NCBI GenBank assembly: GCA_016176335.1
Contig: JACOXI010000004.1
Coordinates: 146,303-210,302 of the forward strand
Direction of reading: 5' to 3'
Length of the DNA: 64,000 nt
From: Candidatus Daviesbacteria bacterium
GTDB lineage: Bacteria; Patescibacteriota; Microgenomatia; Daviesbacterales; UBA10151
Part shown: positions 1-64,000 of the stretch, piece after piece
Numbering within the stretch: position 1 is the stretch's first letter
How the letters are laid out: each line of letters starts with the position of its first letter
Program-made: the position numbers and the translations under genes
The notes under the pieces: model-generated
The model's input: only the letters and a program-made list of their open reading frames with translations
What the model was told of the DNA's origin: nothing
Databases searched by the model: none

Positions 1-77
1 ACCCTTGGCAACAGCAGTAATTGTGGGGTACTTCTTCCTCAAATCCAAATCCGAGCTTGCCAAATTTCCGTAGGCGC

Positions 78-1811
78 CTACCAAAGATAGATATTTTTAG
101 ATCGTTGTCCCAAAATAAGACTGGCAATTGGATCATCTGGAAAAAGCTGTAAAGTTTTAAGAATAAATTGCCTGCCGCTTTCTATATACTGATTATTTAG
201 AAGAAAAAGACCTAACCTTAAATATGAAACATGATTGCCAAATTGGTAGGAAGTAGGGTCTAATTTGGCAGGGTCTATTATTGGCAATTGTTTCTGATTA
301 ATCGTTTCCGTTGTGGTGAGTACTACCGCAAAATCATCAATATAGACCAATTTCCATGCTTCATCTTTGATGACCGATTGTAAAAAATTCCTGCCCCAGG
401 GAGTTTGATCTGTGTGGGAAAAAATAATTGTTTTAAAGCCATATATTTTTTCCAGTTCCTTAAAATTATTATAGTCAGATTGGCCTGGTATGTAAATTCC
501 GTTAAAAAATTGAGCAGGATAAGCCTCCGGCCTGCCGTCAACAAAAATTTGGTATTTTGGGAAGGCTCTATAAATTATGTAGCTTCCAATATCAAAATTA
601 TTAAATAAGGGTTTCGGCAAATCTTTTGAAATCATAAAATCCAAAGCCCCTTTGGTGCTTTCCGCAAATTCTAAGTTTGGCCTGACTGGTTGGTCATTAA
701 AACGGTAATAATCCCCGTTTAGATAAAAATAACTTTCAAATAACAGAAGTGCGGCAGCTACTATGGTCAGTGTTTTTGTTAACTTGTTCCAGGGAATGAC
801 ACCAAAATTTTGCATAGTGGCTGGTAGGGATAGAAAAACTAGATATGGGAAGCTCCTGACGTTTAATAAAGCCAGAACCAGACCACCAACTGGCAGCAGG
901 ATATTTTTCATTTGCCAGTTTTTTCTGAAAAAGGCGACCAGTAGTGAAAGGCCTATCAGCACTGCTGATAATTTAACAAATAAAAAGTTAGGGTCTTTGA
1001 AATTGATGCTTTCCAAAAGGAACATGGTCTGATTCTCCACAATGGTGTAACCGTAATTTTTAGTAACATTGAGGGGGTATATTAAGCCTGTCAAGCCATT
1101 AGGATTGATAAGACTTATCAGGATCGATAGCAACAATACCGTACTCAACAACCTTATCTTCCTGCTTATTGAGTGGATTAGGAAAACAGCTTGCAAGGCA
1201 AGGCCTACAAAAAAATAGATATGGGTATTAATCCAGATCAGCTGAATTATAGGTAAAAAGAAAATTAACTTTCCTGCTGTGTCATTGCGAGGATCCTGAG
1301 CGTTAGTCGAAGGAGACGAAGCAATCTGATTATTTTGTGAGATTGCCACGCTCACTGTGTTCGCTCGCAATGACGATGTGAACTTTTCCAGAATATAATA
1401 AGTTAAAGCCGTAAATAGAAAGCTAAAAATTTCCGGCCGCAGCTCTGTTCTTTCCCGCAAAACATGAAGGAATATAAATCCCACAGGCAGAAGTAATGCT
1501 GTTTTTTCTTTTGGGATAATTTTTATGATTAATAAAACAGAAGAGAGGAAAATGACAATTTTCAAAAAAAGTAAAGGCGTAAGACCAACAGTTTGATGGA
1601 AAAAGTATACTAAAACTTCAAAAAGCCAATGAGTATTTATAAAGGGGAAATCCGGATTGGTATAAGAGAAAAGATTGGTTTTGGGAACTTGATGTGTCTG
1701 AACAATAATTTCTCCCAGTTTAAGATGTCTTCCCAAATCTTGATCAAACGCGCGATCTGTCCTAAACAAAAATGAGAAAGTAAAAAAAAGCAGCAGAATT
1801 TTAATCCACAT
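78..1811 (-). CDS. large polytopic membrane protein, GT-C-like glycosyltransferase or similar; function uncertain
   Basis: 577-aa ORF. The N-terminal two thirds are hydrophobic with many predicted TM helices, and there is a C-terminal soluble domain. It carries an in-frame GC-rich palindromic insert at 1281-1374. Confidence 0.55.
   Translation of the reverse strand: MWIKILLLFFTFSFLFRTDRAFDQDLGRHLKLGEIIVQTHQVPKTNLFSYTNPDFPFINTHWLFEVLVYFFHQTVGLTPLLFLKIVIFLSSVLLIIKIIPKEKTALLLPVGFIFLHVLRERTELRPEIFSFLFTALTYYILEKFTSSLRANTVSVAISQNNQIASSPSTNAQDPRNDTAGKLIFFLPIIQLIWINTHIYFFVGLALQAVFLIHSISRKIRLLSTVLLLSILISLINPNGLTGLIYPLNVTKNYGYTIVENQTMFLLESINFKDPNFLFVKLSAVLIGLSLLVAFFRKNWQMKNILLPVGGLVLALLNVRSFPYLVFLSLPATMQNFGVIPWNKLTKTLTIVAAALLLFESYFYLNGDYYRFNDQPVRPNLEFAESTKGALDFMISKDLPKPLFNNFDIGSYIIYRAFPKYQIFVDGRPEAYPAQFFNGIYIPGQSDYNNFKELEKIYGFKTIIFSHTDQTPWGRNFLQSVIKDEAWKLVYIDDFAVVLTTTETINQKQLPIIDPAKLDPTSYQFGNHVSYLRLGLFLLNNQYIESGRQFILKTLQLFPDDPIASLILGQRSKNIYLW
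1281..1374. repeat. 94-bp nested GC-rich palindromic element (GTCATTGCGAG...CTCGCAATGAC), in-frame within a CDS
   Basis: Nested inverted repeats are read directly from the sequence. Shared termini TCCTGAGCG...AGTCGAAGGA also occur at 28243 and 62906. There are no stop codons in the host frame. Confidence 0.6.
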
Positions 1812-1838
1812 GCCAAAATTGTATCACGCCACCAGTTC

Positions 1839-2546
1839 TTAATACCCGGTAAAATTCTCGATGTTAATATTTTCCGGATTGACTCCGGCTTCAAGTAATG
1901 TTTTCTGGATAGCATCAACCATAGCCGGGGGACCCACTACGAAGTAAAGTGGATTTTTGAGGTTTTTTGTGTAATCTTTAATTAATTGCACATCTACTCT
2001 TCTATTCTCTCCGACCCAGGAAGTATCCTCTGTCATTGTCAGTATCAGCCTAAAATTTGGCAAGGTCCGGGCAAGCTCTTGAAGCTCTTTTACATAAGCA
2101 GCAGAGCTTTGATCGCGGTTGGAATATATTAGAGTTATCTGATATGGCAGATGTTCCTCTTTAATGTAGGAAAGCATACTGATAAAAGGAGTAATGCCAA
2201 TTCCTCCGGCAATGAAAACCAGCGGCCTGTTGTTCTCACTGGGCAAAATAAAACCCCCGGCAATTGGGCCGATTTCTACCAAGGAGTTATTCGGCAGCTC
2301 TTGTAGGGATTTTTTGAAACCAGAATCTCGGATTCTGGTGGCGATAGTGATAATGTGCTTTTGATTGGGAGAATTCACTATAGAAAAGTGCCTTTTATTA
2401 GATCTCTCATCCGGATATGGGGGGGTAACTAGTGTGATAAAGGCGTATTGTCCAGGTTTAAAAGTAAACTGTTCATCTGGAATTTCAAATGTAACTTGTA
2501 ATGTTGCCTTGGCAATCTCTTTTTTGTCTATTATTTTCCCTTGCAT
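1839..2546 (-). CDS. ferredoxin-NADP reductase-like FAD/NAD(P)-binding oxidoreductase
   Basis: RHFSI (RxYS-like FAD motif) and a GGIGITP NAD(P)-binding motif. 235 aa. Confidence 0.75.
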   Translation of the reverse strand: MQGKIIDKKEIAKATLQVTFEIPDEQFTFKPGQYAFITLVTPPYPDERSNKRHFSIVNSPNQKHIITIATRIRDSGFKKSLQELPNNSLVEIGPIAGGFILPSENNRPLVFIAGGIGITPFISMLSYIKEEHLPYQITLIYSNRDQSSAAYVKELQELARTLPNFRLILTMTEDTSWVGENRRVDVQLIKDYTKNLKNPLYFVVGPPAMVDAIQKTLLEAGVNPENINIENFTGY

Positions 2547-2590
2547 AAAATTATTATATACTATTACTGTGTAGGTGTACCCACAGAACC

Positions 2591-2649
2591 ATTGCGTGAT
2601 TATTTGCGCGATTATTGCGCGACCAGCCTCGACTAGACGTCGAGTCTAG
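2591..2649 (+). promoter_or_regulatory. three tandem 11-12 bp repeats (TTGCGCGATTA-like), a CTAGAC-N5-GTCTAG palindrome and a TATAAT -10 box upstream of Fic
   Basis: Repeats at 2591-2602, 2603-2614 and 2615-2624. Palindrome at 2633-2649. TATAAT at 2662-2667. Confidence 0.5.
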
Positions 2650-2674
2650 GCGGGTATATGGTATAATTAAAGGT

Positions 2675-3733
2675 ATGTTTGATCCTATTTACTCAATATC
2701 ATCTAAAACAATTTCCAATATGACCGAGATTGCGGAAATCAAAGCAATCGTGGAAAGATCCAAAGTACTACCTTTAAATGAGGCACAACTTCGGAGACAG
2801 GCAATTTTGCGGATGGCCCATACTTCTACTTCTATTGAAGGTAATAAACTGGCCCAATTTGAAGTGGGTAAGCTGATAGAAGGTAAAGCAGTACGTGCTC
2901 CCCAAAAAGATATTTTGGAGGTGGAAAGTTACTATAAAGCTTTAAAGATTTTGGAGCAAATGTCCAAATCAAGACATGATATTACCTTTGAGGACATACT
3001 GAACTTGCACAAAATGGTCATCCAAGGCCAAGTGGACAAAGAAAAAGTTGGTAAGTTCAGACCATCTGATGTGTATGTATTGGGTGATCTGGGCGACGGA
3101 CGCGAAATGTTAAGGTTTAAAGCTCCCCCTGCCACAGTAGTGCCTGATTTGATTTCCGATTTATTAAGCTGGTTGAAACAATCAAAAAAACAAGGCGTGC
3201 ACCCAATTATACGGGCAGGTATATTACATCTTGAGTTTGTCTCCATCCACCCCTTTACAGATGGAAATGGTAGGGTGGCGAGACTCTTGACACAACTCCT
3301 GCTTTACAGAGATGGTTGGGATTTTAGAAAAATTCTGGTTTTGGAGGATTACTATAATCGCGACCGATTGTCTTATTACAATGCGGAGCAAGAAGTTCAA
3401 GGTAAACACTACAAAAAAGGTGTTGATTTTACCTTCTGGCTGGAATATTTTACAACGGGCTTTTTGGTGGAGGCAAGAAAAGTATTGGAGCAAATCCAAT
3501 CTATTGGTTTTGGTAAGGTCAGCAAAAAATCTGATCAGATATTTTTGGATCCGGATGAGATTCAGATCATGGATTTTTTGGCAACCACCGGCAGAATTAC
3601 CTCTGATGATGCCCGAGACATTTTAAAAGTCGCCAAAAGAACCGCTCAATTAAAGCTGAAAAATCTGTCAGATAAAAGATTACTTAGGATAAACGGTAAA
3701 GGTCCCAGTACTTACTACACTATTGCGCGATAA
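2675..3733 (+). CDS. Fic family protein (Fic_N + Fic + C-terminal wHTH)
   Basis: HPFTDGNGRVARLL Fic motif. N-terminal TSTSIEGN inhibitory-helix-like motif. ATG at 2675 with an AAAGG SD. The track ORF from 2615 starts at TTG inside the repeat array. Confidence 0.85.
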   Translation: MFDPIYSISSKTISNMTEIAEIKAIVERSKVLPLNEAQLRRQAILRMAHTSTSIEGNKLAQFEVGKLIEGKAVRAPQKDILEVESYYKALKILEQMSKSRHDITFEDILNLHKMVIQGQVDKEKVGKFRPSDVYVLGDLGDGREMLRFKAPPATVVPDLISDLLSWLKQSKKQGVHPIIRAGILHLEFVSIHPFTDGNGRVARLLTQLLLYRDGWDFRKILVLEDYYNRDRLSYYNAEQEVQGKHYKKGVDFTFWLEYFTTGFLVEARKVLEQIQSIGFGKVSKKSDQIFLDPDEIQIMDFLATTGRITSDDARDILKVAKRTAQLKLKNLSDKRLLRINGKGPSTYYTIAR

Positions 3734-3759
3734 CTTGCGCGATTATTGCGCGATTGACA
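3722..3759 (+). promoter_or_regulatory. second array of three TTGCGCGAT(T/A) repeats overlapping the Fic stop codon, followed by a TTGACA -35-like box
   Basis: ATTGCGCGATAAC, TTGCGCGATTA and TTGCGCGATTG sit in tandem. TTGACA at 3754-3759, about 114 bp upstream of the RRM gene. Confidence 0.45.
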
Positions 3760-3872
3760 CCACTTGCTATTTATTCGCAATAATGAGATAATAGTTTCAG
3801 TGTGGAGAGTGTATTTAGTTTTTTACTGTAATTCACCTCGCATGAATTTACAAAAAAAGGAGGTGAATTTTT

Positions 3873-4136
3873 TTGAATAATAATAGAAGATTGTTCGTAG
3901 GCTCCTTGCCTTGGGGAGTAGATGATGCAGGACTTGCACAAATTTTTTCCCAAGCAGGAACGGTTGTCTCGGCTCAAGTTGTAAAGGACAGAGATACAGG
4001 CAGGTCAAGAGGTTTCGGATTTGTGGAAATGACAACTGATGAGGAAGCCAATAACGCTGTTGCAAATCTTAACGGAACCGATATTGAAGGCAGAAAAATT
4101 GTTGTTAATATCGCCCGTCCAAGAGAAGACCGTTAA
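3873..4136 (+). CDS. RRM-type RNA-binding protein
   Basis: RNP-2 LFVGSL and RNP-1 RGFGFVEM motifs. Strong SD AAGGAGGTG at 3855-3863. Confidence 0.9.
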   Translation: MNNNRRLFVGSLPWGVDDAGLAQIFSQAGTVVSAQVVKDRDTGRSRGFGFVEMTTDEEANNAVANLNGTDIEGRKIVVNIARPREDR

Positions 4137-4756
4137 CTCAATACTCTGTAACGTAAAAAAACTTCAGAATCCAATTTCTTAACTGAAAGTAATTTGAGGT
4201 TTTTGATTTTTTCAGGTGGAAGTAAAATACCTTCCACCAGTGTTTTGGTGGCGTTTTTGGCAGTGCCAAATATCTTTGGAGCAATGGTTATAAAAATTTC
4301 ATCCATTAGGCCCTCCTTTAAAAAGGATCCTAAAATAGTAGGGCCGCCTTCCACTAAAACATGATTAAAGCCTTTTTGAAAAAGGAGGGTTGTTAGTGAT
4401 TTGATATCATTGGATACGGTGTTTACTTTCAGAGCCTCAAACTTTCCCGCTTTTGAAGTCACAACAAAGTAGGGTAAATTCTTGTTTTTGCCTAATCTTT
4501 TTCTCAAAGCGCCAAACTCACTCCTTCCAAGACTTTCTAAAGTTCTTTCTCCAAACTCAAATGCTAAATTACTGCCATGGATTAAACAGTCTGCATATGC
4601 TCTAAGTTCAAGTAGGACCTTGTGATCTTTCAAGCTGCCGATTGGCCAATATCCATTTTTTAAAACACTGACCTTTCCATCCAGAGTTTGAACGAAATTG
4701 GTATAGAAAAAGGGGCGTTGCGAAATTTTGGGAAATTTAAGATTGGGATAGACCAT
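4133..4756 (-). CDS. dihydrofolate reductase-like protein (RibD C-terminal domain family)
   Basis: TLDGKV motif and a VEGGPTILGSF reductase-domain signature. Confidence 0.7.
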   Translation of the reverse strand: MVYPNLKFPKISQRPFFYTNFVQTLDGKVSVLKNGYWPIGSLKDHKVLLELRAYADCLIHGSNLAFEFGERTLESLGRSEFGALRKRLGKNKNLPYFVVTSKAGKFEALKVNTVSNDIKSLTTLLFQKGFNHVLVEGGPTILGSFLKEGLMDEIFITIAPKIFGTAKNATKTLVEGILLPPEKIKNLKLLSVKKLDSEVFLRYRVLS

Positions 4757-5416
4757 TTACGGGGTTGCCATGTCCAGCTTCGGCAGAATTTTTTTGGAGG
4801 CAAGATATTGTAAGATATGTTTGACCACCACGTATGATATGGCAATTCCGGTTGCAAAAAGTAATCTTTCAGAGATAACAACAGGGATCAAAGAATTCCA
4901 AACCGCAGGCGGTAAATTAAAAACCCAAATCCAGGCGGCCCCGCCTACGGAGTGGGCTGTAAAGGTGGCTCCCAAACTCTTCATCCATAAATTAGACCTG
5001 AATCTGTAAGCAATCAAAGGTATAAGCCAGAATAGAGTGTAATATGGGACATGCCTGCCATTTGGGTGAGCTATAAATGCAATGATAGCCAAAATAGGGA
5101 CTAGTAGTATCCACTTTCCCCTCCCCTTCTGAATTGTTGCAAAATAATAGACAGCAAAAAGAGTCGGGAATAATCTAATGATGGCACCTTGTGTCCAGGG
5201 CACTTCCTTTATTAGATTATTGGTAACCAAAACAGTAAAAACTGAAGCTATCCCAAAAATAGGTCCTAAGAAAACTCCGGCAATTGGGGCAAAAAAATCA
5301 AATAAAGTAAAAGAAACATTTGATCCGGCCAGCTTATTAAAAGGAACCTGCAAAGAGGCAAAACCTAAAATGGAGAATAAAACAAAAAAGACCAACGCTT
5401 TGTTGAATCTTGCCAT
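4757..5416 (-). CDS. small polytopic membrane protein, possibly an ECF-type substrate-capture (S) component
   Basis: 219 aa with about 6 TM helices. It is translationally coupled to the DHFR-like gene. The family assignment is tentative. Confidence 0.4.
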   Translation of the reverse strand: MARFNKALVFFVLFSILGFASLQVPFNKLAGSNVSFTLFDFFAPIAGVFLGPIFGIASVFTVLVTNNLIKEVPWTQGAIIRLFPTLFAVYYFATIQKGRGKWILLVPILAIIAFIAHPNGRHVPYYTLFWLIPLIAYRFRSNLWMKSLGATFTAHSVGGAAWIWVFNLPPAVWNSLIPVVISERLLFATGIAISYVVVKHILQYLASKKILPKLDMATP

Positions 5417-5495
5417 AACATGTGTAAGCCTAATTCAACTTATTTAAATTGTCAATACTTCAATTTCCCCATTATTCTGGTAAAATACTAAACGG

Positions 5496-5577
5496 GCTGA
5501 TGTGGTGGAATGGTATACACGTTCGCCTTAAGAGCGAATGGGCTAAGCCCGTGTGGGTTCGACTCCCACCATCAGCA
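5496..5577 (+). tRNA. tRNA-Leu (anticodon TAA)
   Basis: Acceptor GCTGATG/CATCAGC. Anticodon stem-loop TTCGC-CTTAAGA-GCGAA. Long variable arm. T-arm GTGGG-TTCGACT-CCCAC. Confidence 0.85.
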
Positions 5578-5634
5578 CTGGACTGAAAAATAAGCTTGAA
5601 CCTAATTTTTTAGGTTACTTCACGAGTTATGGAG

Positions 5635-5988
5635 CTAGGGATTAAGGGGAGCGCGGTTAAGCTCTGGATCTCTATAGAATAGACCTTCCCCAACTGTAGA
5701 AAAGGGATCTTGCGTACCAGCAGGGACGAAAAATACGACTCCTCTTTCGGCAAAAGAACTTAGCGGTGGTCCTTCCACAACAAGAATTTCTTCTCTTCTT
5801 AGACTACGTTTAGCTCCCACACCTGGCCTTTCTAATTCCACGGGTTCTTCAAATAACGAAGCTATGAAACCAATCACTCTTCCTACTCGACTTCCTGGTA
5901 TAGTCCTTATAGAAATCTCTTCTGACTTGTCTGCGAAATCCAGCTCAGCTATACCGAGAGCGCGTAGTCCAAACCATTTTTCTCCCAT
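5635..5988 (-). CDS. hypothetical protein in a GC-elevated inter-tRNA segment
   Basis: 117-aa ORF. Composition is atypical for the window. No recognisable motif. Confidence 0.25.
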   Translation of the reverse strand: MGEKWFGLRALGIAELDFADKSEEISIRTIPGSRVGRVIGFIASLFEEPVELERPGVGAKRSLRREEILVVEGPPLSSFAERGVVFFVPAGTQDPFSTVGEGLFYRDPELNRAPLNP

Positions 5989-6065
5989 AATGCCGTGATT
6001 ATATCACAAATCCTGAAATGGCAACAACACCTCTTTATCGCTATATAGCGTGATATAATGATTTT

Positions 6066-6470
6066 GTGGATATATTTGAGGCTATTTGTTTAACTTTATG
6101 GTGGACAGAAGGCACTAAAGCAAGAAAAGGTAGGTGGAAATCCCTAATTTACTCTGTTGAAATCACAAATACTGATTCTATTATCATATCTACATTTTTG
6201 AAATATCTAAGAGGACGTATGGGTGTACAAAATGAGCGAATTAAAGTACAATTGCAGATACACCAAGGGGATAATCAGGAAGAATTGGAGAGTTTTTGGG
6301 AACAAGTCACTAATGTTCCTAGAAATCAGTTTAACAAGACCATAATAAGACCAGTAGGGCAAAAGGTTGGAAAATCAAAAGGAACTTGTAAAATCAGGGT
6401 ACATGATAAGGCGTTATATTTGGAATTGGCTAGCAGATTGGATAAATTACGGGGTGTAGGTCATCGGTAG
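6066..6470 (+). CDS. hypothetical protein, basic; 3' end overlaps tRNA-Pro by 21 nt
   Basis: 134-aa ORF. Only a weak resemblance to a degenerate LAGLIDADG-like segment (LTLWWTEGT). Not supported further. Confidence 0.3.
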   Translation: MDIFEAICLTLWWTEGTKARKGRWKSLIYSVEITNTDSIIISTFLKYLRGRMGVQNERIKVQLQIHQGDNQEELESFWEQVTNVPRNQFNKTIIRPVGQKVGKSKGTCKIRVHDKALYLELASRLDKLRGVGHR

Positions 6471-6521
6471 ACCGCCGCGTTTGGGACGCGGATGTAGTGA
6501 GTTCAATTCTCGCCACCCCGA
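6450..6521 (+). tRNA. tRNA-Pro (anticodon TGG)
   Basis: Perfect 7-bp acceptor CGGGGTG/CACCCCG. Anticodon stem-loop CCGCG-TTTGGGA-CGCGG. T-loop TTCAATT. Confidence 0.8.
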
Positions 6522-6626
6522 CAGCTCCGATTTTAGCCTCAATCTGGGGGGTTGACGTATCCCTTTGATGGTGAAACAATTAACTTGAAATCTCTAAAAC
6601 CAAACAGACGGTAACAAGGGATTTTT

Positions 6627-7106
6627 TTGTTGGAACAAAGGAGATCTATCATGCTTAAAACAGTTCATGTTAATGGATATAACAATGGAAACGGGATCAT
6701 TAAGAGTAACGGCATTGTTAATGGAAATGGACAGAAGAAACCAACCCTTCTAGAAAAGATCTCGTTCAAATTTATCGAATGGGTGGGTACCCCCTACTCT
6801 TTAATAGTACATTCATTTTTTTTCATCGGAGTCTTTGCTTTAAAATATGTGGGCTTTTCTGTTGATCAAATCCTTTTGATATTAACAACGGTTGTTTCTT
6901 TGGAGGCTATCTACCTGGCAGTATTTATTCAAATGTCGGTGAACAGAAACACCCAAAGTCTGGAAGAAGTGGAAGAAGATATTGAAGATATTCAGGAGGA
7001 CGTGACAGAGGAAGAAGAGGCCCACAAAGTCCTGCTTAATATCTCAAATGAGCTCAAAAATATCCAGCAGGATTTAAATACCCTCAAGAAAAAAGGCATA
7101 CTGTAG
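6627..7106 (+). CDS. DUF1003-family small membrane protein
   Basis: Two TM helices. Conserved ...IYLAVFIQMSVNRNTQ segment and an acidic C-terminal tail. Confidence 0.55.
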   Translation: MLEQRRSIMLKTVHVNGYNNGNGIIKSNGIVNGNGQKKPTLLEKISFKFIEWVGTPYSLIVHSFFFIGVFALKYVGFSVDQILLILTTVVSLEAIYLAVFIQMSVNRNTQSLEEVEEDIEDIQEDVTEEEEAHKVLLNISNELKNIQQDLNTLKKKGIL

Positions 7107-7108
7107 AA

Positions 7109-8236
7109 ATGGGTAAAATCTGGCCTTCGCTGACTATCTTAATCATGGTGGCGGCGATTTTAATCGTCTACTTGTTTGGACCCAAACAGGATACATTTAA
7201 GGCTTATGATGCAGATGGGGAAAAATATGCCTGGGATATTGCAGTAATAGCCTCCGGTTTGGAAGTTCCTTGGGATTTAGCTCCAACTGATGAGGGTGAG
7301 ATATTTATTACCGAAAGAGCTGGTAAGGTCAAGCTATTGAAAAAAGACGGCTCCATACAAACAATTACCAATTTTCCTCAGGTGGCCTCGGTTGGCGAAA
7401 GCGGCATGACAGGGTTAGCTTTGCATCCTGACTTTACCAACAACGGCTACATTTTTATCTATTATACCTATCGAAGTGGTGGGGAGACTTTAAACAGAGT
7501 CTCGAGGTTTACCTACAATAATAATAGATTGGCAGATGAACTGGTCATTTTGGATCAACTGCCAGGTGGTGTGATTCACAACGGGGGTAGAATGAGGTTT
7601 GGACCGGATCAAAAGCTGTGGATCCTCATAGGAGATGCATCCAGACCCCCATCTGCTCAAGATATTAAATCCTTATCAGGTAAGGTTTTAAGGATCAATG
7701 ATGACGGATCTTATCCGAGCGACAATCCTTTCAAAAACTCACCGGTTTTTTCCTTTGGTCACAGAAACCCGCAAGGATTGGATTTTCATCCTCTGACAGA
7801 ACAGCCAATAGCCACGGAACACGGAGAAACAGCTTATGATGAGATTAATCTGATTGAGGCCGGCAAAAACTACGGCTGGCCGGAGAATAAAAAGTGCTTT
7901 TCCGATAATCCCAGTTTTGAAAACCCCATCTTGTGCAGCGATGAATTTACCTGGGCTCCTTCAGGTGCGGCCTTTTTAGGCGCCGAGATTTGGAGGTTGA
8001 GAAATTCTTACTTTTTTGCAGGGCTTAGGGGTCAAATCCTAGAAAGAATAGACATAGTTGATGGTAAAGTAAAAGATAGGGAAACCATTATTAATAATGC
8101 TTACGGCAGACTGCGAGCCGTTGTCTCGGATAAAAAAGGCCACCTGTATGTTTCTACCTCCAATTTGGATGGCAGAGGAAATCCAAAACAGGGAGATGAC
8201 AAAATTTTAAAGCTTACTCCAAAAAAGATAGAGTAA
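7109..8236 (+). CDS. PQQ-dependent sugar dehydrogenase (soluble glucose/sorbosone dehydrogenase family)
   Basis: GLALHPDF..NGYIFIYYT, NHNGGRMRFGPD and GHRNPQG motifs. Confidence 0.85.
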   Translation: MGKIWPSLTILIMVAAILIVYLFGPKQDTFKAYDADGEKYAWDIAVIASGLEVPWDLAPTDEGEIFITERAGKVKLLKKDGSIQTITNFPQVASVGESGMTGLALHPDFTNNGYIFIYYTYRSGGETLNRVSRFTYNNNRLADELVILDQLPGGVIHNGGRMRFGPDQKLWILIGDASRPPSAQDIKSLSGKVLRINDDGSYPSDNPFKNSPVFSFGHRNPQGLDFHPLTEQPIATEHGETAYDEINLIEAGKNYGWPENKKCFSDNPSFENPILCSDEFTWAPSGAAFLGAEIWRLRNSYFFAGLRGQILERIDIVDGKVKDRETIINNAYGRLRAVVSDKKGHLYVSTSNLDGRGNPKQGDDKILKLTPKKIE

Positions 8237-8283
8237 TTTTTTCTCTTTGCATCTTAGGTTCAGTTTTTGTAAAATCTGTTTAG

Positions 8284-8355
8284 GCGGGTGTAATTCAGCG
8301 GTAGAATGTCACTTTTCCAAAGTGAACGTCAGGGGTTCAACTCCCCTCACCCGCT
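8284..8355 (+). tRNA. tRNA-Trp (anticodon CCA)
   Basis: Acceptor GCGGGTG/CACCCGC. Anticodon loop TTCCAAA. T-arm AGGGG-TTCAACT-CCCCT. CCA is encoded. Confidence 0.85.
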
Positions 8356-8469
8356 CCATACGGATTTTATCGAACTGGCAACTTTTAGCTTCAAAAAGTT
8401 GCTGAAATTTGTCAAAATATAATCCTATAACCTTATACCCTAAGGGGAATCGAACTAGCCTTAGAGCTA

Positions 8470-8667
8470 TTATTTTTCCTCTTGTTCAGATTCTTCAAAA
8501 CTTCCCATCCACTTTGACCCGCCAGAATGGCGAGGCTCGCCTAAAGGCGGCCCATAAAATTCCTGCATAATTGTACAGCTTAATAGATAAACAACTTCTT
8601 GTATATCTTTTAGTTCTTCCTCAGATGCGTTAGGATAATATTTTTTGATTATTTCCAGCGGTAACAC
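8470..8667 (-). CDS. small hypothetical protein
   Basis: 65-aa ORF. A hairpin CTAAGG-N13-CCTTAG sits just downstream at 8437-8465 on its strand. Confidence 0.3.
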   Translation of the reverse strand: MLPLEIIKKYYPNASEEELKDIQEVVYLLSCTIMQEFYGPPLGEPRHSGGSKWMGSFEESEQEEK

Positions 8668-8872
8668 TATAAATCACCTCCTAACTTACTCAGGAAGCAT
8701 ATTTTATCTGACCAAGGAGTGCGATCGGTTCTGGAACTTGTATCTGCTACACTTCATTTATGACTTAAAATTTTTATGATAAATTTGCTCAAAAAGTCAA
8801 AGCATAGGAGAAAACCCCACCCTTCCAAATAACTATTGCAACTTACCAACCTTTTTGAAACAATGAAAGTAT

Positions 8873-9772
8873 ATGGAGATTAAAAATATCAATCAATCAC
8901 AAATTCCCATCCAAAATTCAATTAAAAATCAATCATCCATTACCTCAGTGAAGAACGAAAAGGGCAATTTCTTACCAATCATAGGAATAGTCTTATTGAT
9001 TTTTATTGTTGGTACAAGTGCATATTATTTTGGCACGCAACGAAGTAATACTGCTCAATACTCACAAAATACACCAAACCCTACTTATCAAAGCGCTCCT
9101 ACAAATGTACCTTCCCCAACCGCAAACCAATCTTCATCAACAAGTAAATTCCAATACAACTTAGTAAAAAAGACTGTGAAAATTTCAGATGAGAATATCA
9201 TAAATGCATTTTATCAGGATAATCCCTACATAGAGATAAGTGCAGCAATAGAAAAAATCGACCCATCTAATAACCAAAAAGAGACTGTTGTCAAACCATT
9301 ATCAGATAATTTATTAGGCAAAATGATTGCACCGAGTGGTTGTTGTGCAAAGAAGTATGATATTCTTCAACATCAAGCAGTGCAGAATGACTCTTATCTT
9401 CTCTTTATCAGAGATAAGTTTTATATAGTTGACCTAAAGACAAAGCTTATTAGTCAAATGCCAACTAATTACCCAAAGGCATTTGCATTACAGTTTGAAG
9501 TATCTCCTGATGAAAGATTTGTCTTTTTAAAGAGTGGTGATAGGCACTCGTCAAATTATCAAGAAGTTATTGATTTAACTAACAAAATCTTATACAAACT
9601 GCCTGAGTATTATGTTGGTGATGAGGTTTTTAATGTATTTAAAGGTTTTGATAAAGATAAAGTAATCATCGAAAGCTCGAAAGGCTTTGATAAGCAAAAT
9701 CAACCGCAAAATACAGTAAACCTAAGCACTTATCCTTCAAAAACATTTAATTTCACTTTCGTTACTCAGTAA
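8873..9772 (+). CDS. hypothetical membrane-anchored or secreted protein
   Basis: N-terminal TM helix, a low-complexity Ser/Asn/Gln linker and a C-terminal globular part. Confidence 0.6.
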   Translation: MEIKNINQSQIPIQNSIKNQSSITSVKNEKGNFLPIIGIVLLIFIVGTSAYYFGTQRSNTAQYSQNTPNPTYQSAPTNVPSPTANQSSSTSKFQYNLVKKTVKISDENIINAFYQDNPYIEISAAIEKIDPSNNQKETVVKPLSDNLLGKMIAPSGCCAKKYDILQHQAVQNDSYLLFIRDKFYIVDLKTKLISQMPTNYPKAFALQFEVSPDERFVFLKSGDRHSSNYQEVIDLTNKILYKLPEYYVGDEVFNVFKGFDKDKVIIESSKGFDKQNQPQNTVNLSTYPSKTFNFTFVTQ

Positions 9773-9985
9773 TCCTTTTTGCAAGGTGTTCCTATATTTG
9801 AAGATTTTGATTCGGGAAAGGACAAAAAAACATTACAAAAATATATAGAAAAGTTTTCGATCGATAAAGGTATTATGCTTTCTCGTCATCGTCTGGTAAT
9901 GGTTTTACAAAAAATAGCATAATCAATTAGGGCATAGCTGCAGAAGCTAATCCCCCCTCAAAAGGGCAATTCCTTCTATATTGTA

Positions 9986-10486
9986 TTGATTGAACCGGAA
10001 TCAAAAACTAAAGTGGATATTTTTGACTATACTCAATCTCCAAAAGAACTGGTAGGAGTTCCTTTTCATGGGTATGTAGTGAATATACAAAGTATTGAAG
10101 ACCAGCTTGTAAAAACAGTTCTTGATACCTCAAAAGTTGTAGACAGGATTGTGGTAGATCCCAAACAGTTCCAGGATGCCAGATTGATGATGCAGGCAGC
10201 TGATATGAAGAAGGCTGAAGAAAACTGGAAAAGCAGAAAGTTTAAAAAATATCCCAGATCATTAGTGAAAGCTTTGGAGAAAGCCTGGGATATTGTCAGG
10301 AAAAATCCTGATTTGAGTAAGGAAAAGCCACATAGAAAATCAAAACCCTACATCTGCCCAGATTGCTCGCCTCGCTCTCGCCTCGATTCAGCGAAGCGGT
10401 TCGCAGGCGAAGCGGGTGTAAGTACATTACGCTTTCCCATTACATCCATGCAGCAGATATACAAAACTTTAGGCTACATAGAGTAG
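9986..10486 (+). CDS. hypothetical protein
   Basis: 166-aa ORF. The C-terminal 20 residues are encoded by a GC-rich repeat element (10365-10417). Confidence 0.5.
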   Translation: MIEPESKTKVDIFDYTQSPKELVGVPFHGYVVNIQSIEDQLVKTVLDTSKVVDRIVVDPKQFQDARLMMQAADMKKAEENWKSRKFKKYPRSLVKALEKAWDIVRKNPDLSKEKPHRKSKPYICPDCSPRSRLDSAKRFAGEAGVSTLRFPITSMQQIYKTLGYIE

Positions 10487-10496
10487 TGAGGTAATT

Positions 10497-10928
10497 TTAT
10501 TGAAGATGTTGGGCCAGACGCCGTTTCAGGTTGATAACGCGCTCGCCAACTATCACATCCTGTTTGGTATGAGCTGAAAATCGCAGTTTAGCTATTTCAC
10601 TAAAACTTACCCATGAAAAAGCGCTTTCTTTTCGGGGGATAAATTTTTGAGGGCTTTTTACTTCGGCATAAAACACGTAATTAATTTTGTCCTGTGTGTC
10701 GTGAAAGTAATCATAGACAGGATAAATATGCTTCATTTTAAGGTTAACCTTCAGTAGCTTATGCACTATTCGCTGAAACGTATCCTCCGCGTCTTCCCCT
10801 TCTTTACTTTCCCCTCCCAACATAGACCATAAAGGCACTGTATTATCTTTTTGTTTGGATTGAAGCAAGAGAATTTGGTGAGTTTTTAGGCTGTAAAGGA
10901 ATCCGCTTGCATAAAACGATTTATGCAT
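10497..10928 (-). CDS. NUDIX hydrolase-like protein
   Basis: GGESKEGEDAEDTFQRIVHKLL resembles a Nudix box GX5EX7REUXEE, with divergent positions. Confidence 0.5.
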   Translation of the reverse strand: MHKSFYASGFLYSLKTHQILLLQSKQKDNTVPLWSMLGGESKEGEDAEDTFQRIVHKLLKVNLKMKHIYPVYDYFHDTQDKINYVFYAEVKSPQKFIPRKESAFSWVSFSEIAKLRFSAHTKQDVIVGERVINLKRRLAQHLQ

Positions 10929-10951
10929 GGGTGCATTTTAACACATAGGGC

Positions 10952-11830
10952 TTACAAATTAAAGTATTTATATACAGCCTCGGAGATTTTGGCAATTGTA
11001 TCGCTGGCAAAAGTGACATCCCCAGTTTCCGATAAAATGACAATTACAAAATCCCCATTTGGAGAATGAGCAAGCTCCTGCTTGCAGCAGTAAACTATGC
11101 CCGCGTCATTTCGGATATTGGGAAGCTCCCCAGTTTTGTGAGCAACTAAGGTGCCTTCAGGCAAGTATTTAGGGATCCGGTCATTCCTTTGCTGGGCCAG
11201 CAATAATTCAAGCATTTTTTGGGAGTATTCAGTATCTATGATTTCGCCCCTGTATATACCTTCAAACAACTTCCCCAAATCCGAGGCGGTAGTTTTAAAT
11301 TCAGTATCAATGCTTGATTCATCCAAGCTGTATTTTTCTAAAAATTTTCGTATTTCCCCTTTTCCAACTTTCTCGATCAGGGCAAAAGCGGCATAATTGT
11401 GTGAGATGACTATCATCTGCTCGAGCGCGCTTTTGATAGTAAAATTTACCACCCCTGTCTCTAAATCAGCATCCTCCTCCTTAGATTCGAATTTTTCATT
11501 CAGTGCGGCTACATCTGCTGTAATCGAGTCGTCCTCGCTTATTTGCCCTTCCTTAATTTTTGTCAGGACAGTACCCAAAACCCAAATCTTGTACAGACTG
11601 GCGGGTTGAAATTTGTCATGCTCGTTTCTAACATATGTTTCTTTGCTCTTGAAGTTTTTTATATAAATTCCATACCTGCCTTCGGAGTCTTTCAAAACAT
11701 TTTCAACCACACTTTTCAAATCATCATCTTTCAAACGGAATGAAAAGTTATATGACACAGGTTTGCCAAGTTGAGAATAAGTTATTAATCCTCCCATCAA
11801 AAGAATTAAAAGTAAGGCCACTTTCTTCAT
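10952..11830 (-). CDS. class A beta-lactamase-like serine hydrolase, secreted
   Basis: Signal peptide. SxxK (ASLYK), an SHN element in place of SDN, and a KTG (AHKTGE) motif. Confidence 0.65.
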   Translation of the reverse strand: MKKVALLLILLMGGLITYSQLGKPVSYNFSFRLKDDDLKSVVENVLKDSEGRYGIYIKNFKSKETYVRNEHDKFQPASLYKIWVLGTVLTKIKEGQISEDDSITADVAALNEKFESKEEDADLETGVVNFTIKSALEQMIVISHNYAAFALIEKVGKGEIRKFLEKYSLDESSIDTEFKTTASDLGKLFEGIYRGEIIDTEYSQKMLELLLAQQRNDRIPKYLPEGTLVAHKTGELPNIRNDAGIVYCCKQELAHSPNGDFVIVILSETGDVTFASDTIAKISEAVYKYFNL

Positions 11831-11842
11831 TGAAAGGATATC

Positions 11843-12256
11843 TTAGAGGTTTTGCAGATCTGCTTCAACTGTGGCGAATTCTGTTTCCAGATCCAAAACA
11901 TTAACCTTATTTAATTCCGTATCCAATACGTCTTGGGTTTGAGGCGAAGATGGAGTCTGAATCTGACTTGGCTTTACCCCTCTATTATTTACATAAAAGT
12001 ATGCTCCTCCTATCAAAACAACTGCTATTACCAAACCTGCAACCATTATAAGAATCATCTTCTTTGAGGATTTGGGAGGCTCTCCACCAACAGGGGTAGA
12101 GGGTTGTTGAGATTGGGGTGAGTTCATACTCGGCACCTGAGGCGCTGATGGTGCAGGTTGAGGCACTGGACTTGGGTTTATCGAATTTAGGTCGTTAGAC
12201 CGCAAGCTTTGCTTATTATTGTCCATTTGATACATCTCCTTCATTGGATTTAGCAA
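11843..12256 (-). CDS. hypothetical Pro/Ser/Gln-rich membrane-anchored protein
   Basis: Low-complexity N-terminus, a single TM helix and a C-terminal coiled segment. Confidence 0.5.
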   Translation of the reverse strand: MLNPMKEMYQMDNNKQSLRSNDLNSINPSPVPQPAPSAPQVPSMNSPQSQQPSTPVGGEPPKSSKKMILIMVAGLVIAVVLIGGAYFYVNNRGVKPSQIQTPSSPQTQDVLDTELNKVNVLDLETEFATVEADLQNL

Positions 12257-12905
12257 CTCTTATGGCATTGGCAACTTTTTGCTTGGCATCAATGACCAGT
12301 TTTCTTAATTGTCCCAGGTCGGTGCGTAACTTCTCTTTTACTCCTTGCATATCTTTTCGTACGGTAGCTTCTGATGTGGCCTCTAGCACATAATCTTTAT
12401 CTGCTTGGAGCGCAACTGCTTCGTTGGCAGAGGATATGGCACCCCTTGCGTCGGCTATAGCGCTTCTTACTGCTGCCGGATCCTTAATATCTTTTGTGCC
12501 TGCGTTAACCCTTGCTTCCAATTTATCCAGAATACCTGACATGACTCCTAAATGTATATTCATGGCCCCAGTTACTTTTTCATTGATATTGGCCAAATTG
12601 ACATTTACTCTTTCTGCAATTTGAGCCTTTTTCTGATCTTTGAAATTTTGTAGCCTTGCTTTCAAAGCTGCTTCTTTTGTGGCAATACGCTCTTTTAAAG
12701 CTGTTAATCTTTCCTGAACGTTCGCTTTCCTTGTTTCTACTCTAGTTTCTTTTCTATCTCGAAGATTAGTTTTCCCGGTGGTTCCGGAGGTAGTTGCATC
12801 TTGCGCTAAAACAGCAGTTGCGGATAAAAAAATAAATAATAAGGTTAGGAAAATCGTTGTTAATTTGGAAAGTAGACCATTGGCAGTTGCAGTCATTACC
12901 TTCAA
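12216..12905 (-). CDS. hypothetical secreted coiled-coil protein
   Basis: Signal-peptide-like N-terminus. Lys/Glu/Ala-rich heptad-like sequence. Confidence 0.55.
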   Translation of the reverse strand: MKVMTATANGLLSKLTTIFLTLLFIFLSATAVLAQDATTSGTTGKTNLRDRKETRVETRKANVQERLTALKERIATKEAALKARLQNFKDQKKAQIAERVNVNLANINEKVTGAMNIHLGVMSGILDKLEARVNAGTKDIKDPAAVRSAIADARGAISSANEAVALQADKDYVLEATSEATVRKDMQGVKEKLRTDLGQLRKLVIDAKQKVANAIRVAKSNEGDVSNGQ

Positions 12906-12988
12906 TGTAACAGAAAAAATTAAGTTTTGTCAACCCCAATTTTGAGCTCCTTGACAAAAAAGCCTCATAGTATTAATATCACCTATTA

Positions 12989-13249
12989 ATGAGTGTCGAA
13001 GCGCCTGAAGTACCTGAAGCACCTATTAGAATGTTACGTTACCCCCATTTTATGAGAAATAGATATGGTGACGAATCAACCACCACAGTACGTGGTCGTC
13101 ATCGATTAAGAAGAGAACGAAATACACGTTCAAGGGGAATAGGATCAACTACCGGAAGATCTAGACCAATAATACCTCACGTTCGCGTGTTTAGAGCTAA
13201 TGATTTTGAATTCCCATTTGACGGTGGGAACGTAGATTCTGATAATTAG
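12989..13249 (+). CDS. hypothetical Arg-rich small protein
   Basis: 86-aa ORF. Low confidence. Confidence 0.25.
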   Translation: MSVEAPEVPEAPIRMLRYPHFMRNRYGDESTTTVRGRHRLRRERNTRSRGIGSTTGRSRPIIPHVRVFRANDFEFPFDGGNVDSDN

Positions 13250-13297
13250 TATCCTCTTTGATAAATTAAGCTTCAATTGATAGAATATAATCTATTA

Positions 13298-13370
13298 GCG
13301 CCCGTAGCTCAGTGGATAGAGCAGGACGGTTCTAACGTCAAGGTCGGGGGTTCGAATCCCTCCGGGCGCG
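13298..13370 (+). tRNA. tRNA-Arg (anticodon TCT)
   Basis: Acceptor GCGCCCG/CGGGCGC. D-arm AGCTCAGTGGATAGAGC. Anticodon loop GTTCTAA. T-arm GGGGG-TTCGAAT-CCCTC. Confidence 0.9.
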
Positions 13371-13462
13371 CTAGTTTGAAATTTTCCAATGAATTGGGAA
13401 ATTCTCAAACTATCTGCCAATGAGGGTTCAACTGCGCCGCTTCGCAAGAAGCTAGCTGTTCG

Positions 13463-13487
13463 TTCCCGCCTTTGGCGGGACGTTTTA
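13463..13487 (+). terminator. rho-independent terminator-like hairpin CCCGCC-TTT-GGCGGG followed by a T-tract
   Basis: Perfect 6-bp GC stem, then ACGTTTTAT. It lies between tRNA-Arg and a 15-bp duplicate of the tRNA 3' end. Confidence 0.5.
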
Positions 13488-13502
13488 TCCCTCCGGGCGC
13501 GC
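13486..13502 (+). repeat. direct repeat of the tRNA-Arg 3' end (ATCCCTCCGGGCGCG), att-like
   Basis: The 15-nt stretch is identical to tRNA positions 13356-13370. Confidence 0.6.
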
Positions 13503-13570
13503 AGCGTAATAAATTGCTTCCGCAATTTAAACGCTGCTGAGACGTAAAAATCTCTGATTTTGTACGTCTC
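13501..13570 (+). repeat. two adjacent perfect hairpins (GCAGCGT..AAATTGC-TTCC-GCAATTT..ACGCTGC and GAGACGTA-N16-TACGTCTC)
   Basis: Inverted repeats read directly, at 13501-13537 and 13539-13570. Confidence 0.55.
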
Positions 13571-13639
13571 GCCATTTGGGAAATTGCGAAGTCGTTTTTG
13601 TTATGATAAATTCAACCTAATAAGATTAAAGAAAGTAGG

Positions 13640-13891
13640 ATGAAAATTATGAGTGAGAGAGTGAGTGTCTTTGTCCTTGATGCAAAATTCTCGATAGATA
13701 CGGCAAAACCATGCCCCTATGGCAAAGGAACAATCGAGGATAATAATTGTGGTGAAAGACGGGAAGGATCAATGTATCCATTTTGCTACATGGAAGGAAA
13801 TCGATGTCCACAAGTCGTAATTGAACTATACATGAGACCGGCAAGCGAAGTATTACGTGCAATGGAACAAAACCACGCGCGCGAGAAATAA
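13640..13891 (+). CDS. hypothetical small Cys-rich protein
   Basis: 83 aa with 4 Cys in CPYG..C...C..C spacing. Several antisense ORFs overlap it. Weak. Confidence 0.3.
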   Translation: MKIMSERVSVFVLDAKFSIDTAKPCPYGKGTIEDNNCGERREGSMYPFCYMEGNRCPQVVIELYMRPASEVLRAMEQNHAREK

Positions 13892-13971
13892 CGGAAGGAC
13901 GGTTTTTTCCAAGAATGTATGTTAAGAGATACAGAAGGGGGAAGGGTTTTTACGAAAAAGTGCGCTAACAA

Positions 13972-15369
13972 TTATTGATAGGTTATCTCTTTTTTTCTTT
14001 CTCCAATATCCACCGGATAATTTCCGCTAAAACAAGATGTGCAAAGTAAATTCTCCGGTAAACCCACAGCTTTTATTAAGCCCTGATAAGACAAATAATG
14101 CAAAGAGTCTACCCCCAATTCTTTTGTAATTTGTTTAATACTTTTAGTAGCTGCAATTAACTCTTTTTGATCAGGTGTATCAATACCATAAAAATCAGGG
14201 AATTTAACAGGAGGTGATGAAATCAGTAAATGAACCTCCTTTGCTCCTGCGCCTCTGATCATTTTAATAATCTGTTTTGAGGTATTACCGCGTACTATTG
14301 AATCATCAACCACCACTACTTTTTTACCGGCAATAATATGCTTCATGGGGTTGAGTTTTTGTTGAATAATTTTGTGCCTGATATGCCGTTCAGGAGAAAT
14401 AAAAGTGCGGTGAATGTAGCGGTTTTTAATCAGCCCCAGGTAAAAGGGAATTCCCGATGCATTTGAATAGCCAATTGCAGCAGGAATGGCAGAGTCAGGT
14501 ACAGGTATGACAACATCTGCTTTGATTGTATATTCCTTTGCCAGCTGCTTTCCCAAATTTTGTCTCACCCAATCAACGCTTTTTCCCAAAAGAACACTAT
14601 CCGGTCTGGCCAGATATACAAATTCGAATACATCCAGCTTTTGGTTGCCTTTTTCAATCTGAATACTTTTTAAACCTTTCTCACCTATGACAATCATCTC
14701 CCCAGGTCTTACTTCCCTGATAAAAGTTGCACCGATAATATCCAGCGCACAAGTTTCTGATGCAACAATAAACCCCCCGTTTAATTTTCCAATACACAAA
14801 GGCCTGATTCCAAAAGAATCTCTTAATGCCACAATCTTTTTCTCGTCCATGACCAGTAAGCAAAATACACCGGTAAGAAGCGGATACGATTTTTTAATTG
14901 CCTCTTCCAGCAAAAAACCGTTCCTCATATAAAAAGCAATGGCGCGCGTGATCATCTCCGAATCATTTAATCCTTTTATAGAAATCTTTTTTCCTGTTAG
15001 GAATTGTTCTAATTTTTTAGTGGACGGAAGATTGCCGTTGTGAGCTAAAGCAATAAATTTGCTGCCACTAATTTTTTCCAAAATTGGTTGAGCGTGAGAT
15101 GCTATTGAATCGCCTGAAGTGGAATAACGGTTATGGCCAATTGCCAAAAATCCAACTAATTTCTCCAAGTCCTCTTCTCCAAAAACGTGGGAGACTAAAC
15201 CCATTCCTTTGTGTAAATAAATTTTTTTACCGTCTGAAGATGCAATGCCTGAAGATTCTTGGCCTCGATGTTGCAGAGCCCAAAGGCCGGGGTGCACTAA
15301 ACGTGCCGCCTCAAAATCCCGCCCCATTACTCCGAATATCCCACACCTTTCTCCTATTCGGTTTCCCAT
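13972..15369 (-). CDS. purF: amidophosphoribosyltransferase
   Basis: Short propeptide before the catalytic Cys (ERCGIFGV). PRPP-binding VVDDSIVRGNT. C-terminal Fe-S Cys cluster (CTSCFSGNYP). Confidence 0.92.
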   Translation of the reverse strand: MGNRIGERCGIFGVMGRDFEAARLVHPGLWALQHRGQESSGIASSDGKKIYLHKGMGLVSHVFGEEDLEKLVGFLAIGHNRYSTSGDSIASHAQPILEKISGSKFIALAHNGNLPSTKKLEQFLTGKKISIKGLNDSEMITRAIAFYMRNGFLLEEAIKKSYPLLTGVFCLLVMDEKKIVALRDSFGIRPLCIGKLNGGFIVASETCALDIIGATFIREVRPGEMIVIGEKGLKSIQIEKGNQKLDVFEFVYLARPDSVLLGKSVDWVRQNLGKQLAKEYTIKADVVIPVPDSAIPAAIGYSNASGIPFYLGLIKNRYIHRTFISPERHIRHKIIQQKLNPMKHIIAGKKVVVVDDSIVRGNTSKQIIKMIRGAGAKEVHLLISSPPVKFPDFYGIDTPDQKELIAATKSIKQITKELGVDSLHYLSYQGLIKAVGLPENLLCTSCFSGNYPVDIGERKKEITYQ

Positions 15370-15422
15370 AACCTAATATAACTATTTGAGCATGTAAAGT
15401 CAAGTAGTGGCATAATAGGTTT

Positions 15423-16226
15423 ATGGGTATTTTAACTGTCTTGCCATGCTGTTTTATTTTTTTATCATTTATCAATTTTAATCCCCTGCTTTCCTTGGAA
15501 AGAACTTTTGCCCAACCTATTTACCAGCTTAAGAAAATATTTAACCCCCAAATAATTAAACCTAAAAATAGCTACACCATAGTTTTGGTAGGTGATTCCA
15601 TGACCGATTACCTGGGTTCTGCCGACTATTTGAAAGAAAACCTCAAAACTTATTATCCCCAAAAGCAAATAAACATAAAAAACTTTTCTGTCGGATCAAC
15701 CAACATCCTGACCCTGCCGGATCGTTTACAAAACCTGACCAATTATAATGGCAAAATTTCCCAAGCTATTCTAAACACGGACTTTGATTTGATACTGATC
15801 GAATCTTTTGGTCATAATCCCCTGTCTGAATTTTCCCAAAATGACGGACTTAAAAAGCATAATGAGGTTTTAGATCAGGCTCTGGTAATGATAAGGCAAA
15901 GGCAACCACAAGCCCGGGTCATCTTTTTGGCCACCATTGCTCCGCATCTGGACAGGTATGCTGAAGGGGTTGCCAACCTCACAACGGAAGTAAGAAGGGA
16001 GTGGGCAAAACAAAGAGCAGCCTATATCAAAAATCATATCGAATATGCCAAAAGGCATAAATTGCCTTTAATTAACATTTATGAAAAATCTTTGGATGGC
16101 GGGGGAGGAGGAAATATAGATTATATTAATACAGGAGATTTCATACACCCTTCCCCCACAGGCATTAAATTTATCAGCAGGGAGATTGCAGATTTTATAT
16201 TTAAGAAGCGGATATTGCCCTTGTAG
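15423..16226 (+). CDS. SGNH/GDSL family hydrolase
   Basis: N-terminal signal or TM. VLVGDSMTDY GDS block. C-terminal DxxH-like FIHPS. Confidence 0.65.
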   Translation: MGILTVLPCCFIFLSFINFNPLLSLERTFAQPIYQLKKIFNPQIIKPKNSYTIVLVGDSMTDYLGSADYLKENLKTYYPQKQINIKNFSVGSTNILTLPDRLQNLTNYNGKISQAILNTDFDLILIESFGHNPLSEFSQNDGLKKHNEVLDQALVMIRQRQPQARVIFLATIAPHLDRYAEGVANLTTEVRREWAKQRAAYIKNHIEYAKRHKLPLINIYEKSLDGGGGGNIDYINTGDFIHPSPTGIKFISREIADFIFKKRILPL

Positions 16227-17178
16227 ATTTTAAATAATTAATTAACTTTTTAAGCCCTTCTTCAAGCTCAACCTTAGGTTCCCAGCCCAAATTTTGTTTG
16301 GCTTTGGTGATATCAGGACATCTTCTTTGCGGATCATCTTGCGGCAAATCTTGAGTAAATTCCACGTCCGATGTGGAACCGACCAATTCTTTAACCTTTC
16401 GGGCCAGCTCTAAAATAGTAAATTCATTTGGATTTCCCAAATTATACACTTCCCCTTTTTCTCCCTTCTCCATGGCCAGTATTATTCCATCTATCATATC
16501 CGAGATATAACAAAAGGATCTAGTTTGCTTCCCGTCACCAAAAATTGGTAAGGGTTTATTTTGTAATGCAGCCATCACAAACTCAATCACTACCCTGCCG
16601 TCTCGGCCCATTCTGGGGCCATATGTATTAAAAATTCGGATAATTCTGCCATCCAATTCTTTAGACCTCACAAAAGCTGAAGTTATAGTTTCTCCAAATC
16701 TTTTGGATTCATCATAAACAGATCTGGGCCCGGTGGTTGAAACATTACCTCGGTATTCTTCTTTCTGGGGGTGTTCCTCCGGATCACCATACACTTCCGA
16801 GGTTGAGGCAAACAAAAATTTTGCACCGAGTTTAACTGCTATTTCGCAAAGCTTCCAGGTACCTAAAGTATTAACCCGCATAGTCTCAAAAGGGTGAGAT
16901 ATATAACTCTTGGAGTTATTCTCATTAGGGGATGCGGGAGAGGCCAGCTGATAAATACAATTGACATTTGACAATTCAGATTTGACATTTTCTGGAAACG
17001 CCTTAGATACATCATGATCTATAAATTGGAAATTTGGGTTATTTTTTAAATGTTTGACATTATCCAGGTTGCCTGTTAGCAAATTATCTACACATACAAT
17101 TTGGTTGCCTTGCTCGATTAACTTATCGCAAAGATGTGATCCCAAAAACCCTGCCCCACCAGCTACAATAATTTTCAT
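16201..17178 (-). CDS. UDP-glucuronate decarboxylase / UDP-xylose synthase (NAD-dependent epimerase/dehydratase)
   Basis: MKIIVAGGAGFLGSHL Rossmann motif and an NTYGPRM..DGRVV motif. The track ORF extends to 17364, but the conserved start is ATG at 17176-17178. Confidence 0.85.
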   Translation of the reverse strand: MKIIVAGGAGFLGSHLCDKLIEQGNQIVCVDNLLTGNLDNVKHLKNNPNFQFIDHDVSKAFPENVKSELSNVNCIYQLASPASPNENNSKSYISHPFETMRVNTLGTWKLCEIAVKLGAKFLFASTSEVYGDPEEHPQKEEYRGNVSTTGPRSVYDESKRFGETITSAFVRSKELDGRIIRIFNTYGPRMGRDGRVVIEFVMAALQNKPLPIFGDGKQTRSFCYISDMIDGIILAMEKGEKGEVYNLGNPNEFTILELARKVKELVGSTSDVEFTQDLPQDDPQRRCPDITKAKQNLGWEPKVELEEGLKKLINYLKSTRAISAS

Positions 17179-17188
17179 TAAGATACTA

Positions 17189-17233
17189 TTATATCTTAAA
17201 TCTTCTATCAGATAAATATGGATTGGGTTTACG
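17189..17233. repeat. 45-bp direct repeat, copy 1 (duplicate of the dinB 3' end: last 14 codons plus stop)
   Basis: 43 of 45 nt are identical to 18167-18211. Both differences are synonymous in the dinB frame. Confidence 0.8.
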
Positions 17234-18166
17234 TTTGCATGTTGACAAATAATGTAACAATACTTTAATACTAAGACAACAGATGCCTGCTGAACTCCCA
17301 CCGGAAACTTATAGAAGATTATCTCAAGCCGATTTTCAACATATCCAGGACGACGATACAACACCTTCTATACAACCTCTGCCAACAAGTGAAACTCCTG
17401 TCTTTGATGTTCGCACACTAAGTGTGTGGTATGGAGACCGTTTTGCATTAGACATCTCTGATGGGTTTCAAATTCCCCAGGACAGTATTACGGCAATAAT
17501 GGGTCCTTCCGGTTGTGGCAAGAGTACTTTTTTGCGTTGTTTAGATCGGTTAATAGACTTGACAGGAACGGCAGTAGTTAAGGGAAAGGTAGTATTTAAT
17601 AACGAAGATATTCTGGGAGAAAAAGTTGACACCGTCCTTCTTCGCAAAAGAATTGGAATGGTTTTCCAAAAACCAAATCCATTTCCCAAGTCCATTTATG
17701 ATAATGTAGCATTCGGTGCACGAATTTGGGGATACCGAGGAAACATGGATGATTGGGTAGAATCATGTTTAAGACGGGCAGTACTATGGGATGAAGTAAA
17801 AGATACTTTAGACAAAGGCGGTCTGGCCCTTTCCGGAGGACAGCAACAACGTCTGTGCATTGCTCGCGCACTAGCAGTTAAACCAGAGGTCTTGCTTATG
17901 GATGAACCATGCTCGGCACTTGATCCCATTGCTACTTATGGAATAGAGCAACTCATGATTCAATTAAAACAAGAACATACAGTCATACTTGTTACACATA
18001 ATGTGCAACAGGCTGCGCGTGTTTCTGATTATGTAGGTTTTTTCTTAGGAAATGGCCAAAAACCAGGTAGGTTAGTGGAATTCTCAACTAATGAAAAAAT
18101 TTTTACAAGCCCAAACCTTCAACAAACAGAGGCATATATAATGGGCAGATTTGGATAGGTTGCTTT
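17234..18166 (+). mobile_element. 933-bp insertion carrying a lone pstB with its own TTGACA-containing promoter region, bracketed by 45-bp direct repeats
   Basis: Direct repeats at 17189-17233 and 18167-18211. The insertion separates dinB from the UDP-xylose synthase gene, which would otherwise be 10 bp apart on the minus strand. Confidence 0.5.
17283..18158 (+). CDS. pstB: phosphate ABC transporter ATP-binding protein PstB (orphan; no pstSCA nearby)
   Basis: Walker A GPSGCGKST. IGMVFQKPNPFPKSIYDNVAFG. LSGGQQQRLCIARALAV. C-terminal ...TEAYIMGRFG, typical of PstB. Confidence 0.88.
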   Translation: MPAELPPETYRRLSQADFQHIQDDDTTPSIQPLPTSETPVFDVRTLSVWYGDRFALDISDGFQIPQDSITAIMGPSGCGKSTFLRCLDRLIDLTGTAVVKGKVVFNNEDILGEKVDTVLLRKRIGMVFQKPNPFPKSIYDNVAFGARIWGYRGNMDDWVESCLRRAVLWDEVKDTLDKGGLALSGGQQQRLCIARALAVKPEVLLMDEPCSALDPIATYGIEQLMIQLKQEHTVILVTHNVQQAARVSDYVGFFLGNGQKPGRLVEFSTNEKIFTSPNLQQTEAYIMGRFG

Positions 18167-18211
18167 TTATATTTTAAATCTTCTGTCAGATAAATATGGA
18201 TTGGGTTTACG
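18167..18211. repeat. 45-bp direct repeat, copy 2 (the genuine 3' end of dinB)
   Basis: See copy 1. Confidence 0.8.
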
Positions 18212-19390
18212 GCGGATATCCGCGGTTCCTAAAAGTATTCCTCTTTGCAGAGTAAATTCACCGTAGCGGTTATTTATGCTATCAATTGTTTGTATGACCT
18301 TTTCTTGCCGACTGATTTCAGGCAAAAGACTCAAATTTTGAGGATTTTGTGGCTTCAGATTAGAGATAGACACACCAATCATACGGATCTTACCTCCAGG
18401 CCATATCTGATTAAAAATTTTCCAAGCAGTCTTAAATATCTCCAGCCCGTCATTGATATATGGAATGGTTATCTGCATACTTTCTCCATTAAACACTTTC
18501 CCAGCTGATCGGTACCAACAATGGACAGTTTTACCAACCAATTTTTTCGCCCGCAATCTTCGGGCTATTAATTCTGCTAGCTTAAATAGAATTTGCTTAA
18601 TCTCCACCGAATCATCAGTGTCGTGGTCAATGGTGTGCCGGTGGCCTATTGATTTGACCTCTGTTTTTTGCCAAAAAGGAATAATTGGACTCTCATCTAT
18701 TCCCCTGGCCATGTTATACAAGATTTGACTGTAACTTTTAAATGAGGCTAAAAGCCACGGTAAAGGAACCTGGCGCAGAGTCTTGAAGTTAAATATCCCC
18801 ATGTTGTTAAGTCTTGTTTTAATCCTTGATCCTATGCCGCAGATTTGATCTAGGTTGATGGTATCCAATATCGCAATGGCTGCTTTTTGATCAGGAATAA
18901 CCACCAAACCATCAGGCTTTTGTAAAGATCCGGCCAGCTTGGCCATTAATTTGTTGTATGAAATCCCAATTGAACAAGTGATCCACTCACCTACTTCTTG
19001 CTGTATACGTTTTTTGATCTCTTGAGCCAATTCTACTGTACCCTGTAACCTGTTACCTGTAACCTCTAGAAACACTTCGTCAATTGAAAATACTTCCAAA
19101 TATGGGCTGTAGTCCTTTAAAATACCTAAAAAACGTTTAGTTACCTCCAGATACTTATCAGAATCCCCTTGAACCAAAATAATTTGCGGGCATAATTTTT
19201 TAGCCTCCCATATTTGCATTCCTGTTTTTACTCCAAACTGTTTAGCCTCAATAGAGGCTGCCCCAATTACTGTCCTTTCCATACGATCTCCACCAGTTAC
19301 CCCAATAGGTTTTCCTCTTAATCTGGGATTTGCCTGTTGTTCAACAGTGGCAAAATAGCTGTTAAAATCAATATGGATTATGCTTCGCAT
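18167..19390 (-). CDS. dinB: DNA polymerase IV (Y-family)
   Basis: IDFNSYFATVEQ N-terminal motif. Palm, thumb and little-finger architecture over 407 aa. Confidence 0.9.
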   Translation of the reverse strand: MRSIIHIDFNSYFATVEQQANPRLRGKPIGVTGGDRMERTVIGAASIEAKQFGVKTGMQIWEAKKLCPQIILVQGDSDKYLEVTKRFLGILKDYSPYLEVFSIDEVFLEVTGNRLQGTVELAQEIKKRIQQEVGEWITCSIGISYNKLMAKLAGSLQKPDGLVVIPDQKAAIAILDTINLDQICGIGSRIKTRLNNMGIFNFKTLRQVPLPWLLASFKSYSQILYNMARGIDESPIIPFWQKTEVKSIGHRHTIDHDTDDSVEIKQILFKLAELIARRLRAKKLVGKTVHCWYRSAGKVFNGESMQITIPYINDGLEIFKTAWKIFNQIWPGGKIRMIGVSISNLKPQNPQNLSLLPEISRQEKVIQTIDSINNRYGEFTLQRGILLGTADIRRKPNPYLSDRRFKI

Positions 19391-19461
19391 AAGTAGTCGT
19401 CAGCTTTCAGTCTTCAGCTATCAGATTTCTTGTCTGACGACTGACGTCTGATGACTGATAG
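19391..19461. promoter_or_regulatory. nested inverted repeats (AGTCGTCAG/CTGACGACT and AGCTATCAG/CTGATAGCT) immediately upstream of dinB
   Basis: Read directly from the sequence. Could be an operator or a terminator between the 80-aa ORF and dinB. Confidence 0.35.
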
Positions 19462-19704
19462 CTATTCTTCCTCTACTGCCTCTAATATCCACTTCATCTT
19501 ACTGGTATCCAACCTTAATCTATAAAAGTTCCCGCCAGATGATACTGAAAAGTGGTAAAAAGTATTGCTGCCATTTTTAGAGGTATGGACTAAATTAATT
19601 TTTTCCACCTTAATTTGCCTGCCATGCCAGAAGAAATAAGAAGGGTGAATTTGACTGCCTTGAAAAAACACCCAGACATTAACAGGCTCTTGAATTTCTA
19701 GCAT
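19462..19704 (-). CDS. hypothetical protein
   Basis: 80-aa ORF upstream of dinB on the same strand. Confidence 0.4.
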   Translation of the reverse strand: MLEIQEPVNVWVFFQGSQIHPSYFFWHGRQIKVEKINLVHTSKNGSNTFYHFSVSSGGNFYRLRLDTSKMKWILEAVEEE

Positions 19705-19751
19705 AGACTACATTATTACCCAAATAAAATCCGAAAATCAAGAAGTAAACT

Positions 19752-21705
19752 TTATCTACGAAGCAGTCTTTCGAGAAGCGATCTATGATCCTGAGAGGGT
19801 TTACCGCTCAAGTGTCCTATGAGTATTGGTTGGGAGGTCTCTACTCTTTGTATTCTTCTTGCCAAGATCTGATCTGGGGTTAAATGACCAAACTCCAGTT
19901 CAACCCAAATCATATCTTCCCTGATAGCCAAAGCTGTAGCTAAAGGGTTACTTTGAGCTCCCCCTTTAGGTTCTCTAATAATCTTGTCTATTAGACCTCT
20001 CTCCGCTAAGAAACTGGCTGTGGGTTTCATTCCTTCGGCTGTCCTGATGATATCCTCATAAGTAGGATTTTATATAATATTTGTGCTGCTGATCTGGGTT
20101 CTGCCACATACTCCTGGGCGCCTTCTAACATAGCCGCATAATCAGTTGTAAAATCCAAAGCTAGGTGTCCTCCGCTACCGCCTACCCCTATCAGGTAGCC
20201 ACTGGTAAAATAAGGAAAGTCCAATTGAGCTTTTAAACCGTAGGCAATCCCTCTAAATTGAGTAGCTAACTCATCCTCTATTTTAGGCCTGGCACCAAAA
20301 GTGTGAACAAATGTAGTAATTTGATACTTTAATCTTTCTGCATACGATATTACTGCTAACTCATATTGATAATCCCAGGCAGTAGGATTAGAGTGAGATT
20401 GATCTATGGAGATTTTTCCATCGGGTCTTTGAATATAGCTGGGTTGATTACCTATCACCATTCTCATCAACCTTTTTGAGAGTCTGGGATCATCAATATA
20501 GGCTAAAGCGGCTACTATAGGAGGATACCTTAGATATTTGCTATCGTCTCTCCCGCTTGCTACTTTACCTGAAAACAGAGGTACAAAACCATCAAAAGTA
20601 TGTTGCAGGATGTATAAAGTGTCTGGCCGCCTAAGATCCCCGCTTAAAACCTTATGCTGATCCCAGACTGTTTCTGGTTTAATTGGAATAAATACCATTG
20701 GTAAATCTGCTCTTCGGTGTGACCTTAATACTCTACCTGGTCTAAAAGGTACATGAAAACCATTATGATCAAAATTTATACCGGTAATTTCACGATGATG
20801 TCTCGGTTTAGCAGGGGGTTGATCGGCATTAACTATAATATCCAGCTTCCTTTGCAAATAATTCAAGAGCTCTGCCAGATTATTTAGAATAACATGCACA
20901 GCTCTATTGTTTTCAAAACTATTTTCCACTGTTTGAGCCTCGGCAGGTGGTGTTTTACTCTCATATTCGCCAATAACATCAGGACCGGCAAAACCCATAT
21001 TGCTATTTACCATACCAATTACCGAGTCTGCCATCGGTAATCCGCTGGCAGTCAGACCTCCCCAAACATTTCCCACCAGTACAAACACCAAGGGCTGGTT
21101 AGTTTCTTTCTTAAACTGGTTTAGAGCATGAACAGTTCTTTTCATTTCTCTTAAGCCGCTACTCCTTCTTGTTGTCTTTGTCCACCCGAAGCACAAACTA
21201 CAATCATAGGCACATTAGCTTGGATAGCCAAATTCTTAGCTCTAATAAATTTTTCTCCGGCTACCACCCCCGAAGTACCAGCCATAAACTCCCAATTAAA
21301 AATAATTCCCATAAAATTATTTTTACCCAAAGTACCAATCCCGTATGAGACTGCTTCATTTCTACCTTTTTGGCGTTCCTTAGCCATTTTCTGCTCATAG
21401 GTCTCAACTGTTCCATCAGGTAATACTCTTTTTAAGCCTACGGGATCTTTGATAACTACTAAGTCACCATCTAATTCACGGAGATGAACAGCTCTCCTAA
21501 AAGACTGCATAAAGGCTGGAACATCAATTTTCGGCCTCCCTTCCAAAAAATGTAAATTTCTAAACAAGGCTAGAGAAGCATCCCCCGGATGATCGCCAAT
21601 AATATCAGGGGGAATGTTGGGTCCGTCAGCTTCCGGGTTTGTTGCACTCATTTTAGGGGGTATCTTAACAGAAAAAATTCTGCTAGTAAATGATGGCTCT
21701 TGCAT
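19752..21705 (-). pseudogene. fused acetyl-CoA carboxylase carboxyltransferase (AccD-like beta domain + AccA-like alpha domain), interrupted by two frameshifts
   Basis: Three consecutive ORFs in different frames: 21705-21151, 21196-20027 and 20030-19752. Beta-subunit motifs FMAGTSGVVAGEK..CASGG.RQQEG. Alpha-like GVGGSGGHLALDF.. and C-terminal REPKGGAQSNP. A 1-nt shift near 21155 restores QEGVAALREMK. Confidence 0.6.
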
Positions 21706-21753
21706 TTTCTTATAAGGCCTGATATATAATAAACCCTCTGCCTGCTTTTAAAT

Positions 21754-22626
21754 ATGCCGGCACAGTTTGAATTAGAACCATCCGAAGCTGCCTTAGAAAA
21801 AAGAGCCTCCCGCTCTAATGTAATGATTCACGGAACAATCGGTAATGAATTTGCCGGGAAAGTAGCAATAGTTACAGGTGCCAGTAAATTAGAACCAATG
21901 GGTATTGGGGCTGCTACAGCAATAGAGCTTGCCAGGAGAGGTTTGAGAGCTGTCACTATAACTTCCACTCTGGAAAGTGAATCTCGAGCTAAAGAAACTG
22001 CCAAAAGAATTGCTCAAGAGGGAACCTACGTTTTATGGATGGGGGTAGACCATCGCCAAACAGTCGATAATATAGCAGTTGTTGAAGAAACTGTTGGAAA
22101 GTTTGGAGAAGTAAATTACTTAGTTGGCAATGCGGGCAGAATGCACATTAAACCATTACTTCGGGAAACTCATGAAGCCATTGATGATGATCTTAGTTTG
22201 ATGTTAGGGGCTCATGCCCATATGTCCAAAGCTTTAATTGATATTTGTCGACGCACTAAGACCTTAGATAGATTACATGGGATTGTTTTTGTGGGAAGTG
22301 TAATTGGGGATTTAGGAAGCATAGGTCAGATTGGTTACGGGACAGCTAAATCAGGGATAGATGGATTAGTAAGAAACCTTTATTTAGAACTGGGACATTA
22401 CGGAACTCGTGTCAATGCCATTCATCCTGGTTTTGTAGCTACAGAAATGACACAAGCTTTGCAGGGTGAACAGGGAGAAGCTTTTGCCCAAAAAAGGATT
22501 GTCCTAGGAAGAATGGCCCAACCTGAGGAAATTGCTAAAACCGTAGCATTTTTATTAGGACCAGATGCAAGCTATATTACTGGAACTTCACTGGTAGTTG
22601 ATGGTGGATTAAAATTTTTTGGATAA
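21754..22626 (+). CDS. SDR family oxidoreductase (FabG-like ketoreductase)
   Basis: KVAIVTGAS..GIG. NAG. YGTAKSG (Y-x3-K). PG. IHPGFVAT. Confidence 0.8.
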   Translation: MPAQFELEPSEAALEKRASRSNVMIHGTIGNEFAGKVAIVTGASKLEPMGIGAATAIELARRGLRAVTITSTLESESRAKETAKRIAQEGTYVLWMGVDHRQTVDNIAVVEETVGKFGEVNYLVGNAGRMHIKPLLRETHEAIDDDLSLMLGAHAHMSKALIDICRRTKTLDRLHGIVFVGSVIGDLGSIGQIGYGTAKSGIDGLVRNLYLELGHYGTRVNAIHPGFVATEMTQALQGEQGEAFAQKRIVLGRMAQPEEIAKTVAFLLGPDASYITGTSLVVDGGLKFFG

Positions 22627-22628
22627 AT

Positions 22629-24236
22629 ATGGAATCAGATAGAGAATTAACATCAAACAACTTACCTCTGGCTGGAAAAACTGCATTCGTTACAGGAGGA
22701 AATCGTGATATTGGTGCAGGAACAATTCGAGCATTGGCTCGTCTTGGAATAAGTAGAGTAGGCAGTATTCATCGAGATGAAAGAAAGGCAAAACGTGAGC
22801 CAGATGTTGTTAATTATGCTGCTGCACATGGGACAGATGTTAAATTTACTCTCGGAGATATTACGACACCTGAAGGTATACAAACAATTGCAAATATGAC
22901 AAACACTGAACTTGGAGGAAATTTAGATATATTAGTATTAAATACTTCTGGCCAAGGAAGAGATGTAAATGTAGTTGCTGCGAATGCAATTGTTGACGCT
23001 CTTTTACCCAAAATGAATCCGGGTGGAACAATTATGTTCAGACAAAGTGTTCCGGGGCATTATTATGAAGAACTTAGGCAACAAGGACGAGAAGGAGAAA
23101 TTCCAGAGTTTTATAGAGGAATTGCAGAAGTAAAAGGTGAAGGAGAGAAAACACTTCGTGCAAGAATTCCTGAGTTTAATGCCAAAGGGATAAGATTTTT
23201 AGTAGATTGTCCCCCTGAGGTTGCGGGTACAGGTAATATTAGATTATTTACCCGATTCGATAGAAGTTTTTCTGAAAAACACCGAGCACTTCTAGCATCT
23301 TTAGGACTTCCTCATATTATTCCTATCGAAGCAGTTGCACATGTATCTTCTCAAATGCTTGCAAATTCAAATCTGCCAACTGGGTATATAGAACTTTACA
23401 GAGAAACTCGAGATGTGCGCGGACCGCTTTCAAGATTCTATACGGATAGAACAACATATGCAGATCAAGTTAATGACAGATATAATTTTGCCACATTTAC
23501 AGTTCCAGAAACACACACTGATCGAAGTAATGAACCAGCGAATATAGAAGCCATCGAGTTTACGCAGGAAGGTGCAGTTGCCACAACTCACATAACAAAA
23601 GCTCATGCAAAAGATCATTTTAGAGATGAAGTTGGTTTAAATCCTCTTCCTTTGCATAAACAGGTACGAACAGTAGTAGAAGTTGCAGGTGCGATAGTAA
23701 ATAATGGGTCAGATTCACCAAAACGAGTAAGACTTTCTTCATTTGATGGAATACAGTGCATGGGAGCAATTATTCCAGGAACAACAATGGAAACAAGAAT
23801 TACTGTGACGGATCGAAACGATACTTCAATGACCTTTGATGTCCAAATTTCGCGCGATGGAAAACCAGTCACTTCAATGCAACAAGTAACTTGTATTGTA
23901 GAAGATGCCCCATCCTTGGAACAGGAATTACGGGAAAAGTTCTTATTAGAGGATCAAATTATAGAAACAGCAGCGCAAATGGCAGGAATGTTATCTTGGA
24001 ATGCAAATCAAGGGCAGGATTTTTCCCCGCTATTTTTATCAGTGGGTTCGGGCAGATTTTTTGAAAGAGCAAAGGCTGGAGATATCCTAACAGGATTAAT
24101 TAACACCAGACCAACAAGGAGAGGGTCAGACTCAGATGTGCTAATGATAACTGATGGAAGAGAATTAGCAGATATAAGGAGAATTAACTCTATCGTTGTA
24201 AGAACTAATGTTGTCAGAAGAATTTTAGGAATTTAA
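22629..24236 (+). CDS. two-domain protein: atypical SDR-like N-terminal domain + C-terminal hotdog (MaoC/dehydratase-like) domain
   Basis: N-terminal GKTAFVTGGNRDIGAGTIRALA. C-terminal about 130 aa with a hotdog-like pattern. 535 aa. Confidence 0.6.
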   Translation: MESDRELTSNNLPLAGKTAFVTGGNRDIGAGTIRALARLGISRVGSIHRDERKAKREPDVVNYAAAHGTDVKFTLGDITTPEGIQTIANMTNTELGGNLDILVLNTSGQGRDVNVVAANAIVDALLPKMNPGGTIMFRQSVPGHYYEELRQQGREGEIPEFYRGIAEVKGEGEKTLRARIPEFNAKGIRFLVDCPPEVAGTGNIRLFTRFDRSFSEKHRALLASLGLPHIIPIEAVAHVSSQMLANSNLPTGYIELYRETRDVRGPLSRFYTDRTTYADQVNDRYNFATFTVPETHTDRSNEPANIEAIEFTQEGAVATTHITKAHAKDHFRDEVGLNPLPLHKQVRTVVEVAGAIVNNGSDSPKRVRLSSFDGIQCMGAIIPGTTMETRITVTDRNDTSMTFDVQISRDGKPVTSMQQVTCIVEDAPSLEQELREKFLLEDQIIETAAQMAGMLSWNANQGQDFSPLFLSVGSGRFFERAKAGDILTGLINTRPTRRGSDSDVLMITDGRELADIRRINSIVVRTNVVRRILGI

Positions 24237-24261
24237 TTTTGAAAGAAGTTATATAAAAAAT

Positions 24262-25632
24262 ATGTCAGGATATGTTGAATCATCTACATATTGGGAATCT
24301 GCCAGAGCCAGAGGTGTGACTTTAAACAGAACTCCCGAAACTCGGGTAGTTGTAACCGGGATAGAGGCTATGACTCCTTTAGGATATCTCTCGGAAACCA
24401 TGCAAGCATTCCGGGAAAGTCGATCAGGGGTAATTTCCAGGGAAGTTGGAAATTGTCATACCAGACTTCAGGCCCCTCTTCCTGAATTATTTGATCCGAT
24501 GAGTGAGCTTACTAGAGAAGAGAGAAAAATGATGGGCTTTTTAGGTGCAATGGAGGTTGTGATTGCTCGAAGAGCCGGCAAAGCAGCAGGAGTAATTGGA
24601 GAAAATGGCCGATTATTGGATAGGGTAGCTCATAAAAATAGGGTTGGGGCATGGATTGGCAGCGGTATTGCAGAAGCTCCATATTTAATTGAGGTGGATA
24701 AACACTTGCATCGGGAAGTTAATGGTGTGGTAGATCCGGTGGCAAACTCCCGCCGTATTTCACCGACCTTAGCAGTCAGAGTTTTTCCAGAAGAACCAAA
24801 TGGAGATGTAGCAAGATTACTTGGTTTATCAGGAGAAAGTGGTAACACTGTCGAAGCTTGTGCTACAGGCGCTTCCAATATATATCATGGATATAAGTCA
24901 ATCTTAAGTGGAGAAAATGATATTGTTTTTGTCGGAGGTTTTGAAGAAACTCTTAGGGAGCATGCCAGAATGGTTCTTGGTATTTTTGCCGGTATTAACG
25001 CTCTATCTACCAGAAACGATAGCCCGGAAACTGCCAGTAGGCCATTTGATAGTGGTAGGGATGGTTTTGTGGCAGCTTCCGGTGGAGCATTGTTAGTTTT
25101 AGAGGGATTAAATCACGCATTAAGAAGGGAGGCCCCAATTTTGGCTGAAGTTTTAGGAGCAGCCAAATCAATTGATGGGCATGCTAAGACCGAATCACTC
25201 CCACTTCGGATTGCAGATACTATTGCCCAAGCACTTTATGATCCTTCTACAGGAGGACTTTGGAAACCTGACGGGTTTTTTGCTCATGCTACTTCCACCC
25301 AAATAGGCGATAAAAATGAAGCTGAAGCTTTTCAGCTTGTTTTTGGTGATGAAACTGGAGATATTCCGGTTACTGCCATTAAATCGTTTATAGGGCATAC
25401 TTTAGGAGGAGCTGGAGCTGTTAATGCTGCCGTAGCAATACAATCTTTACTGGATGGAGAAATTCCTCATATTCTGAACTTACAAAACCCCGATCCTGAA
25501 ATTACTAACGCAGTAAAGATGACCTTTGTCAGAAATCATTTTATGAAACATCCGATGAGAACTGCATTAGCAGTGGCTTATGGTTTTGGCGGGTATAATT
25601 GTGCATTACTACTTGGGAGGTATATACCTTAA
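24262..25632 (+). CDS. beta-ketoacyl-(ACP) synthase (KAS I/II-like, thiolase fold)
   Basis: Active-site VEACATGASN. Catalytic His motifs FAHATSTQIGD and GHTLGGAGA. ASRPFD. Confidence 0.88.
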   Translation: MSGYVESSTYWESARARGVTLNRTPETRVVVTGIEAMTPLGYLSETMQAFRESRSGVISREVGNCHTRLQAPLPELFDPMSELTREERKMMGFLGAMEVVIARRAGKAAGVIGENGRLLDRVAHKNRVGAWIGSGIAEAPYLIEVDKHLHREVNGVVDPVANSRRISPTLAVRVFPEEPNGDVARLLGLSGESGNTVEACATGASNIYHGYKSILSGENDIVFVGGFEETLREHARMVLGIFAGINALSTRNDSPETASRPFDSGRDGFVAASGGALLVLEGLNHALRREAPILAEVLGAAKSIDGHAKTESLPLRIADTIAQALYDPSTGGLWKPDGFFAHATSTQIGDKNEAEAFQLVFGDETGDIPVTAIKSFIGHTLGGAGAVNAAVAIQSLLDGEIPHILNLQNPDPEITNAVKMTFVRNHFMKHPMRTALAVAYGFGGYNCALLLGRYIP

Positions 25633-25634
25633 TT

Positions 25635-26501
25635 ATGGCAGCCGAAGATAACGCCTCTAGAATTAATCATCCTTTCCAAGATGGCAGAATGAATTTTACT
25701 GCTTTCTCCCGCTGTCTCGAATACCGTAGAGAGGTTGCAGAGTTAATGTTGGAAGCTTTGCCTTATCTTCCAGAAAGATTTACTCAGGTTGATATTGGTG
25801 CAGGGAATGGTCTAGGCACTCAAGTAACAAAAGGAATGACAGAAGTATTTTTACGGAGGGCAGCAGTCTACGGTATAGATCCTGACCCGTATGCCATAGC
25901 GCAAGCTTCCAAAGATACCCCATCTTCTGAAAGGTGTGAAATTGCTTTCATAGAAGGATTTGGTCAGGACATTGAAACTTTAGTGGCAGGCAGAATTCCT
26001 AAGGAAGGGGCTGATATGGTATCTATATTAGATGCAGTGCATGAATTTCCACCTGATGCTCAGTTCCCCATTATACAAGCTGGGGCACGGGTTTTAAGAC
26101 CTGGTGGAATCTTTGTGATGAATAGTACTTTTACCTCAATTGCTACGGAGGAAAACCCGGCTGCATGGGGTTTCCCGGCAGTAAAAGCAGCATTAAAGTT
26201 TGGAGGAAGGAAGGCCAAACAACCAGGTCTTCTTCAGAGGCCTCCGGAAGAATATACACAAATGCTTCGAAACACGGGCTTAGAGGTAATTTATTATCAG
26301 GTTGTAGGTGTAACATTACCAACCAGTGCAATGGTAGCTATTTGTCAGTATCCGGGATTTGTAGAAGGTGTCAGAAAAAGTTTTGTATTTGATAATGAGC
26401 CAACCTTGGAGCAGTTAAGCGAGGAGCTTCAGATACGTTATGGGAAATCTAGGCCGCTGCCGCGTAAATGGGTTCGATGGATTGGTCAAAAACCTGCTTA
26501 A
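25635..26501 (+). CDS. class I SAM-dependent methyltransferase
   Basis: VDIGAGNGLGT motif I. The start is placed at ATG 25635 just after the KAS stop. The track ORF 25599 overlaps the KAS. Confidence 0.7.
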   Translation: MAAEDNASRINHPFQDGRMNFTAFSRCLEYRREVAELMLEALPYLPERFTQVDIGAGNGLGTQVTKGMTEVFLRRAAVYGIDPDPYAIAQASKDTPSSERCEIAFIEGFGQDIETLVAGRIPKEGADMVSILDAVHEFPPDAQFPIIQAGARVLRPGGIFVMNSTFTSIATEENPAAWGFPAVKAALKFGGRKAKQPGLLQRPPEEYTQMLRNTGLEVIYYQVVGVTLPTSAMVAICQYPGFVEGVRKSFVFDNEPTLEQLSEELQIRYGKSRPLPRKWVRWIGQKPA

Positions 26502-26527
26502 CTTCTTAATGGTAGAATATATGGTTC

Positions 26528-28237
26528 ATGAGCAAGTTTAACATTACCTTAGGACTTCTGTTTTTCCTGTTCGTTATTCCCTGTATCATGTTTCCTGCCT
26601 ATGCTATAGTTGATCCCCTGTCTGTTCCCAATAACAAATTTGGCATCCATATTATCTCCGCCACCCCCAATGAATCCTCTCCTGCTGCCCAGCTTGTCAA
26701 TACCAACGGAGACTGGGGTTATCTGACCTTCCTCATAGAGAGTAAGGATAGAAATGAAAATAAATGGCAGACATTTTTTAATGATCTAAGGAGGCGTCAC
26801 CTTATTCCCATTGTTAGACTGGCCACAAAACCCGTCAATGAGCATTGGGAAAAACCCTATGAGGGGGAGGAAGAAGCTTGGGCAGATTTTTTAGATAAAT
26901 TAAATTGGCCTACCAAAAACAGATACATTGTCATTTATAATGAACCTAACCATGGCAAAGAATGGGGCAATGTTGTTGATCCTGCCACATATGCCAAAGT
27001 TTTGGATAAAACCATTGATGCTTTAAAAGAAAAATCTCCGGATTTCTTTGTAATGAATGCCGGCTTTGATGCTTCAGCCCCACACCAACCACCCAATTAC
27101 TTTGATGAGGTTAGTTTCCTGTCGGAAATGGATAAGTCTGTCCCGGGTATATTTGAAAAACTGGATGGATGGGTTTCACACTCCTATCCTAATCCCGAGT
27201 TTGCAGGTTCACCAAATGGAATCGGGCGAGGAACAGTTAGAACCTGGTTTTGGGAACTGCAGCAATTAAGGATTCTGGGAGTAACTAAAAATCTTCCTGT
27301 TTTCATAACTGAAACAGGTTGGAAACATGCCGAGGGGTTAGTGTATAATCCCAACTTTCCAGCTGAAGACACTATTGCAAATTATTACAGAAATGCTTTT
27401 GAGGATGCTTGGTCCGCCCAACGTATTGTGGCTGTAACTCCTTTTATACTCAATTACCAGCAATTCCCCTTTGACCATTTCTCTTTCAAAAAAGTTAACT
27501 CCGACAGCTTTTATACTTCTTTCCAAACTATAAAAGATCTGCCCAAGACAAAGGGACAGCCCATATGGGAAAACTTAGCAAAGCTGACTAAGGGTGAAGT
27601 TTATTCTTCTGTGGTGGCAGGAGAAACATATACTATCTACCTTACATTTGAGAATGTTGGTCAATCCATTTGGAATGGCTCCACAGGTGATCAGGTAAGA
27701 TTGATTCCTTTGGAAGGAGGAAAAGAATTAGGTATTTCAGAAATTGAATTACCCAAGGATAAAAAGATTGAACCAGGTCAAAACTATACTTTTACCATTA
27801 AACTCAAAGCTCCTAAAAGCGGCTCTTTTAAAGTATCTTTAAATTTATTTGAGGGTCAAAAACCATTTAATTCAAAGCCTTTACAATTTACCACCCAGGT
27901 TAAAGCACCTGTCATCTTAAAAATCCTGACCAAATTAAAATGGAAGGATTCGGCAGCAGGAGAGTATATTTTGAAAACCTCTGGGGCAATCGGTGAATCC
28001 ACCCAAAAGGTGATTATAAATTCGGCCGGCAGATCCGAACAATTTGAAGCCAGGTACCTGTTGCCTGATTACACCTTTAAATTCAGTTTGGAAAGACCCA
28101 ACTACAAACTTCAAACCATCCAACAAACTCTCAAAAGCGGTGAAAATACCCTTAATTTTGGAGAACTCCAACCTGATCTTATATCAAATATCTTTAATCC
28201 TTTAGAGCTTTGGAAACTTCTTCCCTTTTCAAAATAA
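26528..28237 (+). CDS. secreted glycoside hydrolase, clan GH-A (GH5-like), with C-terminal beta-sandwich domains
   Basis: Signal peptide. NEPNHG (catalytic acid/base Glu) and ITETGW (nucleophile Glu) motifs. About 250 aa of C-terminal extension. Confidence 0.6.
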   Translation: MSKFNITLGLLFFLFVIPCIMFPAYAIVDPLSVPNNKFGIHIISATPNESSPAAQLVNTNGDWGYLTFLIESKDRNENKWQTFFNDLRRRHLIPIVRLATKPVNEHWEKPYEGEEEAWADFLDKLNWPTKNRYIVIYNEPNHGKEWGNVVDPATYAKVLDKTIDALKEKSPDFFVMNAGFDASAPHQPPNYFDEVSFLSEMDKSVPGIFEKLDGWVSHSYPNPEFAGSPNGIGRGTVRTWFWELQQLRILGVTKNLPVFITETGWKHAEGLVYNPNFPAEDTIANYYRNAFEDAWSAQRIVAVTPFILNYQQFPFDHFSFKKVNSDSFYTSFQTIKDLPKTKGQPIWENLAKLTKGEVYSSVVAGETYTIYLTFENVGQSIWNGSTGDQVRLIPLEGGKELGISEIELPKDKKIEPGQNYTFTIKLKAPKSGSFKVSLNLFEGQKPFNSKPLQFTTQVKAPVILKILTKLKWKDSAAGEYILKTSGAIGESTQKVIINSAGRSEQFEARYLLPDYTFKFSLERPNYKLQTIQQTLKSGENTLNFGELQPDLISNIFNPLELWKLLPFSK

Positions 28238-28242
28238 ATCCT

Positions 28243-28266
28243 GAGCGTAGTCGAAGGATTGCTATA
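28243..28266. repeat. minimal copy of the GC-rich palindromic element (ATCCTGAGCGTAGTCGAAGGAT)
   Basis: Shares both terminal motifs with the copies at 1291-1315 and 62906-62968. Confidence 0.55.
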
Positions 28267-28396
28267 TTTTGATCCACTTTGTCCCAGTTGACAGGGAAAT
28301 ATTTGTATTATATAGTAACAGTACCTGTTTAAATCAAGTCGCAAGACAAGATTTACATTAGCTTTAGAACTAGTATAAACAGGTTTTCTAAGAAAG

Positions 28397-28424
28397 TCCC
28401 GCAAGGGGCTTTTTTAGTGGGCCA
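28397..28424 (+). terminator. hairpin GTCCC-GCAA-GGGGC followed by TTTTTT
   Basis: Read directly. Lies 25 nt upstream of tRNA-His. Confidence 0.45.
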
Positions 28425-28449
28425 AAATCAGGTACAATATAGGCAGTAT

Positions 28450-28522
28450 GGTGGCTGTAGCTCAAAAGTAGAGCGTCTGTTTGTGGAACAGAAAGTAGCG
28501 GGAGCATTACCCGTCAGCCACC
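28450..28522 (+). tRNA. tRNA-His (anticodon GTG) with G-1; atypical D-loop and T-loop
   Basis: G-1 plus acceptor GTGGCTG/CAGCCAC. Discriminator C. D-stem GCTC/GAGC. Anticodon stem-loop TCTGT-TTGTGGA-ACAGA. The T-loop AGCATTA and D-loop AAAAGTA lack the usual GG and TTC elements. Confidence 0.6.
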
Positions 28523-28578
28523 CACTATAGGTTGATTATTCCCTCCTCTTTTGATATACTTGGTAATATGCCTACACG

Positions 28579-28881
28579 ATGGAAAGATTAAGGAAAAAAG
28601 TCATAATAGATGAAGCAGTAACACGAGCACAACAACTTGTTGTGGAGAGCCCTTTACAGATAGGGTCTATCGTTGCCCATCCAGATCATCCTAGAGCTTT
28701 AAAACTTAGAGGCATAGAAGGTGATACAGCTATACTACTAGATTTGGATCCTCAGACTAAAGGAGTAACTGAACTTCGGTTTCCTGCAGGTAAATTATTC
28801 GATCCCAACGTAGCACATCAAATAGCAATAAGTATTGCAAAAGGTCAACAACTGCTCCAGCAGATAAATTGGGCTAATTAA
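28579..28881 (+). CDS. hypothetical protein
   Basis: 100-aa ORF. Confidence 0.45.
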   Translation: MERLRKKVIIDEAVTRAQQLVVESPLQIGSIVAHPDHPRALKLRGIEGDTAILLDLDPQTKGVTELRFPAGKLFDPNVAHQIAISIAKGQQLLQQINWAN

Positions 28882-29012
28882 AGTCTATCTAGGATTCTAT
28901 AATTGATTCCATTGGGTACAAACACCGGATGGTCCGGAAGACCGCTACCTAACCAGGGAAGCCCCCGAGTTACTGTGGAAGTTAACTGTTAGAATCCACC
29001 GCCTGGGAGCTT

Positions 29013-29057
29013 GTAGTAGGTGTTCAGGTGCGACCTTAACCAAGGTGCGTCCTTAAC
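29013..29057 (+). repeat. 46-bp repeat, left copy (inverted partner at 33703-33753)
   Basis: GTAGTAGGTGTTCAGGTGCGACCTTAACCAAGGTGCGTCCTTAACA. About 41 of 46 nt match the reverse complement of 33703-33753. Confidence 0.75.
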
Positions 29058-29440
29058 ATAAGTTTATATCAAGCTATTCCACCCTTGAGATAGATATATA
29101 CAAGAGAGAGGAATCACCACACCCTATAGTTTGACTTCCAGGACTTTTTTCGTTATAATACACCGCTATGAATAAATTTCCAATTATCAGGGTACTTCAT
29201 TTTGTATATTTGGGGTTGCTTCTAACCTTTATTTTATTTTACGGTATATCAGCCAATCAAACTGCATAGTATCTGTGCTGAAACTTCGGTAAAAACTGTT
29301 CTAGGGTCAACCTCTAACGTTGATGCCTATGATTTCTACCAGCAGCTTTATAACGACTGTATCTCCCAAAAAAATATCAGTCTTGTTGGCTTTCTCGTCT
29401 ATAGCCTGTAATATATGTTATTATTCGTAAGCACATACTT

Positions 29441-29716
29441 ATGGAAAGAGATACCTTTACACCAGATAATCCAGAAGCAAACGACCTAAACAGGCAAGCA
29501 GAGTTGCTGTGGGGATTAACTGTTGAAATACAACGAAATAACCTGCCGAGCCAAATAATTGGGGGATTGCGCCTAATCTGCTTGGGAGCCTACAGACGCA
29601 TGATGAATCATGGTGAGCAAGGTTGGGCAGATAGAATTTTGGAGTATGCACAAAGCAGACACCCTACACATTCACAAAATATACAAGGCCAAGAAGTGGC
29701 AGATGCTACCCATTAG
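29441..29716 (+). CDS. hypothetical protein
   Basis: 91-aa ORF. Its 3' end overlaps the convergent hemolysin-III gene. Weak. Confidence 0.3.
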   Translation: MERDTFTPDNPEANDLNRQAELLWGLTVEIQRNNLPSQIIGGLRLICLGAYRRMMNHGEQGWADRILEYAQSRHPTHSQNIQGQEVADATH

Positions 29717-30304
29717 AACAAAGACATGCCAGATAGTGTGATTAAATTTTAGCTTTTTCCAGGCAAAAAAGATCAAACCCAAGGTATAAAATAACCCTCC
29801 TGTCAGAAGTAATATGATGATCTTAAAAGCTAGAATTGCCAGCAAAGATGGAAGAATGAAGACAGCTATCCATCCTAAAAATAGATAAGTTATCACCTGT
29901 AAAATTTTAAACTTCTCCATAAAAATAGACTTATAGACAATCCCTAGAATTGTGACCAGCCAGACTATGGCCAGGACTGTCAAACCTGAATTATTCTTAA
30001 GTGCAGCTAAAATAAATCCGCTGTAAGTCCCAAGAATCAATAAAAATATAGAACTATGGTCTAAAATCTTAAAAACCCTGTTTGCTTTAGTAAAATAAAG
30101 ACCGTGATAAAGGGTGGAAAAAGTATAAGTTAAGATAATAGTTGTCCCAAAAATACTAACTCCCAACACTTTCCAAAAATCATCACTTTTAAAAGCATTT
30201 ACCAAAAGTAGTATGGCGCCAATTATTGAAATCATAAGTCCCACCCCATGAGTGATACTATTTGTCACCTCCTCCAAAATAGATGTATACTGTTCAGCTT
30301 TCAT
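29672..30304 (-). CDS. hemolysin III family (PAQR/YqfA-like) membrane protein
   Basis: 7 TM helices. N-terminal ITHG. His-rich C-terminal motif HVFVLMGSICHF. Confidence 0.8.
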   Translation of the reverse strand: MKAEQYTSILEEVTNSITHGVGLMISIIGAILLLVNAFKSDDFWKVLGVSIFGTTIILTYTFSTLYHGLYFTKANRVFKILDHSSIFLLILGTYSGFILAALKNNSGLTVLAIVWLVTILGIVYKSIFMEKFKILQVITYLFLGWIAVFILPSLLAILAFKIIILLLTGGLFYTLGLIFFAWKKLKFNHTIWHVFVLMGSICHFLALYIL

Positions 30305-30391
30305 GTTTTAATGCTCCCAAAGCATATAATAACCCAAAATTTTACGGCAATTTGCATTTTGGGCACAATTTTGTAAAATATAATTAACCAC

Positions 30392-30769
30392 ATGGAATAT
30401 CTATCAATAATACCGGCTACAGCTTTAGGCTTTTTAACTTTGAAGGCCACTACCCACCCTCAATCACGGATCAGACAGAAACTGCCCAACATTAAAACCA
30501 GAAGAGTTCAGGTTTTCCCGGTCATCCGTTTTTACTTTTTCGGAAGAGTTATTCACCTGCATCACTGGATAAATTTTTCCATACTGTTAATCCTTTCAAT
30601 TTTTGTCACCGGCAATATCCTGGATTATGTGGTGACTAAAGGTTTACTTTTGGGAGGGATTATTCAAGGTCTAAGCTTGCCCGGAGAACACAGAAAAATT
30701 GTCTACAAAGATTTCTCCATTGACAGGTTGACCTCCACCACCCCACCCCTGCCCAGAAGACGATTATGA
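30392..30769 (+). CDS. hypothetical membrane protein
   Basis: 125 aa with 3 predicted TM helices. Precedes the efflux operon. Confidence 0.45.
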   Translation: MEYLSIIPATALGFLTLKATTHPQSRIRQKLPNIKTRRVQVFPVIRFYFFGRVIHLHHWINFSILLILSIFVTGNILDYVVTKGLLLGGIIQGLSLPGEHRKIVYKDFSIDRLTSTTPPLPRRRL

Positions 30770-31857
30770 GTATCTCCAATCTTCTAAAATCCGGTAAGAA
30801 AAGGGTCATTATTCCAGTGGCAATAATAATTCTTGTCATTTTTGGTTTTAATTTTTTTGCTCCCAAAAAACGGCTTCCTTTGCAATTTACCCAAGTTATC
30901 AGGCGTGACATAAAAGAAATTGTTGCTTCGTCAGGCACTTTAACAGGCAAGGATGTAGTCAATCTAAAATTCAAATCTTCCGGTAGAATCGCCTATATAA
31001 ATGTTAAGGCAGGAGATCGGGTTTTTGCCTACCAGACTATCGCCGGTTTGGATACAAAACTTTTGTCAATAGATTTACAGCAAGCACAAAATACTTTAAG
31101 AGATAAGCAGGCTAGCGCAGAAAAAGTGGAGGATGATGTCAAAGATCACAGTAAGGATGAGACCTACACCCAACGCTCAACCAGAACCACGGCCCAGGTG
31201 GCAAGGGATAATGCCGTAGATGCTGTAAAAGAGGCCCAGCAAGCTTTGCTTGACGCAAATATATACACACCAATTGCCGGAATTGTGACCCAGGCCCCCA
31301 TAACTTTCGGTCAATATGTTTCCTCGTCCGACCTGATTGCCCAAGTGGCGGATATTTCTTCAATTTATTTTGAAACTGATGTTTTGGAGGCGGATATCAG
31401 CAAGATTTCTTTAGGGCTCAAGGCAGAAATAACCCTGGATGCCTTTGGTGAAAAAGTATTCACTGGTGTTGTTGACCAAATTATCCCCCAAGCCAAAACT
31501 ACCTCATCCGGGGCCACAGTTGTTCCGGTCAAAGTGAAATTAGACCCAACCAAAATGACCTTTATAAACGGGCTTTCCGGCCAAGCCTCAGTCATTGTAA
31601 AAACATCCCAAAACGTCCTAACTTTACCGAGGGAGGCTGTCAGGGATGATAATACGGTATTTATACAAAAAAATGGCAGTGTCTCTCCTGCAAAAGTTGT
31701 CCCGGGTATTTATTCTGATACTGAAGTGGAAATAAAAGAAGGATTGGAGGATAAGGAAAAAGTACTGCTTAACCCTCCTGCAAATGACACCGGGACCCGG
31801 AATCGATCCCCGCTGCAAGGAATTTTTCGCTTCTTTGGAGGCTCAAGAGGCAGATGA
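30766..31857 (+). CDS. efflux transporter periplasmic adaptor subunit (HlyD/MacA family)
   Basis: N-terminal TM, biotinyl/lipoyl-like hairpin, coiled coil and beta-barrel. Overlaps the downstream ABC ATPase by 4 nt. Confidence 0.8.
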   Translation: MSISNLLKSGKKRVIIPVAIIILVIFGFNFFAPKKRLPLQFTQVIRRDIKEIVASSGTLTGKDVVNLKFKSSGRIAYINVKAGDRVFAYQTIAGLDTKLLSIDLQQAQNTLRDKQASAEKVEDDVKDHSKDETYTQRSTRTTAQVARDNAVDAVKEAQQALLDANIYTPIAGIVTQAPITFGQYVSSSDLIAQVADISSIYFETDVLEADISKISLGLKAEITLDAFGEKVFTGVVDQIIPQAKTTSSGATVVPVKVKLDPTKMTFINGLSGQASVIVKTSQNVLTLPREAVRDDNTVFIQKNGSVSPAKVVPGIYSDTEVEIKEGLEDKEKVLLNPPANDTGTRNRSPLQGIFRFFGGSRGR

Positions 31858-32531
31858 GTTTAATAATAAAGCTGTCTAAAATAAATAAAGTCTACAAGAC
31901 CGGGGAAATTTCCTTTCTGGCTTTAAAAAATATTAACCTTGAGGTCAAAAAAGGAGAATTCATTGCCATCATAGGTGCTTCAGGTTCTGGTAAATCTACC
32001 TTAATGAACATCATAGGCCTCCTGGATCACCCTACCTCCGGAACATATATTCTGGACGGGCAGGACAGTTCGGATTTTGGGGAGGACTATTTGGCGAAAA
32101 TCAGGAACGAAAAAATCGGCTTCGTCTTTCAGTCATTTAACCTGCTTGCCAGAACTTCTGCCTGGGATAATGTTGCCCTACCCTTAATTTATGCGGGAAT
32201 ATCAAGAAGTCAAAGACTGCAAAGAGCAAGGGAAGTTTTGGAACGGGTAGGGCTGGGTGACAAATTAGAGTCCCACCCGAATCAGCTTTCAGGGGGACAG
32301 CAGCAAAAGGTGGCTATTGCCAGAGCTTTGGTTAATAATCCGGAACTCATTTTGGCAGATGAGCCAACAGGCAATCTGGATTCTAAATCAGGCGGGGAAA
32401 TCATGAATCTTTTTGAAAAGCTTTCCAGTGAGGGTAAAACCATTATTATGATTACTCATGAAGCAACAATTGCCCGCCATGCAAAAAGGGTTATCAGGCT
32501 AAAAGATGGGGGTATCCAATGGAGACAATAA
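31854..32531 (+). CDS. ABC transporter ATP-binding protein (MacB/LolD/FtsE-like)
   Basis: Walker [10 protein letters not shown]. Signature [15 protein letters not shown]. Walker [12 protein letters not shown]. Confidence 0.9.
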
Positions 32532-33700
32532 ATTCAGCTCTAACATCAATCTTTGCGAACAGATTAAGGTCTTTCCTGACGATTCTGGGAATTGTGATTG
32601 GCGTCATGTCTGTCATACTGTTAATCTCTTTGGTGTCCGGCCTTAAAACTTATATCACCAACCAAATCCAAGGCTTAGGGGCAAACCTACTGATAGTAAT
32701 TCCCGGAAGAATTGGTGGAGCCCGCTCCCCCGGCGGGGTACAGGCAAATAGGTTGGTTTATGCTGATGCTTTAAATTTGCGCAGCAAGTTATCAAATGAT
32801 GCACAAGTCTCTGCTGCAATACAAAGAAACGCCACTTTAAAGTTTGGCAACAAAAACGACAAAGGAGTGGCTATTTTTGGGGTTGAGGCCACTTATCCAA
32901 AGATTGTTTCCATAAAACTTACAGCAGGCAGATTTTTCAATCAGTCAGAACAACAATCATCAAGAAAGGTGGCGGTAATAGGTACAACAGTTAAAAGTAA
33001 CCTTTTTGGGGAGGGCAGCGGCTTGGCACAAACAATTGATGTGGCAGGATTGAAATATACTGTCATCGGCATATTGGGGCAAAGAGGAGCCATCTTTGGT
33101 ATTGACTTGGATAATGCAATTTATATCCCCCTACCTTCTGCCGAAAGGCAATTTGGGATAGATCGCCTTAACACCATCTATATTTCTGCCAATAGTGCCG
33201 AATCAGTCGGGGATGTGCAAAATAAGGCAGTCTCGCTTTTGAAAAAAAGATTATCAGAGGACGAATTTACTGTACAAACCCAAGAACAAACCTTGTCCAC
33301 AATTTCTCAAATAACTGGGGTTTTAACTCTGGCTTTGGGAGGAATTGCCGCAATATCTTTAATTGTCGGGGGAATAGGCGTTATGAATATTATGCTTGTG
33401 TCAGTCACCGAACGCACAAGAGAAATTGGACTTCGAAAGGCTCTCGGGGCCAGACCAAAAGATATCAGAAACCAATTTTTGATTGAGGCTATGACTTTAT
33501 CAGGGCTGGGTGGTATTATTGGAATTGTTTTGGGAATTGGCATATCCCTTATTATTGGCAGATTTTTTACCACCACTGTCCCACTTTGGTCAGTGGCCCT
33601 CTCTTTTGGATTTTCCATGCTGGTGGGAGTAATCTTCGGAGTTACCCCCGCCATCCGCGCTGCCAGACTAGATCCAATTACTGCTTTAAGGTATGAATAA
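32519..33700 (+). CDS. ABC transporter permease (FtsX/MacB-type)
   Basis: N-terminal TM, a large periplasmic domain and a C-terminal FtsX-like 3-TM bundle. Confidence 0.85.
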   Translation: METINSALTSIFANRLRSFLTILGIVIGVMSVILLISLVSGLKTYITNQIQGLGANLLIVIPGRIGGARSPGGVQANRLVYADALNLRSKLSNDAQVSAAIQRNATLKFGNKNDKGVAIFGVEATYPKIVSIKLTAGRFFNQSEQQSSRKVAVIGTTVKSNLFGEGSGLAQTIDVAGLKYTVIGILGQRGAIFGIDLDNAIYIPLPSAERQFGIDRLNTIYISANSAESVGDVQNKAVSLLKKRLSEDEFTVQTQEQTLSTISQITGVLTLALGGIAAISLIVGGIGVMNIMLVSVTERTREIGLRKALGARPKDIRNQFLIEAMTLSGLGGIIGIVLGIGISLIIGRFFTTTVPLWSVALSFGFSMLVGVIFGVTPAIRAARLDPITALRYE

Positions 33701-33702
33701 AA

Positions 33703-33753
33703 GACAGGTGTCGAGGACGCACCTTGGCTAAGGTCGCACCTGAACATCTGCTA
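33703..33753 (-). repeat. 46-bp repeat, right copy (inverted relative to 29013-29057)
   Basis: Contains CAGGTG...CACCTG. A T-tract follows at 33765-33771. Starts 3 nt after the permease stop. Confidence 0.75.
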
Positions 33754-34359
33754 CTTGCCTATTTTTTGAGCATATTCTTGGGGACTTAACCATTCAGGCT
33801 CCGGCACTACTTTATAATTCGGATTTTTCACTATGGTTGGCTGGCCATTTTCTTCCACCATATAATAGGCAAAACCGCGCATTTTTTTAACAGGCTCATA
33901 ATCTGCATGGCCGGGTAAAGAAACAGGATCAGCTTCTTCAAAATTTACTGGTGAATCATCCTCTGTGACCAGCCAGGTCTTTCCAGTATTGACGGCCAGA
34001 TGACCTGTTCCCGATGGAATAAACACACTATCTCCTTTCTTTACCCTTATTGCATAAAAAGATTCGACCTCATCATCAATTGGGTTTCCGTTAGAATCTG
34101 TCTTCCTGTTTTGAAGAAGCACCATCCCTTCCCCTGCTAAAACCCAATATGTTTCATCAAGACGGCCAATATGATAATGTCCGTAAGTTTTTATATACTC
34201 TCCCCCAACAGTTCCTGTTTCCCAAACAGTGATATTTTTCTTATCCTTCCCACCTCTAATCATGTAATAGTGAATTTCCGGGCTTTCTGCTTCAGGGTGC
34301 ATCAGCACCTCTTTCATTTTCTCATGCTCTCTTGCGGCAAAAGGCTTTAACATATACAA
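33751..34359 (-). CDS. cupin-type glucose-6-phosphate isomerase (archaeal-type PGI)
   Basis: TYGHYH and GE..Y cupin motifs characteristic of cPGI. 202 aa. Confidence 0.7.
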   Translation of the reverse strand: MYMLKPFAAREHEKMKEVLMHPEAESPEIHYYMIRGGKDKKNITVWETGTVGGEYIKTYGHYHIGRLDETYWVLAGEGMVLLQNRKTDSNGNPIDDEVESFYAIRVKKGDSVFIPSGTGHLAVNTGKTWLVTEDDSPVNFEEADPVSLPGHADYEPVKKMRGFAYYMVEENGQPTIVKNPNYKVVPEPEWLSPQEYAQKIGK

Positions 34360-34374
34360 TTCCCATTATACATC

Positions 34375-35823
34375 ATGGATTCATTTGCTTTAATTATATT
34401 TGGTATTACCAGCAATCTTGCCCAAATTAAGTTAATCCCGGCGCTATATGACATGGCGGAAAAAGGGTTACTGCCGGAAAATATGTCGATAATTGGCATT
34501 GCCAGAAAACCAATGTCCCCAAAACAGTTTCAGAAATATTTCCACGAGACCCTACATCTGCAAAATATTCACCACCAGCATGAAATCAAGGAGGAAATTT
34601 TTAAACAGTTATCAAAAAGACTTTACTATGTGGATGGACATTTAGATGATTCACAATTTTTTGCCAAGTTAAAAGATTTCTTAAATAAGTTAAATAAATC
34701 CGGCAGACCATGTCATAACAGGATCTATTATCTGGCAACATACCCTGATCTATACCAGCATGTCTTTAAAAATCTGCAAAAACAGCGGATGAATCAGCAA
34801 AAAAATGGCTGGGTGAGATTGATGATTGAAAAACCAATCGGTCATGATCTTTCCTCTGCCAAAGCCTTAAATAAATTACTGTTGAAATATTTCACCGAGG
34901 ATCAAATCTATCGTCTTGATCATTACCTGGGTAAGGAAACACTACAAAATATTCTGACATTCAGATTCTCCAATGGCATTTTTGAGCCTTTGATAAACAA
35001 AGATTATATTGACCATATTCAAATTACAGCCAGTGAGGATTTTGGTATTGGTAGAAGGGGCGGTTATTATGATCAGGTGGGGGCTTTAAAAGATGTTGGT
35101 CAAAATCACCAACTACAGATGCTGGCTTTTTCCACTATGGATGCCCCATCGGAGTTTAGCAATGAGGCAGTTACCAAAGAGCGGCTGAAGATTTTACAAA
35201 AATTACAGCCTCTACCTCAAAAAATAGTTTTTGGACAATATGAAGGTTACAGAAACAAGCAAAATGTTAACCCTAAATCTAATATGGATACCTTTTACGC
35301 TTTCAAAACTTATATCACAAATGAACGCTTTGACAATGTACCAATTTATATCAGGGCCGGTAAAAAATTGAAACAAACTGTGACTGAAATTTGTCTGGTT
35401 TTTAAAACACCTGTCAACAGGTTGCTGAAGCATTTAGACTGTGGGGATGAGCCTAATGTGCTAATCTATCGGATCCAGCCGAATGAGGGGATTGTTTTAA
35501 AAATTTTAACCAAAGTGCCGGGACATGAAGCCAAATTGGAACCGGAGTATATGCAATTTTGCTACAGGGCTGACCCTCATAGTCATAAGATTCCTGACCC
35601 ATACGAGAGACTGTTAATAGACACCATCAGGGGTGACCAGACTTTCTTCAATGATGCAGAGGAGGTGGAGGCCCAGTGGGCTTTCATTGATCCTTTAGTT
35701 GAAAAACGTGGTAAGCCCATTATTTATAAACCAGGCAGCTGGGGACCAGAAAAGGCTGATGAGCTGATTAGATCAGACGGCAGAGAATGGCTTGAACCCT
35801 CAATGGACTTTTGCAGAATATGA
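34375..35823 (+). CDS. zwf: glucose-6-phosphate 1-dehydrogenase
   Basis: N-terminal Rossmann IFGITSNLAQIKLIPALY. RLDHYLGKE active-site motif. Confidence 0.93.
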   Translation: MDSFALIIFGITSNLAQIKLIPALYDMAEKGLLPENMSIIGIARKPMSPKQFQKYFHETLHLQNIHHQHEIKEEIFKQLSKRLYYVDGHLDDSQFFAKLKDFLNKLNKSGRPCHNRIYYLATYPDLYQHVFKNLQKQRMNQQKNGWVRLMIEKPIGHDLSSAKALNKLLLKYFTEDQIYRLDHYLGKETLQNILTFRFSNGIFEPLINKDYIDHIQITASEDFGIGRRGGYYDQVGALKDVGQNHQLQMLAFSTMDAPSEFSNEAVTKERLKILQKLQPLPQKIVFGQYEGYRNKQNVNPKSNMDTFYAFKTYITNERFDNVPIYIRAGKKLKQTVTEICLVFKTPVNRLLKHLDCGDEPNVLIYRIQPNEGIVLKILTKVPGHEAKLEPEYMQFCYRADPHSHKIPDPYERLLIDTIRGDQTFFNDAEEVEAQWAFIDPLVEKRGKPIIYKPGSWGPEKADELIRSDGREWLEPSMDFCRI

Positions 35824-36494
35824 ATAACCAAAACTCAATGATAGATAAAATAATCCAAAGCCCTCTTTTTTTAAGGCTTAAGGAAGTTACTGAAAATAAT
35901 GGTTACCATGATCATGAGGCAGTTTATGACCACTTAATAAAAACCAAAGACATAGCTCTAAGGGAAATTACCGGAAACTTTATCACCAATCCTGATGCAA
36001 AAAAACTTTTTTTGGAATTTGTTAATGATGATTTTCATGGAATAGAAAGATCGGAAATTATGGTTATAATTGCTCTTTTACATGATATTGGCAAAATATT
36101 GTATGTGAAAGATAACGGAACTGCGCATCCCCTAATGATTACCGATTCTTCCGGAATTACTATGTGTCCGGGACACGAATACTGGGGATCCACTATTGTC
36201 GAACGATTCCTTAATAATGTTTCCCTTAAGCCAGAAGTTATTAGATATATCTCCAATGCAATTAGGCTTCACGATACATTCAGTGAGGCCTACTTTATTG
36301 TAAAAAAAGACTGGCCGTTTGAAACCATGATAAATGATGTTAAATCCAGAGCTGAAGGATTTTATAAAGAAGCTATTTTTAATGTTTATTGCGATTGTTT
36401 TACTGCAACACCTTTTCAGGAAGCAAAACAGATGATTGTTAAAATATTTAATGAACCAAAATTATATGAAAAACGTGCATATGTCATCTCTTAA
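35811..36494 (+). CDS. HD-domain phosphohydrolase
   Basis: H...HD motif (ALLHDIGK) and additional His residues. Confidence 0.6.
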   Translation: MQNMNNQNSMIDKIIQSPLFLRLKEVTENNGYHDHEAVYDHLIKTKDIALREITGNFITNPDAKKLFLEFVNDDFHGIERSEIMVIIALLHDIGKILYVKDNGTAHPLMITDSSGITMCPGHEYWGSTIVERFLNNVSLKPEVIRYISNAIRLHDTFSEAYFIVKKDWPFETMINDVKSRAEGFYKEAIFNVYCDCFTATPFQEAKQMIVKIFNEPKLYEKRAYVIS

Positions 36495-37185
36495 AATCCC
36501 TCTTTTTGATATTGACTGGACACTCCTTAGAGGTGAGGAGATTAACAAAAAAGCCCACAGAGATGCCTATAATTTTGCTCTTCATTCAATCTACAACCTT
36601 CCCAGTCATGTTTCGCAAAGAGATTATTTTTCGGAAGGAAAGATAGATTCACAAGTTTTAATGGAAATAGCCAAACTTCATGGGGTTACTGAAGATGAAG
36701 CTAAAACCAAAGTTCATACAGCTTTAAGTACCATGGCAAAGTATTTTATAAAACATGCAGGTGAAGGGCATTATGAACCAATGCCCGGGGTAGTAAACCT
36801 ACTTTCTGATTTAAAATCCAAAGGTATACCACTGGGATTACTCACAGGAAATGTGGCAGAAATAGGCCGGGAAAAGTTAAGAAGGGCCGGCATTGCGGAT
36901 TATTTTGCATTTGGGGCATTTGGGTCAATGGCTTTCAAACGTGTAGATTTAATACAAATTGCAAAGGAAAAAGCCAGTAAAGTTTTGGGACAGGACATAT
37001 CCATTCACCGGTTTGTCATTGTAGGAGATTCACCTTTGGATATTGCCTGTGCTAGGGATGGTGGAATTCCTGTAATTGCAGTCGGGGCTGGACACTATAA
37101 ATCCCATGAGCTTTCACACGCAGATTTGGTTGTGGATTCACTAGAAGAACAAGGTAAGATTATCAAATTTTTAAAACTTGCTTAA
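36481..37185 (+). CDS. HAD-superfamily hydrolase (beta-phosphoglucomutase/phosphatase-like)
   Basis: Motif I FDIDWTL. Motif IV VGDSPLDIACARDGG. Start chosen at ATG 36481. The track ORF begins at 36436. Confidence 0.8.
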   Translation: MSSLKIPLFDIDWTLLRGEEINKKAHRDAYNFALHSIYNLPSHVSQRDYFSEGKIDSQVLMEIAKLHGVTEDEAKTKVHTALSTMAKYFIKHAGEGHYEPMPGVVNLLSDLKSKGIPLGLLTGNVAEIGREKLRRAGIADYFAFGAFGSMAFKRVDLIQIAKEKASKVLGQDISIHRFVIVGDSPLDIACARDGGIPVIAVGAGHYKSHELSHADLVVDSLEEQGKIIKFLKLA

Positions 37186-38138
37186 GATTTCTTAACAGGA
37201 TGCCTACCGAATTGCCACCTCATGGCAGCCACCACTTTGTTTCTGAAGCCCGAAGGCGAATCTTCTTTATCTTTATCCGAATTTTCCCTTACAGCTAATG
37301 CTGCCTTAATAACAGGTACATCTATACCCATTTTATCTGCAATCTCTATAGTCCAATGAGCTTCTGCTTTTCCCTTACCAGCTCCTCCTGCTGAACCAAT
37401 AACAGATGAGATAGTCTTAAGATCTGGATCCTCATTTAATTCTTTTAATGTCCAGTCAACCAGTCTTGAATCAATAATTGATTTATTATTATAAACTCTA
37501 AAAACCTCTTTCAAATCAAAGTTAAAATCAGAATACTTAAGTATTGCTGCCCCTTCCCCAATTGCCTCCATCATGCCATACTCAATCCCATTATGCACCA
37601 TTTTGGCAAAATGTCCTGCCCCTACAGGGCCTAAGTGCCCATAGGCCCCAGGGGCTGCCTCAGCTCTTAAAACAGGTTCTGTTTTTTCAAAATCCTCCTT
37701 AGACCCTCCTGCCATCATGCAAGCCCCATGTCTTGCCCCTTCAACACCACCAGAGATTCCCACATCCATAAAATGAATCCCTTTTTCGGATAACTCTTTG
37801 GCCCTTCTTAAAGTTTCCTGATAAAATGAATTTCCCCCATCAATAATTAAATCACCTTCAGATAGTTTGGGAGTTAAATCACCTAACACAGTATCCATGG
37901 CATCAGCTGAAACCATCAGCCAAATTACCCGGAGGGTTCCCAGACTCTTAACCAGTTCATCAGTTGTTTCCGAAATTGTGAGATTTTCTGATCCGGATTT
38001 TAACTGGGAGGCCTCTTGCTTCAACTCTTCTCTTGGTTGGGGAGACCTATTCCAGGCAACAACTGTAATACCATGCTCCAAAAGATTGAGCACTATATTC
38101 TTCCCCATTCTTCCAAGTCCTATAAATCCAATCTTCAT
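37182..38138 (-). CDS. gnd: 6-phosphogluconate dehydrogenase (decarboxylating), short form
   Basis: MKIGFIGLGRMGKNIV NAD-binding motif. 318 aa, YqeC-like. Confidence 0.88.
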   Translation of the reverse strand: MKIGFIGLGRMGKNIVLNLLEHGITVVAWNRSPQPREELKQEASQLKSGSENLTISETTDELVKSLGTLRVIWLMVSADAMDTVLGDLTPKLSEGDLIIDGGNSFYQETLRRAKELSEKGIHFMDVGISGGVEGARHGACMMAGGSKEDFEKTEPVLRAEAAPGAYGHLGPVGAGHFAKMVHNGIEYGMMEAIGEGAAILKYSDFNFDLKEVFRVYNNKSIIDSRLVDWTLKELNEDPDLKTISSVIGSAGGAGKGKAEAHWTIEIADKMGIDVPVIKAALAVRENSDKDKEDSPSGFRNKVVAAMRWQFGRHPVKKS

Positions 38139-38247
38139 TAAGATTACTATAATCCACCCTGTTTCTTTTGTAAATTATCAATCTACTTGACACATGGAAT
38201 GTGTAAAGTAACAATAATGTATATCTTTCAAATTACGACCTATAGCA

Positions 38248-39024
38248 TTGACTTTATCAAATATTTCTGCTAAAATTTATACCATGACACCAAAAGAAAG
38301 ACCTTCTTTTTGGAATCAACCAATCACAAGACGTGAAATATTAAAAGTAACTGTTTCAACAGCTGGATTAGGTACAGCTATTTATCTTGCTGGGGATTTT
38401 ATTGCTTCCCAAGAGGAGGAAGATGCTCAATATTCGCTTTCTGAACGGATCACAGATGGCCTGGAGTTCATGAAAACTCAAGGACTTACTCCAGCACAGG
38501 ATGTCTTATATGGATTTACTTATCCATCTACAAAAGAGGTTGCTCAACAATATCTTAATGCTCTGATCCCTTGGTATCTTAATCCAGACAGAAAACCCTG
38601 GCTTGTTGTTATAGAAGAAGGTAACACCAGTTACTTCTTCAGACGAGTAAGGCGGTTTATAGGGTGGGATAAAAATATTACCGAAGAAGCCGACGGGACA
38701 GTTATTCGGGCAACCAATGAGGAGGAAATTGACCTCCTTTACCTAAACCCTTCTTTTCAGAAAGCCAATCATACAGAAAGGGCAGTTACTTTATATCATG
38801 AAGGATTACACCTGTTTTACCAACCCCCAGATTTAGATGATTTTCTGGCCAGTGAGAGCATGCCTAATATAGGCCAAATACTTTTAAGTAGACTATATAT
38901 AGAAAATGGATTCCTGATTAGAGGTGTTAATCGTCAGCTTTGGGCTGCATATGATCAAGCTGTCCAACAAAAAAACCCCCAAATCTGGGAACAAGCATTA
39001 AAAGATGCTTACAAGGTAAACTAA
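38248..39024 (+). CDS. hypothetical exported protein (Tat-like N-terminus)
   Basis: TRREILKVTVSTAGLGTAIYLAG resembles a twin-arginine signal. No other motif. Confidence 0.5.
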   Translation: MTLSNISAKIYTMTPKERPSFWNQPITRREILKVTVSTAGLGTAIYLAGDFIASQEEEDAQYSLSERITDGLEFMKTQGLTPAQDVLYGFTYPSTKEVAQQYLNALIPWYLNPDRKPWLVVIEEGNTSYFFRRVRRFIGWDKNITEEADGTVIRATNEEEIDLLYLNPSFQKANHTERAVTLYHEGLHLFYQPPDLDDFLASESMPNIGQILLSRLYIENGFLIRGVNRQLWAAYDQAVQQKNPQIWEQALKDAYKVN

Positions 39025-39151
39025 TTATTCAGTTAAAATTACATTGTCCATACAATAAAACTATGTTCCCACTTGGAATATGGGTATTCGGATACTTAAG
39101 AACTTAAACCACTCTTGTATTTATTAATTGTAAATTGTACATTTTAAATTA

Positions 39152-39967
39152 ATGTACCTAGTTTTTGATATTGGTGGGACAAAAATGAGAATAGCGGTAT
39201 CCTCAGACGGTAGGCAAATCACTCAATCCAAAATTATCCCCACACCGAAAGATTTTGACCAAGCCATTCAAACTTTCAAAAAAGTGGCAGATGAAATTTC
39301 TGGGGGAAAAAAAATTGAGGTCATAGCTGGAGGGTTGGCCGGGCCCTTAGATAAAGATAAAACTATGTTAATTACCAGTCCTCATCTGGGTGGGTGGATA
39401 GAAAAACCCTTCAAGGCAGAACTTGAGAAATTGTTTGGTTGTCCAGTTTATCTGGAAAATGATGCTAATCTGGCTGCTTTGGGCGAGGCAACTTATGGTG
39501 CAGGAGTTAATCATAAAATTGTGGCTTATCTTACCATCTCAACAGGTGTGGGAGGTGGAAGGGTAGTTAATAAAAAAATTGATGAGAATTCATTGGGATT
39601 TGAGCCCGGCCATCAAATTATTGTGCCTGATGGCAGTCCCTGCAACTGTGGAGGCAAAGGCCACTTGGAATCTTATGTTTCAGGATCAGGATTGGAAAGA
39701 ACTTATGGTAAGAAAGCAGAAGAAATCAAAGATTCCAAAATTTGGGATGAAGTAGAAAGATATTTGGCAATCGGATTAAATAATGTCACTGTTTTGTGGT
39801 CGCCGGATATCATCATTTTAGGCGGATCTGTTATGCAGAGTATCAACATAGAATCCGTCAGGACCTACCTGAAAGAAATTTTAACCATATTTCCCAGAGC
39901 CCCCAAAATTGAACTTGCAAAATTAGGAGATTCTGTTGGACTTTACGGAGCCCTTTCCCTTATTTAA
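39152..39967 (+). CDS. ROK family sugar kinase (glucokinase-like)
   Basis: DIGGTKMR. ROK zinc motif CNCGGKGHLE. Confidence 0.85.
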   Translation: MYLVFDIGGTKMRIAVSSDGRQITQSKIIPTPKDFDQAIQTFKKVADEISGGKKIEVIAGGLAGPLDKDKTMLITSPHLGGWIEKPFKAELEKLFGCPVYLENDANLAALGEATYGAGVNHKIVAYLTISTGVGGGRVVNKKIDENSLGFEPGHQIIVPDGSPCNCGGKGHLESYVSGSGLERTYGKKAEEIKDSKIWDEVERYLAIGLNNVTVLWSPDIIILGGSVMQSINIESVRTYLKEILTIFPRAPKIELAKLGDSVGLYGALSLI

Positions 39968-40643
39968 CAACTCTTCTTAAAAACTCATCCAATGCCCGTT
40001 TTGCCGAGTCTTGGCCTCCCAATCCGAAAGCCAAACCACCTGCTATGGCCAACATGGCCACAATTCCGGTAAACAAAATCCTAATCAGATCTGCTGCAAC
40101 ACCGAGCTGGTTTAACACCACCAGGGCGGTAAAAAATACTATTGCATACCTGGCAGCAGTACCTAACAGGTTGGCAGAAGTTGACCCCAAACCCTTGGAT
40201 GTGTGTATTACCAAATCATGGACTAAATTAGCTACCACCAAACCTATAAAACCTATCACCACTGCCACAAACACATTCGGGATATAGAACAGGAACTGGT
40301 TTAGAAGCTCTGTTACCTTGGGAAGTCCCCAAGCCTCTGCGGCAGGAACCAAAAACAATATTACTACTGTCCACCGCACCAATTCTGCCAAAAGATTAGG
40401 CCAAACATTCCTTTTGACTCCAGTATCTGACTTTAGTTGATTAAACCAATCAGTGACACTGCCAAACCACTCCTCGACTCTTAAAATCTTTAAGAATCTG
40501 ATCAAAGCCTCCTTAAGTAAGGCTGCAACAACCAATCCAACCAAAAGTAAAATCAAACCTGCCAAAAATTGAGGTAAATAACCACCCAACCCTGCCAAAG
40601 ATGTTGTGACAATCGAACCAATAGTTAGACCAATTACTTCCAT
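39960..40643 (-). CDS. membrane protein with conserved-TM-helix repeats (MscS-like N-terminal type)
   Basis: Repeated hydrophobic helices each followed by a LGxxxxxxL pattern. 227 aa. Confidence 0.45.
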   Translation of the reverse strand: MEVIGLTIGSIVTTSLAGLGGYLPQFLAGLILLLVGLVVAALLKEALIRFLKILRVEEWFGSVTDWFNQLKSDTGVKRNVWPNLLAELVRWTVVILFLVPAAEAWGLPKVTELLNQFLFYIPNVFVAVVIGFIGLVVANLVHDLVIHTSKGLGSTSANLLGTAARYAIVFFTALVVLNQLGVAADLIRILFTGIVAMLAIAGGLAFGLGGQDSAKRALDEFLRRVVK

Positions 40644-40736
40644 TTATTTCACCCCCTCCCCAGGCAGATTAAGATCATCATAATCATACGCAAGGGCGTA
40701 ATGTCAATACCCTGATAAATTTGGTAGAATTAGAAA

Positions 40737-40809
40737 GCCCCCGTAGTATAACGGATAAAACATCTCGCTTCGGACGAGAAGACTGCAGGTTCGATTCCTG
40801 TCGGGGGTA
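40737..40809 (+). tRNA. tRNA-Arg (anticodon TCG)
   Basis: Acceptor GCCCCCG/CGGGGGT with G1-U72. Anticodon stem-loop TCTCG-CTTCGGA-CGAGA. T-arm GCAGG-TTCGATT-CCTGT. Confidence 0.75.
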
Positions 40810-40887
40810 CAAGCCACGGGGGTTCGTTATTCGAGCAAAGCGAGAATACGAGATTTATCCCTCCAGGGGCGTAACTAATTGGAGTTT

Positions 40888-41811
40888 TTAATCTTTCTTC
40901 GTTTCCTGCTGTTTCTGAACCCATTTTACGCTTCTTTGAAAAAGTTGTACAAGATTTTTAATATCCGGCCGCTTTCCCAACATAAAAATGCACCGCTTGA
41001 TTCCAAACCGTAACTGATCATTGTTTAACTCCGCCAACAACTCATTAAACGAAGAGCGCTCTCGAGGGTCTTTGGCCCAAGCTGCGCTGCTAAACATAAT
41101 CATCTGTAATACTGCATCAGTTTTTGGATGGCCGTCAAAAAGCTGCGGTATTCTTTCAGAGCTTACTGCCTCCCAACCTTCAGGAATATGAGGTAATAAC
41201 TTCTCTAACTCTGCTAAGGTCCAAAATCTGCCTTTCTCTAACTCCTTCTCGTCTATATGAGGCACACTAACCAAAGAAGGTTTTGCTCTGCTTTCACTTT
41301 GAACAATGATCTCTCTTGGATCTATTGGCACGGCATCACCACTATTGTCGTGAGAAGGTGACAAAGAGAGACCTGAGGAATTAGGTAGAAGGAGAGAAAA
41401 ATTTAGCTTTTCTCTTAAGGGATGCTTTCCCAGTGCCTCTGCTACCCTACCTATTCTCTCAATCCGTAGAGTGTTTTTTTTGCCGCCTCGTTCTTTAAAT
41501 TCCCAAGACAATACTGCAATAATCCTCACCCCATCTTGATCAAGAGAATATCTAATTCCGTTTCCTTTTCCCTTTGGATGTCTTACCAAATCTAGCAAAC
41601 CGTCTCTCCCGGCAGTATTAATAATATTAAAAAGTTGAAATCTACCCAGCCCAAAAGCACTAGAAAATAGCATCGGTACTCTACTTGTTTGTATGGGCCA
41701 TTCCAAAACTTCTTGTATTCTCGGTTCAACGGATTGTCCCAAAAACGCTTTAAGGTTCTGATTACTTATCCCCTCATAGCTATATGCCGACTCAATGCTT
41801 CTTGTTGCCAT
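40888..41811 (-). CDS. hypothetical protein
   Basis: 307-aa ORF between tRNA-Arg and the island boundary. No recognisable motif. Confidence 0.5.
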   Translation of the reverse strand: MATRSIESAYSYEGISNQNLKAFLGQSVEPRIQEVLEWPIQTSRVPMLFSSAFGLGRFQLFNIINTAGRDGLLDLVRHPKGKGNGIRYSLDQDGVRIIAVLSWEFKERGGKKNTLRIERIGRVAEALGKHPLREKLNFSLLLPNSSGLSLSPSHDNSGDAVPIDPREIIVQSESRAKPSLVSVPHIDEKELEKGRFWTLAELEKLLPHIPEGWEAVSSERIPQLFDGHPKTDAVLQMIMFSSAAWAKDPRERSSFNELLAELNNDQLRFGIKRCIFMLGKRPDIKNLVQLFQRSVKWVQKQQETKKD

Positions 41812-42043
41812 ATAATCAAAATTTTTGGCATTATACTACCTCCAGCCATTTTTTTCATCTCTAGTGAGCCGGCTAGTACCTTAAACCTGCTTCGCCCGCT
41901 CAGCGAGGCGAGCAGACTGCGGGAATTCTCCAAATTATTCCTTCATGACGGTCTAAACTCCGAATTTGCCTACCTTTTTCTTTAGAAAAAGGCAAGCTCT
42001 GCTTATACATTTGGCCTAAAAAATGCATAGTAAAGTACAACAG

Positions 42044-43102
42044 TCATCTCTCCTTTAAAACATAATACGTGGCTTTACCTTTACCTTTTCTATCAATTAG
42101 ACCTAAATCTATTAATTTCTTAAAATCCAATGCTCGAGTGGCTTTTGCCCGTTCAATTAGTTTTGCATAATCACGATCAGCAATAAATCCTTTCTCTTTT
42201 ATAAACCTAAGTATTTTCAAGTGATGGGGTTGTAACTTAGTTTCTGGGCTTATTCCAACTTCCGGAAGTAGTTTTTGGACTCTTAAAAGTTCATCAATTA
42301 TTCCTTCTGTAAAATATTCCAGCCATGAGGTGAAATCAGTTTTATCTACCAATTCATAATAATTGCCAAACTCTCCTACAGTCTGAAAATATTTAGTAAC
42401 ATTTTTGTTGTAGTAATTCTCGAAGCTAAACAAGTTAAAAGTGTTCAGTCCCATTTCAGCAAGCAATACTTTTGTAGTAAGACGGGTTGTTCTTCCGTTT
42501 CCATCCATAAAAGGATGAATAATTACCATTTGTTTGTGGAATATACCCGCTAAAATTAAAGGATCAATTTTATTTCTATTGTCATTTATAAATTCTACTA
42601 GGTCTTCTATAAGTGTCTTTATATCTTTTGCATCAGGCGGTAAGTAAATAACTTTTCTAGTCCTTGGATCATTTACAACTACTGGTTGCTCCATCAATTT
42701 TCCAGATTCAAACTTAGGCAATAGTCCAACAGTCACTTGCTTTTGAATTTTTAACATCAGCTCAAGAGATAATCTTACTTTTGCCTTTTCAAGTTTTTCA
42801 TTTAAATTCTGGAGTGCCTGATTGTAATTTAAAACCTCCCTTTCACTATCTCTTAATACGCTAGTATCAAACTTGTTTATATGTGCAGGCTTTGTTTTGA
42901 GAATTTTTTTAACTTCTGTTAAAGGAAGGGGATTGCCTTCGATACTGGTTGAAGCATAAGTTGACACTGCCCTTGCTGTTTTTTCAAGTTCTACTAACAC
43001 AACGTGGGGAAATCGTCTATTATTGAGTTCATTTACTAAAGTATTAATTCTTTTAATCTTTGCCAGGAGACGATCCGTAATTGTATAGCGGGGGTTAAGC
43101 AT
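42044..43102 (-). CDS. Fic family protein (paralog of 2675-3733, same length)
   Basis: HPFMDGNGRTTRLTTKVLL Fic motif. N-terminal STSIEGN. C-terminal wHTH-like tail. Confidence 0.85.
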   Translation of the reverse strand: MLNPRYTITDRLLAKIKRINTLVNELNNRRFPHVVLVELEKTARAVSTYASTSIEGNPLPLTEVKKILKTKPAHINKFDTSVLRDSEREVLNYNQALQNLNEKLEKAKVRLSLELMLKIQKQVTVGLLPKFESGKLMEQPVVVNDPRTRKVIYLPPDAKDIKTLIEDLVEFINDNRNKIDPLILAGIFHKQMVIIHPFMDGNGRTTRLTTKVLLAEMGLNTFNLFSFENYYNKNVTKYFQTVGEFGNYYELVDKTDFTSWLEYFTEGIIDELLRVQKLLPEVGISPETKLQPHHLKILRFIKEKGFIADRDYAKLIERAKATRALDFKKLIDLGLIDRKGKGKATYYVLKER

Positions 43103-43142
43103 ATAGTCTAATTATAAGCGGAGCTTGAAATACTCCATGGTC

Positions 43143-43168
43143 GTATTATAGACGATTAGTAGACGATT
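43143..43168 (-). promoter_or_regulatory. two direct TAGACGATT repeats (11-bp period) abutting a TATAAT box upstream of the second Fic gene
   Basis: Repeats at 43149-43157 and 43160-43168. TATAAT on the minus strand at 43145-43150. Confidence 0.4.
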
Positions 43169-43717
43169 CTCAATGGGTAAAATTTCGATCCCTGTGGCCA
43201 AGTTGAATCATCAGATAAGAGGACCAATTCCTGAGGCTGGTAGCCCTAGAGAGGTCATACAGATGGATACTGTGGATTTTGGGGCTGTGTTGCCTTTACA
43301 GGAGTAGATATCTTCACCAAAGAAGTTAATGTTAAGCTGTATCCATCACTCACCGCTAAAGATGGGTTAGATTTCTTAAGTTCCTCTTTTGATTCAAGGT
43401 TCCATCACACTAATCTTTTGCAAACTGATGGAGGCCCTGAATTTAAGGCTGAATTTAAAGCTAATGTATTCAAATATGCAGATAGATTCAGAGTAGCCAG
43501 GCCATATAAAAAGAATGAGCAAAGCTACATTGAGAGTTTTAACAGATCACTCAGAAAAGAGTGTTTAGGCTGGAGTAAGTATAGGACTAATCAGTTGTCA
43601 AGCCTAACTAGAGAACTAACAGATTATTTGATGTATTATCATACTAAGAGGCCTCATATGAGTTTAGGTATGAAAACTCCTGAGAGGTTTTTAAAAGAAC
43701 TAGTGTCGGATATTTAA
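43165..43717 (+). pseudogene. remnant of a DDE (rve integrase-core) transposase, IS481/IS3-like, frameshifted and N-terminally truncated
   Basis: Fragments in two frames: ...REVIQMDTVDFG, then GVDIFTKEV...LQTDGGPEF...RPH.SLG.KTP, which is the typical C-terminal rve segment. Confidence 0.7.
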
Positions 43718-43818
43718 GTGTACATACCGCACAATATATTGAGTAACTAAGGCCTCGCTTTCTTAATTGTTTTTATCAATTTCTTGCTATATAATTCATA
43801 GCAATTCTGCCTAACAAA

Positions 43819-44622
43819 ATGGTTGACATACAAAATCAGAATGATACCAGACAAATACCACTTGAGATGGTAGGAATTAAAAATATTGCTTTGCCCTTGT
43901 TAGTACCTACAAAATCCGGTAAACCGCAAAATGTAACAGGACTTGTCAGCTTTTATACTAATTTGCCTCACAATAGTAGAGGTACTCATATGAGCCGCTT
44001 TGTCGAAGTATTATACAGAAATCGTCGTAATCATTTAACTTTCCAGCAACTAAAACATATTGCTGGTGAAGCCAAAAAAAAACTTAAAGCTGAAAAGGCA
44101 TATCTGGAAGTATCTTTTACCTATCTAATAGAGAAGAAATCTCCAGTATCAAAAAAGTATAGCTTTCTAGACTATGAATGCAAAGTCGCTTCTAAAGTTA
44201 ATTCAGGTGATTATGAACAAAGATTAACTGTTAATGTCCCAGTATTATTACTTTGTCCATGTAGTAAGGCAATCAGCAAATTTAATGCACATAGCCAGAG
44301 GGCAACTGTGACTATTGAGGCAGATTTTATAGGTGAATTTTGGATTGAGGATTTAATAAGGTTGATAGAGAAAGAAGGAAGTTGTGAGATTTACCCGTTA
44401 TTAAAAAGAGCGGATGAAAAATATGTAACTGAAAGATCGTACGACAATCCTAAGTTTGTGGAGGATATTGTTCGTGATATTGCCTTGAAACTAAAAAAAA
44501 CCGCAAGTATCCAGTCTTTTGTTGTAGAATGCGAAAGCTATGAATCAATACACAATCATAATGCTTATGCCAAATTCGTAAGTGATAGTGTCAAAAAAGG
44601 AGCCAGAAATGTTAATAGCTAA
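43819..44622 (+). CDS. folE2: GTP cyclohydrolase FolE2/MptA family (GTP cyclohydrolase I type 2)
   Basis: Conserved ...NSRGTHMSRF segment and the 267-aa length typical of COG1469. Confidence 0.75.
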   Translation: MVDIQNQNDTRQIPLEMVGIKNIALPLLVPTKSGKPQNVTGLVSFYTNLPHNSRGTHMSRFVEVLYRNRRNHLTFQQLKHIAGEAKKKLKAEKAYLEVSFTYLIEKKSPVSKKYSFLDYECKVASKVNSGDYEQRLTVNVPVLLLCPCSKAISKFNAHSQRATVTIEADFIGEFWIEDLIRLIEKEGSCEIYPLLKRADEKYVTERSYDNPKFVEDIVRDIALKLKKTASIQSFVVECESYESIHNHNAYAKFVSDSVKKGARNVNS

Positions 44623-44953
44623 AGAATTTACTTTTGATTCTGCTCATAAATTACCTAACTATAATGGTTTATGTGCAAATTTGCATGGGCATACTTACAA
44701 ACTGGTTGTATGTCTGAATGGAAAAATCAAAGAAGACGGAATGGTGATTGATTTTAGTGTGCTTAAACAAAAAGTAAACGATAAAGTCATTAAATTATTA
44801 GACCATAAATTTTTAAATGATTTGATTGATTATCCTACTGCAGAAAATATTGCAGTTTGGGTATGGAAACGATTAATTAAGGAATTGCCGCAGTTATATG
44901 AGATTTCTTTATGGGAAACACCAACCAGTCACGTTATTTATAGAGGTGATTGA
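44609..44953 (+). CDS. queD: 6-carboxy-5,6,7,8-tetrahydropterin synthase
   Basis: CxxxHGH (CANLHGHTY) motif. SD AAAAAGGAG at 44594-44602. Start at ATG 44609. Confidence 0.88.
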   Translation: MLIAKEFTFDSAHKLPNYNGLCANLHGHTYKLVVCLNGKIKEDGMVIDFSVLKQKVNDKVIKLLDHKFLNDLIDYPTAENIAVWVWKRLIKELPQLYEISLWETPTSHVIYRGD

Positions 44954-44962
44954 ATATAGAAT

Positions 44963-45706
44963 ATGGCTGAGAAATATACACCAACTCCACTTGAGGCACA
45001 AAGAATTAAAATGCAACCGGATATGTTGAAGGTTTCCGGTGACGGGGTGTTTTTTTCTATACAGGGCGAGGGAAGGAGTTTGGGGTTGCCATCTGTTTTT
45101 TTACGACTTCATTTTTGCAATTTACGTTGTAGCTGGTGTGATACAAAATATACTTGGGATAAAAATTCTCCTGAGTTTTGGCAAGAATCCCAAGATTGGA
45201 CTATAGATCGGGCTAAGGCAGAGATCACGCGTTTTCCTGCCAGGAGATTAATAGTCACAGGAGGAGAACCACTGCTTCAGCAAAGAAAGATCGTGAATCT
45301 ATTACAACAAATGCCTGATTGGGAAGTAGAAATTGAAACATCAGGCACAATAGCTCCGTTACCAGAGTTACAAGAACGTGTTCAGTTTAATGTATCGCCA
45401 AAGCTGGATAATTCTGGAAACCCAAGAGTAGTTAGACTTAAACCTCAGGTTTTGCGTGCACTAAACGAATTACCTTTAACCAGTTTTAAATTTGTAGTTC
45501 AGGATCCAAGTGATTTTGCGGAAATCCATCGAATTGTTCAAGACTGTGGTTTAGACCAGTCAAAAATAATTATTATGCCCGAAGGATCAACGCAAGAAGA
45601 CATTAGAAGACATGGTTTGATGGTTGTTGAGGATGTTAAATTACAGGGTTGGAGATTAATGCCCAGACTTCATATAGACCTATGGGGACACCAAAGAGGC
45701 ATCTAG
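44963..45706 (+). CDS. queE: 7-carboxy-7-deazaguanine synthase (radical SAM)
   Basis: CNLRCSWC radical-SAM cluster motif. Confidence 0.88.
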   Translation: MAEKYTPTPLEAQRIKMQPDMLKVSGDGVFFSIQGEGRSLGLPSVFLRLHFCNLRCSWCDTKYTWDKNSPEFWQESQDWTIDRAKAEITRFPARRLIVTGGEPLLQQRKIVNLLQQMPDWEVEIETSGTIAPLPELQERVQFNVSPKLDNSGNPRVVRLKPQVLRALNELPLTSFKFVVQDPSDFAEIHRIVQDCGLDQSKIIIMPEGSTQEDIRRHGLMVVEDVKLQGWRLMPRLHIDLWGHQRGI

Positions 45707-45713
45707 CAATTTA

Positions 45714-46421
45714 TTATTTAGCATTATATTTAAGGGGATCAGTTAAGCCTAAACTTTGGAAAGCTGCTTGACGGGATCTGCAGTTACTGCAACCACCACA
45801 GGAGAGTTTTGTGGCGTTATGACAAGACCAGGTCAATTCAAATGGCACATTTAAACTTGTCCCTGTTTGCACCACCTGTGCCTTATTCATATGAATTAAA
45901 GGAGCTATAATTTGAATATCTGTTTTAAGCATAGTTCCAAGTCTAGTAAGTTGTTGAAATGCTACCATAAATTCAGGTGAATTATCAGGGCAAATTCGAT
46001 CGCTGCCTGTTGAACCAATGTATACTCTATCAGCACCTGAAACCTCAGCGAGAACCACTCCAACTGCAAGTAAAATGGAATTTCTAAAGGGAACATATTC
46101 AAACCTTTCGTTTGATTCATTAAGTTCAACATCCCTTCTAAATAGTCCAGACCCCCCGAATCTTTTTAACCAAGGTAATCTAACTGTATCAAGGGTTATT
46201 GCTTGAAAATGAGCTGCCAAAGTGGTAGCACTTCTTCTTTCCTTACTTGCTGTTTTTTGTCCGTACTCTACAAAAAGGAATCGGGTTTGAAAACCGTCTC
46301 TTTGGGCAACAGCTACTGCTACAGCGCTGTCTAAACCTCCACTTACTAAGCAAACAGCTAGTGGTTTGGATTCCGGTGTTATCATTGGCGCTATGATAGC
46401 AATGTAAATAGCAAATATCAA
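45714..46421 (-). CDS. queC: 7-cyano-7-deazaguanine (preQ0) synthase
   Basis: PP-loop SGGLDS. C-terminal zinc Cys cluster CGGCSNC. The start may be the internal ATG at 46385. Confidence 0.88.
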   Translation of the reverse strand: MIFAIYIAIIAPMITPESKPLAVCLVSGGLDSAVAVAVAQRDGFQTRFLFVEYGQKTASKERRSATTLAAHFQAITLDTVRLPWLKRFGGSGLFRRDVELNESNERFEYVPFRNSILLAVGVVLAEVSGADRVYIGSTGSDRICPDNSPEFMVAFQQLTRLGTMLKTDIQIIAPLIHMNKAQVVQTGTSLNVPFELTWSCHNATKLSCGGCSNCRSRQAAFQSLGLTDPLKYNAK

Positions 46422-46444
46422 TATGATACACTTAGTGTTAAATT

Positions 46445-47308
46445 ATGGGCGAAAGAGGTAGAGATATTACTGTAGTAATAGCAAACTCTGAAGATGAATC
46501 AGTCTTTAACTGTATTGACTCAGCTAATGGAGGAGCAAAAATTGTGGTGTCTCTTACTCCATACGCACCTATAGAAGCTAGGCTTTCTAGGTTAAACATA
46601 CCCTTTGTAGTTGTACCCAGAGGAAATTTGAGTATAACCTATAATTCTGGGATTGAACTAGCCACAACTAACAAAGTTATCATAATGGATAGCGACACAG
46701 TATTTACACCCAGAGCAATTGAGCAGTTAGGACACGGATTAGAACAATACGACGCTTGTAAAGCCAGACTCTCGTTTCAATATGATGACACCCAAACCTT
46801 GAGCGGGATAGTCGCGAATGCTAGGGATTTTATTAATTCCTCCCCGACTAGGGCGTACACACCGGGTCTTGCGCTTAGAAAAGATATTAGGAATCAAATG
46901 GGCGGTTACTTCTTTAATGAACAAATCAGGTGGGCCGTGGACTCAGAATTTTCATACAGATTTCATAAAAACGGACTACAATTTGGTTATATACCAGATG
47001 CGGTGGTTAACCACCCTGCAGTTTCTATAAGACACGATTTAACAGAAGCTTTTTTAATGGGATTAAGTAAAAGAAGGGCTGTTGATTTGGGAGTGAGGGA
47101 GGGAAATGAGGATGTACTTCCTACCTTAAAAAGAATACTTTCAGGAGAGACTTTCGCAAAAAGAGGAAAATTATTTAAAGAAAAAGGGGTGAGCACATTA
47201 CTTTATATGTTGACTTGGGATTTACTTTATAATTTTGGTTATAACTTAAGAAAATTAGGATTATCCGGTTCAACAGAAGAAAGGATATGGCGAGGTTTCG
47301 GAAGATGA
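46445..47308 (+). CDS. glycosyltransferase, GT-A fold (GT2-like)
   Basis: N-terminal VVIANSEDES and a DSD (DxD) motif. Translationally coupled to the carbamoyltransferase by an ATGA overlap. Confidence 0.55.
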   Translation: MGERGRDITVVIANSEDESVFNCIDSANGGAKIVVSLTPYAPIEARLSRLNIPFVVVPRGNLSITYNSGIELATTNKVIIMDSDTVFTPRAIEQLGHGLEQYDACKARLSFQYDDTQTLSGIVANARDFINSSPTRAYTPGLALRKDIRNQMGGYFFNEQIRWAVDSEFSYRFHKNGLQFGYIPDAVVNHPAVSIRHDLTEAFLMGLSKRRAVDLGVREGNEDVLPTLKRILSGETFAKRGKLFKEKGVSTLLYMLTWDLLYNFGYNLRKLGLSGSTEERIWRGFGR

Positions 47309-48987
47309 GCAAAGAACAAATAATTTTGGGTATAAATGGTTATTCAAGAAGAGTTCACGATGCTTCAGCATGCATAGTGGTTAATGGAAATTTAGTTGCT
47401 ATGGCTGAAGAAGAAAGATTTACAAGAAGAAAAAAGGCTTTTGGGGAAGTTCCTCATAATGCTATTGCTTTTTGTCTTGATAGAGCCGGTATAACGGTGG
47501 ATCAAGTAGACTCTATAGCTATTGGTTGGAATTTTGATAAAGTATTTGGGAATATAGGAGCTAAACCACCCACTCGGGATGAACTTATAGATCTTTATCT
47601 GCCCTCGGATAGGTTTAAATATTCTAAAAGACCAGAATTAGAAATGGTTTCTCATCATCTGGCTCATGCCGCCTCGGCATACTACTTATCAGGTTTTCCG
47701 GAGTCCTTAGTACTGGTAATTGATGGCCAAGGTGAAACACAATCAACGAGTGTCTTCACTGCAAAAGGCAAAGGCGTTTCACTTATTAGAGAATTTGGAG
47801 TAACAGATTCACTGGGATTTTTTTATGAAGCTGTCAGTGAATATGTAGGTTTATCAAGACTGGATGTTGGCAAAACAATGGGATTGGCAAGTTATGGTAG
47901 CCCAATATACGAATTTGGTTTATTTAGATTAGTTGAAGGAGGATACTCAGTTGATTTGATTCCCCCAGCTCAGCGGGAAATGGATTTACAACAGGAGGTT
48001 ACTAGATTATGGAGAGATTATTTAGAAGGGAAATTTGGACCAGCTAATAGAGTAGATTTGGCCTATGATTCTACTCGCGCAAGATTTAAAAGAGAAGTTT
48101 CCTTTGGAGATACTTATAAGAATGTTACTGCCTCAGCGCAAAAAGCTCTGGAGGATGTGGTGAGGCATTTGATCACTCTTTATGCTGCTGAATACCAAAT
48201 GAAAAATCTGTGTATAGCAGGAGGTGTAGGTCTGAACTGTTCAATGAATGGAGTAATAGCTAGAGACGGAATCGTAGCGGATTTTTTTGTACCTCCTTTT
48301 TCTAACGATGCTGGAGTATCAGTTGGTGCGGCTTTATATTTATCTGATCAAAAACCAACTACTAGATTAGAATCAGCATCACTCGGACCTGAATTTTCAA
48401 ATGACGCTATTGTTACTACCTTAAAATCGCTTGGAATTGATTACAGGTCGGTAGATGATATTGGCAGCTATGTGGCTAAACTTTTAGCTGAAGATAAAAT
48501 AGTTGACTGGTTTCAGGGAAAAATGGAAGCTGGACCAAGAGCATTAGGAAATCGAAGTATATTAGGAAATCCTACAAATAGAGCAACTCATCATAGATTG
48601 AATGAGATAAAAAATAGAGAACCCTGGAGACCTCTAGCTCCCAGCTTTTTAGCAGAAGATTTAGCAAACTATATGCAAGACAGTTCAGATTCACCTTTTA
48701 TGTTAAGAGCTTTTCTGACAAGACCAAATAAAGTAAGTGAAATACCGGCAGCAGTTCATATTGATGGAACTTCAAGGGCACAAACAGTAACAGAAAGGAC
48801 TAGTCCCCTGTATTACAGACTAATCAAGGATTTTAAACATATTAGTGGAATCCCTGCTGTTATGAACACTTCATTTAATCTGGAATATGAACCAATAGTT
48901 TGTTCACCCCATGATGCAATAAGAACCTTTTATTCAAGCAGTGCTGATTATTTGGCCATTGGAGATGCGCTTATTTCAAAAAGATAA
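47305..48987 (+). CDS. carbamoyltransferase (NodU/CmcH/TobZ family)
   Basis: N-terminal ILGINGYSRRVHDASACIV ASKHA-like block. C-terminal YrdC/Kae1-like carbamoyltransferase region. 560 aa. Confidence 0.88.
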   Translation: MSKEQIILGINGYSRRVHDASACIVVNGNLVAMAEEERFTRRKKAFGEVPHNAIAFCLDRAGITVDQVDSIAIGWNFDKVFGNIGAKPPTRDELIDLYLPSDRFKYSKRPELEMVSHHLAHAASAYYLSGFPESLVLVIDGQGETQSTSVFTAKGKGVSLIREFGVTDSLGFFYEAVSEYVGLSRLDVGKTMGLASYGSPIYEFGLFRLVEGGYSVDLIPPAQREMDLQQEVTRLWRDYLEGKFGPANRVDLAYDSTRARFKREVSFGDTYKNVTASAQKALEDVVRHLITLYAAEYQMKNLCIAGGVGLNCSMNGVIARDGIVADFFVPPFSNDAGVSVGAALYLSDQKPTTRLESASLGPEFSNDAIVTTLKSLGIDYRSVDDIGSYVAKLLAEDKIVDWFQGKMEAGPRALGNRSILGNPTNRATHHRLNEIKNREPWRPLAPSFLAEDLANYMQDSSDSPFMLRAFLTRPNKVSEIPAAVHIDGTSRAQTVTERTSPLYYRLIKDFKHISGIPAVMNTSFNLEYEPIVCSPHDAIRTFYSSSADYLAIGDALISKR

Positions 48988-49026
48988 TCTTTAGGTTAGA
49001 ATACAAGATCTAAAATAAGAAGCACT

Positions 49027-50280
49027 ATGGAACGCTTTCAACAGTTACAAGAAGAATTAATTGAAGGTGCCCGCATTCAAGATGAGTATGATTTGAGTAC
49101 TATAAATTTGATTGCACCTGCCAGCCCTACTCCTTTAAAGTATTTCTATGATCTACCTTTAAGACATAATGCGATAGCTGAAGGTTTACTAGGCCATAGA
49201 CCATATGCTGGTGTTGAAGGTTTTAATAGAATTGAAAGAATAGCAGTCGAAGCCGCTTGTTTATTATTTGGAGCAGAGCATGCCAATGTTCAGCCTCATT
49301 CAGTTAGCCAGGCAAATCAAGCTGTATACCAGGCACTCCTTGATAACGGGGATCGTGTATTGGCAATGAGGTTTCAAGATGGCGGACATTTGAGTCATGG
49401 ATTAAGGTTTAATTTTTCAGGCCGTTTCTTTGATTTTAATTTTTATGGAGTCGATAGAACAACAGGATTAATAGATTATGATGCGTTAGAGGAAAAAGCA
49501 GTAACCTTTAATCCAAAACTAATTGTTTGTGGCGCATCTTCTTATCCAAGAGCAATTGATTTTGAAAGATTAGCTGCTATTTCGACTAAAGTAGGTTCTT
49601 GTTTAATGGCTGATTTATCGCATCCAGCTGGATTAATTGTTGCAAACAGATTTCCTAAGCCTTTCCCATACTGTAATGTAGTTACGTTTACACCAGATAA
49701 AACAATGCTCGGTCCCCACGGTGGGATAATATTGTGCAAAAATGACTTAAGTGAGCAAATAGATAAAGCAGTTCACCCTGGGGTTCAGTCAAGCGTCCCA
49801 TTAAGAAGAATATACCAGATGGCTCAATGTCTAATTGATGCAAGTAAGCCGGAGTTTACAGACTACATAGACAGGGTAATTAAAAATATGAAAGCATTTG
49901 AAGCTGAATTTGGTAGAATTCCCAATATAATGATAACAGGTGGAAGCGATACACATCTGATGGTTATAGATACTAAGAATACGTTTGGCTTAACTGGTAA
50001 ACAATCTGAAGAATTATTAGAAACTCTCGATATTTTAACCAATAGACAGGTTATTCCCGGAGAAACACTTAAACCTTATGTGGCAAGTGGAGTAAGGTTA
50101 GGCACATCCTGGATAACTGCCAGAGGCTACAACGAGGTTGAAGCCAAAGAAATTGCAGAAATAATTTTAGATAACTTATCTGACCCAGCAAACCTAGTAG
50201 TTCAAGCAAGATCAAAGGAAGCAGTTAATAATCTTTTAAAAATTAAGAGAGCAGATGATGTTTGGTATGAGGAAAGTTAA
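49027..50280 (+). CDS. serine hydroxymethyltransferase-family PLP-dependent enzyme
   Basis: NLIAPASPTPLKYF... and NVQPHS.SQAN.AVY...GD.VL.M...GGHL.HG blocks align with GlyA. A biosynthetic context suggests a tailoring role. Confidence 0.8.
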   Translation: MERFQQLQEELIEGARIQDEYDLSTINLIAPASPTPLKYFYDLPLRHNAIAEGLLGHRPYAGVEGFNRIERIAVEAACLLFGAEHANVQPHSVSQANQAVYQALLDNGDRVLAMRFQDGGHLSHGLRFNFSGRFFDFNFYGVDRTTGLIDYDALEEKAVTFNPKLIVCGASSYPRAIDFERLAAISTKVGSCLMADLSHPAGLIVANRFPKPFPYCNVVTFTPDKTMLGPHGGIILCKNDLSEQIDKAVHPGVQSSVPLRRIYQMAQCLIDASKPEFTDYIDRVIKNMKAFEAEFGRIPNIMITGGSDTHLMVIDTKNTFGLTGKQSEELLETLDILTNRQVIPGETLKPYVASGVRLGTSWITARGYNEVEAKEIAEIILDNLSDPANLVVQARSKEAVNNLLKIKRADDVWYEES

Positions 50281-50283
50281 TTA

Positions 50284-50961
50284 ATGAGTGAAGAAATAAA
50301 TAATAAAGCTTACCCGGAAGTCGACAGTTTAATTAAAGAAACTGATGAACCCGACTATATTACTCATGCATTTGCTGATATTGGTATTCCATCTCTTATC
50401 ATTCTTCGAAGTGTGTTTAGGGTTGACAACTCTTTCTTAGGAGGTTATTTAGCTAGAACACTACACGCTAGTAATGAATTAGCTAAACGCAAATCTGTCT
50501 TAGATTTAGGCTGCGGTTGTGGTTTACAAGGACTAGTCTGTGCCTTACATGGAGCAAAGAGCGTTCATTTTAGTGACATCAATCAATCTGCAGCAAAAAA
50601 TAGTCGCTTAAATTCTATTTTACTAGATGTAAATAATGTGAGTTTCAGTACTGGTGATTTATTTGCCAACATCCCACCCAGAAAGTTCGATCTCATTATT
50701 TTTAACCCACCGTCAATAACAGGTACACCTTCCAACGATTCCGAAGCAGCGTTTTTTCGCGAAGACAGAGTAGTAGAAGATTTTTTCAAATTATTTCCAG
50801 GATATTTAAGAAGAGAAGGAGTTGTAATAATGCCTGGATCATCTAAGTTTGAAGGTGATACGTCCCCAATGAGTATGATTAGAAGGTACAACCTAGGCTA
50901 TGAGATGGTAAGCAGAGAAGAAGATGATACGACAAAATATGTTGTTTTATTTAAACCTTAA
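50284..50961 (+). CDS. SAM-dependent methyltransferase (small-domain type, FNPPS motif)
   Basis: LDLGCGCGLQGL motif I. DLIIFNPPS motif IV, as in N-methyltransferases of the HemK/PrmC class. Confidence 0.65.
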   Translation: MSEEINNKAYPEVDSLIKETDEPDYITHAFADIGIPSLIILRSVFRVDNSFLGGYLARTLHASNELAKRKSVLDLGCGCGLQGLVCALHGAKSVHFSDINQSAAKNSRLNSILLDVNNVSFSTGDLFANIPPRKFDLIIFNPPSITGTPSNDSEAAFFREDRVVEDFFKLFPGYLRREGVVIMPGSSKFEGDTSPMSMIRRYNLGYEMVSREEDDTTKYVVLFKP

Positions 50962-50973
50962 TTTAAACTTGAT

Positions 50974-51657
50974 ATGATACCAGAAAAACCGCTAGGTATA
51001 AATCGGCCTGAGTATTCGTTTGTTAATCCAAACACCTTGCTTTTTTTAGCGGGTGCTCCATTATCAGGAAAATCTACGATTGCACCTTTGGTAGCATCTA
51101 GGATTGAAGCATGCTCAATACAAAATATGGATATATTCCGCTTACTAGCCCAAGAAATGGAAATGATCAAACCTGAAAGGAAGAGGAATGCATTTGTGAG
51201 TTTCGGAGCTTGTGATAGTTATGTTTTTGTAGGAGACGGTTCTTATTCACCTGAAAGTCTTATAATTGGATTTAATTCATATGCCCGAGTAGTGAGTTCT
51301 TTTTTAAGCAAGGTCGTACCAAGATTAGAAGTCCAAGGAGCTCAAAGAGTATTATTTGAAGGTGTTCAGTTAACACCTCAAGTCGTATCACCATTTTTAA
51401 CAGGCAATAATAAATTAATAATAGTTACATTAGATATAGCTAGATTAGAAAGTAATAGAGACAAACGGTATGGCCAAGACAAAGAACTTCTTCAAAGATA
51501 CTCATCAGAAAAAATACTCTTAATACAAGAAGAGCTTGTCAGACAAGGTCGAGAGCTTTCCCCAAATAAAGTTTTTTTTGTGAATAATTCAGCTGATTAT
51601 ATAGATTCAGCTGCCGCAGTTATTCGTCTTCTGATCACGGAAGGTGTAATCTCTTAA
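50974..51657 (+). CDS. P-loop NTPase, probably a small-molecule kinase
   Basis: Walker A GAPLSGKST near the N-terminus. 227 aa. Confidence 0.5.
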   Translation: MIPEKPLGINRPEYSFVNPNTLLFLAGAPLSGKSTIAPLVASRIEACSIQNMDIFRLLAQEMEMIKPERKRNAFVSFGACDSYVFVGDGSYSPESLIIGFNSYARVVSSFLSKVVPRLEVQGAQRVLFEGVQLTPQVVSPFLTGNNKLIIVTLDIARLESNRDKRYGQDKELLQRYSSEKILLIQEELVRQGRELSPNKVFFVNNSADYIDSAAAVIRLLITEGVIS

Positions 51658-51705
51658 TTTTAATTCATTTAAAAATTTACCTCCTTGCTTTGGTATACTT
51701 AATGT

Positions 51706-52452
51706 ATGACTTATGAGGAATTAAAGAAAGTTTATGATCAGGTTGGACAGCGCTCAGGTTGGGACTTTTCAAAACTAAAGGATGAAAGGGAACCAGTTCC
51801 ATGGAACTATTTAGATGTTGTAAAAGCATATCTTCAAGATACATTCTCGGTATTGGATGTAGGAACGGGCGGAGGGGAAAAGTTCATAAAACTTTCTGAG
51901 TTTTTTACCAAAGGAGTTGGTGTTGATCCTGATCCGGACATGATTAAAACTGCTAATGTTAATAAAAAAAAAGCTCAAAATAGCAAAGTAACTTTTGAGC
52001 AATTTGGTGCTGAAAATTTAGAAAAACTTAATCAAGTATTTGATTTAATCATTAACCGTCATGCTCCTGTAGTTGCTGATCAAATAGTAAAAGTTCTTAG
52101 ACAGGGCGGATATTTTATAACTCAACAAGTAACCTCAAAAAATATGCAAAATTTTAGGGATATTTTTAATATATCCCAATTTGTATCTAAATGGCATAAT
52201 AATCTGGATACAATGGTTCCAGAATTTAAGAAGCTTAAGTGCAGAATTGTTGCAACAGGTGAGTATGATGTAAATTATTGGGTTAAAGACGTTAAGTCTT
52301 TAATATTTTGGTTGAAGGCCATAGATATGCCAAAGGGTTTTAATATGGAGAATCACTGGCAACAAATTAATGAAATAGTTGAGAAATTTACCACTCCTCA
52401 GGGAATAGTTTCAAATGAACATAGACAACTCCTCATTACCCAAAAATTATAA
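51706..52452 (+). CDS. class I SAM-dependent methyltransferase
   Basis: VLDVGTGGGEKF motif I. Confidence 0.75.
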   Translation: MTYEELKKVYDQVGQRSGWDFSKLKDEREPVPWNYLDVVKAYLQDTFSVLDVGTGGGEKFIKLSEFFTKGVGVDPDPDMIKTANVNKKKAQNSKVTFEQFGAENLEKLNQVFDLIINRHAPVVADQIVKVLRQGGYFITQQVTSKNMQNFRDIFNISQFVSKWHNNLDTMVPEFKKLKCRIVATGEYDVNYWVKDVKSLIFWLKAIDMPKGFNMENHWQQINEIVEKFTTPQGIVSNEHRQLLITQKL

Positions 52453-52559
52453 AAAGAATTTTCATTCTACTCTTCTTGCTTGGATTATTAGATAGTTTGG
52501 AATTATATTTGGTTTTTAATAAAGACATGTGCTAAAATTAGCAGCTCATAGTTAATCAA

Positions 52560-53582
52560 ATGGCAAAGCAAGAACTTAGAGGTTATAGTCCTACTCTTCT
52601 GGAAGACGTTCAAAGACGTCTAACAGAGGTTGACGTATCTCCAAATGAGGGGATTGGGCAGCATTTCTTGGTTAATCAAGAAGCTGTAGATTTATTGGCA
52701 CAAACAGTAAACCAAGGAGCTACAGTTATAGAAGTGGGATGTGGGGTTGGACATGTAACTGAAAGATTAGCAGAAAGAGCCTCCAGATTACACGGCATAG
52801 AAATTGACCGTAGATATCATCCCTTACTGGAAAAAATTATGAGTGCTCGAAGTAATGTGTTTATCACTTATGCAGATGCCTTAAAAACGGATTTTAATCG
52901 AATGCTAAAAGACGATAACGAAGGACAGATTGTTGCAAGTTTACCATATCATATTACCGAACCTTTCATGCATAAAGTATCACCTTTAAAATTAGCTAGT
53001 GTGTCTTTAGTAATGGGAAGAAGGTATGCCGATTCAATAGCCGCTTCATTTAATTCAGGCGATTTTGGTAGATTGAGTATTTTAACTACAACTTTTTTTG
53101 ATGTTGAAACATTAGCAACTATTCAAAGAGATGGATTCTTCCCTATTCCAAGAACCGATTCGGCAATAGTACAACTTAGGCCAAGGGACGTAAGGGAAGT
53201 TGGATCAAACAGGAAAGATGCAATATTCAGACATCTATTTCTTACATCAAGGCAAAATACAACATTGAGAAAAGGATTAAAAGAAGGATTTGATGCATTT
53301 GAACAATCAAGAGATGGAATGGGTTTGTCTAAGGAGCAGCGCAATCGTAAATCCAGATCAAATACGCGTTTACGGTTAAAATCAATAGTAGATAGCATGA
53401 ATCGTGGCGAAATTGATTTTAGCGATAGAGGCGGTAGAGATAGAGGAGCCTTTTCAAAAGATATCTCCGCTGTTAGTAGAAATGCTATAGGTAAATTAGA
53501 TATCCCACATTCAGTGCTAGACAAACCATTTAGTTTATTAAACAACTCTGAACTGAGAATGCTATATAAGTCATTAGGTTAA
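52560..53582 (+). CDS. rRNA adenine N6-methyltransferase family protein (KsgA/Erm-like) with an about 60-aa C-terminal extension
   Basis: GQHFLVNQ. VIEVGCGVGHVT. IEIDRRY. ASLPYHITEP. These are the KsgA/Erm signature blocks. Confidence 0.78.
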   Translation: MAKQELRGYSPTLLEDVQRRLTEVDVSPNEGIGQHFLVNQEAVDLLAQTVNQGATVIEVGCGVGHVTERLAERASRLHGIEIDRRYHPLLEKIMSARSNVFITYADALKTDFNRMLKDDNEGQIVASLPYHITEPFMHKVSPLKLASVSLVMGRRYADSIAASFNSGDFGRLSILTTTFFDVETLATIQRDGFFPIPRTDSAIVQLRPRDVREVGSNRKDAIFRHLFLTSRQNTTLRKGLKEGFDAFEQSRDGMGLSKEQRNRKSRSNTRLRLKSIVDSMNRGEIDFSDRGGRDRGAFSKDISAVSRNAIGKLDIPHSVLDKPFSLLNNSELRMLYKSLG

Positions 53583-53586
53583 TGAT

Positions 53587-54420
53587 ATGGAATATAAAGA
53601 AATAGGCGCTGTTAAGTTATCAGCACTTGGTATTGGTACTTACGGTTTTGGTGGAGGGCTCACTAGAGATACCTCAAACGACCGAAGGGACATTGAAGCT
53701 CTTCAATATGCTATAGAGCTTGGTATGACCCATATTGACACTTCTGAGATGTATGCTGATGGCCATAGCGAAGAATTAATTGGACAAGCTATCAGAGATT
53801 TTGATAGACACAGCTTATTTGTCGCTACCAAGGTTTTTCAATCAGGTTTAACATTCAATGGTGTCATTGAGGGGTGCAAACAGAGTCTCAGAAGACTCGG
53901 TACGGACTATGTTGATCTTTATTTAATCCATTGGCCAAATTTAAAAATTCCCTTATCAGAGACAATCCAAGCCATGGATGAGTTAGTCAGACAAGGTTCA
54001 GCAAGGTTTATTGGGGTCAGCAATTTTTCTATTAAACTGTTAAAACAAGCTCAGGAGTTAAGCCATCATCCTATCTTAACTGACCAAGTAGAGTATTCTC
54101 TTTTGGTAAAAAATCCAGAGAGTGATTTACTTCCATATTGTCAAAAGAACGATATTTTTTTAACAGCATATAGACCAATAGGAAGAGGTAGGATTAGGGC
54201 TGGAGTTAATCAAGTGTTAGATGATGTTGCCAAAGAACACAATAGAACTGCTGTTCAAGTAGCTTTAAATTATCTTATTTGTCAGGAAAATGTTTTAGTT
54301 ATACCAAAAGCAGCACAAAGACATCATCTTGAAGAAAATTTAGGATCAATGGGTTGGAGATTAGATCAAGAAGATATCAGAGCGCTCCAACAAGCATTCC
54401 AGACAACTATTGCAGTTTAG
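53587..54420 (+). CDS. aldo/keto reductase
   Basis: DTSEMYADGHSEE. LYLIHWP. 277 aa. Confidence 0.88.
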   Translation: MEYKEIGAVKLSALGIGTYGFGGGLTRDTSNDRRDIEALQYAIELGMTHIDTSEMYADGHSEELIGQAIRDFDRHSLFVATKVFQSGLTFNGVIEGCKQSLRRLGTDYVDLYLIHWPNLKIPLSETIQAMDELVRQGSARFIGVSNFSIKLLKQAQELSHHPILTDQVEYSLLVKNPESDLLPYCQKNDIFLTAYRPIGRGRIRAGVNQVLDDVAKEHNRTAVQVALNYLICQENVLVIPKAAQRHHLEENLGSMGWRLDQEDIRALQQAFQTTIAV

Positions 54421-54517
54421 GGTTATATAGGTTATATATTTCATAGTTTAAGTATATTGACTTCGGGTTAGTTTTGGTCTAATGTAAAACTACAATATTT
54501 TTTGAAAAGTTCTTTTG

Positions 54518-54541
54518 CGAGCAAAGCGAGCAGTCCCGATG
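54518..54541. repeat. GC-rich motif GCGAGCAAAGCGAGCAG plus hairpin GTCCCGAT-gata-TATCGGGAC
   Basis: The 12-mer GAGCAAAGCGAG also occurs at 40823-40834, next to tRNA-Arg. An 8-bp perfect stem follows. Confidence 0.45.
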
Positions 54542-54690
54542 ATATATCGGGACAAAATTTTTGCGTTCCTCGTTTTTTGTTCTTTTTAACCGGCGACTTG
54601 TGCCGGAATTTAATCGGGGCTTTGCAGAGCTCTGGCTGACCCCTCCCAGTCAGAGCCAACCTTCGGACTCCTTTAGGATTTCCAATTCAG

Positions 54691-54764
54691 TGAGCCGGCT
54701 CGGGATCGAACCGAGAACCTACTCCTTAAGAGGGAGTTGCTCTAACCAATTGAGCTACCGGCCC
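54691..54764 (-). tRNA. tRNA-Lys (anticodon CTT)
   Basis: Reverse complement gives acceptor GGGCCGG/CCGGCTC. D-arm AGCTCAATTGGTTAGAGC. Anticodon stem-loop ACTCC-CTCTTAA-GGAGT. T-arm TCTCG-GTTCGAT-CCGAG. Confidence 0.85.
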
Positions 54765-54855
54765 GTGCTTTATATTCTAGCAAGTTGTTATCTGAAGATC
54801 AAAATGGTATGATTAGCACCTGCTTAATGGACCCCGCCATAGCGGGGTTTTTTAA

Positions 54856-56685
54856 ATGATTATGAATAATATAAGGAATGTGGCAATTATAGCTCATGTT
54901 GATCACGGCAAAACAACTTTAGTTGATGCCTTGCTCCGCCAATCCCAAACTCACCTTTCCAAAGAGGTTCAAGCAAAAGGTGACCTTATAATGGATTCAA
55001 ATGATTTAGAAAGAGAGAGGGGAATTACAATTTTTTCCAAAAACGCTTCCGTAAACTGGAAAGGCACCAAAATTAATATTATTGATACCCCCGGGCATGC
55101 TGATTTTGGAGGAGAGGTGGAAAGGGTGCTAAAGATGGCAGACGGATGCCTTTTGCTTATTGATGCCAAAGAAGGCCCAATGCCCCAGACAAGGTTTGTA
55201 TTAAAAAAAGCCCTTCGGATGGGACACAAAATTATTGTGGTAATAAACAAAATTGATAAGCAGAGCTTGCGACTGCCTGACGGCAATCTTAAGCCTGACG
55301 TTGAGGCTATCAACAAAGTGGTCAATAGGACATTCGATCTATTTTTAGAACTTGGCGCTGATGAGAAAACAGCCTACTTCCCTACTATTTATTCATCCGG
55401 TAAGTTAGGTAAAGCAGGTCTGGGGACAGATCTTTCTAAGATGGATGATATTGCCCCGGTTTTTGATGCAATTTTACAGCATATCCCTCCACCCGCAATT
55501 ACCAGTGATTCTCAAAAATCCTTACAAGTTTTAATTACTTCAACAATTTATGATAATTTTAAAGGAAGAATTGCAACAGGCAGGGTTTATGCGGGAACTA
55601 TCAGAATGGGTCAGGAAGTTGCACATATAACCCGGGATGGTGCGGTAAAAAAGTTCAAATTGACTTCTCTACTTGGATTTGAAGGATTGGATAGGGTTGA
55701 TATTACGAAAGCTTTCGCAGGGGATATTATTGCCCTCTCAGGTATTCCTGATATAACCATTGGAGAAACTCTGGCAGATCCTGATAATCCGGTTGCTTTA
55801 CCGCTTTTAGATATTGAGGAATCAACAGTAAGAATGAAGTTTGGAGTGAATACTTCCCCACTTGCAGGAGTGGAGGGTAAGTTTAAAACCGCCAGACAGA
55901 TTAGGGACAGGCTTTATAAAGCTGCTGAAGCAGATGTGGCTTTGAAAGTGGAAGACGGAGAATCCGGTGATTTACTGGTTTCAGGCAGGGGTGAACTTCA
56001 TTTGGCAATTTTAATTGAGAGACTGCGAAGAGAAGGATACGAATTCCAGGTTGGCAAACCCCAGGTTATTGAAAAAGTAGAAAATGGTAAAACAAAAACT
56101 CCATATGAAAAGCTGGCTTTGGAGGTACCGGAAGAGTTTTCCGGTTCTGTTATGCAAAAAATGGGACTTAGGCATGCCACCCTTTTGGATATGACCACGG
56201 GGAATGGCACAGTATTTTTAGACTTTATTATTGCCACCAAAGAGCTTTTTGGGTACAGGAGCCAATTTGTTACAGATACTAAGGGTCTGGGGACAATCAG
56301 CTCCTCTTTTTTTGAGTATAGGGAAGATTCGGGCGGAAAATTTGAAAGGAGTAACGGGTCCTTGGTTGTACATGAAGATGGCACCACTAAACTATACGCT
56401 CTAACAGGAGCCCAAAGCAAAGGAACTTTGTTTGTAAATCCGGGAACGAAAGTCTATAAAGGGCAGGTGATAGGACAAAATTCAAGGTTAGACGATATCA
56501 GAATAAATGTCTGCAAGGAAAAACAGCAGACAAATCACCGCTCATCTGGTGAGGGTACAGCCGAACACTTTAATACTCCAAAACTTATGAGTTTAGAAAA
56601 TGCCATTGAATATATAGATGATTCGGAGTTAGTTGAAGTAACACCCAATAATATTCGTATCAGAAAAATTGATTTAAACAGATAA
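54856..56685 (+). CDS. typA: translational GTPase TypA/BipA
   Basis: AIIAHVDHGKTTLVD. DTPGHADF. NKID. BipA-specific C-terminal domain. Confidence 0.93.
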   Translation: MIMNNIRNVAIIAHVDHGKTTLVDALLRQSQTHLSKEVQAKGDLIMDSNDLERERGITIFSKNASVNWKGTKINIIDTPGHADFGGEVERVLKMADGCLLLIDAKEGPMPQTRFVLKKALRMGHKIIVVINKIDKQSLRLPDGNLKPDVEAINKVVNRTFDLFLELGADEKTAYFPTIYSSGKLGKAGLGTDLSKMDDIAPVFDAILQHIPPPAITSDSQKSLQVLITSTIYDNFKGRIATGRVYAGTIRMGQEVAHITRDGAVKKFKLTSLLGFEGLDRVDITKAFAGDIIALSGIPDITIGETLADPDNPVALPLLDIEESTVRMKFGVNTSPLAGVEGKFKTARQIRDRLYKAAEADVALKVEDGESGDLLVSGRGELHLAILIERLRREGYEFQVGKPQVIEKVENGKTKTPYEKLALEVPEEFSGSVMQKMGLRHATLLDMTTGNGTVFLDFIIATKELFGYRSQFVTDTKGLGTISSSFFEYREDSGGKFERSNGSLVVHEDGTTKLYALTGAQSKGTLFVNPGTKVYKGQVIGQNSRLDDIRINVCKEKQQTNHRSSGEGTAEHFNTPKLMSLENAIEYIDDSELVEVTPNNIRIRKIDLNR

Positions 56686-56702
56686 ACCAAATTTAATGCT
56701 TT

Positions 56703-58076
56703 TCAACGTCGGAGATTGATCTCCAAGACTTTGTCCAGTCTGCTCTTTACCCTTTTTGTGTAAACCACATTATATTTGGGGAAGTATAAAAAGGTAGCCG
56801 GAGCATCTTCCAAGAGAGTTTTTTGAAAATCAAAATACAAACTTTTTCTTTCTGCCTCAACTATCACTTTCCTGCCGTCCTCCAAATCCTTGTCAACTCT
56901 TTTTGAATCATACTTAGTTAAATTGGTTTTTGTTTGGGTGGCATGCCACAAGAGATATTGATCAGGATCGGTAGGAATGCTTTGCGTAATTAAAAGTGCT
57001 TGAAAGTTTTGCGGTATGCCGGATTCAATCCGCAGCTTCACATCAAATCCCAGGGTTTGCCATCTTTCAACCACCGCTCTACCTATATCCTCCAGATTGG
57101 GAGTAGCTGTTAAAATAATCTCCGCCTTCAGCATATCCTTGGCTAAGGCAGATTTGGCCCGATCTAAAGCAGCCTCTGCCTCTTGGGTATTAGATAAGTA
57201 TTTTTTTGCGGAAGCATCATAGGCCCAAAAAGTAGGAGGATAAGGATTGTTGGCTTCGATCTTGTCCGCAATTTTGGGTGTGATATAACTTAAAGCCTGA
57301 CGTAAAGATCTGTTGGATAATAAGGAATCGTTTGTATTAAATAAAATCGAAACAATTTTTGTGAAATCCGGACTTTGCGATATATTGACTTTGGGATTTT
57401 CCGAAAATAGTTTTGGGTTTGATATACCCATAATTGAGGAAACCTCACCCAGATTAAAACCGGTTATGGCCACTTTTTCATTAGGGTAAAAACGGATCTG
57501 GACCATCGGCAGGTTCGGATTATTACTCTCCAAGACAATTTTAGTGATAAAAATTCTGCTCTTTTCAGTCCTAGTTACTTGATATGGACCTGTTCCAATC
57601 AACGATCCTTTTTTGAAAACAGGTTGTGTCAAAAGCGATGGAAGAGGAGAGTAGGACTCTTTTAGGTTGAACTGAATAGTTTTTTCGTCCGGGAAAGTGA
57701 CTTCTGTATTGGGGATATTAAAAATAATGTCCGAAGCTTGTATAGGTGTGCCGTCACTCCACAAAAGACCATCCTTAAGCCTGAATCTAAATTCGGTGGC
57801 GCTATTATTTATTTCCCAGTCTGTCACAATATTCGGTTTGACCCTACCGTTTTCATCTGTTGTAACCAAACTTTCCGAAATGAGTTTGGTAACCTCCAAA
57901 GGTATATCGTGTTCTTGGTATGTTCCTATTAGACCAATTCTCACCATATTTGTCGGATAAAAAAAGCTAAATTTAAATTGCAATAAAAAAATCGCAGCAA
58001 AGAAGATTAAACCAAACCAAAACCAACCAATGTGTCTTCTGATGACTTCCAAAACAATTAGTATCCAAACTTTCAT
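56703..58076 (-). CDS. membrane-anchored solute-binding protein, family 5 (OppA/DppA-like)
   Basis: N-terminal TM, followed by an SBP_bac_5-like domain. Confidence 0.55.
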   Translation of the reverse strand: MKVWILIVLEVIRRHIGWFWFGLIFFAAIFLLQFKFSFFYPTNMVRIGLIGTYQEHDIPLEVTKLISESLVTTDENGRVKPNIVTDWEINNSATEFRFRLKDGLLWSDGTPIQASDIIFNIPNTEVTFPDEKTIQFNLKESYSPLPSLLTQPVFKKGSLIGTGPYQVTRTEKSRIFITKIVLESNNPNLPMVQIRFYPNEKVAITGFNLGEVSSIMGISNPKLFSENPKVNISQSPDFTKIVSILFNTNDSLLSNRSLRQALSYITPKIADKIEANNPYPPTFWAYDASAKKYLSNTQEAEAALDRAKSALAKDMLKAEIILTATPNLEDIGRAVVERWQTLGFDVKLRIESGIPQNFQALLITQSIPTDPDQYLLWHATQTKTNLTKYDSKRVDKDLEDGRKVIVEAERKSLYFDFQKTLLEDAPATFLYFPKYNVVYTKRVKSRLDKVLEINLRR

Positions 58077-58077
58077 T

Positions 58078-58293
58078 TTATATGATAAGACCGATTAGGG
58101 AGGCTAATATAAAAATACCGGAAAGGGCAATGGTTGCATAAAAAAGCAATTTCTCCGCCCCCCGTTTAGTTCGGTAGAAAGAAAGATCACCCCCAAAAGC
58201 AGTGCCAATTCCAGACCCTTTTTGCTGGATAATGATCACTAAAATAAGCAAAATTCCCAAAATAATTTGAATAATAAAAATTACAGATTTCAC
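58078..58293 (-). CDS. secG: preprotein translocase subunit SecG
   Basis: 71 aa with two TM helices flanking the LLILVIIIQQKGSGIGTAFGG loop typical of SecG. Confidence 0.75.
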   Translation of the reverse strand: MKSVIFIIQIILGILLILVIIIQQKGSGIGTAFGGDLSFYRTKRGAEKLLFYATIALSGIFILASLIGLII

Positions 58294-58355
58294 GAAGATA
58301 ACATTATATCACGAAGTAATACAAGCTTTGCGAAGTAAGGGGCTTATACCATTAA

Positions 58356-58754
58356 TTAGCGGGACAACCACTGCAGGAAATGGGTGATAAAGCCAATTAA
58401 AAGTGATGCTAAAACAGCCACCCAAAAAGTGGAAAGGTCTAAAGAGGGAATAATAAATCCCCCAATTGTGCCGCCAGGATAAAAGTATGGCAATAATTTA
58501 AAATCGGAAATGGTAGTTAGTGCGAATAGTGCCACTATGTTTGTTACCCAAGCAAATAAACCCAAAGTCAAAAGATTAAGTGGTAAAAGCAGTACTTTAA
58601 GAAGGGGCACTAAAATAAGATTAATAACCATAAAGGCAAATGAGGCGATAAAAAGACTCTTTACTCCGCCTGAATAGCTTAAACCGGGGATCAACCTTGT
58701 TGTTATCCAAAGAGATGTCAAGTTAATAAGAAAGTAGCGAAGTAGTGTTTTCAT
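58356..58754 (-). CDS. small polytopic membrane protein (YvlD/DUF360-like)
   Basis: 132 aa with 4 TM helices. Confidence 0.4.
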   Translation of the reverse strand: MKTLLRYFLINLTSLWITTRLIPGLSYSGGVKSLFIASFAFMVINLILVPLLKVLLLPLNLLTLGLFAWVTNIVALFALTTISDFKLLPYFYPGGTIGGFIIPSLDLSTFWVAVLASLLIGFITHFLQWLSR

Positions 58755-60004
58755 CCAGTAATTATTGTATCACGCAATTTTCTATGATAACTTATGGCAA
58801 ATCTATGTGCTTCATCCCGTAATTTCTGTAAGAGCTTCAGTGACAAACTTTTTCTTGACAATTTAATAATTTCTCCTTCCGGCGGATATAGCCATTCCAT
58901 ACGTTTTGCCAGGCCAAATACCGGGATTCCGAATTTTACTGCCCTCGCCTGTCCTTTCCCCCCGTCAACTATAATTAAATCAGGAGTAGGCCATTCTTTG
59001 TGATTTAATCGGCGTCTGATTATTTCTCCCATCATCCCTGTATCATTAGGCTTTGAATTCATGCGAATCCTAAATTTTCTGTACTGGGATTTATCTATCT
59101 CACCCGAGGATATAACCACCATTGAACCGACAGCCTCTTTACCCGCTATATTGGAAATATCATATCCTTCAATCCTATGGGGTAATTTAGGCAAGTTCAA
59201 ATCTGTTTGCAGCTGCTTTAGCGCAAGTTGTTTCTCCTCTTGTAAAAAATTTGGGTTCTGTAAATACAAATCTGTTCTGTTTGGTTGGGTTAAATATGCA
59301 ATACCTTGAAGCATTCTTTTAATCTTTAGGGCTTGTTCAAACATTTGCTCATCTGATAACCTCATCATATCCAAAGTTAACTCCGACACCAACTTCCTCT
59401 TTTTCCCATCCATGAATTTGGAAAACCTATTAATAATTTTGCCATAATCTTGTTTGTTGATTAGTCCAACACAGGCCCCCGGACAAAGTCCCAAGTGATA
59501 GTAAAAACACGGACGGAACCGTGTTTTGCGATAACAAGGATTAGAACACCATGGAAAAACTTTTCTTAACTGTTTTAAAGTATCCCAAACATTCCTGCTT
59601 GATGGAAATGGCCCCCAATATTTTTCTGTTTTTTCCAAATCAGGTTTTCTGGCGGTAATGACTTTTGGAAAGAATTCTCTGGTAATGGCTATGTACAAAT
59701 AATCCTTATCATCGGTCAGTCTGACATTAAAAGGAGGTCTGCATTTCTTGATTAAGTTTGCCTCCAGGATCAATGCTTCCAATTCCGACTCAACCACAAT
59801 AGTTTCTAAAGATGCTATCTCCAAAATCATAGCTTTGGACTTGATGTTCCCATATGACGAGCGGGAATTCGAAAAATATGAGGCCACCCGATGGTAGAGT
59901 TCGATTGCCTTACCCACATATATCACATCGCCTCTCTTATCCTTAAAGATATATACTCCACTCTTGTGGGGCAATTTAGACCGGTCTAAAAAATTCGGAA
60001 GCAT
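58751..60004 (-). CDS. uvrC: excinuclease ABC subunit C homolog, short form lacking the C-terminal (HhH)2 domain
   Basis: GIY-YIG GVYIFKDKRGDVIYVGKA. UvrC endonuclease region FDISN..G...VGSMVV, PDLIIVDGGKGQ. Only 417 aa. Confidence 0.8.
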   Translation of the reverse strand: MLPNFLDRSKLPHKSGVYIFKDKRGDVIYVGKAIELYHRVASYFSNSRSSYGNIKSKAMILEIASLETIVVESELEALILEANLIKKCRPPFNVRLTDDKDYLYIAITREFFPKVITARKPDLEKTEKYWGPFPSSRNVWDTLKQLRKVFPWCSNPCYRKTRFRPCFYYHLGLCPGACVGLINKQDYGKIINRFSKFMDGKKRKLVSELTLDMMRLSDEQMFEQALKIKRMLQGIAYLTQPNRTDLYLQNPNFLQEEKQLALKQLQTDLNLPKLPHRIEGYDISNIAGKEAVGSMVVISSGEIDKSQYRKFRIRMNSKPNDTGMMGEIIRRRLNHKEWPTPDLIIVDGGKGQARAVKFGIPVFGLAKRMEWLYPPEGEIIKLSRKSLSLKLLQKLRDEAHRFAISYHRKLRDTIITG

Positions 60005-60005
60005 A

Positions 60006-61898
60006 TTATTTTTTTTGAGACTTTTTTAAAAACCTTCTTCGGTAGAGAAGAACAGCCAATATAGCCCCGTATAAAATGACCATAGCCAAAACTATTCCCA
60101 TTGCAAAAAGCGGTATTGTTTGAAAAAGAAAGAATGGTTCAACTGAAAGCCCTTTCGTAAATTTCATACTACCTACATAAACTGCAATCTCATCATCAAA
60201 TTTATCAAACAGTGATTTGGTGCGGATATTATATTCAAAGGTGACCATACCAAATGCCGGGATTGGACCTAAATTCTTACTAAGGGAGTCCAAAATGCTA
60301 ATTTTTTTACTACCTACCGCAAAAGCTGCTGAAGGAAAAACAGCATTGCCTGAATTTGTAATGTTAACCTTTATTTTTGAGGGGAATCCCGCAAAAATGG
60401 TTTTTGGTACATCAATTTGTACTCCGATTGCAGGTTTGCCTAAAAAATCAACATCAGTCAAAGAAACTTTGACATCATGGGAATCTTGCCCAATATATTT
60501 GTATGATCCTGCAGGCACCGGTTGCTCCGAAGAAGCACCTCTTATTGCAAAAACAAAGTGATTTAGATCCAACTTATTAAAGTAATCTACTCCTCCTGTG
60601 GTGTTCTCCCAAGTCGGGTCAACCATTACCCAACCTTTTCTCTCATTCCAGTATTCCGGCCAAGCGTGTAATACATCTTTAGTCAGGGATAGCGGTCGTA
60701 AAGCAGGATTTGCCGTATATGCGAAGCCGTCGAGTTCTCTTGCTGCAATTCCGGCGGCCCGGGCCAATGCTATAAACAAATCTGTAAATTCCATGCAGAC
60801 AGCGGAAGTTGGGTTGGAAAGAACTGTTGTGGCACCTAATCTTTCAATGTTACCCTCCTTAAGTCTTGCAGGGTTGTATTTTAGGGAATTGACAACATAC
60901 CTATAGATAAGTTCTACTTTCTTGGAAGAATCAGCTGGCGGATTGGCACCTAAAATGCCTTCCAATGTTGTCATAATTTGAGGATTATCTTTTTCCCAAT
61001 ACTTTGAGCCTTCAGTATACTTTTTCCTTAAATTTTCACTTATTACCGGTTCTTTGGCTTTGGAGGTGGTGTAAAGTTTTGCGGAACCTAACACTTTAAC
61101 ATCCAATCTCTGACCCCTTGTAAGTTTATACCAGGCCAAATAGTTACCGTCCAAATCTACAGTTACATTAACAGGTGGCGGCGTAATTCTCTGAAATATC
61201 ACGTCCTGAAAAGCTGTATCAGGAGGTAATGCTATGTTTGTCAGGATTGGAACTATATTATTATTCTCAAGATGAAAGGTCAGGTCAAAATCAAACAGTT
61301 GATTGTTCCCGAAACTTGCAGAAACCCCCGCAGTTGCCAGTTGATCTTTGTTGAAGGTAAAAAACACTTTACCGGAACTTGAAGTCTGACTTTTGGGTGT
61401 TGGACTGATTAGGGTTGGCTCACCAAAGCTTTGGGGTACGGACAAGGTTAAGTTGTAATTTTCCAAATTGGAAACTGAAGAAATTCTGGGAGCACGCACT
61501 TCCCAAATCTTGCCAATTCTTTCCGCAAAATCTTTGGATTTAAATTGCAAAGTCCAAGGTATCTCTTTTCCCAAACCTGCCACCTGTTGGTTAAACTTAA
61601 CCGTGATAATTGTTGAGGTATCTTGTAGCTTTGATGATACTTCCAAAGCTCCACCCGGGTCAGAGCCTTTAATGTCAAAAATGTCTGTTGCTCCGATTGT
61701 CAGTTTAAACTCGCTGGCATAATACTGGGAAGTTAAATTACGCAAGGTGACTTTTTCGGTGACAGTTGTGATTCCGTCGGATGAGATGTCATACACCACA
61801 TCATAAGAAGTGGCAAACTCTTGAGCATAAGTTTTTGGGACAAAGAAAAGGGCAAAAAATAAACAAAATACCAACAAAATCTTCTTAAACATTCCCAC
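60006..61898 (-). CDS. transglutaminase-like enzyme, exported, with a C-terminal TM anchor
   Basis: Signal peptide. Core AVCMEFTDLFIALARAAGIAAR (Cys-His-Asp transglutaminase fold). C-terminal TM plus a basic tail. Confidence 0.75.
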   Translation of the reverse strand: MGMFKKILLVFCLFFALFFVPKTYAQEFATSYDVVYDISSDGITTVTEKVTLRNLTSQYYASEFKLTIGATDIFDIKGSDPGGALEVSSKLQDTSTIITVKFNQQVAGLGKEIPWTLQFKSKDFAERIGKIWEVRAPRISSVSNLENYNLTLSVPQSFGEPTLISPTPKSQTSSSGKVFFTFNKDQLATAGVSASFGNNQLFDFDLTFHLENNNIVPILTNIALPPDTAFQDVIFQRITPPPVNVTVDLDGNYLAWYKLTRGQRLDVKVLGSAKLYTTSKAKEPVISENLRKKYTEGSKYWEKDNPQIMTTLEGILGANPPADSSKKVELIYRYVVNSLKYNPARLKEGNIERLGATTVLSNPTSAVCMEFTDLFIALARAAGIAARELDGFAYTANPALRPLSLTKDVLHAWPEYWNERKGWVMVDPTWENTTGGVDYFNKLDLNHFVFAIRGASSEQPVPAGSYKYIGQDSHDVKVSLTDVDFLGKPAIGVQIDVPKTIFAGFPSKIKVNITNSGNAVFPSAAFAVGSKKISILDSLSKNLGPIPAFGMVTFEYNIRTKSLFDKFDDEIAVYVGSMKFTKGLSVEPFFLFQTIPLFAMGIVLAMVILYGAILAVLLYRRRFLKKSQKK

Positions 61899-64000
61899 TA
61901 TTGTAACATCTTCCTTGCTAGATATTGGCCTGTGTAAGAGGATTTTATTTTGGCAATATCTTTGGGAGAACCTTCAGCAATAACCTGTCCGCCCTGATCC
62001 CCGCCTTCCGGGCCTAAATCTATTACCCAGTCGGTATTTTTAATTACATCCAAATTATGCTCAATAATAATTACAGTATTTCCGAAGTTTACTAATTTTC
62101 TTAATATATTTAATAGCCTTTCTATGTCCGCAAAATGCAAACCGGTTGTGGGTTCATCCAGAATATAAATTGTCTGTCCTGTCGGTCTTTTGGAAAGCTC
62201 TGCAGATAGTTTAATTCTTTGGGCTTCACCTCCGGATAAGGTCGGGGCACTCTGGCCCAATTTTATATAACCTAAACCTACATCATCGAGCACTTGAAGT
62301 TTATTTTTAATATTTGGTATATTTTCAAAAAATCCCAAAGCCTCCGCAACGCTCATGATCAAAACCTCGGCTATATTTTTATCTTTGAAATGAATGTCCA
62401 AAGCTTCTCTGTTATATCTTGCACCATTGCAGCCTTCACAAGTCACATACACATCCGGCAAAAATTGCATTTCTATTTTCAGCTGACCTTCACCCTCGCA
62501 AACCTCACACCTACCCCCCTTAACATTAAAAGAAAATCTTCCAGGCCCATAACCTTTGATCTTGGCTTCTCGAGAGGAAGCAAATAAATCTCTGATAAAA
62601 GTAAAAGCCCCGGTGTAGGTGGCCGGATTTGAACGGGGAGTGCGACCAATTGGTGATTGGTCAACCAAAACCACTTTATCTAATAATTCCAACCCTTGCA
62701 ATTCCCGAAAACGGCCAGGTTTTTCTCTGGATCCGTAGATTTTTTGAGCCAAGGCCTTATATAAAATATCGTGTATAAGGGTTGACTTACCTGATCCTGA
62801 AACGCCGGTTATTGCAATAAATTTGCCTAAAGGAAAACTGACATTGATATTTTTTAAATTATGTTCGGCAGCACCCAAAAGTTTTAAATGACCATTTTGA
62901 GTAGATCCTTCGACTCGTCTTCGACCCTGAGGCTCAGACCCGAAGGGCTGCGCTCGCTCAGGATGACCTACGGTCACCTGTTTTTTTCCGGAGAGATATT
63001 GCCCTGTCAAAGATCTAGCGCTCTTTTTGATCTCTGAAGATGTTCCTATAGCCACAATTTCCCCTCCATGCTCCCCTGCTCCGGGTCCGATTTCAATCAA
63101 AAGGTCGGAATTTTCCATAGTTTCCGCATCATGTTCATTCACAATCACGGTATTACCCAAATCACGAAGTTTTTTTAAAGTATCAATCAATCTGGAATTA
63201 TCCCGCTGATGCAGTCCGATTGAGGGTTCATCCAAAACATACAGCACTCCTGATAATCCCGACCCGATTTGGGAGGCAAGCCTGATTCTTTGTGATTCTC
63301 CGCCTGCCAAGGTCATAGAAGCTCTGTCCAAAGTTAGATAATCCAACCCTACATTGATTAGAAATTGAATTCTGGATTTAATCTCCTTTAAAATCGGTGT
63401 AGCAATTTGCATTTCCCGATCAGAATAGGAGACATTTTTTACCCATTCCAGTGCTTGAGAAATAGATTGGCTTGTGACTTCCGCAATATTTAATCCTTCT
63501 ATGGTTATGGATAATGCCTCCTCTTTCAACCTTGCTCCGGCGCAACCCGGACAGATTTCTTTCACCATGTATTTTTCAATCTCCGCCTTAACATAATCTG
63601 ATTCGGAACTGTCATATCTTTCTTTAAGATATGACACTAAACCCTGAAAAGTTGAATAAAAATGAGTCCATTTTCCCTGCCTGTTTCTGCCCTCAACTTT
63701 AAACTGTTGTTCCCCTGTCCCCCTAAGCAATACTTTTTTTGCTTCCTCGGGAAATTTTTCCAATCTGGTATTCATATCAAAACCGTACTTTTTTCCCACA
63801 GCCTCAATTACCCTGGTAAACCAGGTTTCATTAGTGGCCAGTTTGCTCATGGGTAAAATGCCTCCCTCTGCAATGGAAAGAATTGGATTCAAAATCGTTG
63901 CCTCGTCAATCAAAAGAAGCGATCCTAAACCGGTGCAAAGGGAACAGGCACCATGAGGTGAATTAAAAGATAAAAGACGGGGCTCAATTTCTGAAAAAGC
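61898..64000 (-). CDS. uvrA: excinuclease ABC subunit A (partial; N-terminus beyond the window end)
   Basis: Two ABC ATPase modules, zinc-finger Cys pairs and GVSGSGKST. The reading frame continues past 63913 to the window edge. In-frame GC-rich insert at 62906-62968. Confidence 0.93.
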   Translation of the reverse strand, partial: AFSEIEPRLLSFNSPHGACSLCTGLGSLLLIDEATILNPILSIAEGGILPMSKLATNETWFTRVIEAVGKKYGFDMNTRLEKFPEEAKKVLLRGTGEQQFKVEGRNRQGKWTHFYSTFQGLVSYLKERYDSSESDYVKAEIEKYMVKEICPGCAGARLKEEALSITIEGLNIAEVTSQSISQALEWVKNVSYSDREMQIATPILKEIKSRIQFLINVGLDYLTLDRASMTLAGGESQRIRLASQIGSGLSGVLYVLDEPSIGLHQRDNSRLIDTLKKLRDLGNTVIVNEHDAETMENSDLLIEIGPGAGEHGGEIVAIGTSSEIKKSARSLTGQYLSGKKQVTVGHPERAQPFGSEPQGRRRVEGSTQNGHLKLLGAAEHNLKNINVSFPLGKFIAITGVSGSGKSTLIHDILYKALAQKIYGSREKPGRFRELQGLELLDKVVLVDQSPIGRTPRSNPATYTGAFTFIRDLFASSREAKIKGYGPGRFSFNVKGGRCEVCEGEGQLKIEMQFLPDVYVTCEGCNGARYNREALDIHFKDKNIAEVLIMSVAEALGFFENIPNIKNKLQVLDDVGLGYIKLGQSAPTLSGGEAQRIKLSAELSKRPTGQTIYILDEPTTGLHFADIERLLNILRKLVNFGNTVIIIEHNLDVIKNTDWVIDLGPEGGDQGGQVIAEGSPKDIAKIKSSYTGQYLARKMLQ
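62906..62968. repeat. GC-rich palindromic element inserted in-frame in uvrA (adds about 16 aa: HPERAQPFGSEPQGRR)
   Basis: Termini TCCTTCGACT...CGCTCAGGA match the TCCTGAGCG/AGTCGAAGGA family. Local GC is about 65% against about 38% flanking. No frame disruption. Confidence 0.6.

Follow-up and report, generated by a model that had tools for sequence, protein, structure and literature searches.

The short GC-rich palindromes of this 64-kb stretch of DNA (the window), which comes from a Candidatus Daviesbacteria MAG (CPR, an uncultivated bacterium), are probably REP-like small palindromic DNA repeats that belong, as a variant, to the CGTC/TGTC-tagged REP superfamily, which also takes in Neisseria dRS3 and Rickettsia RPE-4/RPE-6 (Di Nocera, De Gregorio & Rocco 2013, BMC Genomics 14:522, PMC3733652). 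The initial annotation had proposed a REP-like palindromic family that is tolerated in translated sequence, and ortholog comparisons, family-wide structure and the literature all bear this out. The family is not a local one: the boxes are pan-bacterial, and the YGTC tag and AT-initiated stem are those of CGTC-tagged REPs.

Within the window, TCCTGAGCG occurs three times against 0.20 expected, a count reached in 1 of 100 shuffles, and an exact AGTCGAAGGA accompanies every copy (3/3), as the initial annotation had it. The copy formerly placed at 28243-28266 is real, but its correct coordinates are 28238-28259. A looser GCGARGCGAG subfamily had also been proposed. It is enriched, on a weaker case: with at most one mismatch, GAGCRAAGCGAG has three matches (0.23 expected) and GCGARGCGAG seven (1.68 expected), one of the seven inside tRNA-Arg. 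The 12-mer GAGCAAAGCGAG is found at both 40833-40844 and 54519-54530. In total, the window holds only about seven copies in its 64 kb, four of them degenerate (Table 1). Single units are weak hairpins by nearest-neighbour energies (z +0.7 to -1.8), and the copies at 1281-1374, 28238 and 54515 are present base-for-base in independent Logan assemblies of two sequencing runs.

Table 1. Repeat units, box pairs and host genes in the window (64,000 nt)
Feature	Position	Strand	Remarks
577-aa multi-pass membrane protein gene	78-1811	-	the 1281-1374 insert lies in a loop flanked by hydrophobic segments
Doublet left arm, A-type	1280-1327	+	TGTC-ATTGC-GAG-(slot)-GACGAA-GCAAT-CT
Nested B-type unit	1293-1314	+	ATCCTGAGCGTTAGTCGAAGGA (ATCCT...AGGA); occupies the left arm's expected variable inner-hairpin place
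Doublet right arm, inverted A-type	1340-1375	-	CGTC-ATTGC-GAG-CGAACACAGTGAGCGTG-GCAAT-CT on minus strand
C-terminal two thirds of a ~245-aa conserved protein family	9986-10486	+	window copy lacks first ~85 residues
GC-rich palindromic in-frame insert, 51 nt	10367-10417	+	encodes SPRSRLDSAKRFAGEAG; fold -15.6 kcal/mol, z = -2.2
Minimal B-type unit	28238-28259	+	ATCCTGAGCGTAGTCGAAGGAT; intergenic; also in independent contig L126
Unit	40824-40850	+	CGTT-ATTC-GAG-CAAAG-CGA-GAAT-AC; intergenic
Probable degenerate unit	41884-41915	-	GTCTGCT-CGCCTCGCTGAGCGGG-CGAAGCAG on minus strand; intergenic; fold -11.5 kcal/mol, z = -2.6
Decayed A-like unit	54515-54531	+	TTGC-GAG-CAAAG-CGA-GCAG; tagless
uvrA, last 700 codons	61898-64000	-	gene continues past window end
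uvrA B-type unit	62904-62968	-	GGTC-ATCCT-GAGCG-(39-nt interior)-AGTCGA-AGGAT-C on minus strand
Second unit, nested in interior slot of uvrA unit	62921-62947	.	two readings possible
TCCTGAGCG/AGTCGAAGGA pairs	1294-1314; 28239-28258; 62906-62963	+; +; -	

The first base of the 28238 unit directly follows the TAA stop of ORF 26528-28237, and the unit lies 192 nt upstream of tRNA-His; terminator prediction gave no call for it. The 40824 unit, which agrees with the superfamily consensus except for one tag mismatch, begins 14 nt past tRNA-Arg(TCG). The closeness of copies to tRNAs, which had been remarked on, may be no more than scarce intergenic space would give. The unit at 41884-41915 is probably a family member, though a weak one, and that at 54515-54531, with an ordinary terminator-like hairpin directly 3' of it (54533-54553), may be compared with GTCATTGCGAGCAAAGCGAAGCAATCT of contig L302.

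Beyond the window, the element family is present in many bacterial phyla. Both boxes with a hypervariable hairpin between them were found in at least 120 stretches of IMG/VR viral contigs and at least 120 stretches of a one-genome-per-species bacterial scan, and the matches listed include Acidobacteriota, Eremiobacterota, Chloroflexi, Bacteroidota, Proteobacteria, Planctomycetes, Nitrospirales, Clostridia, Saccharimonadales, Komeilibacteria and Peribacteraceae. The consensus is YGTC-A-N4-GAG-(variable hairpin)-CGA(A)-N4'-T-C, with N4 complementary to N4'; the boxes are constant, and variation in the outer stem and in the inner hairpin is compensatory. A pattern with the stem sequence left open, GTCA-N4-GAGCGAAGCGA-N4/5-TC, retrieved 128 copies; N4 was perfectly complementary to the 3' side in 112 of these, with 11 different stems, and a pyrimidine preceded GTCA in 125. 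Among the matches listed, 127 interiors are 12 nt or longer, of which 123 differ from one another, and YGTCA stands directly before 146 of 269 B-type units. Interiors are hairpin-prone (stems of at least 5 pairs in 54%, vs 25% of shuffles). Neighbouring copies more than 300 nt apart form 35 same-strand and 4 opposite-strand pairs, and copies outside the window are mostly intergenic (at loci with GC of 47% or less, 8/36 are in long open stretches). The units match no Rfam family. There is no Y1/HUH gene in the 64-kb window, nor in some 2 Mb of sequence around other copies; the single Y1 gene encountered, on a related Daviesbacteria contig, has hairpins of another kind on its flanks (CCACCT-N4-AGGTGG).

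Three copies were said to lie inside ORFs without breaking the frame, and this holds for uvrA, the membrane-protein gene and ORF 9986-10486. As judged from sequence comparison, in which no ortholog above 90% nucleotide identity offers an empty site, all three are insertions that keep the frame and are missing from most orthologs or from every homolog.

The palindrome at 1281-1374, which had been described as nested and 94 bp long, is a 94-nt inverted doublet whose fold (-22.5 kcal/mol, z = -5.2) was equalled by none of 200 shuffles. Its tags point outward, making it a head-to-head (HH) dimer, and inverted doublets also occur in contigs L170, L095 and L079. The left arm has the architecture of 172 GTCATTGCGAG...GCAATCT copies among the listed matches in viral contigs, for example GTCATTGCGAGGAGCGAAGCGACGAAGCAATCT; the nesting of one unit in the variable slot of another is a newly found detail. 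The host protein matches NCBI 'hypothetical protein HYS96_03380 [Candidatus Daviesbacteria bacterium]' at 100% identity, and a Pfam search gave no match. Its loop is 39 aa long against a modal 8 aa, reading FTSSLRANTVSVAISQNNQIASSPSTNAQDPRNDTAGK where the closest orthologs (73-76% identity) have YLRGPTK; the 1293 unit is antisense to transcription of the gene. The insert in ORF 9986-10486 is in none of ten aligned homologs. It is a composite that has degenerated; one A-type end (AGATTGC, 10360-10366) can still be recognised just upstream.

In uvrA, the insert comprises 63 in-frame nucleotides (62904-62966), is sense to transcription and is translated as HPERAQPFGSEPQGRRRVEGS. The linker measures 37 aa; its modal length among 114 orthologs is 23 aa, and the closest of them has 20 aa. 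An AlphaFold model of the UvrA fragment places the insert within residues 347-368, in predicted coil with pLDDT below 50. On the plus strand the nested unit can be read as CCCT-GAG-GCTCAGACC-CGA-AGGG; the alternative, on the minus strand, is a B-like TCT-GAG..GTCGA-AGA. The uvrA insert is not peculiar to this genome: its unit, recognised by the peptide HPE..VEGS and seen in orthologs at the window's insert site, is in 18/120 Daviesbacteria UvrA proteins, patchily distributed on the UvrA tree. The whole nested composite, 37 aa, is common to the window and one lineage (P0001/L475). Between these two, third-codon identity is 83% in the element and 50% across the gene, and two compensating 1-nt indels alter about 8 residues; the element DNA is thus conserved far above synonymous sites, and the encoded peptide frame-shifts and is not conserved, which is again a newly found detail. 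The closest ortholog keeps just the decayed right end of the unit (GCCGAAGAATCTAC vs GTCGAAGGATCTAC). In many orthologs the unit substitutes for 12 linker residues with no change in length, the linker being 23 aa with or without it.

Another newly found detail is that the same loops gather different palindromes elsewhere among Daviesbacteria. An expanded loop or palindrome-type peptide was seen in 37/114 UvrA linkers and 32/120 membrane-protein loops, the peptides including VIPAKAGIQ, LDSRMRGND, HPELVSGS, PACRQAG and SLRAKRGN. VIPAKAGI and LDSRLRGND are CGTC-1 REP peptides according to the supplement of PMC3733652, which contains none of HPER, SEAK and RNDG. Selection for insertion in multiples of three had been suggested, but such lengths are not intrinsic to the family: among the matches listed, a multiple of three is found in only 70 of 271 units, so the in-frame state of the copies is better read as survivorship. 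Tolerance of translation is the better fit, because 220 of the same 271 units are open in five of six frames.

A unit consists of a YGTC tag, a 5-bp stem beginning A-T, T-A, a short C/T tail, two conserved unpaired boxes, GAG.. and ..CGA(A), and the slot that these boxes enclose, which is filled by a hypervariable hairpin or by a further unit. Units occur singly or as head-to-head doublets. We infer that the units are non-autonomous and copied as single-stranded hairpins by an enzyme acting in trans, for which an HUH/Y1-type transposase is the obvious candidate, although no such gene was found in the window or in the flanks of other copies. They may land preferentially in existing hairpins, which would explain both nesting and hot spots. 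Inside genes, the survivors would be those whose net length keeps the frame, that carry no stop codons and that fall in a permissive loop, and copies may later decay toward the AT-rich host composition. Several observations sit awkwardly with this account: the equal-length replacement in UvrA linkers, which simple insertion does not predict; a transposase absent from window and flanks, as from CGTC REPs in general (PMC3733652); the different hairpins beside the one related Y1 gene; the want of an empty site close enough to define a junction or target, so that mobility in this genome is presumed; the few, partly degenerate window copies; and the weakness of single-unit hairpins.

One might instead suppose that the units spread without transposition, by templated short-patch copying from existing copies into sequence that is already unit-like or hairpin-bearing, be it gene conversion or template switching between palindromes at stalled forks. 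This is possible but doubtful. It accommodates the 23-aa replacement, the P-A-E-R already present in canonical UvrA where H-P-E-R stands, the homogenised element DNA relative to synonymous sites, the nesting in slots and the lack of both target duplication and transposase; yet element-free linker DNA has no clear residual likeness to the unit, copies such as 28238 occupy sites without a recognisable prior palindrome, and the 35:4 co-orientation of dispersed copies is more typical of strand-specific single-strand transposition. That co-orientation could also speak for functional host elements under selection, structured RNA or DNA sites at gene 3' ends (mRNA stabiliser, attenuator or protein-binding site) whose in-gene copies are incidental, as could boxes invariant across phyla with co-varying stems, the mostly intergenic copies of other genomes, the position of 28238 right after a stop codon, and the argument of Di Nocera et al. 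(PMC3733652) that many REPs are RNA elements downstream of ORFs. We consider this unlikely: Rfam gives no match, in-gene copies run in both orientations (1293 antisense, 62904 sense), copies decay, the window has few of them and erratically so, nothing marks the 28238 unit as terminator-like, and a site-specific function does not predict different families accreting at the same protein loops.

It is very improbable that the in-gene segments are ancestral, functionally selected peptide linkers that resemble repeats. The 18 UvrA proteins with HPE..VEGS and the composite common to one other lineage would suit such linkers, but the unit is patchy on the UvrA tree, the inserts are missing from all homologs of ORF 9986-10486 and from the closest membrane-protein orthologs, and the same DNA unit is intergenic at 28238 and occurs in unrelated phyla. 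A selected linker should show a conserved peptide with free synonymous sites; the opposite was seen, the peptide being frame-shifted between the two composite-bearing lineages while the DNA is conserved. Chimeric assembly joins at repeats in the MAG are scarcely credible. The same organism's Logan contig (L128) does end within the nested uvrA unit, at 62946, but three copies are exact in independent assemblies of two runs, the reading frames are open, and the unit stands at the same site in orthologs from other samples.

REP-like repeats thus remain the preferred reading, and several known systems bear comparison. Rickettsia palindromic elements (RPE) likewise stand in frame in essential genes, where surface loops tolerate them, and their host too depends on other cells and has a small genome; RPE-1 is reportedly 100-150 bp long and confined to Rickettsia, and is set apart by description from the window units, which are 20-65 nt long, pan-bacterial as a family and in a CPR host. 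Small dispersed repeats of Nostoc punctiforme are said to be 21-27 nt long, with conserved flanks and a variable hairpin core; they too have nested insertions and copies inside genes, but are by description a cyanobacterial family with different sequences. The REPIN/RAYT system (Bertels & Rainey 2011, PMC3116915; Nunvar 2010; Ton-Hoang 2012) is alike in that its hairpins are short and tagged, that inverted doublets are probably what replicates and that a single-strand mechanism is presumed. REPINs, however, are tagged GTAG and lie beside a single-copy RAYT gene; neither tag nor gene was found here. They are also described as lineage-specific and passed on vertically, whereas window-type boxes are identical across phyla. 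MITEs are also non-autonomous repeats that add protein residues, and some, such as the Coxiella burnetii QMITEs (PMC5896051), are reported to enter coding sequence; the MITE-like character once suggested does not fit, since MITEs have the terminal inverted repeats of a parent IS and target-site duplications, neither of which is visible at the window copies.

The closest relatives are the CGTC/TGTC REPs, which have no dedicated transposase, occur predominantly as HH dimers, insert into palindromes and have already been reported inside uvrA, uvrB and other repair genes; the survey found CGTC repeats in five phyla and does not mention CPR (PMC3733652). The window units share the pyrimidine-GTC tag at one end, a stem whose first two positions are complementary A/T, the short unpaired tail, HH dimers, no adjacent transposase, copies in genes including uvrA and insertion into other palindromes, and true CGTC-1 peptides (VIPAKAGIQ, LDSRLRGND) stand in the same UvrA and membrane-protein loops of other Daviesbacteria. 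Described CGTC families have 8-9 bp stems, 4-5 nt loops and a CCA-type tail, whereas the window units have a 5-bp stem, GAG / CGA(A) boxes, a 0-40 nt slot and a C-T/C tail. In-frame REP-like palindromes inside genes are real, ordinary in kind and largely known already; the Daviesbacteria (CPR) host group is new, and so is the variant, whose short stem and boxes-and-slot design set it apart from described families.

The window, from a Candidatus Daviesbacteria genome (Microgenomates, CPR/Patescibacteria), has a GC content of approximately 39% and contains TCCTGAGCG three times, compared with 0.20 expected, and the exact AGTCGAAGGA accompanies all three; the GC-rich palindromic family that the initial annotation proposed is thus present above chance. 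The second of its copies is real, but occupies 28238-28259, a few bases to the left of the position claimed. The looser motifs GAGCRAAGCGAG and GCGARGCGAG give 3 matches (0.23 expected) and 7 matches (1.68 expected), respectively, with one of the looser-motif matches lying inside a tRNA and two of the "copies" being degenerate. Generic scans of the window for GC islands and inverted repeats provided no secure additional copies, and their output was dominated by conserved protein motifs and tRNAs. Three copies were recovered exactly in independent Logan assemblies of two sequencing runs, and are therefore not artefacts of one assembly.

Features of the window, with their coordinates
Position	Strand	Feature	Detail
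1281-1374		Inverted doublet	Two A-type units facing each other, tags outward; in the membrane-protein gene 78-1811
1280-1283		Tag	TGTC
1372-1375	-	Tag	CGTC
1294-1314	+	Paired TCCTGAGCG/AGTCGAAGGA site	Within the doublet
28239-28258	+	Paired TCCTGAGCG/AGTCGAAGGA site	Intergenic
62906-62963	-	Paired TCCTGAGCG/AGTCGAAGGA site	In uvrA
10367-10417		In-frame insert	17 residues, SPRSRLDSAKRFAGEAG, between two conserved motifs of ORF 9986-10486
41884-41915		Looser "copy"	Degenerate
54515-54531		Looser "copy"	Degenerate
54533-54553		Terminator call	Ordinary hairpin adjoining a decayed unit
54620		End of a Logan contig	In the GC-rich stretch 54615-54661, beside tRNA-Lys
62946		End of a Logan contig	Within the uvrA element
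2577-2622; 3708-3753		Clusters of direct repeat TTGCGCGAT(T/A)A	Either side of a Fic-domain gene (2615-3733)
13298-13371		tRNA-Arg(TCT)	Last 16 nt, ATCCCTCCGGGCGCGC
13487-13502		Exact second copy of ATCCCTCCGGGCGCGC	117 nt on from the tRNA
13521-13588		30-nt inverted repeat	Follows the ATCCCTCCGGGCGCGC copy
17189-17233; 18167-18211		45-nt direct repeat	96% identity; at or close to the 3' ends of ORFs 16201-17364 and 18167-19390, both on the minus strand
29013-29058; 33709-33754		46-nt inverted repeats	89% complementary; flank a 4.65-kb block

Three intergenic copies lie 14-190 nt from tRNA genes, a proximity to which we attach no weight in a window that has seven tRNAs and little intergenic DNA. 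A terminator role for the intergenic copies was considered and rejected: the unit at 28238 is not called as a terminator, and the one call nearby a decayed unit is not the unit itself (table). Two Logan contigs of the same organism (L127 and L128) end at GC-rich positions of the window, and short-read assemblies are broken by repeats like that at 62946. The table also records repeats of other kinds. The stretch 13298-13588 resembles an attL/attR scar left by an integrated element that has been almost erased, and the 4.65-kb block encodes a haemolysin-III-like protein and an HlyD, ABC ATPase and MacB-FtsX efflux set.

The copies in the window are built alike: a tag, a short stem, a GAG box, an interior, a CGA(A) box, the complementary stem and a tail. 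Two stem types dominate, ATCCT...AGGAT ("B") and ATTGC...GCAAT ("A"), and ATTC/GAAT is also found; all are AT-initiated. The stem measures 5 bp and the arms are separated by 11-50 nt, which include the conserved boxes and a variable inner hairpin. The tag is GGTC in the uvrA copy and is missing from the copies at 28238 and 1293; in the tail, a C precedes a T or C. Singletons make up most of the window copies, while head-to-head dimers are represented by 1281-1374 and by three other loci (L170, L095, and L079). At 1281-1374, a B unit occupies the exact position of the left A unit's interior (common form GTCATTGCGAG-G-AGCGAAGC-GACGAAGCAATCT vs. GTCATTGCGAG-G-[ATCCTGAGCGTTAGTCGAAGGA]-GACGAAGCAATCT in the window), and the interior of the uvrA B unit also holds a second unit; the units therefore nest in one another's variable slot. 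The doublet folds far better than its shuffles (z = -5.2).

Judging from pattern searches, the family is not local to this Daviesbacteria window. The B-type pattern TCCTGAGCG-N(0-30)-AGTCGAAGGA matched at least 120 stretches in IMG/VR and at least 120 in a one-genome-per-species collection, and for the A-type pattern the matches are likewise at least as many as those listed. Record titles among the matches listed include Acidobacteriota, Eremiobacterota, Chloroflexi, Verrucomicrobia, Bacteroidota, Alpha-, Gamma- and Deltaproteobacteria, Planctomycetes, Nitrospirales, Clostridia, Fibrobacter, Omnitrophica, and several CPR groups, at locus GC contents of 0.29 to 0.72. In the 269 B copies among the matches listed, the boxes are constant by design of the pattern and the flanks were left unconstrained; nevertheless, the flanks are conserved, with TGTCA or CGTCA before 146 of the 269 copies and then T/C-C-T/C. 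The interiors are distinct in 123 of 127 (among the matches listed) and are enriched for hairpins.

A scan in which the outer stem was unspecified gave 128 copies among the matches listed; in 112 of them the four free bases pair perfectly with the 3' side, forming 11 stem types of which 10 begin with A-T, and a pyrimidine precedes GTCA in 125. Outer and inner stems thus co-vary while the unpaired boxes remain constant, which is the signature of an element recognized by its structure, and we regard the units as structure-constrained repeats. In other genomes, many copies form inverted doublets, approximately 150 nt in length, downstream of genes (e.g., 3650-3805 of L170), and neighbouring dispersed copies are co-oriented, with 35 same-strand pairs against 4 opposite ones among the matches listed. 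At the gathering threshold, Rfam recognized only tRNAs in the window and nothing in eight multi-copy loci; at a relaxed threshold, the doublet gave only spurious miRNA-precursor matches to its long hairpin. Three known RNA motifs were rejected by inspection: the hammerhead ribozyme (CUGANGA/GAAA), since the boxes misfit its core and there are two stems rather than three; loop A of the hairpin ribozyme; and the box C/D-type K-turn, since the GA pairs adjoin the outer stem without a 3-nt bulge.

The initial annotation placed three in-frame copies inside protein-coding genes, including uvrA, and comparison with orthologs and homologs indicates that all three are insertions, restricted in lineage. 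In UvrA, HMMER alignment to solved structures locates the extra residues, which include the peptide stretch HPERAQPFGSEPQGRRRVEGS, where they had been claimed, that is, in the linker that precedes the second ATPase module. This linker measures 37 aa in the window, compared with a mode of 23 aa in 114 Daviesbacteria orthologs; the closest ortholog has 20 aa. When the fragment was modelled with AlphaFold (mean pLDDT 68.8), residues 347-368, insert included, came out as coil with pLDDT below 50, that is, a disordered loop. The best matches to the protein, from metagenome contigs, are 82-86% identical, and the closest named ones, which are Daviesbacteria proteins, reach up to about 81%. The membrane protein is 100% identical to HYS96_03380, a hypothetical protein of Candidatus Daviesbacteria bacterium on a 219-kb contig; its loop extends to 39 aa, where the modal length is 8 aa and orthologs at 73-76% identity have YLRGPTK. 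The third host, ORF 9986-10486, belongs to a family of approximately 245 aa with 71 representatives, and its 17 inserted residues are absent in 10 of 10 aligned homologs. It lacks the first ~85 residues of the family, aligning only to residues ~86-247, and because this N-terminal third is absent from the window the gene (9953-10486) is truncated or a remnant.

The suggestion that insertion is selected to occur in multiples of three did not hold, as unit length is divisible by three in just 70 of the 271 units among the matches listed. Tolerance of translation, which had also been proposed, fits better: 220 of the 271 have five of their six reading frames open. Since lengths are not biased toward multiples of three, the in-frame copies are survivors of selection, aided by the units being almost free of stop codons. 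Very long open reading stretches also hold B-type units outside the CPR, namely 8 of the 36 copies from loci with a GC content of 47% or less (among the matches listed), in Flavobacterium tructae (5456-5476 of L174) and seven other low-GC loci; in-gene copies are therefore not confined to the CPR.

Within Daviesbacteria the same loops are used recurrently. Among 120 UvrA proteins, 114 have a readable linker, which is expanded or palindrome-type in 37, so that approximately one-third carry palindrome-derived sequence; the B-unit signature HPE..VEGS is found in 18 of the 120. Elsewhere in UvrA, insertions cluster behind core positions of about 142, 196, 222-226, and 472, and the membrane-protein loop is expanded at the window's site in 32 of 120 orthologs by at least five repeat types. 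On a neighbour-joining tree, linkers with the element have a patchy distribution. The closest ortholog (L001) has a decayed right end only (GCCGAAGAATCTAC vs. GTCGAAGGATCTAC). As to whether the canonical 23-aa linker may be a decayed unit, the DNA of an ortholog without the element (L473) presents no convincing residual similarity to the unit. One lineage, P0001/L475 (82% protein identity), has the whole nested uvrA composite in common with the window. Between these two, third-codon identity is 83% in the element vs. 50% in the gene, and two compensating single-base indels alter about eight residues, which argues that the nucleotides, and not the peptide, are conserved or homogenized. In metagenome scans aimed at alleles with and without the nested uvrA unit, neither a version with a shorter interior nor the window allele, used as a control, was matched, and the organism is therefore absent from that collection.

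REPs have been divided into GTAG- and CGTC-tagged superfamilies, the latter having at one end an unpaired CGTC tag, often TGTC or CCTC (Di Nocera et al. 2013; PMC3733652). The window units resemble CGTC/TGTC-tagged REPs in their pyrimidine-GTC tag and in a stem starting with complementary A/T at positions 1 and 2. They differ from CGTC-1 to -4, whose described stems measure 8-9 bp with loops of 4-5 nt, in their 5-bp stem and boxed interior, and therefore belong to none of these four families. The described REPs have a short 3' tail (consensus CCA) and are predominantly head-to-head dimers; here the tail is C-T/C rather than CCA, and such dimers occur, though singletons prevail in the window. 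CGTC-1 encodes peptides that include VIPAKAGI and LDSRLRGND (supplement, PMC3733652); these peptides also occupy the UvrA linker and the membrane-protein loop of other Daviesbacteria, whereas the typical peptides of the window units do not appear in it.

Two further comparisons were made. REPINs are characterized by the tag GTAG and by a RAYT gene, present in a single copy, with these REPs on its flanks; the window units have no GTAG tag. Rickettsia RPEs, of which RPE-4 and RPE-6 correspond to CGTC-4 and CGTC-1 (PMC3733652), are alike in being palindromic in-frame inserts in conserved proteins that are missing from orthologs. Intragenic REPs are concentrated in replication and repair genes, with examples in uvrA of Thioalkalivibrio and Opitutus and uvrB of R. 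conorii (PMC3733652), so an event of this kind, even in uvrA, is already published. In the literature we found no mention of these DNA strings, of the peptides, or of palindromic inserts in CPR genes. With tag and stem start in common, stem length, loop and peptides different, and no prior description, we file the elements as a novel variant within a known superfamily: they are a REP-like, CGTC-tagged family whose structural variant and host group are both new. The initial reading, REP-like with in-frame copies in uvrA and two other genes, was correct in outline. Of its alternatives "MITE-like or REP-like", the tag and the AT-initiated stem sustain the second, while the first is set aside because a MITE has the terminal inverted repeats of a parent IS and a target-site duplication; no direct duplication was found in the flanks of 28238, 62904-62968, or 1281-1374, and there is no IS in the window.

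No transposase has been linked to CGTC-type REPs, Rickettsia RPEs included (PMC3733652). We suggest that the units would be non-autonomous and copied as single-stranded hairpins by an enzyme acting in trans, with existing hairpins preferred as targets; such a preference would account for loops with one palindrome gaining more. In-gene copies would survive only at places where a floppy insert does the protein no harm, and would then decay. A tblastn search with the Y1 transposase of a related Daviesbacteria contig (L002) found no Y1/HUH gene in the window or within the approximately 2 Mb that surround other copies. A real alternative to such a trans-acting enzyme is gene conversion or templated copying from one copy to another, which would account both for the equal-length replacement of the UvrA linker and for the absent target duplications. 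The intergenic copies may in addition have a role for the host, as RNA or as DNA, but this leaves the in-gene pattern unexplained.

In L002 itself, CCACCT-N4-AGGTGG hairpins (5005-5022 and 5766-5781) stand on both sides of the Y1 (IS200/RAYT-like) transposase gene, whose product scores 53 bits where the NCBIfam RAYT model requires 80. An association of our units with RAYTs through this gene was rejected, as its flanking hairpins are a different REP-like family, which may be a true REPtron.

Returning to copying by an enzyme in trans, we think it possible, if somewhat unlikely, that YGTC-A-N4-GAG-[slot]-CGA-N4'-TC represents one superfamily spread horizontally across the bacterial domain, that its slot is a landing pad on which more units settle, that its boxes are the recognition site of a widely distributed putative single-strand DNA enzyme, and that in the CPR, where intergenic space is scarce, much of the variation in the length of loops and linkers of conserved proteins would stem from it. 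If so, these genomes would be a natural system in which to find the missing mobilizing enzyme of CGTC-type REPs.

Since the kind of event has been published, the surprise is moderate; what is valuable is the clean architecture, together with the CPR genomes in which the mechanism of mobilization might be put to the test. By what route CGTC-type REPs (Rickettsia RPEs among them) multiply has been a standing question since their first description, and new handles on it are the invariant boxes, the co-varying stems, a slot that accepts units, the strong co-orientation of dispersed units, and in-gene nucleotide conservation far above that of synonymous sites. The units matter to assembly because contigs break at them. 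They also reveal that some of the variation in length among CPR core proteins derives from repeats and is not adaptive, which matters to annotation and to alignment-based phylogeny.

Follow-up and report, generated by a model that had tools for sequence, protein, structure and literature searches.

Tandem direct-repeat arrays at two Fic genes of a Daviesbacteria genome are most likely self-regulation sites

Introduction

Fic proteins with a C-terminal winged helix (wHTH), such as SoFic, CccR and CbFic2, are increasingly seen to unite the roles of toxin, defence protein and transcription factor. The protein targets of AMPylation or deAMPylation in relatives are EF-Tu, FtsZ or histone H3. In Yersinia pseudotuberculosis, CccR (7XUX) uses its C-terminal HTH domain to bind its own promoter, which it represses (PMC9755527). 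SoFic of Shewanella oneidensis (3EQX) binds within the 100-bp stretch upstream of its own gene (bioRxiv 10.64898/2026.07.09.737422). In CbFic2 of Coxiella burnetii (8CIL), the binding of DNA by the wHTH drives dimerisation and converts the AMPylase into a deAMPylase (PMC10628234).

Here we describe two Fic genes, Fic1 and Fic2, found in one window, by which we mean the whole 64-kb stretch of Candidatus Daviesbacteria DNA that was analysed. CccR carries its Fic and C-terminal HTH domains in one polypeptide, as does Fic1, and is a full-length structural match to the Fic1 model; in phmmer the match extends over residues 8-337, and sequence identity is ~22%. The two differ in setting, as CccR is a secreted T6SS effector whereas Fic1 is encoded by a syntenic chromosomal gene of a CPR bacterium. 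They also differ in the DNA at their promoters. The CccR operator consists of two inverted 10-bp boxes 26 bp apart that are bound by a back-to-back dimer, whereas each promoter described here has three units in direct orientation that recur every 11-12 bp, and Fic1 has in addition an array of identical design at the 3' end. SoFic has the same domain architecture as Fic1 and Fic2 and belongs to an anti-phage family, whereas Fic1 probably lies outside a defence island. CbFic2 has the Fic-wHTH fold in common with Fic1, but is a secreted effector that acts on histone H3 and binds DNA without a defined operator. To our knowledge, SoFic has no defined operator sequence either, and the only mapped operator of a Fic-wHTH protein is that of CccR, an inverted repeat. 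A literature search on direct-repeat operators of Fic genes and on Fic proteins in CPR bacteria returned nothing beyond CccR, SoFic and CbFic2. Autoregulation by Fic-wHTH proteins is already known from CccR and SoFic; new here are the predicted triple direct-repeat operator and the second array, which brackets the gene.

Two groups of unrelated systems resemble the arrays in geometry. The wHTH proteins of the PhoB/OmpR type line up head to tail on repeats in direct orientation, each of 7 conserved and 4 A/T-rich bp, with an 11-bp period, beside the -10 element and in place of a -35. The likeness to the pho box is an analogy and we claim no membership: PhoB has a receiver domain, which the Fic proteins lack, and is related to them in the wHTH fold alone, its sign of regulation is likely the opposite, and its boxes have two or four units rather than the three found here. 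Pairs of looping operators are known from lambda OL/OR (three sites each), lac O1/O2 and gal OE/OI, and the Fic1 arrays are likewise paired, ~1 kb apart, with three sites each. However, the lambda, lac and gal sites are palindromic, whereas the Fic1 array sites are direct repeats and their second cluster lies over the stop codon. Among characterised systems, an additional operator at a gene's 3' end would be without counterpart.

Results and discussion

Fic1 and Fic2 are SoFic-type proteins

Fic1 and Fic2 are 31% identical and both match the Pfam Fic profile PF02661 (74.3 and 57.8 bits, respectively; cut-off 24). The catalytic motif HxFx(D/E)GNGRxxR is present in Fic1 as H192-PFTDGNGRVAR-203 and in Fic2 as HPFMDGNGRTTR. 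The inhibitory motif (S/T)xxxE(G/N) is found N-terminal to the core as S51-TSIEG-56 in Fic1 and is STSIEGN in Fic2. In an alignment of 22 sequences, H192, F194, D196, G197, N198, G199, R200 and R203 were invariant, as was the inhibitory motif. The PADLOC SoFic profile matched end to end (Fic1 residues 10-348, E = 4e-54; Fic2 residues 11-350, E = 3e-42), while the NCBIfam SoFic equivalog NF046030 gave 52.9 and 68.1 bits for the two Fic proteins against a cut-off of 550. Both proteins belong to the SoFic-type class, but not to the orthologous group of SoFic proper.

The AlphaFold2 (AF2) model of Fic1 (pLDDT 80.8) contains a low-confidence linker at residues 278-287. The C-terminal domain that follows has the secondary structure H-E-H-H-E-E, with helices at 293-305, 310-317 and 321-333 and a beta hairpin at 337-350, and as modelled is a canonical wHTH. 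Foldseek aligned the model at full length, over 350-380 columns, with 4RGL, 8CIL, 7CB8, 7XUX and 3EQX. We considered a type II toxin-antitoxin module (Phd/Doc-like) for Fic1, in which a small antitoxin gene in the same operon would supply the DNA binding, and rejected it: the gene is monocistronic and stands behind a divergent promoter region, and its product combines a DNA-binding domain of its own with an inhibitory helix of its own. Fic1 is located in conserved housekeeping synteny, which argues against a defence-island gene. A defence-island or mobile context would fit Fic2, which lies between a tRNA-Arg (40737-40810) and a broken rve integrase (43173-43717). The features of both loci are collected in Table 1.

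Table 1. Features of the Fic1 and Fic2 loci, in window coordinates
Feature	Position	Strand	Details
FNR-like oxidoreductase gene, divergent	1839-2558	-	own -10 TATAAT 2558-2553, 6 nt before ATG
Fic1 5' array	2592-2623	+	TTGCGTGATTA 2592-2602, TTGCGCGATTA 2604-2614, TTGCGCGAC 2615-2623; core spacing 12 then 11
Double-palindrome insert, GC-rich	2623-2654		CTCGAC/GTCGAG overlapping CTAGAC/GTCTAG
Fic1 extended -10	2657-2667	+	TATGGTATAAT, TATAAT at 2662-2667
Fic1 CDS	2675-3733	+	352 aa, class II Fic AMP-transferase, C-terminal winged helix
Fic1 wHTH domain	3551-3724	+	residues 293-350, predicted structure
Fic1 predicted recognition helix	3635-3673	+	residues 321-333, KRTAQLKLKNLSD
Fic1 wing	residues 341-346	+	GKGPST, predicted structure
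Fic1 3' array	3723-3754	+	three exact TTGCGCGAT at 3723, 3735, 3746; spacing 12,11
RRM gene conserved promoter	3764-3792	+	TTGCTA 3764-3769, 17 nt, GATAAT 3787-3792, with TG
RRM 5' UTR hairpin	3830-3869	+	pairs with Shine-Dalgarno, AATTCACCTC / GAGGTGAATT
RRM RNA-binding protein gene	3873-4136	+	87 aa, TTG start; Pfam RRM_1 E = 2e-23
Fic2 CDS	42044-43102	-	352 aa, SoFic-type Fic-wHTH paralog, recognition helix RAKATRALDFKKL
Fic2 promoter and putative operator	43138-43173	-	-35 TTGAGA 43173-43168, -10 TATAAT 43150-43145

Tandem repeat arrays accompany both Fic genes

The original prediction placed three tandem units before Fic1 and a second set of three over its stop codon, and both arrays are there (Table 1). 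The first unit of the 3' array makes up the last two Fic1 codons (Ala-Arg), and the TAA stop (3731-3733) begins with the last T of that unit. Both arrays were called by Tandem Repeats Finder (TRF). Exact TTGCGCGAT occurs four times in the 64-kb window, always in the two Fic1 arrays, where 0.12 copies are expected, and none of 100 shuffles reached four. A chain of three cores at 10-13 bp spacing was found once elsewhere in the 128 kb of window strands, and a search of the 64-kb window revealed no further arrays. The 570 kb of ortholog-locus strands contained four three-core chains outside Fic flanks, two of them displaced real arrays. The repeats are real and far beyond chance.

For Fic2, the predicted length of 352 aa and the two exact units at an 11-bp period were borne out, but the units lie within the promoter spacer rather than merely abutting the -10, and there is also a third, degenerate unit. 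The exact units are AATCGTCTA at 43168-43160 and 43157-43149 (on the forward strand, TAGACGATT at 43149-43157 and 43160-43168), and occupy the spacer of a TTGAGA-17-TATAAT promoter with 11/12 matches to sigma-70. The degenerate unit reads ATACGACCA on the gene strand (43146-43138), and orthologs have one likewise. The same register, with the -35 joined to unit 1 and the -10 at the junction of units 2 and 3, was seen in three related loci (L049, L053 and L115), and Fic2-type triples occur also in L047, L048, L050 and L051. A fourth, inverted AATCGTCTA within the Fic2 coding region (43011-43019) was dismissed as coincidence, as orthologs use other codons for NxRRF.

The arrays are conserved and co-vary with the wHTH

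Upstream regions of related Fic genes were compared across 43 orthologous loci of Daviesbacteria. A three-unit 5' array beside an extended -10 was present in 36 of these, and a 3' array at or past the stop codon in 31 by strict criteria. The gene order is membrane protein-(FNR)-Fic1-RRM-(RibD_C)-membrane protein in ~35 Daviesbacteria genomes, among which Fic1 is 70-80% identical compared with 53-65% for its upstream neighbour. Every 5' and 3' array of Daviesbacteria has the 12,11 spacing, and in other CPR lineages the spacing is 11,11 or 12,11. No 3' array was found in CPR relatives outside Daviesbacteria. Among the first 80 metagenome contigs listed with TTGCGYGATTATTGCGYGA, ~45 have the motif directly 5' of a Fic1-like gene (40-83% identity).

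The sequence of the units varies with the type of wHTH. In other CPR lineages, TTGCGYGAT triples front Fic genes of only 40-50% identity that have little likeness in the wHTH beyond the helix start 'KRTAQ', and across loci of 40-83% identity this helix start co-occurs with TTGCGYGAT units. Fic2-type genes, which are 56-79% identical to Fic2, combine AATCGTCTA-type triples with a different helix, "RAKATRALDF", and helices of the Fic2 type are also found with ATCGACTA. A clade with the wing GSTTA has TTGCGCnnGA units in both arrays, a clade with the helix TKR[AS]AQ has TTTCGCGAT units, and the intermediate L018 (SKRAAQ) has mixed units. There are exceptions: L084, with the helix TKRSAQ, combines units of the G type in its 5' array with units of the T type in its 3' array, and in L118 and L142 the wing and the 5' units are altered but the 3' end retains canonical GAT units. 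The co-variation is not strict and rests on few clades, with perhaps 3-4 independent changes.

Because dozens of relatives have kept the repeats, whose sequence changes in step with the DNA-binding domain of the Fic protein, the arrays of both genes are most likely self-regulation sites. The comparative evidence and the precedents favour the proposal that the repeats are operator sites, each paralog reading its own through its wHTH. We consider it probable that the units are sites for the protein's own wHTH, that the 5' array is a repressing operator, and that the 3' array is an auxiliary operator of the same protein. Each 11-bp unit would be the site of one Fic wHTH, with the recognition helix ('KRTAQ' start in Fic1) reading the 6-bp core TTGCGC in the major groove and the wing GKGPS reading the GAT(T/A)A next to it. 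Three such units, head to tail, would form the operator of the Fic promoter. A point against this arrangement is that three direct repeats are unlike the two-fold symmetric dimers of CccR, SoFic and CbFic2. This locus and its ~100 relatives offer a sequence-defined operator, predicted from comparison, whose specificity tracks the helix and the wing, and with two putative orthogonal pairs in one genome the candidate specificity code is ready to test.

The 3' array is a candidate auxiliary operator

Within one locus the 5' and 3' arrays are 77% alike, compared with 68% between loci (permutation p = 5e-5). The equal units, the equal 12,11 spacing and the parallel change with the 5' array make the 3' array most likely a second operator for Fic1. 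In a MAFFT alignment of the Fic-RRM spacer, the three units form conserved blocks beside spacer of variable sequence. The array may serve as a looping partner, as a roadblock or in co-regulation of the RRM gene. We prefer an auxiliary operator, in which Fic dimers bridge both arrays. With the wHTHs of the dimer on flexible linkers, a loop of ~1.1 kb, which we purely infer, would tighten repression. An action on the RRM promoter would then be a side effect or a second function of the 3' array.

It is possible, though we hold it for the less likely case, that the 3' array is chiefly an operator of the RRM promoter. Fic at ~-48 to -80 would then activate RRM transcription (class I position) or dampen it, coupling the toxin level to RRM, and the overlap with the stop codon would simply reflect genome compaction. 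The RRM promoter starts 10 nt downstream of the array. A TTGACA box at 3754-3759 had been noted ahead of the RRM gene, but as a -35 it is not conserved across orthologs, whereas TTGCTA at 3764-3769 is. In the window, 41 nt separate the core of unit 3 from the RRM -10 downstream; the distance is 41-45 nt in 16 of 20 adjacent orthologous loci (17/21 with the window included), and the outliers, at 31 and 54, are about one helical turn off in either direction. The 41-45 nt spacing also occurs in L011, L016, L017, L020 and L042, where small insertions part the array from the Fic stop codon; in L030 the array has moved with the RRM promoter, and in L009 an inserted gene stands behind a promoter 41 nt from the array. 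However, the conserved spacer length may be inherited. The RRM gene is the downstream neighbour of Fic1 in ~35 loci, but since the whole neighbourhood is syntenic, this conserved adjacency alone says little. Moreover, of the nine loci with large insertions, eight retain the array beside the Fic stop codon, and the RRM promoter there is intact without the array. In L007, L018, L029 and L034 a convergent gene follows with its 3' end towards the array, which therefore has no promoter to act on. The convergent gene family is only 27-35% identical between L007, L018 and L034, indicating that this arrangement is old. The coupling of Fic and RRM suggested in the original prediction is possible, in keeping with the near-constant distance to the RRM -10 but not with the array's staying at the Fic stop when genes intervene.

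The RRM protein scored 100.9 bits against NCBIfam Rbp_regulator (cut-off 100). The hairpin in the RRM 5' UTR, in which sequence blocks are kept across orthologs, is context only and lies outside the operator.

Promoter architecture and the sign of regulation

The Fic1 promoter has an extended -10 and no match to a -35, and TRTGnTATAAT is kept in nearly all Fic1 orthologs. The Fic1 ATG lies 7 nt downstream of the -10, implying a leaderless mRNA, and 6-8 nt past it in 21 of 38 orthologous loci. The 5' array is located between this promoter and that of the divergent FNR-like gene. In many orthologs, unit 1 is abutted by the extended -10 of the divergent gene or even by its start codon. With extended -10 elements, implied leaderless mRNAs and a putative bidirectional operator, the locus affords a rare view of cis-regulation in uncultivated CPR bacteria. 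An Rfam search of 2400-4300 gave no matches. The distance from the array to the -10 across Fic1 loci is 8, 15-16, 22-23, 36 or 47-48 nt. As these values are not all whole turns apart, we rejected strict helical phasing of the 5' array with the -10.

The Fic2 units cover the -35/-10 spacer and the transcription start, and the bound protein should therefore exclude RNA polymerase, which would constitute negative autoregulation. In most Fic1 orthologs the array spans -19 to -51, hard by the extended -10, and repression is the simplest reading, with CccR as a precedent. In the window the array is at ~-50 to -82 and no longer overlaps the core promoter, which speaks against this reading.

Positive autoregulation at the Fic1 promoter, with the array replacing the missing -35 as pho boxes do for PhoB, seems to us rather unlikely. 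In most loci the array does end 5 nt from the extended -10 with the 11-bp direct-repeat geometry of pho boxes, and class II activators such as PhoB bind at this same position. Extended -10 promoters, however, function without a -35, and in Fic2-type genes the units extend from the spacer across the -10 to the start site. In addition, CccR is a repressor, the array position shifts by non-integral turns (8, 16, 23), and it would be hazardous for a cell to place a growth-arresting enzyme under positive feedback.

To return to repression by the protein's own wHTH, CbFic2 suggests by analogy that binding to the operator could also control the enzymatic state of Fic1. A more elaborate scheme, which we regard as speculative and doubtful, would have three Fic1 dimers, each with one flexible wHTH on the 5' array and the other on the 3' array, pair the arrays into a ~1.1-kb loop, silence the two divergent leaderless promoters and gate the RRM promoter. 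The DNA would hold the enzyme in a dimeric, deAMPylating or inactive state, by analogy with CbFic2, and release would simultaneously induce the gene and activate the toxin.

Another regulator, promoter elements or recombination sites

We think it improbable that another CPR regulator reads the arrays, or that they are promoter elements (UP-like, phased A/T tracts), with the Fic wHTH serving another role such as target recruitment. Four-unit arrays of a similar kind occur beside ybeY- and thrS-like genes in rumen contigs that have no Fic gene, and in L039 and L040 displaced arrays lie close to nth, an endonuclease III gene. Against this, a different Fic wHTH type goes with a different unit type within a single genome too, as between Fic1 and Fic2 in the window, and both homologs, CccR and SoFic, bind at the promoters of their own genes. 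The Fic gene is the sole constant partner of the arrays in Daviesbacteria, Parcubacteria, Moranbacteria and metagenome lineages, and the window contains no further arrays. Of three plasmid-borne SoFic-type genes sampled, too few for a general rule, the one from Stanieria has tandem repeats against its -10, and those from Klebsiella and Citrobacter have none.

That the direct repeats are recombination scars or sites, with Fic1 an inserted cassette or the remnant of a tandem Fic duplication and the 5'/3' likeness due to gene conversion, is highly improbable: a 46-nt direct repeat of 80% identity, the greater likeness of arrays within a locus and the internal Fic deletions behind an intact array in L115 and L124 would fit, but gene order is fixed in ~35 genomes, integrase and transposase genes are absent up to 8 kb from Fic1, the arrays keep their exact spacing over long divergence, and relatives without a 3' array still have the promoter 5' array. 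The 46-nt repeat would extend the arrays into a duplication with the Fic 3' coding end. We rejected this, as the extra 14 nt match at only 8/14 positions and are absent upstream in orthologs, so that the extension is probably chance. The cassette-like mobile unit of the original prediction is further contradicted by the 3' array itself, whose weak fold (z = -2.0, ensemble frequency 0.005) is not attC-like. Among 120 metagenome contigs there was no empty site, that is, the Fic1 flanking genes and an array without Fic1.

A palindromic insert separates the 5' array from the Fic1 promoter

A 31-nt palindromic insert places the array of the window 47 nt upstream of the -10, compared with the usual 15-16 nt. 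The predicted CTAGAC-N5-GTCTAG palindrome and TATAAT box are exact, at 2633-2649 and 2662-2667, with the palindrome arms at 2633-2638 and 2644-2649. A second palindrome is formed by CTCGAC (2628-2633) and GTCGAG (2639-2644). The insert is present only in the window, L013, L018 and L070, with a compensatory change in L013, and as DNA it folds with z = -3.1. It was rejected as a dispersed MITE, being single-copy in the window, with its CTAGAC-N5-GTCTAG form found only in L018 among 171 loci. The palindromes of the insert resemble Fic2-type cores (CGACTA / CGTCTA), but their spacing is 13 rather than 11.

Repeat arrays flank both Fic genes of the window

The original prediction placed tandem ~11-bp units at two paralogous Fic genes, Fic1 and Fic2, and these arrays are real. 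The exact sequence TTGCGCGAT occurs four times in 64 kb against 0.12 expected; a search for further copies found none in the window outside the Fic1 5' and 3' arrays. The core spacing is 12 then 11 bp in both Fic1 arrays. In the 3' array, unit 1 covers the last two Fic1 codons, and its final base is the first of the TAA stop codon. Fic2 has, on the gene strand, two exact AATCGTCTA units, both within the spacer of a TTGAGA-17-TATAAT promoter (11/12 consensus matches), and a degenerate third.

Features of the window and of the Fic1 model
Feature	Position	Strand	Description
Fic1	2675-3733	+	352 aa, Pfam Fic
Fic1 5' array	2592-2623	+	TTGCGTGATTA / TTGCGCGATTA / TTGCGCGAC
Fic1 3' array	units at 3723, 3735, 3746	+	TTGCGCGAT x3, exact
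Fic1 wHTH (AlphaFold2)	H293-305, H310-317, 321-333, 337-350		helices; recognition helix (321-333); beta hairpin + wing (337-350)
Fic2	42044-43102	-	352 aa, Pfam Fic
Fic2 islet	40737-43717		~3 kb
tRNA-Arg(TCG)	40737-40810		one side of islet
ORF	40888-41811		in islet; 307 aa, without assignable annotation
Integrase	43173-43307 + 43418-43717		other side of islet; rve-type, broken (rve_3 E = 1e-14)

A genome scan with one genome per species returned 46 Fic1-type and five Fic2-type loci (51 in all), the latter 56-63% identical to Fic2. Forty-two of the Fic1-type loci (L001-L042) and the window form a Daviesbacteria-type set (n=43). Under a strict criterion of three cores [TA][GTA]CG[CT], 10-13 bp apart, the 5' array was present in 36/43 and the 3' array in 31/43, always with the 12,11 spacing; several further loci of this set, outside these counts, have arrays with one degenerate core. 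The background was one chance match in 128 kb of window strands, and 570 kb of locus strands held four matches outside the Fic flanks, two of them displaced genuine arrays. In an unbiased alignment of the spacer between Fic and the downstream RNA-binding protein (RRM) gene, the three units were conserved blocks, with variable adjoining sequence. The repeats are real, conserved cis elements.

Some loci depart from this layout. In L029 (2895-2981) a four-unit TTGCGCGAT array immediately precedes the three-unit TTTCGCGAT array, L014 (4756-4788) has a second full array beyond an inserted gene, and in L039 (5723-5753) and L040 (1559-1601) arrays lie beside an endonuclease III gene after insertion of a GIY-YIG gene.

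Fic1 and Fic2 are Fic-winged helix proteins

The window belongs to a Candidatus Daviesbacteria genome (Microgenomates, candidate phyla radiation, CPR), and an NCBI entry under this name is 100% identical to its Fic1 protein. Fic1 and Fic2 are 31% identical. Their catalytic motif, HPFxDGNGRxxR, and their class II inhibitory motif, STSIEG, show no variation across 22 aligned sequences, and the PADLOC SoFic profile covers both proteins end to end. In the Fic1 AlphaFold2 model (pLDDT 80.8), a low-confidence linker (278-287) leads into a canonical winged helix (wHTH) at the C-terminus. Foldseek aligned this model over its full length to the Fic-wHTH structures 4RGL, 8CIL (CbFic2), 7CB8, 7XUX (CccR) and 3EQX (SoFic).

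Self-regulating Fic-wHTH proteins are already known as a kind. CccR represses its own promoter (PMC9755527), SoFic binds the 100 bp in front of its gene (bioRxiv 10.64898/2026.07.09.737422), and CbFic2 dimerises on DNA, switching from AMPylase to deAMPylase (PMC10628234). In contrast to the CccR footprint of two inverted 10-bp boxes 26 bp apart, the Fic1 arrays are three direct repeats. Our literature search found no report of direct-repeat or 3' operators of Fic genes; the arrangement of three direct repeats is new, and so is a second array that brackets the gene with the first. Outside the CPR, the same repeat/-10 architecture as at Fic1 is seen in a cyanobacterium: on the Stanieria sp. NIES-3757 plasmid AP017376 (L173), a Fic-wHTH gene (locus 380; only 26% identical to Fic1) follows four to five tandem 10-bp TTTAATTGGy repeats that lead into a TAAAAT -10, and its ATG comes 7 nt after that -10.

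Unit type varies with the winged helix

A metagenome scan for TTGCGYGATTATTGCGYGA returned at least 120 contigs. Among the first 80 of these, the array lies immediately 5' of a Fic1-like gene (40-83% identity) in ~45; ~10 are high-GC chance matches, and 11 come from the rumen and have four-unit arrays next to genes other than Fic. On the Fic-linked contigs, the wHTH is almost fully diverged except for the recognition-helix start, (K/R/Q)RTAQ. Fic2-type genes combine RAKATRALDF-like helices with AATCGTCTA, ATCGACTA or AATCGCCTA triples, and a Daviesbacteria clade with helix TKR[AS]AQ has TTTCGCGAT units. L018 (SKRAAQ) has mixed units, and a clade with AKRTAQ and wing GSTTA (not GKGPS) keeps the TTGCGC core with a changed 3' half of the unit in both arrays. 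The 5' and 3' arrays are 77% alike within a locus versus 68% between loci (permutation p = 5e-5). L084, L118 and L142 are exceptions to the co-variation, which is not strict and has few independent events behind it. Together with the precedent of CccR and SoFic, these changes of unit with helix and wing suggest, with fair confidence, that the arrays most likely serve as operators which each Fic protein recognises through its own wHTH, at paralog-specific sites as originally proposed. They probably act in repression.

A few of the first 80 contigs have internally deleted Fic genes. In L115 (2680-2830) and L124 (159-260), the TTGCGYGAT array and -10 are intact and the first Fic1 codons are fused to the last ~15 (...GPSTYYVIS), so that the deletions spare the putative operator; in L115 the next gene after the remnant is of Fic2 type and has an array of its own. 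The 11 rumen contigs (L061, L064, L078, L080, L082, L092, L098, L108, L111, L113, L131) carry no Fic gene; their 11-bp arrays (ATTGGGTGATT / ATTGCGTGATT) come after a conserved AAGGCTTGCAxCG and neighbour ybeY-like and thrS-like genes, a related repeat in an unrelated context. Two or three inverted TTGCGYGAT units lie at or after the end of Fic2-type genes (58-79% identical to Fic2) in L053 (3828-3846), L072 (5211-5229) and L093 (9447-9465), in L053 leading straight into an antisense TATAAT. They may reflect cross-talk between Fic types or a rearrangement scar.

The 3' array is tied to Fic1

The 3' array is limited to Daviesbacteria-type Fic1 loci and absent from relatives at 40-50% identity. 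That it places Fic1 and RRM under one regulator, as proposed, is possible. Where the two genes are adjacent, the array ends 8-38 nt ahead of the conserved RRM -35, and the third core lies 41-45 nt from the RRM -10 in 16/20 orthologous loci (41 nt in the window; outliers 31 and 54 nt), a spacing kept even with small insertions between array and Fic stop. Against this, 8/9 loci with 0.7-1.5 kb insertions keep the array at the Fic stop codon and have an intact RRM promoter that lacks it. L007, L018 and L034 each have a convergent gene whose 3' end points at the array; with mutual identities of only 27-35% among these genes, the arrangement is old. Because the array stays with Fic and faces convergent genes elsewhere, it is tied to Fic first; where it touches the RRM promoter, it may affect that promoter too. 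Between Fic1 and the RRM promoter in the window there is no intrinsic terminator. The array could serve as an auxiliary looping operator, as a transcriptional roadblock or in RRM co-regulation.

The suggestion that direct repeats mark Fic1 as a cassette-like mobile unit is ruled out, since gene order (large membrane protein, FNR-like oxidoreductase, Fic1, RRM, RibD_C, membrane protein; FNR-like and RibD_C in some only) is kept in ~35 Daviesbacteria loci and Fic1 is better conserved than its upstream neighbour (70-80% vs 53-65% identity), indicating vertical inheritance. Fic2, in contrast to syntenic Fic1, was probably acquired horizontally.

Upstream of the RRM gene itself (window 3764-3872; L001-L034) lie a conserved promoter and an ~80-nt 5' UTR; the UTR contains conserved blocks (GTGAGTAGAGTGTA...) as well as a hairpin, AATTCACCTC/GAGGTGAATT, that buries the Shine-Dalgarno sequence, and the gene starts with TTG. 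The leader has no Rfam match; it seems to be a cis-regulatory element of CPR rbp genes that has not been described before.

Promoters and leaderless starts

Most orthologs have an extended -10 (TRTGnTATAAT), with the third core beginning 15-16 nt upstream of its hexamer, and these Fic1-type promoters have no -35 match. The remaining distance classes are 8, 22-23, 36 and 47-48 nt. The window, L013, L018 and metagenome contig L070 fall in the last because a 31-nt GC-rich double palindrome (window 2623-2654) is inserted between array and -10; it consists of two overlapping palindromes with 6-bp stems, and the L013 copy has a compensatory double change. The insert could be the site of a second regulator. 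Its CGACTA / CGTCTA-like cores resemble Fic2 units, and at this spot L003 and L025 carry other hairpin inserts, of ~20 nt.

The Fic1 ATG lies 6-8 nt after the -10 in 21/38 loci, so the Fic1 mRNA is probably leaderless. The divergent gene (FNR-like in the window, a large membrane protein in other loci) is built like Fic1. Its extended -10 or start codon abuts array unit 1 in many loci, and the 5' array therefore sits between two back-to-back promoters. Both Fic1 (window 2657-2677) and the divergent gene (2544-2558) have the ATG 6-8 nt after an extended -10, and neither start has a Shine-Dalgarno sequence, in the window and in orthologous loci. Both mRNAs appear leaderless, unlike that of the adjoining RRM gene.

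In L013, L017, L007, L042 and L016, the array flanks contain short GC-rich insertions of type CCCTGAGCGAGCGAAGCGAGTCGAATGGG / GGTGAGCGTAGTCGAACC, either directly next to the Fic stop codon and the arrays or in between them. These resemble a small dispersed Daviesbacteria repeat.

What the first reader, a model, noticed from the sequence alone, without database searches (positions are those of the whole stretch)
17189..18211. Orphan pstB inserted between dinB and the UDP-xylose synthase gene, flanked by 45-bp direct repeats that each encode the dinB C-terminus
Seen directly: 17189-17233 and 18167-18211 are 43/45 identical. Copy 2 is the genuine end of dinB (...RRKPNPYLSDRRFKI, stop). Copy 1 sits 10 bp upstream of the UDP-xylose synthase start codon, and both mismatches are synonymous in the dinB frame. 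The 933 bp in between carry one complete PstB ATPase gene on the opposite strand with its own TTGACA box, and no pstS, pstC or pstA partner.

Inference: a former dinB-uxs operon was split by site-specific integration of a small element that regenerated the 3' end of dinB, as integrative elements that target gene 3' ends do. The integrase has been lost, or this is a non-autonomous cassette. An isolated PstB is unusual and may work as a regulatory or accessory ATPase rather than as a transporter.
Basis: partly seen in the sequence, partly recalled or inferred. Interest (0 to 1): 0.68.

Follow-up and report, generated by a model that had tools for sequence, protein, structure and literature searches.

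The report
Single pstB gene inserted behind dinB
In an uncultured Daviesbacteria (CPR) genome, one phosphate-transporter ATPase gene was dropped between two normally adjacent genes, and the event copied the last 14 codons of the DNA-polymerase IV gene so that it stayed intact; this is a clean small case of gene gain whose mechanism is not settled.

Summary
Positions 17189-17233 and 18167-18211 are a 43/45 direct repeat, unique in the window. Both copies encode RKPNPYLSDRRFKI-stop on the minus strand. Between them lie 933 bp holding one intact pstB.

In about 60 related Daviesbacteria loci the order orf80-dinB-UXS is conserved. About 20 loci, including the two closest relatives (DinB 80% identical), have dinB 7-47 nt from UXS. 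None has pstB. So this is a lineage-specific insertion into an old junction.

No pstS, pstC, pstA, phoU, integrase or transposase lies in the 64 kb. The best PstB homologue among 5.8 billion proteins is only 64% identical, yet the gene's GC and codon use match the host. The donor is therefore unknown and probably another low-GC organism.

One other locus (L070) has an independent dinB-tail duplication, about 38 nt, around a different cargo (a toxin-antitoxin-like pair). About 15 loci carry other unrelated inserts without repeats.

Best reading: a single crossover inside the conserved dinB tail between the chromosome and a small DNA carrying pstB plus a dinB-tail copy. The enzyme is unknown. 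Site-specific integration is plausible but unproven. A regulatory role for PstB is speculation.

The parts
18167..18211 (-). Repeat copy 2. It is the working 3' end of dinB: the last 14 codons plus TAA, encoding RKPNPYLSDRRFKI*.
   Evidence: The C-terminal motif N[PS][FY][LM]x[DSE][RK]RF[KR][LIVMF] closes 133 of 160 DinB orthologues.
17189..17233 (-). Repeat copy 1. It is a stranded copy of the dinB tail (43/45 identical, same peptide plus stop). It keeps the ancestral spacing of 10 nt to the UXS start codon.
   Evidence: Relatives have 7-47 nt between the dinB stop and the UXS ATG.
17234..18166 (.). Inserted segment of 933 bp: 49 nt upstream region, pstB, and 8 nt downstream.
   Evidence: Absent from all 59 related dinB loci. 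GC 0.42, within the host range.
17283..18158 (+). pstB, a phosphate ABC transporter ATP-binding protein of 291 aa. It is intact and convergent with dinB, with the two stop codons 8 nt apart.
   Evidence: TIGR00972 at 338 bits against a cutoff of 343. Full-length alignment to PstB of PDB 9k3x. Best homologue is no more than 64% identical.
17242..17247 (+). TTGACA hexamer 35 nt upstream of the pstB ATG. It is a possible -35 box, followed after 17 nt by TTAATA.
   Evidence: Read from the sequence. The consensus scan did not call it a promoter.
18167..19390 (-). dinB (DNA polymerase IV), 407 aa.
   Evidence: Pfam IMS, IMS_HHH_1 and IMS_C; NCBIfam DNA polymerase IV. Orthologues are 60-80% identical in Daviesbacteria MAGs.
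16201..17178 (-). UDP-glucuronate decarboxylase (UDP-xylose synthase), 325 aa. It is the ancestral downstream neighbour of dinB.
   Evidence: Synteny.
19462..19704 (-). Conserved 80-aa ORF that always precedes dinB in relatives. It marks the conserved orf80-dinB-UXS block.
   Evidence: tblastn hits directly upstream of dinB in every related locus. No Pfam family.

Best explanation
Shown: in the ancestor of this Daviesbacteria lineage, orf80, dinB and UXS lay head to tail, with about 10 nt between the dinB stop and the UXS start. A 933-bp segment carrying only pstB and its short upstream region now sits between them. It is bracketed by two copies of the last 45 nt of dinB.

Inferred mechanism: a small DNA molecule carried pstB next to a copy of a Daviesbacteria dinB tail. 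This was either a circular intermediate or a cassette-like element. It recombined with the chromosome by one crossover inside the conserved 45-bp tail (Campbell-type integration). One hybrid tail stayed attached to dinB, so DinB keeps its conserved C-terminus. The other tail stayed attached to the old 10-nt spacer and UXS.

If the crossover fell between the two mismatches, the pre-insertion site read ...GAC AGA AGA TTT AAG ATA TAA and the incoming copy read ...GAT AGA AGA TTT AAA ATA TAA.

The catalyst could be a recombinase acting in trans or RecA. It is not identified. The direct repeats (26 nt of perfect identity) would also allow scar-free loss of the cassette.

pstB is most likely an ordinary PstB ATPase. 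Whether it has PstSCA partners elsewhere in the genome is unknown.
For: - Repeat geometry and coding sense.
- An uninterrupted dinB-UXS junction in about 20 related loci, including the closest relatives, whose DinB is 80% identical and whose gap is 9 or 15 nt. L045 has the same wider synteny: dinB-UXS-SGNH-x-purF.
- pstB is absent from all 59 related loci.
- Similarity ends exactly at the dinB stop codon. That is expected if the incoming DNA shared only dinB-derived sequence with the target.
- Both differences between the copies are synonymous third-position transitions, as expected if both copies descend from working dinB genes.
- A second, independent case exists in L070. There the proximal part of the stranded copy encodes RMPNPFLADV... 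against RRPNPFLADR... in the attached copy. The differences are clustered multi-nucleotide changes and match tail variants seen in other lineages. This points to two sources rather than in-place decay.
- The arrangement is reproduced in six independent assemblies.
- pstB has host-like composition, so its source was a low-GC organism like the host, not the high-GC nearest homologues.
Against: - No integrase, transposase or Xer-type gene was found among ORFs of at least 120 aa in the 64 kb.
- No free element, attP or donor was found. The 26-mer of the repeat has 0 hits in the JGI metagenomes and IMG/VR. No PstB is more than 64% identical anywhere.
- The element-side flanks in the window and in L070 share no similarity, so nothing points to a common recombination module.
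- The repeat shows no significant hairpin or dyad.
- 15 other inserts at the same junction show no repeat remnant.
- With only two mismatches, the 'both synonymous' argument is weak, roughly p = 0.06 by my own estimate.
- A 45-bp homology is short for RecA-driven single crossover (my own knowledge).
Confidence: 0.5

Rival explanations
1. Homology-facilitated illegitimate recombination. Linear DNA was taken up from a closely related strain in which pstB already lay convergent to dinB. It paired with the recipient through dinB homology. Its other end, upstream of pstB, joined illegitimately 45 nt before the recipient's dinB stop. The recipient tail was left stranded in front of UXS.
For: - It explains the exact end of the repeat at the stop codon, the synonymous differences between the copies, the lack of any integrase, and the host-like composition of pstB.
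- The dinB-UXS junction varies between lineages: about 15 loci carry at least 9 unrelated cargos. That fits exchange through recombination in conserved flanking genes.
Against: - It needs a donor that already has pstB next to dinB, which only moves the question back one step.
- No such donor exists in the databases.
- The illegitimate joint should fall at a random position, yet the proximal edge of the duplication in L070 lies within one codon of the edge in the window.
Confidence: 0.25
2. Target duplication made at the moment of insertion. This could be a staggered double-strand break about 45 nt apart that was filled in, or a replicative template switch that copied pstB from elsewhere and returned 45 nt upstream. 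The two copies began identical and have since gained two substitutions.
For: - Unrelated cargo and unrelated insert ends in the window and in L070, yet a similar duplicated span.
- No recombinase genes nearby.
- pstB has host-like codon usage, which would fit a copy from the same genome.
Against: - 45 bp is far longer than known transposon target duplications (my own knowledge).
- The insert has no terminal inverted repeats.
- In L070 the two copies differ by clustered 2-3-nt changes that give another natural tail variant. That is unlike random decay of a once-identical copy.
- If pstB were an internal copy, a native pstB lineage would exist in Daviesbacteria, but no PstB above 64% identity exists.
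Confidence: 0.12
3. No insertion at all. Either pstB is native at this position and the relatives lost it, or the arrangement is a chimeric assembly.
For: pstB composition matches the host.
Against: - All 59 related loci lack pstB, and no Daviesbacteria-like PstB orthologue exists among 5.8 billion proteins.
- The stranded tail copy, with the ancestral 10-nt spacing to UXS, is a direct footprint of insertion.
- Six independent assemblies agree base for base.
Confidence: 0.03

Closest known systems
Prophage e14 / phage 21 integrated in the 3' end of icd in E. coli
   Same: Integration occurs inside the 3' end of a protein-coding gene. The element supplies a substitute 3' end, and the displaced original end is left as a short pseudo-copy at the far side. 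This gives direct attL/attR repeats with a few, mostly silent, differences (PMC6379469, read).
   Different: - e14 is a 15-kb prophage with its own integrase, and the duplicated icd piece is 163 bp.
- Here the insert is 933 bp, carries one metabolic gene and has no recombinase.
- The host is a CPR bacterium.
Cis-mobilizable elements (CIMEs) of ICE families
   Same: They are flanked by attL/attR direct repeats at a gene's 3' end but lack integration and transfer genes. They rely on a recombinase supplied in trans (definition in PMC6323972, read).
   Different: - CIMEs are decayed ICEs or IMEs of several kb whose att sites are recognised by a known ICE integrase.
- Here no cognate ICE, integrase or att family is known, and the unit is a single gene with its own upstream region.
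Xer-dependent integrating elements (IMEX) and pdif modules of Acinetobacter plasmids (from my own knowledge, not checked in the library)
   Same: They are small integrase-less modules, often one gene or a toxin-antitoxin pair. They are bounded by short recombination sites and moved by a host-encoded tyrosine recombinase.
   Different: - Their sites are 28-bp dif-like sequences with an 11-6-11 architecture. pdif sites usually flank a module in inverted orientation.
- The 45-nt repeat here is coding sequence of dinB and has no dif-like dyad.
Integron gene cassettes
   Same: Single-ORF unit with very short flanks.
   Different: - Integron cassettes carry an attC hairpin with RYYYAAC/GTTRRRY cores and are usually promoterless.
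- The repeat here does not fold (z between -0.9 and +0.2), has no such cores, and no intI is present.
Homology-facilitated illegitimate recombination during natural transformation (from my own knowledge)
   Same: Foreign DNA enters next to a conserved gene through one homologous anchor, with no mobile-element genes. It can leave short duplications or deletions at the illegitimate joint.
   Different: - It has not been described as producing the same duplicated span in independent events.
- It has not been studied in CPR bacteria.

Membership tests
PstB (phosphate ABC transporter ATPase, TIGR00972) | Full-length match to the equivalog model at or above its cutoff | tested here: inconclusive
   338.3 bits against a cutoff of 343.2, covering profile positions 2-248 of 248. 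This is just below the trusted cutoff. The next-best non-PstB family scores 130 bits.
PstB (phosphate ABC transporter ATPase, TIGR00972) | ABC ATPase motifs and the PstB-specific C-terminal ...TE.YI.GRFG | tested here: met
   The alignment to PstB of PDB 9k3x covers residues 41-291. It shows GPSGCGKST, MVFQKPNPFP, LSGGQQQRL, LLMDEPCSALDP, VTHN and TEAYIMGRFG.
Pst transporter operon (pstSCAB-phoU) | pstB adjacent to pstS, pstC, pstA and usually phoU | tested here: not met
   The neighbours are UXS and dinB. tblastn with PstS, PstC, PstA and PhoU from three operons finds nothing in the 64 kb. Pfam scans of window ORFs of at least 120 aa show no BPD_transp_1, PBP_like_2 or PhoU. The nearest homologues all sit in full operons. 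The rest of the genome could not be searched.
Site-specific integrative element (att-flanked, gene 3'-end-targeting) | Direct repeats (attL/attR) that include the 3' end of the target gene and regenerate it | tested here: met
Site-specific integrative element (att-flanked, gene 3'-end-targeting) | Integrase (tyrosine or serine recombinase) in the element or nearby | tested here: not met
   The insert holds only pstB. No recombinase domain was found in window ORFs of at least 120 aa.
Site-specific integrative element (att-flanked, gene 3'-end-targeting) | Empty attB in related genomes | tested here: met
   An uninterrupted dinB-UXS junction in about 20 loci, including L045, L046 and L047. No empty site was seen in the same species.
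Site-specific integrative element (att-flanked, gene 3'-end-targeting) | Same att used repeatedly, or an excised or circular form or attP observed | tested here: inconclusive
   One more dinB-tail duplication exists, with different cargo (L070). The element arms are unrelated. No attP was found in IMG/VR or the JGI metagenomes. Four Logan contigs stop at the same base inside copy 2, which hints at a coexisting variant, but this could not be resolved.
CIME (cis-mobilizable element) | attL and attR retained, no integration or transfer genes, cognate ICE or integrase known | tested here: inconclusive
   The first two features are met. No cognate element or integrase could be identified.
Integron cassette | attC site that folds as a hairpin with conserved core sites | tested here: not met
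   Folding of both copies on both strands gives -2 to -3.2 kcal/mol with z-scores from -0.9 to +0.2. No RYYYAAC/GTTRRRY pair was seen by reading the sequence.
Transposon / insertion sequence | Terminal inverted repeats, a transposase, and a short (2-15 bp) target duplication | tested here: not met
   No inverted repeats at the insert ends, no transposase, and a 45-bp duplication.

The most novel reading that the evidence does not exclude
The conserved last ~14 codons of Daviesbacteria dinB may serve as an attachment site for a class of minimal cassettes with no integrase. Each would carry one gene or a toxin-antitoxin pair, plus a mimic of the dinB tail as its only 'att'. A host or helper recombinase would insert and excise them in trans. 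The many unrelated inserts at the dinB-UXS junction in other lineages would then be older events of the same kind whose stranded tail copy has decayed.
Probability: 0.12. Interest if true: 0.7.

Novelty: new variant of a known kind. Interest (0 to 1): 0.4.

Why it matters
Almost nothing is known about how genes move into the small genomes of CPR bacteria, which cannot be cultured or manipulated. This locus is an unusually clean snapshot of one gene gain. The ancestral junction is known from many relatives. The insert is a single intact gene. The footprint, a duplicated gene tail, is still 96% identical.

If the footprint reflects a recombinase acting on the dinB tail, it would define a new minimal cassette system and a testable 45-bp site. 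If it reflects uptake of DNA and one-ended recombination, it documents that route in CPR bacteria.

An unpartnered pstB would also bear on phosphate uptake in these organisms, but only once the whole genome has been checked.

Tried and rejected
- Genome-wide repeat: rejected. There are only two copies in 64 kb.
- Assembly artefact: rejected. Six independent assemblies are identical.
- Integron attC or other hairpin site: rejected. The repeat does not fold.
- Known RNA in the region: none. Rfam finds only tRNAs elsewhere in the window.
- Phage or plasmid origin of pstB: no support. The best hits are 53% and 60.5% identical, and ordinary pstB genes score the same.
- Recent import from the nearest homologues: rejected. 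They have GC3 of 63-93% against 29% here.
- Remnant of a pstSCAB operon: rejected. Only 49 nt lie between copy 1 and the pstB start, and PstB aligns from residue 6 to homologues of the same length.
- Search for the same species with an empty site, or for an attP: the 26-mer scans of the JGI metagenomes and IMG/VR found nothing. The exact DinB and UXS look-ups returned only contigs that carry pstB.
- Decayed tail copies in 15 other insert-bearing loci: none above the shuffle background.
- Third tail duplication among DinB proteins with odd C-termini (P0182, P0215, P0195): none found. They show other kinds of tail disruption instead.
- Longer context for L070: no close relative exists; the next DinB is 75% identical.
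- Literature on pstB in CPR or Patescibacteria: nothing useful.

Correction: ORF coordinates printed by my scripts are one base too low. They were corrected.

Full report
**1. The observation.**

The two 45-nt segments, 17189-17233 and 18167-18211, differ at two positions. They are the only matches in the window even when 3 mismatches are allowed, and no match appears in 100 shuffles.

Read on the minus strand, both give RKPNPYLSDRRFKI followed by TAA. The differences are GAC/GAT and AAA/AAG, both synonymous.

- Copy 2 closes the 407-aa DinB ORF at 18167-19390.
- Copy 1 is followed after 10 nt by the ATG of a 325-aa UDP-glucuronate decarboxylase at 16201-17178, which scores 322 bits against human UXS1.
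- Similarity ends exactly at the stop codon on one side and at the CGT codon on the other.

The 933 bp between the copies contain one ORF, 17283-18158 on the plus strand. It lies 49 nt from copy 1 and 8 nt from copy 2. It is a PstB:
- TIGR00972 scores 338 bits against a cutoff of 343.
- It aligns end to end with PstB of solved PstSCAB complexes, and all ATPase motifs are intact.

The TTGACA at 17242-17247 is real, but no full consensus promoter is called there.

The arrangement is not an assembly error. Six Logan contigs from two run series are 100% identical to the window, and one of them spans purF to dinB.

**2. Who carries it, and what relatives look like.**

DinB relatives in the species-representative genomes are Candidatus Daviesbacteria / Microgenomates MAGs at 60-76% identity. 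The protein databases add Logan contigs at 80% identity.

I examined 59 related loci (575 kb). Some are the same contig held in two collections.
- The 80-aa ORF always precedes dinB.
- UXS follows dinB in most loci.
- About 20 loci have only 7-47 nt between the dinB stop and the UXS start. These include the closest relatives: L045 with a 9-nt gap and L046/L047 with 15 nt. L045 also shares the wider order dinB-UXS-SGNH-x-purF.
- No related locus has pstB.

**3. The junction is variable, but the repeat is rare.**

About 15 loci carry something else between dinB and UXS:
- pyruvate kinase in several loci, once together with a PEP-utilising enzyme;
- a ClpB-like AAA ATPase;
- two different methyltransferases;
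- a YGGT membrane protein;
- a 213-217-aa protein of unknown function;
- several small ORFs.

The inserts lie on either strand. None shows a remnant of the dinB tail in front of UXS above the shuffle background.

A self-comparison of all loci turned up one further case, L070, a 1786-nt JGI contig whose DinB is 68% identical to the window's. Its layout is as follows:
- dinB ends ...RRRPNPFLADRRFMVQ*.
- Two small same-strand ORFs follow: an 88-aa protein with a weak BrnT-toxin match, and a 71-aa DUF2283 protein.
- Next comes a stranded tail copy encoding RMPNPFLADVRFKL.
- The repeat is about 38 nt at 32/38 identity, with a 20-nt perfect run and a spacing of 546 nt.

The proximal edge of this duplication lies within one codon of the edge in the window. 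The sequences on the insert side of the repeats are unrelated in the two cases.

The differences between the two L070 copies are clustered (GA to TG, CAG to TGT). They yield a tail variant, RM..., that other lineages use naturally. This suggests that the two copies came from two dinB alleles rather than from decay of an identical duplicate.

**4. Where pstB came from.**

Among 5.8 billion proteins, the only close hit is the same protein (MBI2018740.1, Candidatus Daviesbacteria, on a 219-kb contig). Every other hit is 64% identical or less. The named ones are Chloroflexota and cyanobacteria.
- Three of these homologues, when inspected, sit in canonical pstS-pstC-pstA-pstB-phoU operons of high-GC organisms.
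- Phage and plasmid collections give at most 53% and 60.5% identity. About 60% is thus simply the background similarity between any two PstB proteins.

DinB orthologues at 70-80% identity are abundant, yet no PstB comes even close to that level. Daviesbacteria relatives evidently lack an orthologous pstB.

However, pstB has a GC of 0.416, a GC3 of 0.291 and a codon-usage score 0.7 sd below the window mean, the same score as dinB. The repeat has diverged by only 4%, whereas the same 45 nt differ by about 17% between the window and L045. The insertion is therefore much younger than the split from known relatives, which leaves too little time for composition to drift. The source must have been a low-GC organism or mobile DNA of similar composition that is not yet sampled.

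**5. Is pstB an orphan?**

Within the 64 kb, yes.
- tblastn with PstS, PstC, PstA and PhoU from three operons finds nothing.
- Pfam scans of the window ORFs of at least 120 aa show no Pst partners. The only other ABC system found is a MacB/HlyD-type exporter at 30766-33700.

The protein has every feature of a transporter subunit. A regulatory role is not indicated by anything I could test.

**6. Mechanism.**

The same scans show no integrase, resolvase or transposase in the window. The repeat does not fold, and the insert has no terminal inverted repeats.

The footprint has a working gene tail on one side and a displaced copy next to the old downstream flank on the other. This is the classic result of a single crossover between the chromosome and a molecule that carries a copy of the gene's end. 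Phage e14 at icd is the textbook case (PMC6379469). Integrase-less derivatives with retained attL/attR are known as CIMEs (PMC6323972).

I therefore favour a Campbell-type event within the 45-bp tail (0.5) and leave the enzyme open. The rivals are:
- One-ended homologous plus illegitimate recombination of DNA from a near relative (0.25). It accounts equally well for the edge at the stop codon and for the silent differences. It needs a donor that already has pstB beside dinB, and it predicts random proximal edges.
- A fill-in or template-switch duplication (0.12). It fits the unrelated cargos, but it fits poorly with the allele-like differences in L070 and with the absence of any native pstB lineage.
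- Native arrangement or assembly artefact (0.03).

**7. An unresolved hint.**

Four of the six Logan contigs end at exactly window position 18203, which is repeat position 37 of copy 2.

With the 31-mers used for those assemblies, that is where a path would stop if another sequence in the sample shared repeat positions 8-38 of copy 2 but differed at position 7. A hybrid repeat, such as an empty site, would have that property.

However, the same contigs cross copy 1 without a break. Other breaks occur nearby, around 19328-19357 and at 19437, and may reflect ordinary strain variation. I treat this as a lead only.

**8. Novelty and score.**

This is a real and tidy gene-gain event with a known type of footprint. 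It is unusual in three respects:
- its minimal size, one gene;
- the lack of any recombinase;
- the host group.

One independent parallel exists (L070). It is a new variant of a known kind. It would be of moderate interest to people who study CPR genome dynamics and of low interest otherwise.

Noticed in passing
window 2577-2622 and 3708-3753: A second single-gene unit is bracketed by ~46-nt direct repeats (80% identical, 1131 nt apart). The gene is a Fic-domain protein (PF02661, HPFTDGNGRVARL). The downstream copy overlaps its stop codon (...YYTIAR*). The upstream copy reads ...THRTIA* in the same frame, like a leftover gene tail. The repeats contain 2-3 tandem TTGCGCGAT(T/A)A motifs, which occur essentially only at this locus in the window.
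   Followed up: partly
L070 1157-1194 and 1703-1740 (JGI Ga0105164_10074693): This is an independent duplication of the dinB tail, around a BrnT-like / DUF2283 gene pair. Here dinB ends RRFMVQ* instead of RRFKL*. The contig ends 46 nt after the stranded copy, so the downstream gene is unseen.
   Followed up: yes
L081 7264-7296, L082 2018-2051, L020 about 7282-7310: Short palindromic insertions of about 29-34 nt sit inside the dinB tail of other Daviesbacteria. They create a premature stop (DRRWTVIHR*, or FLRSEGSQALLI*) and leave the original ...RRFKL* codons just downstream and out of use. The L081 insert folds as a hairpin (z = -2.7). In L020 a related 27-nt palindromic element also occurs elsewhere inside dinB and after UXS.
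   Followed up: partly
window 19391-19461: A 71-nt spacer between the 80-aa ORF and dinB holds an imperfect palindrome (AGCTATCAG...CTGATAGCT, GTCGTCAG...CTGACGAC). It folds at -12.2 kcal/mol with z = -2.1. In several relatives (for example L012, L018, L019, L027) these two genes abut or overlap. Logan contigs also break around here.
   Followed up: partly
window 18203 (ends of L002, L003, L004, L006): Four independent Logan contigs stop at the same base inside repeat copy 2. This implies a branch in the assembly graph caused by a coexisting sequence that differs at repeat position 7. Whether that sequence is an empty site, a strain SNP or something else could not be determined.
   Followed up: partly
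window 19752-21705: An acetyl-CoA carboxylase carboxyltransferase (AccD/AccA-like) is split into three consecutive overlapping ORFs of 184, 389/372 and 92 aa. The split is the same in independent Logan assemblies. Next to it lie SDR, ketosynthase and methyltransferase genes (21754-26501). tblastn with the acc ORFs and the first SDR found no syntenic match upstream of orf80-dinB in the related loci, so this cluster may be an acquired island. A fatty-acid-type cluster is unusual for a CPR genome.
   Followed up: no
L031 6350-6381 and 7883-7914: A 32-nt direct repeat (94% identical) brackets about 1.5 kb holding two ORFs of 287 aa and 135 aa (neither was scanned against Pfam). The repeat resembles the 3' part of a structured RNA gene, but the contig ends before this can be checked. 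In the same locus the dinB tail is replaced (…QRRPQ*) and abuts a tRNA-Arg.
   Followed up: partly
L022 1966-2068 and 3501-3603: A 103-nt direct repeat (99% identical) holds a terminator-like hairpin and a TTGACA promoter-like box. Each copy lies just upstream of a tRNA gene on the minus strand, and the two copies bracket about 1.4 kb of small ORFs.
   Followed up: no
window 42044-43102: A second Fic-domain gene (PF02661) is present in the window. It lacks the TTGCGCGAT repeat motif.
   Followed up: no
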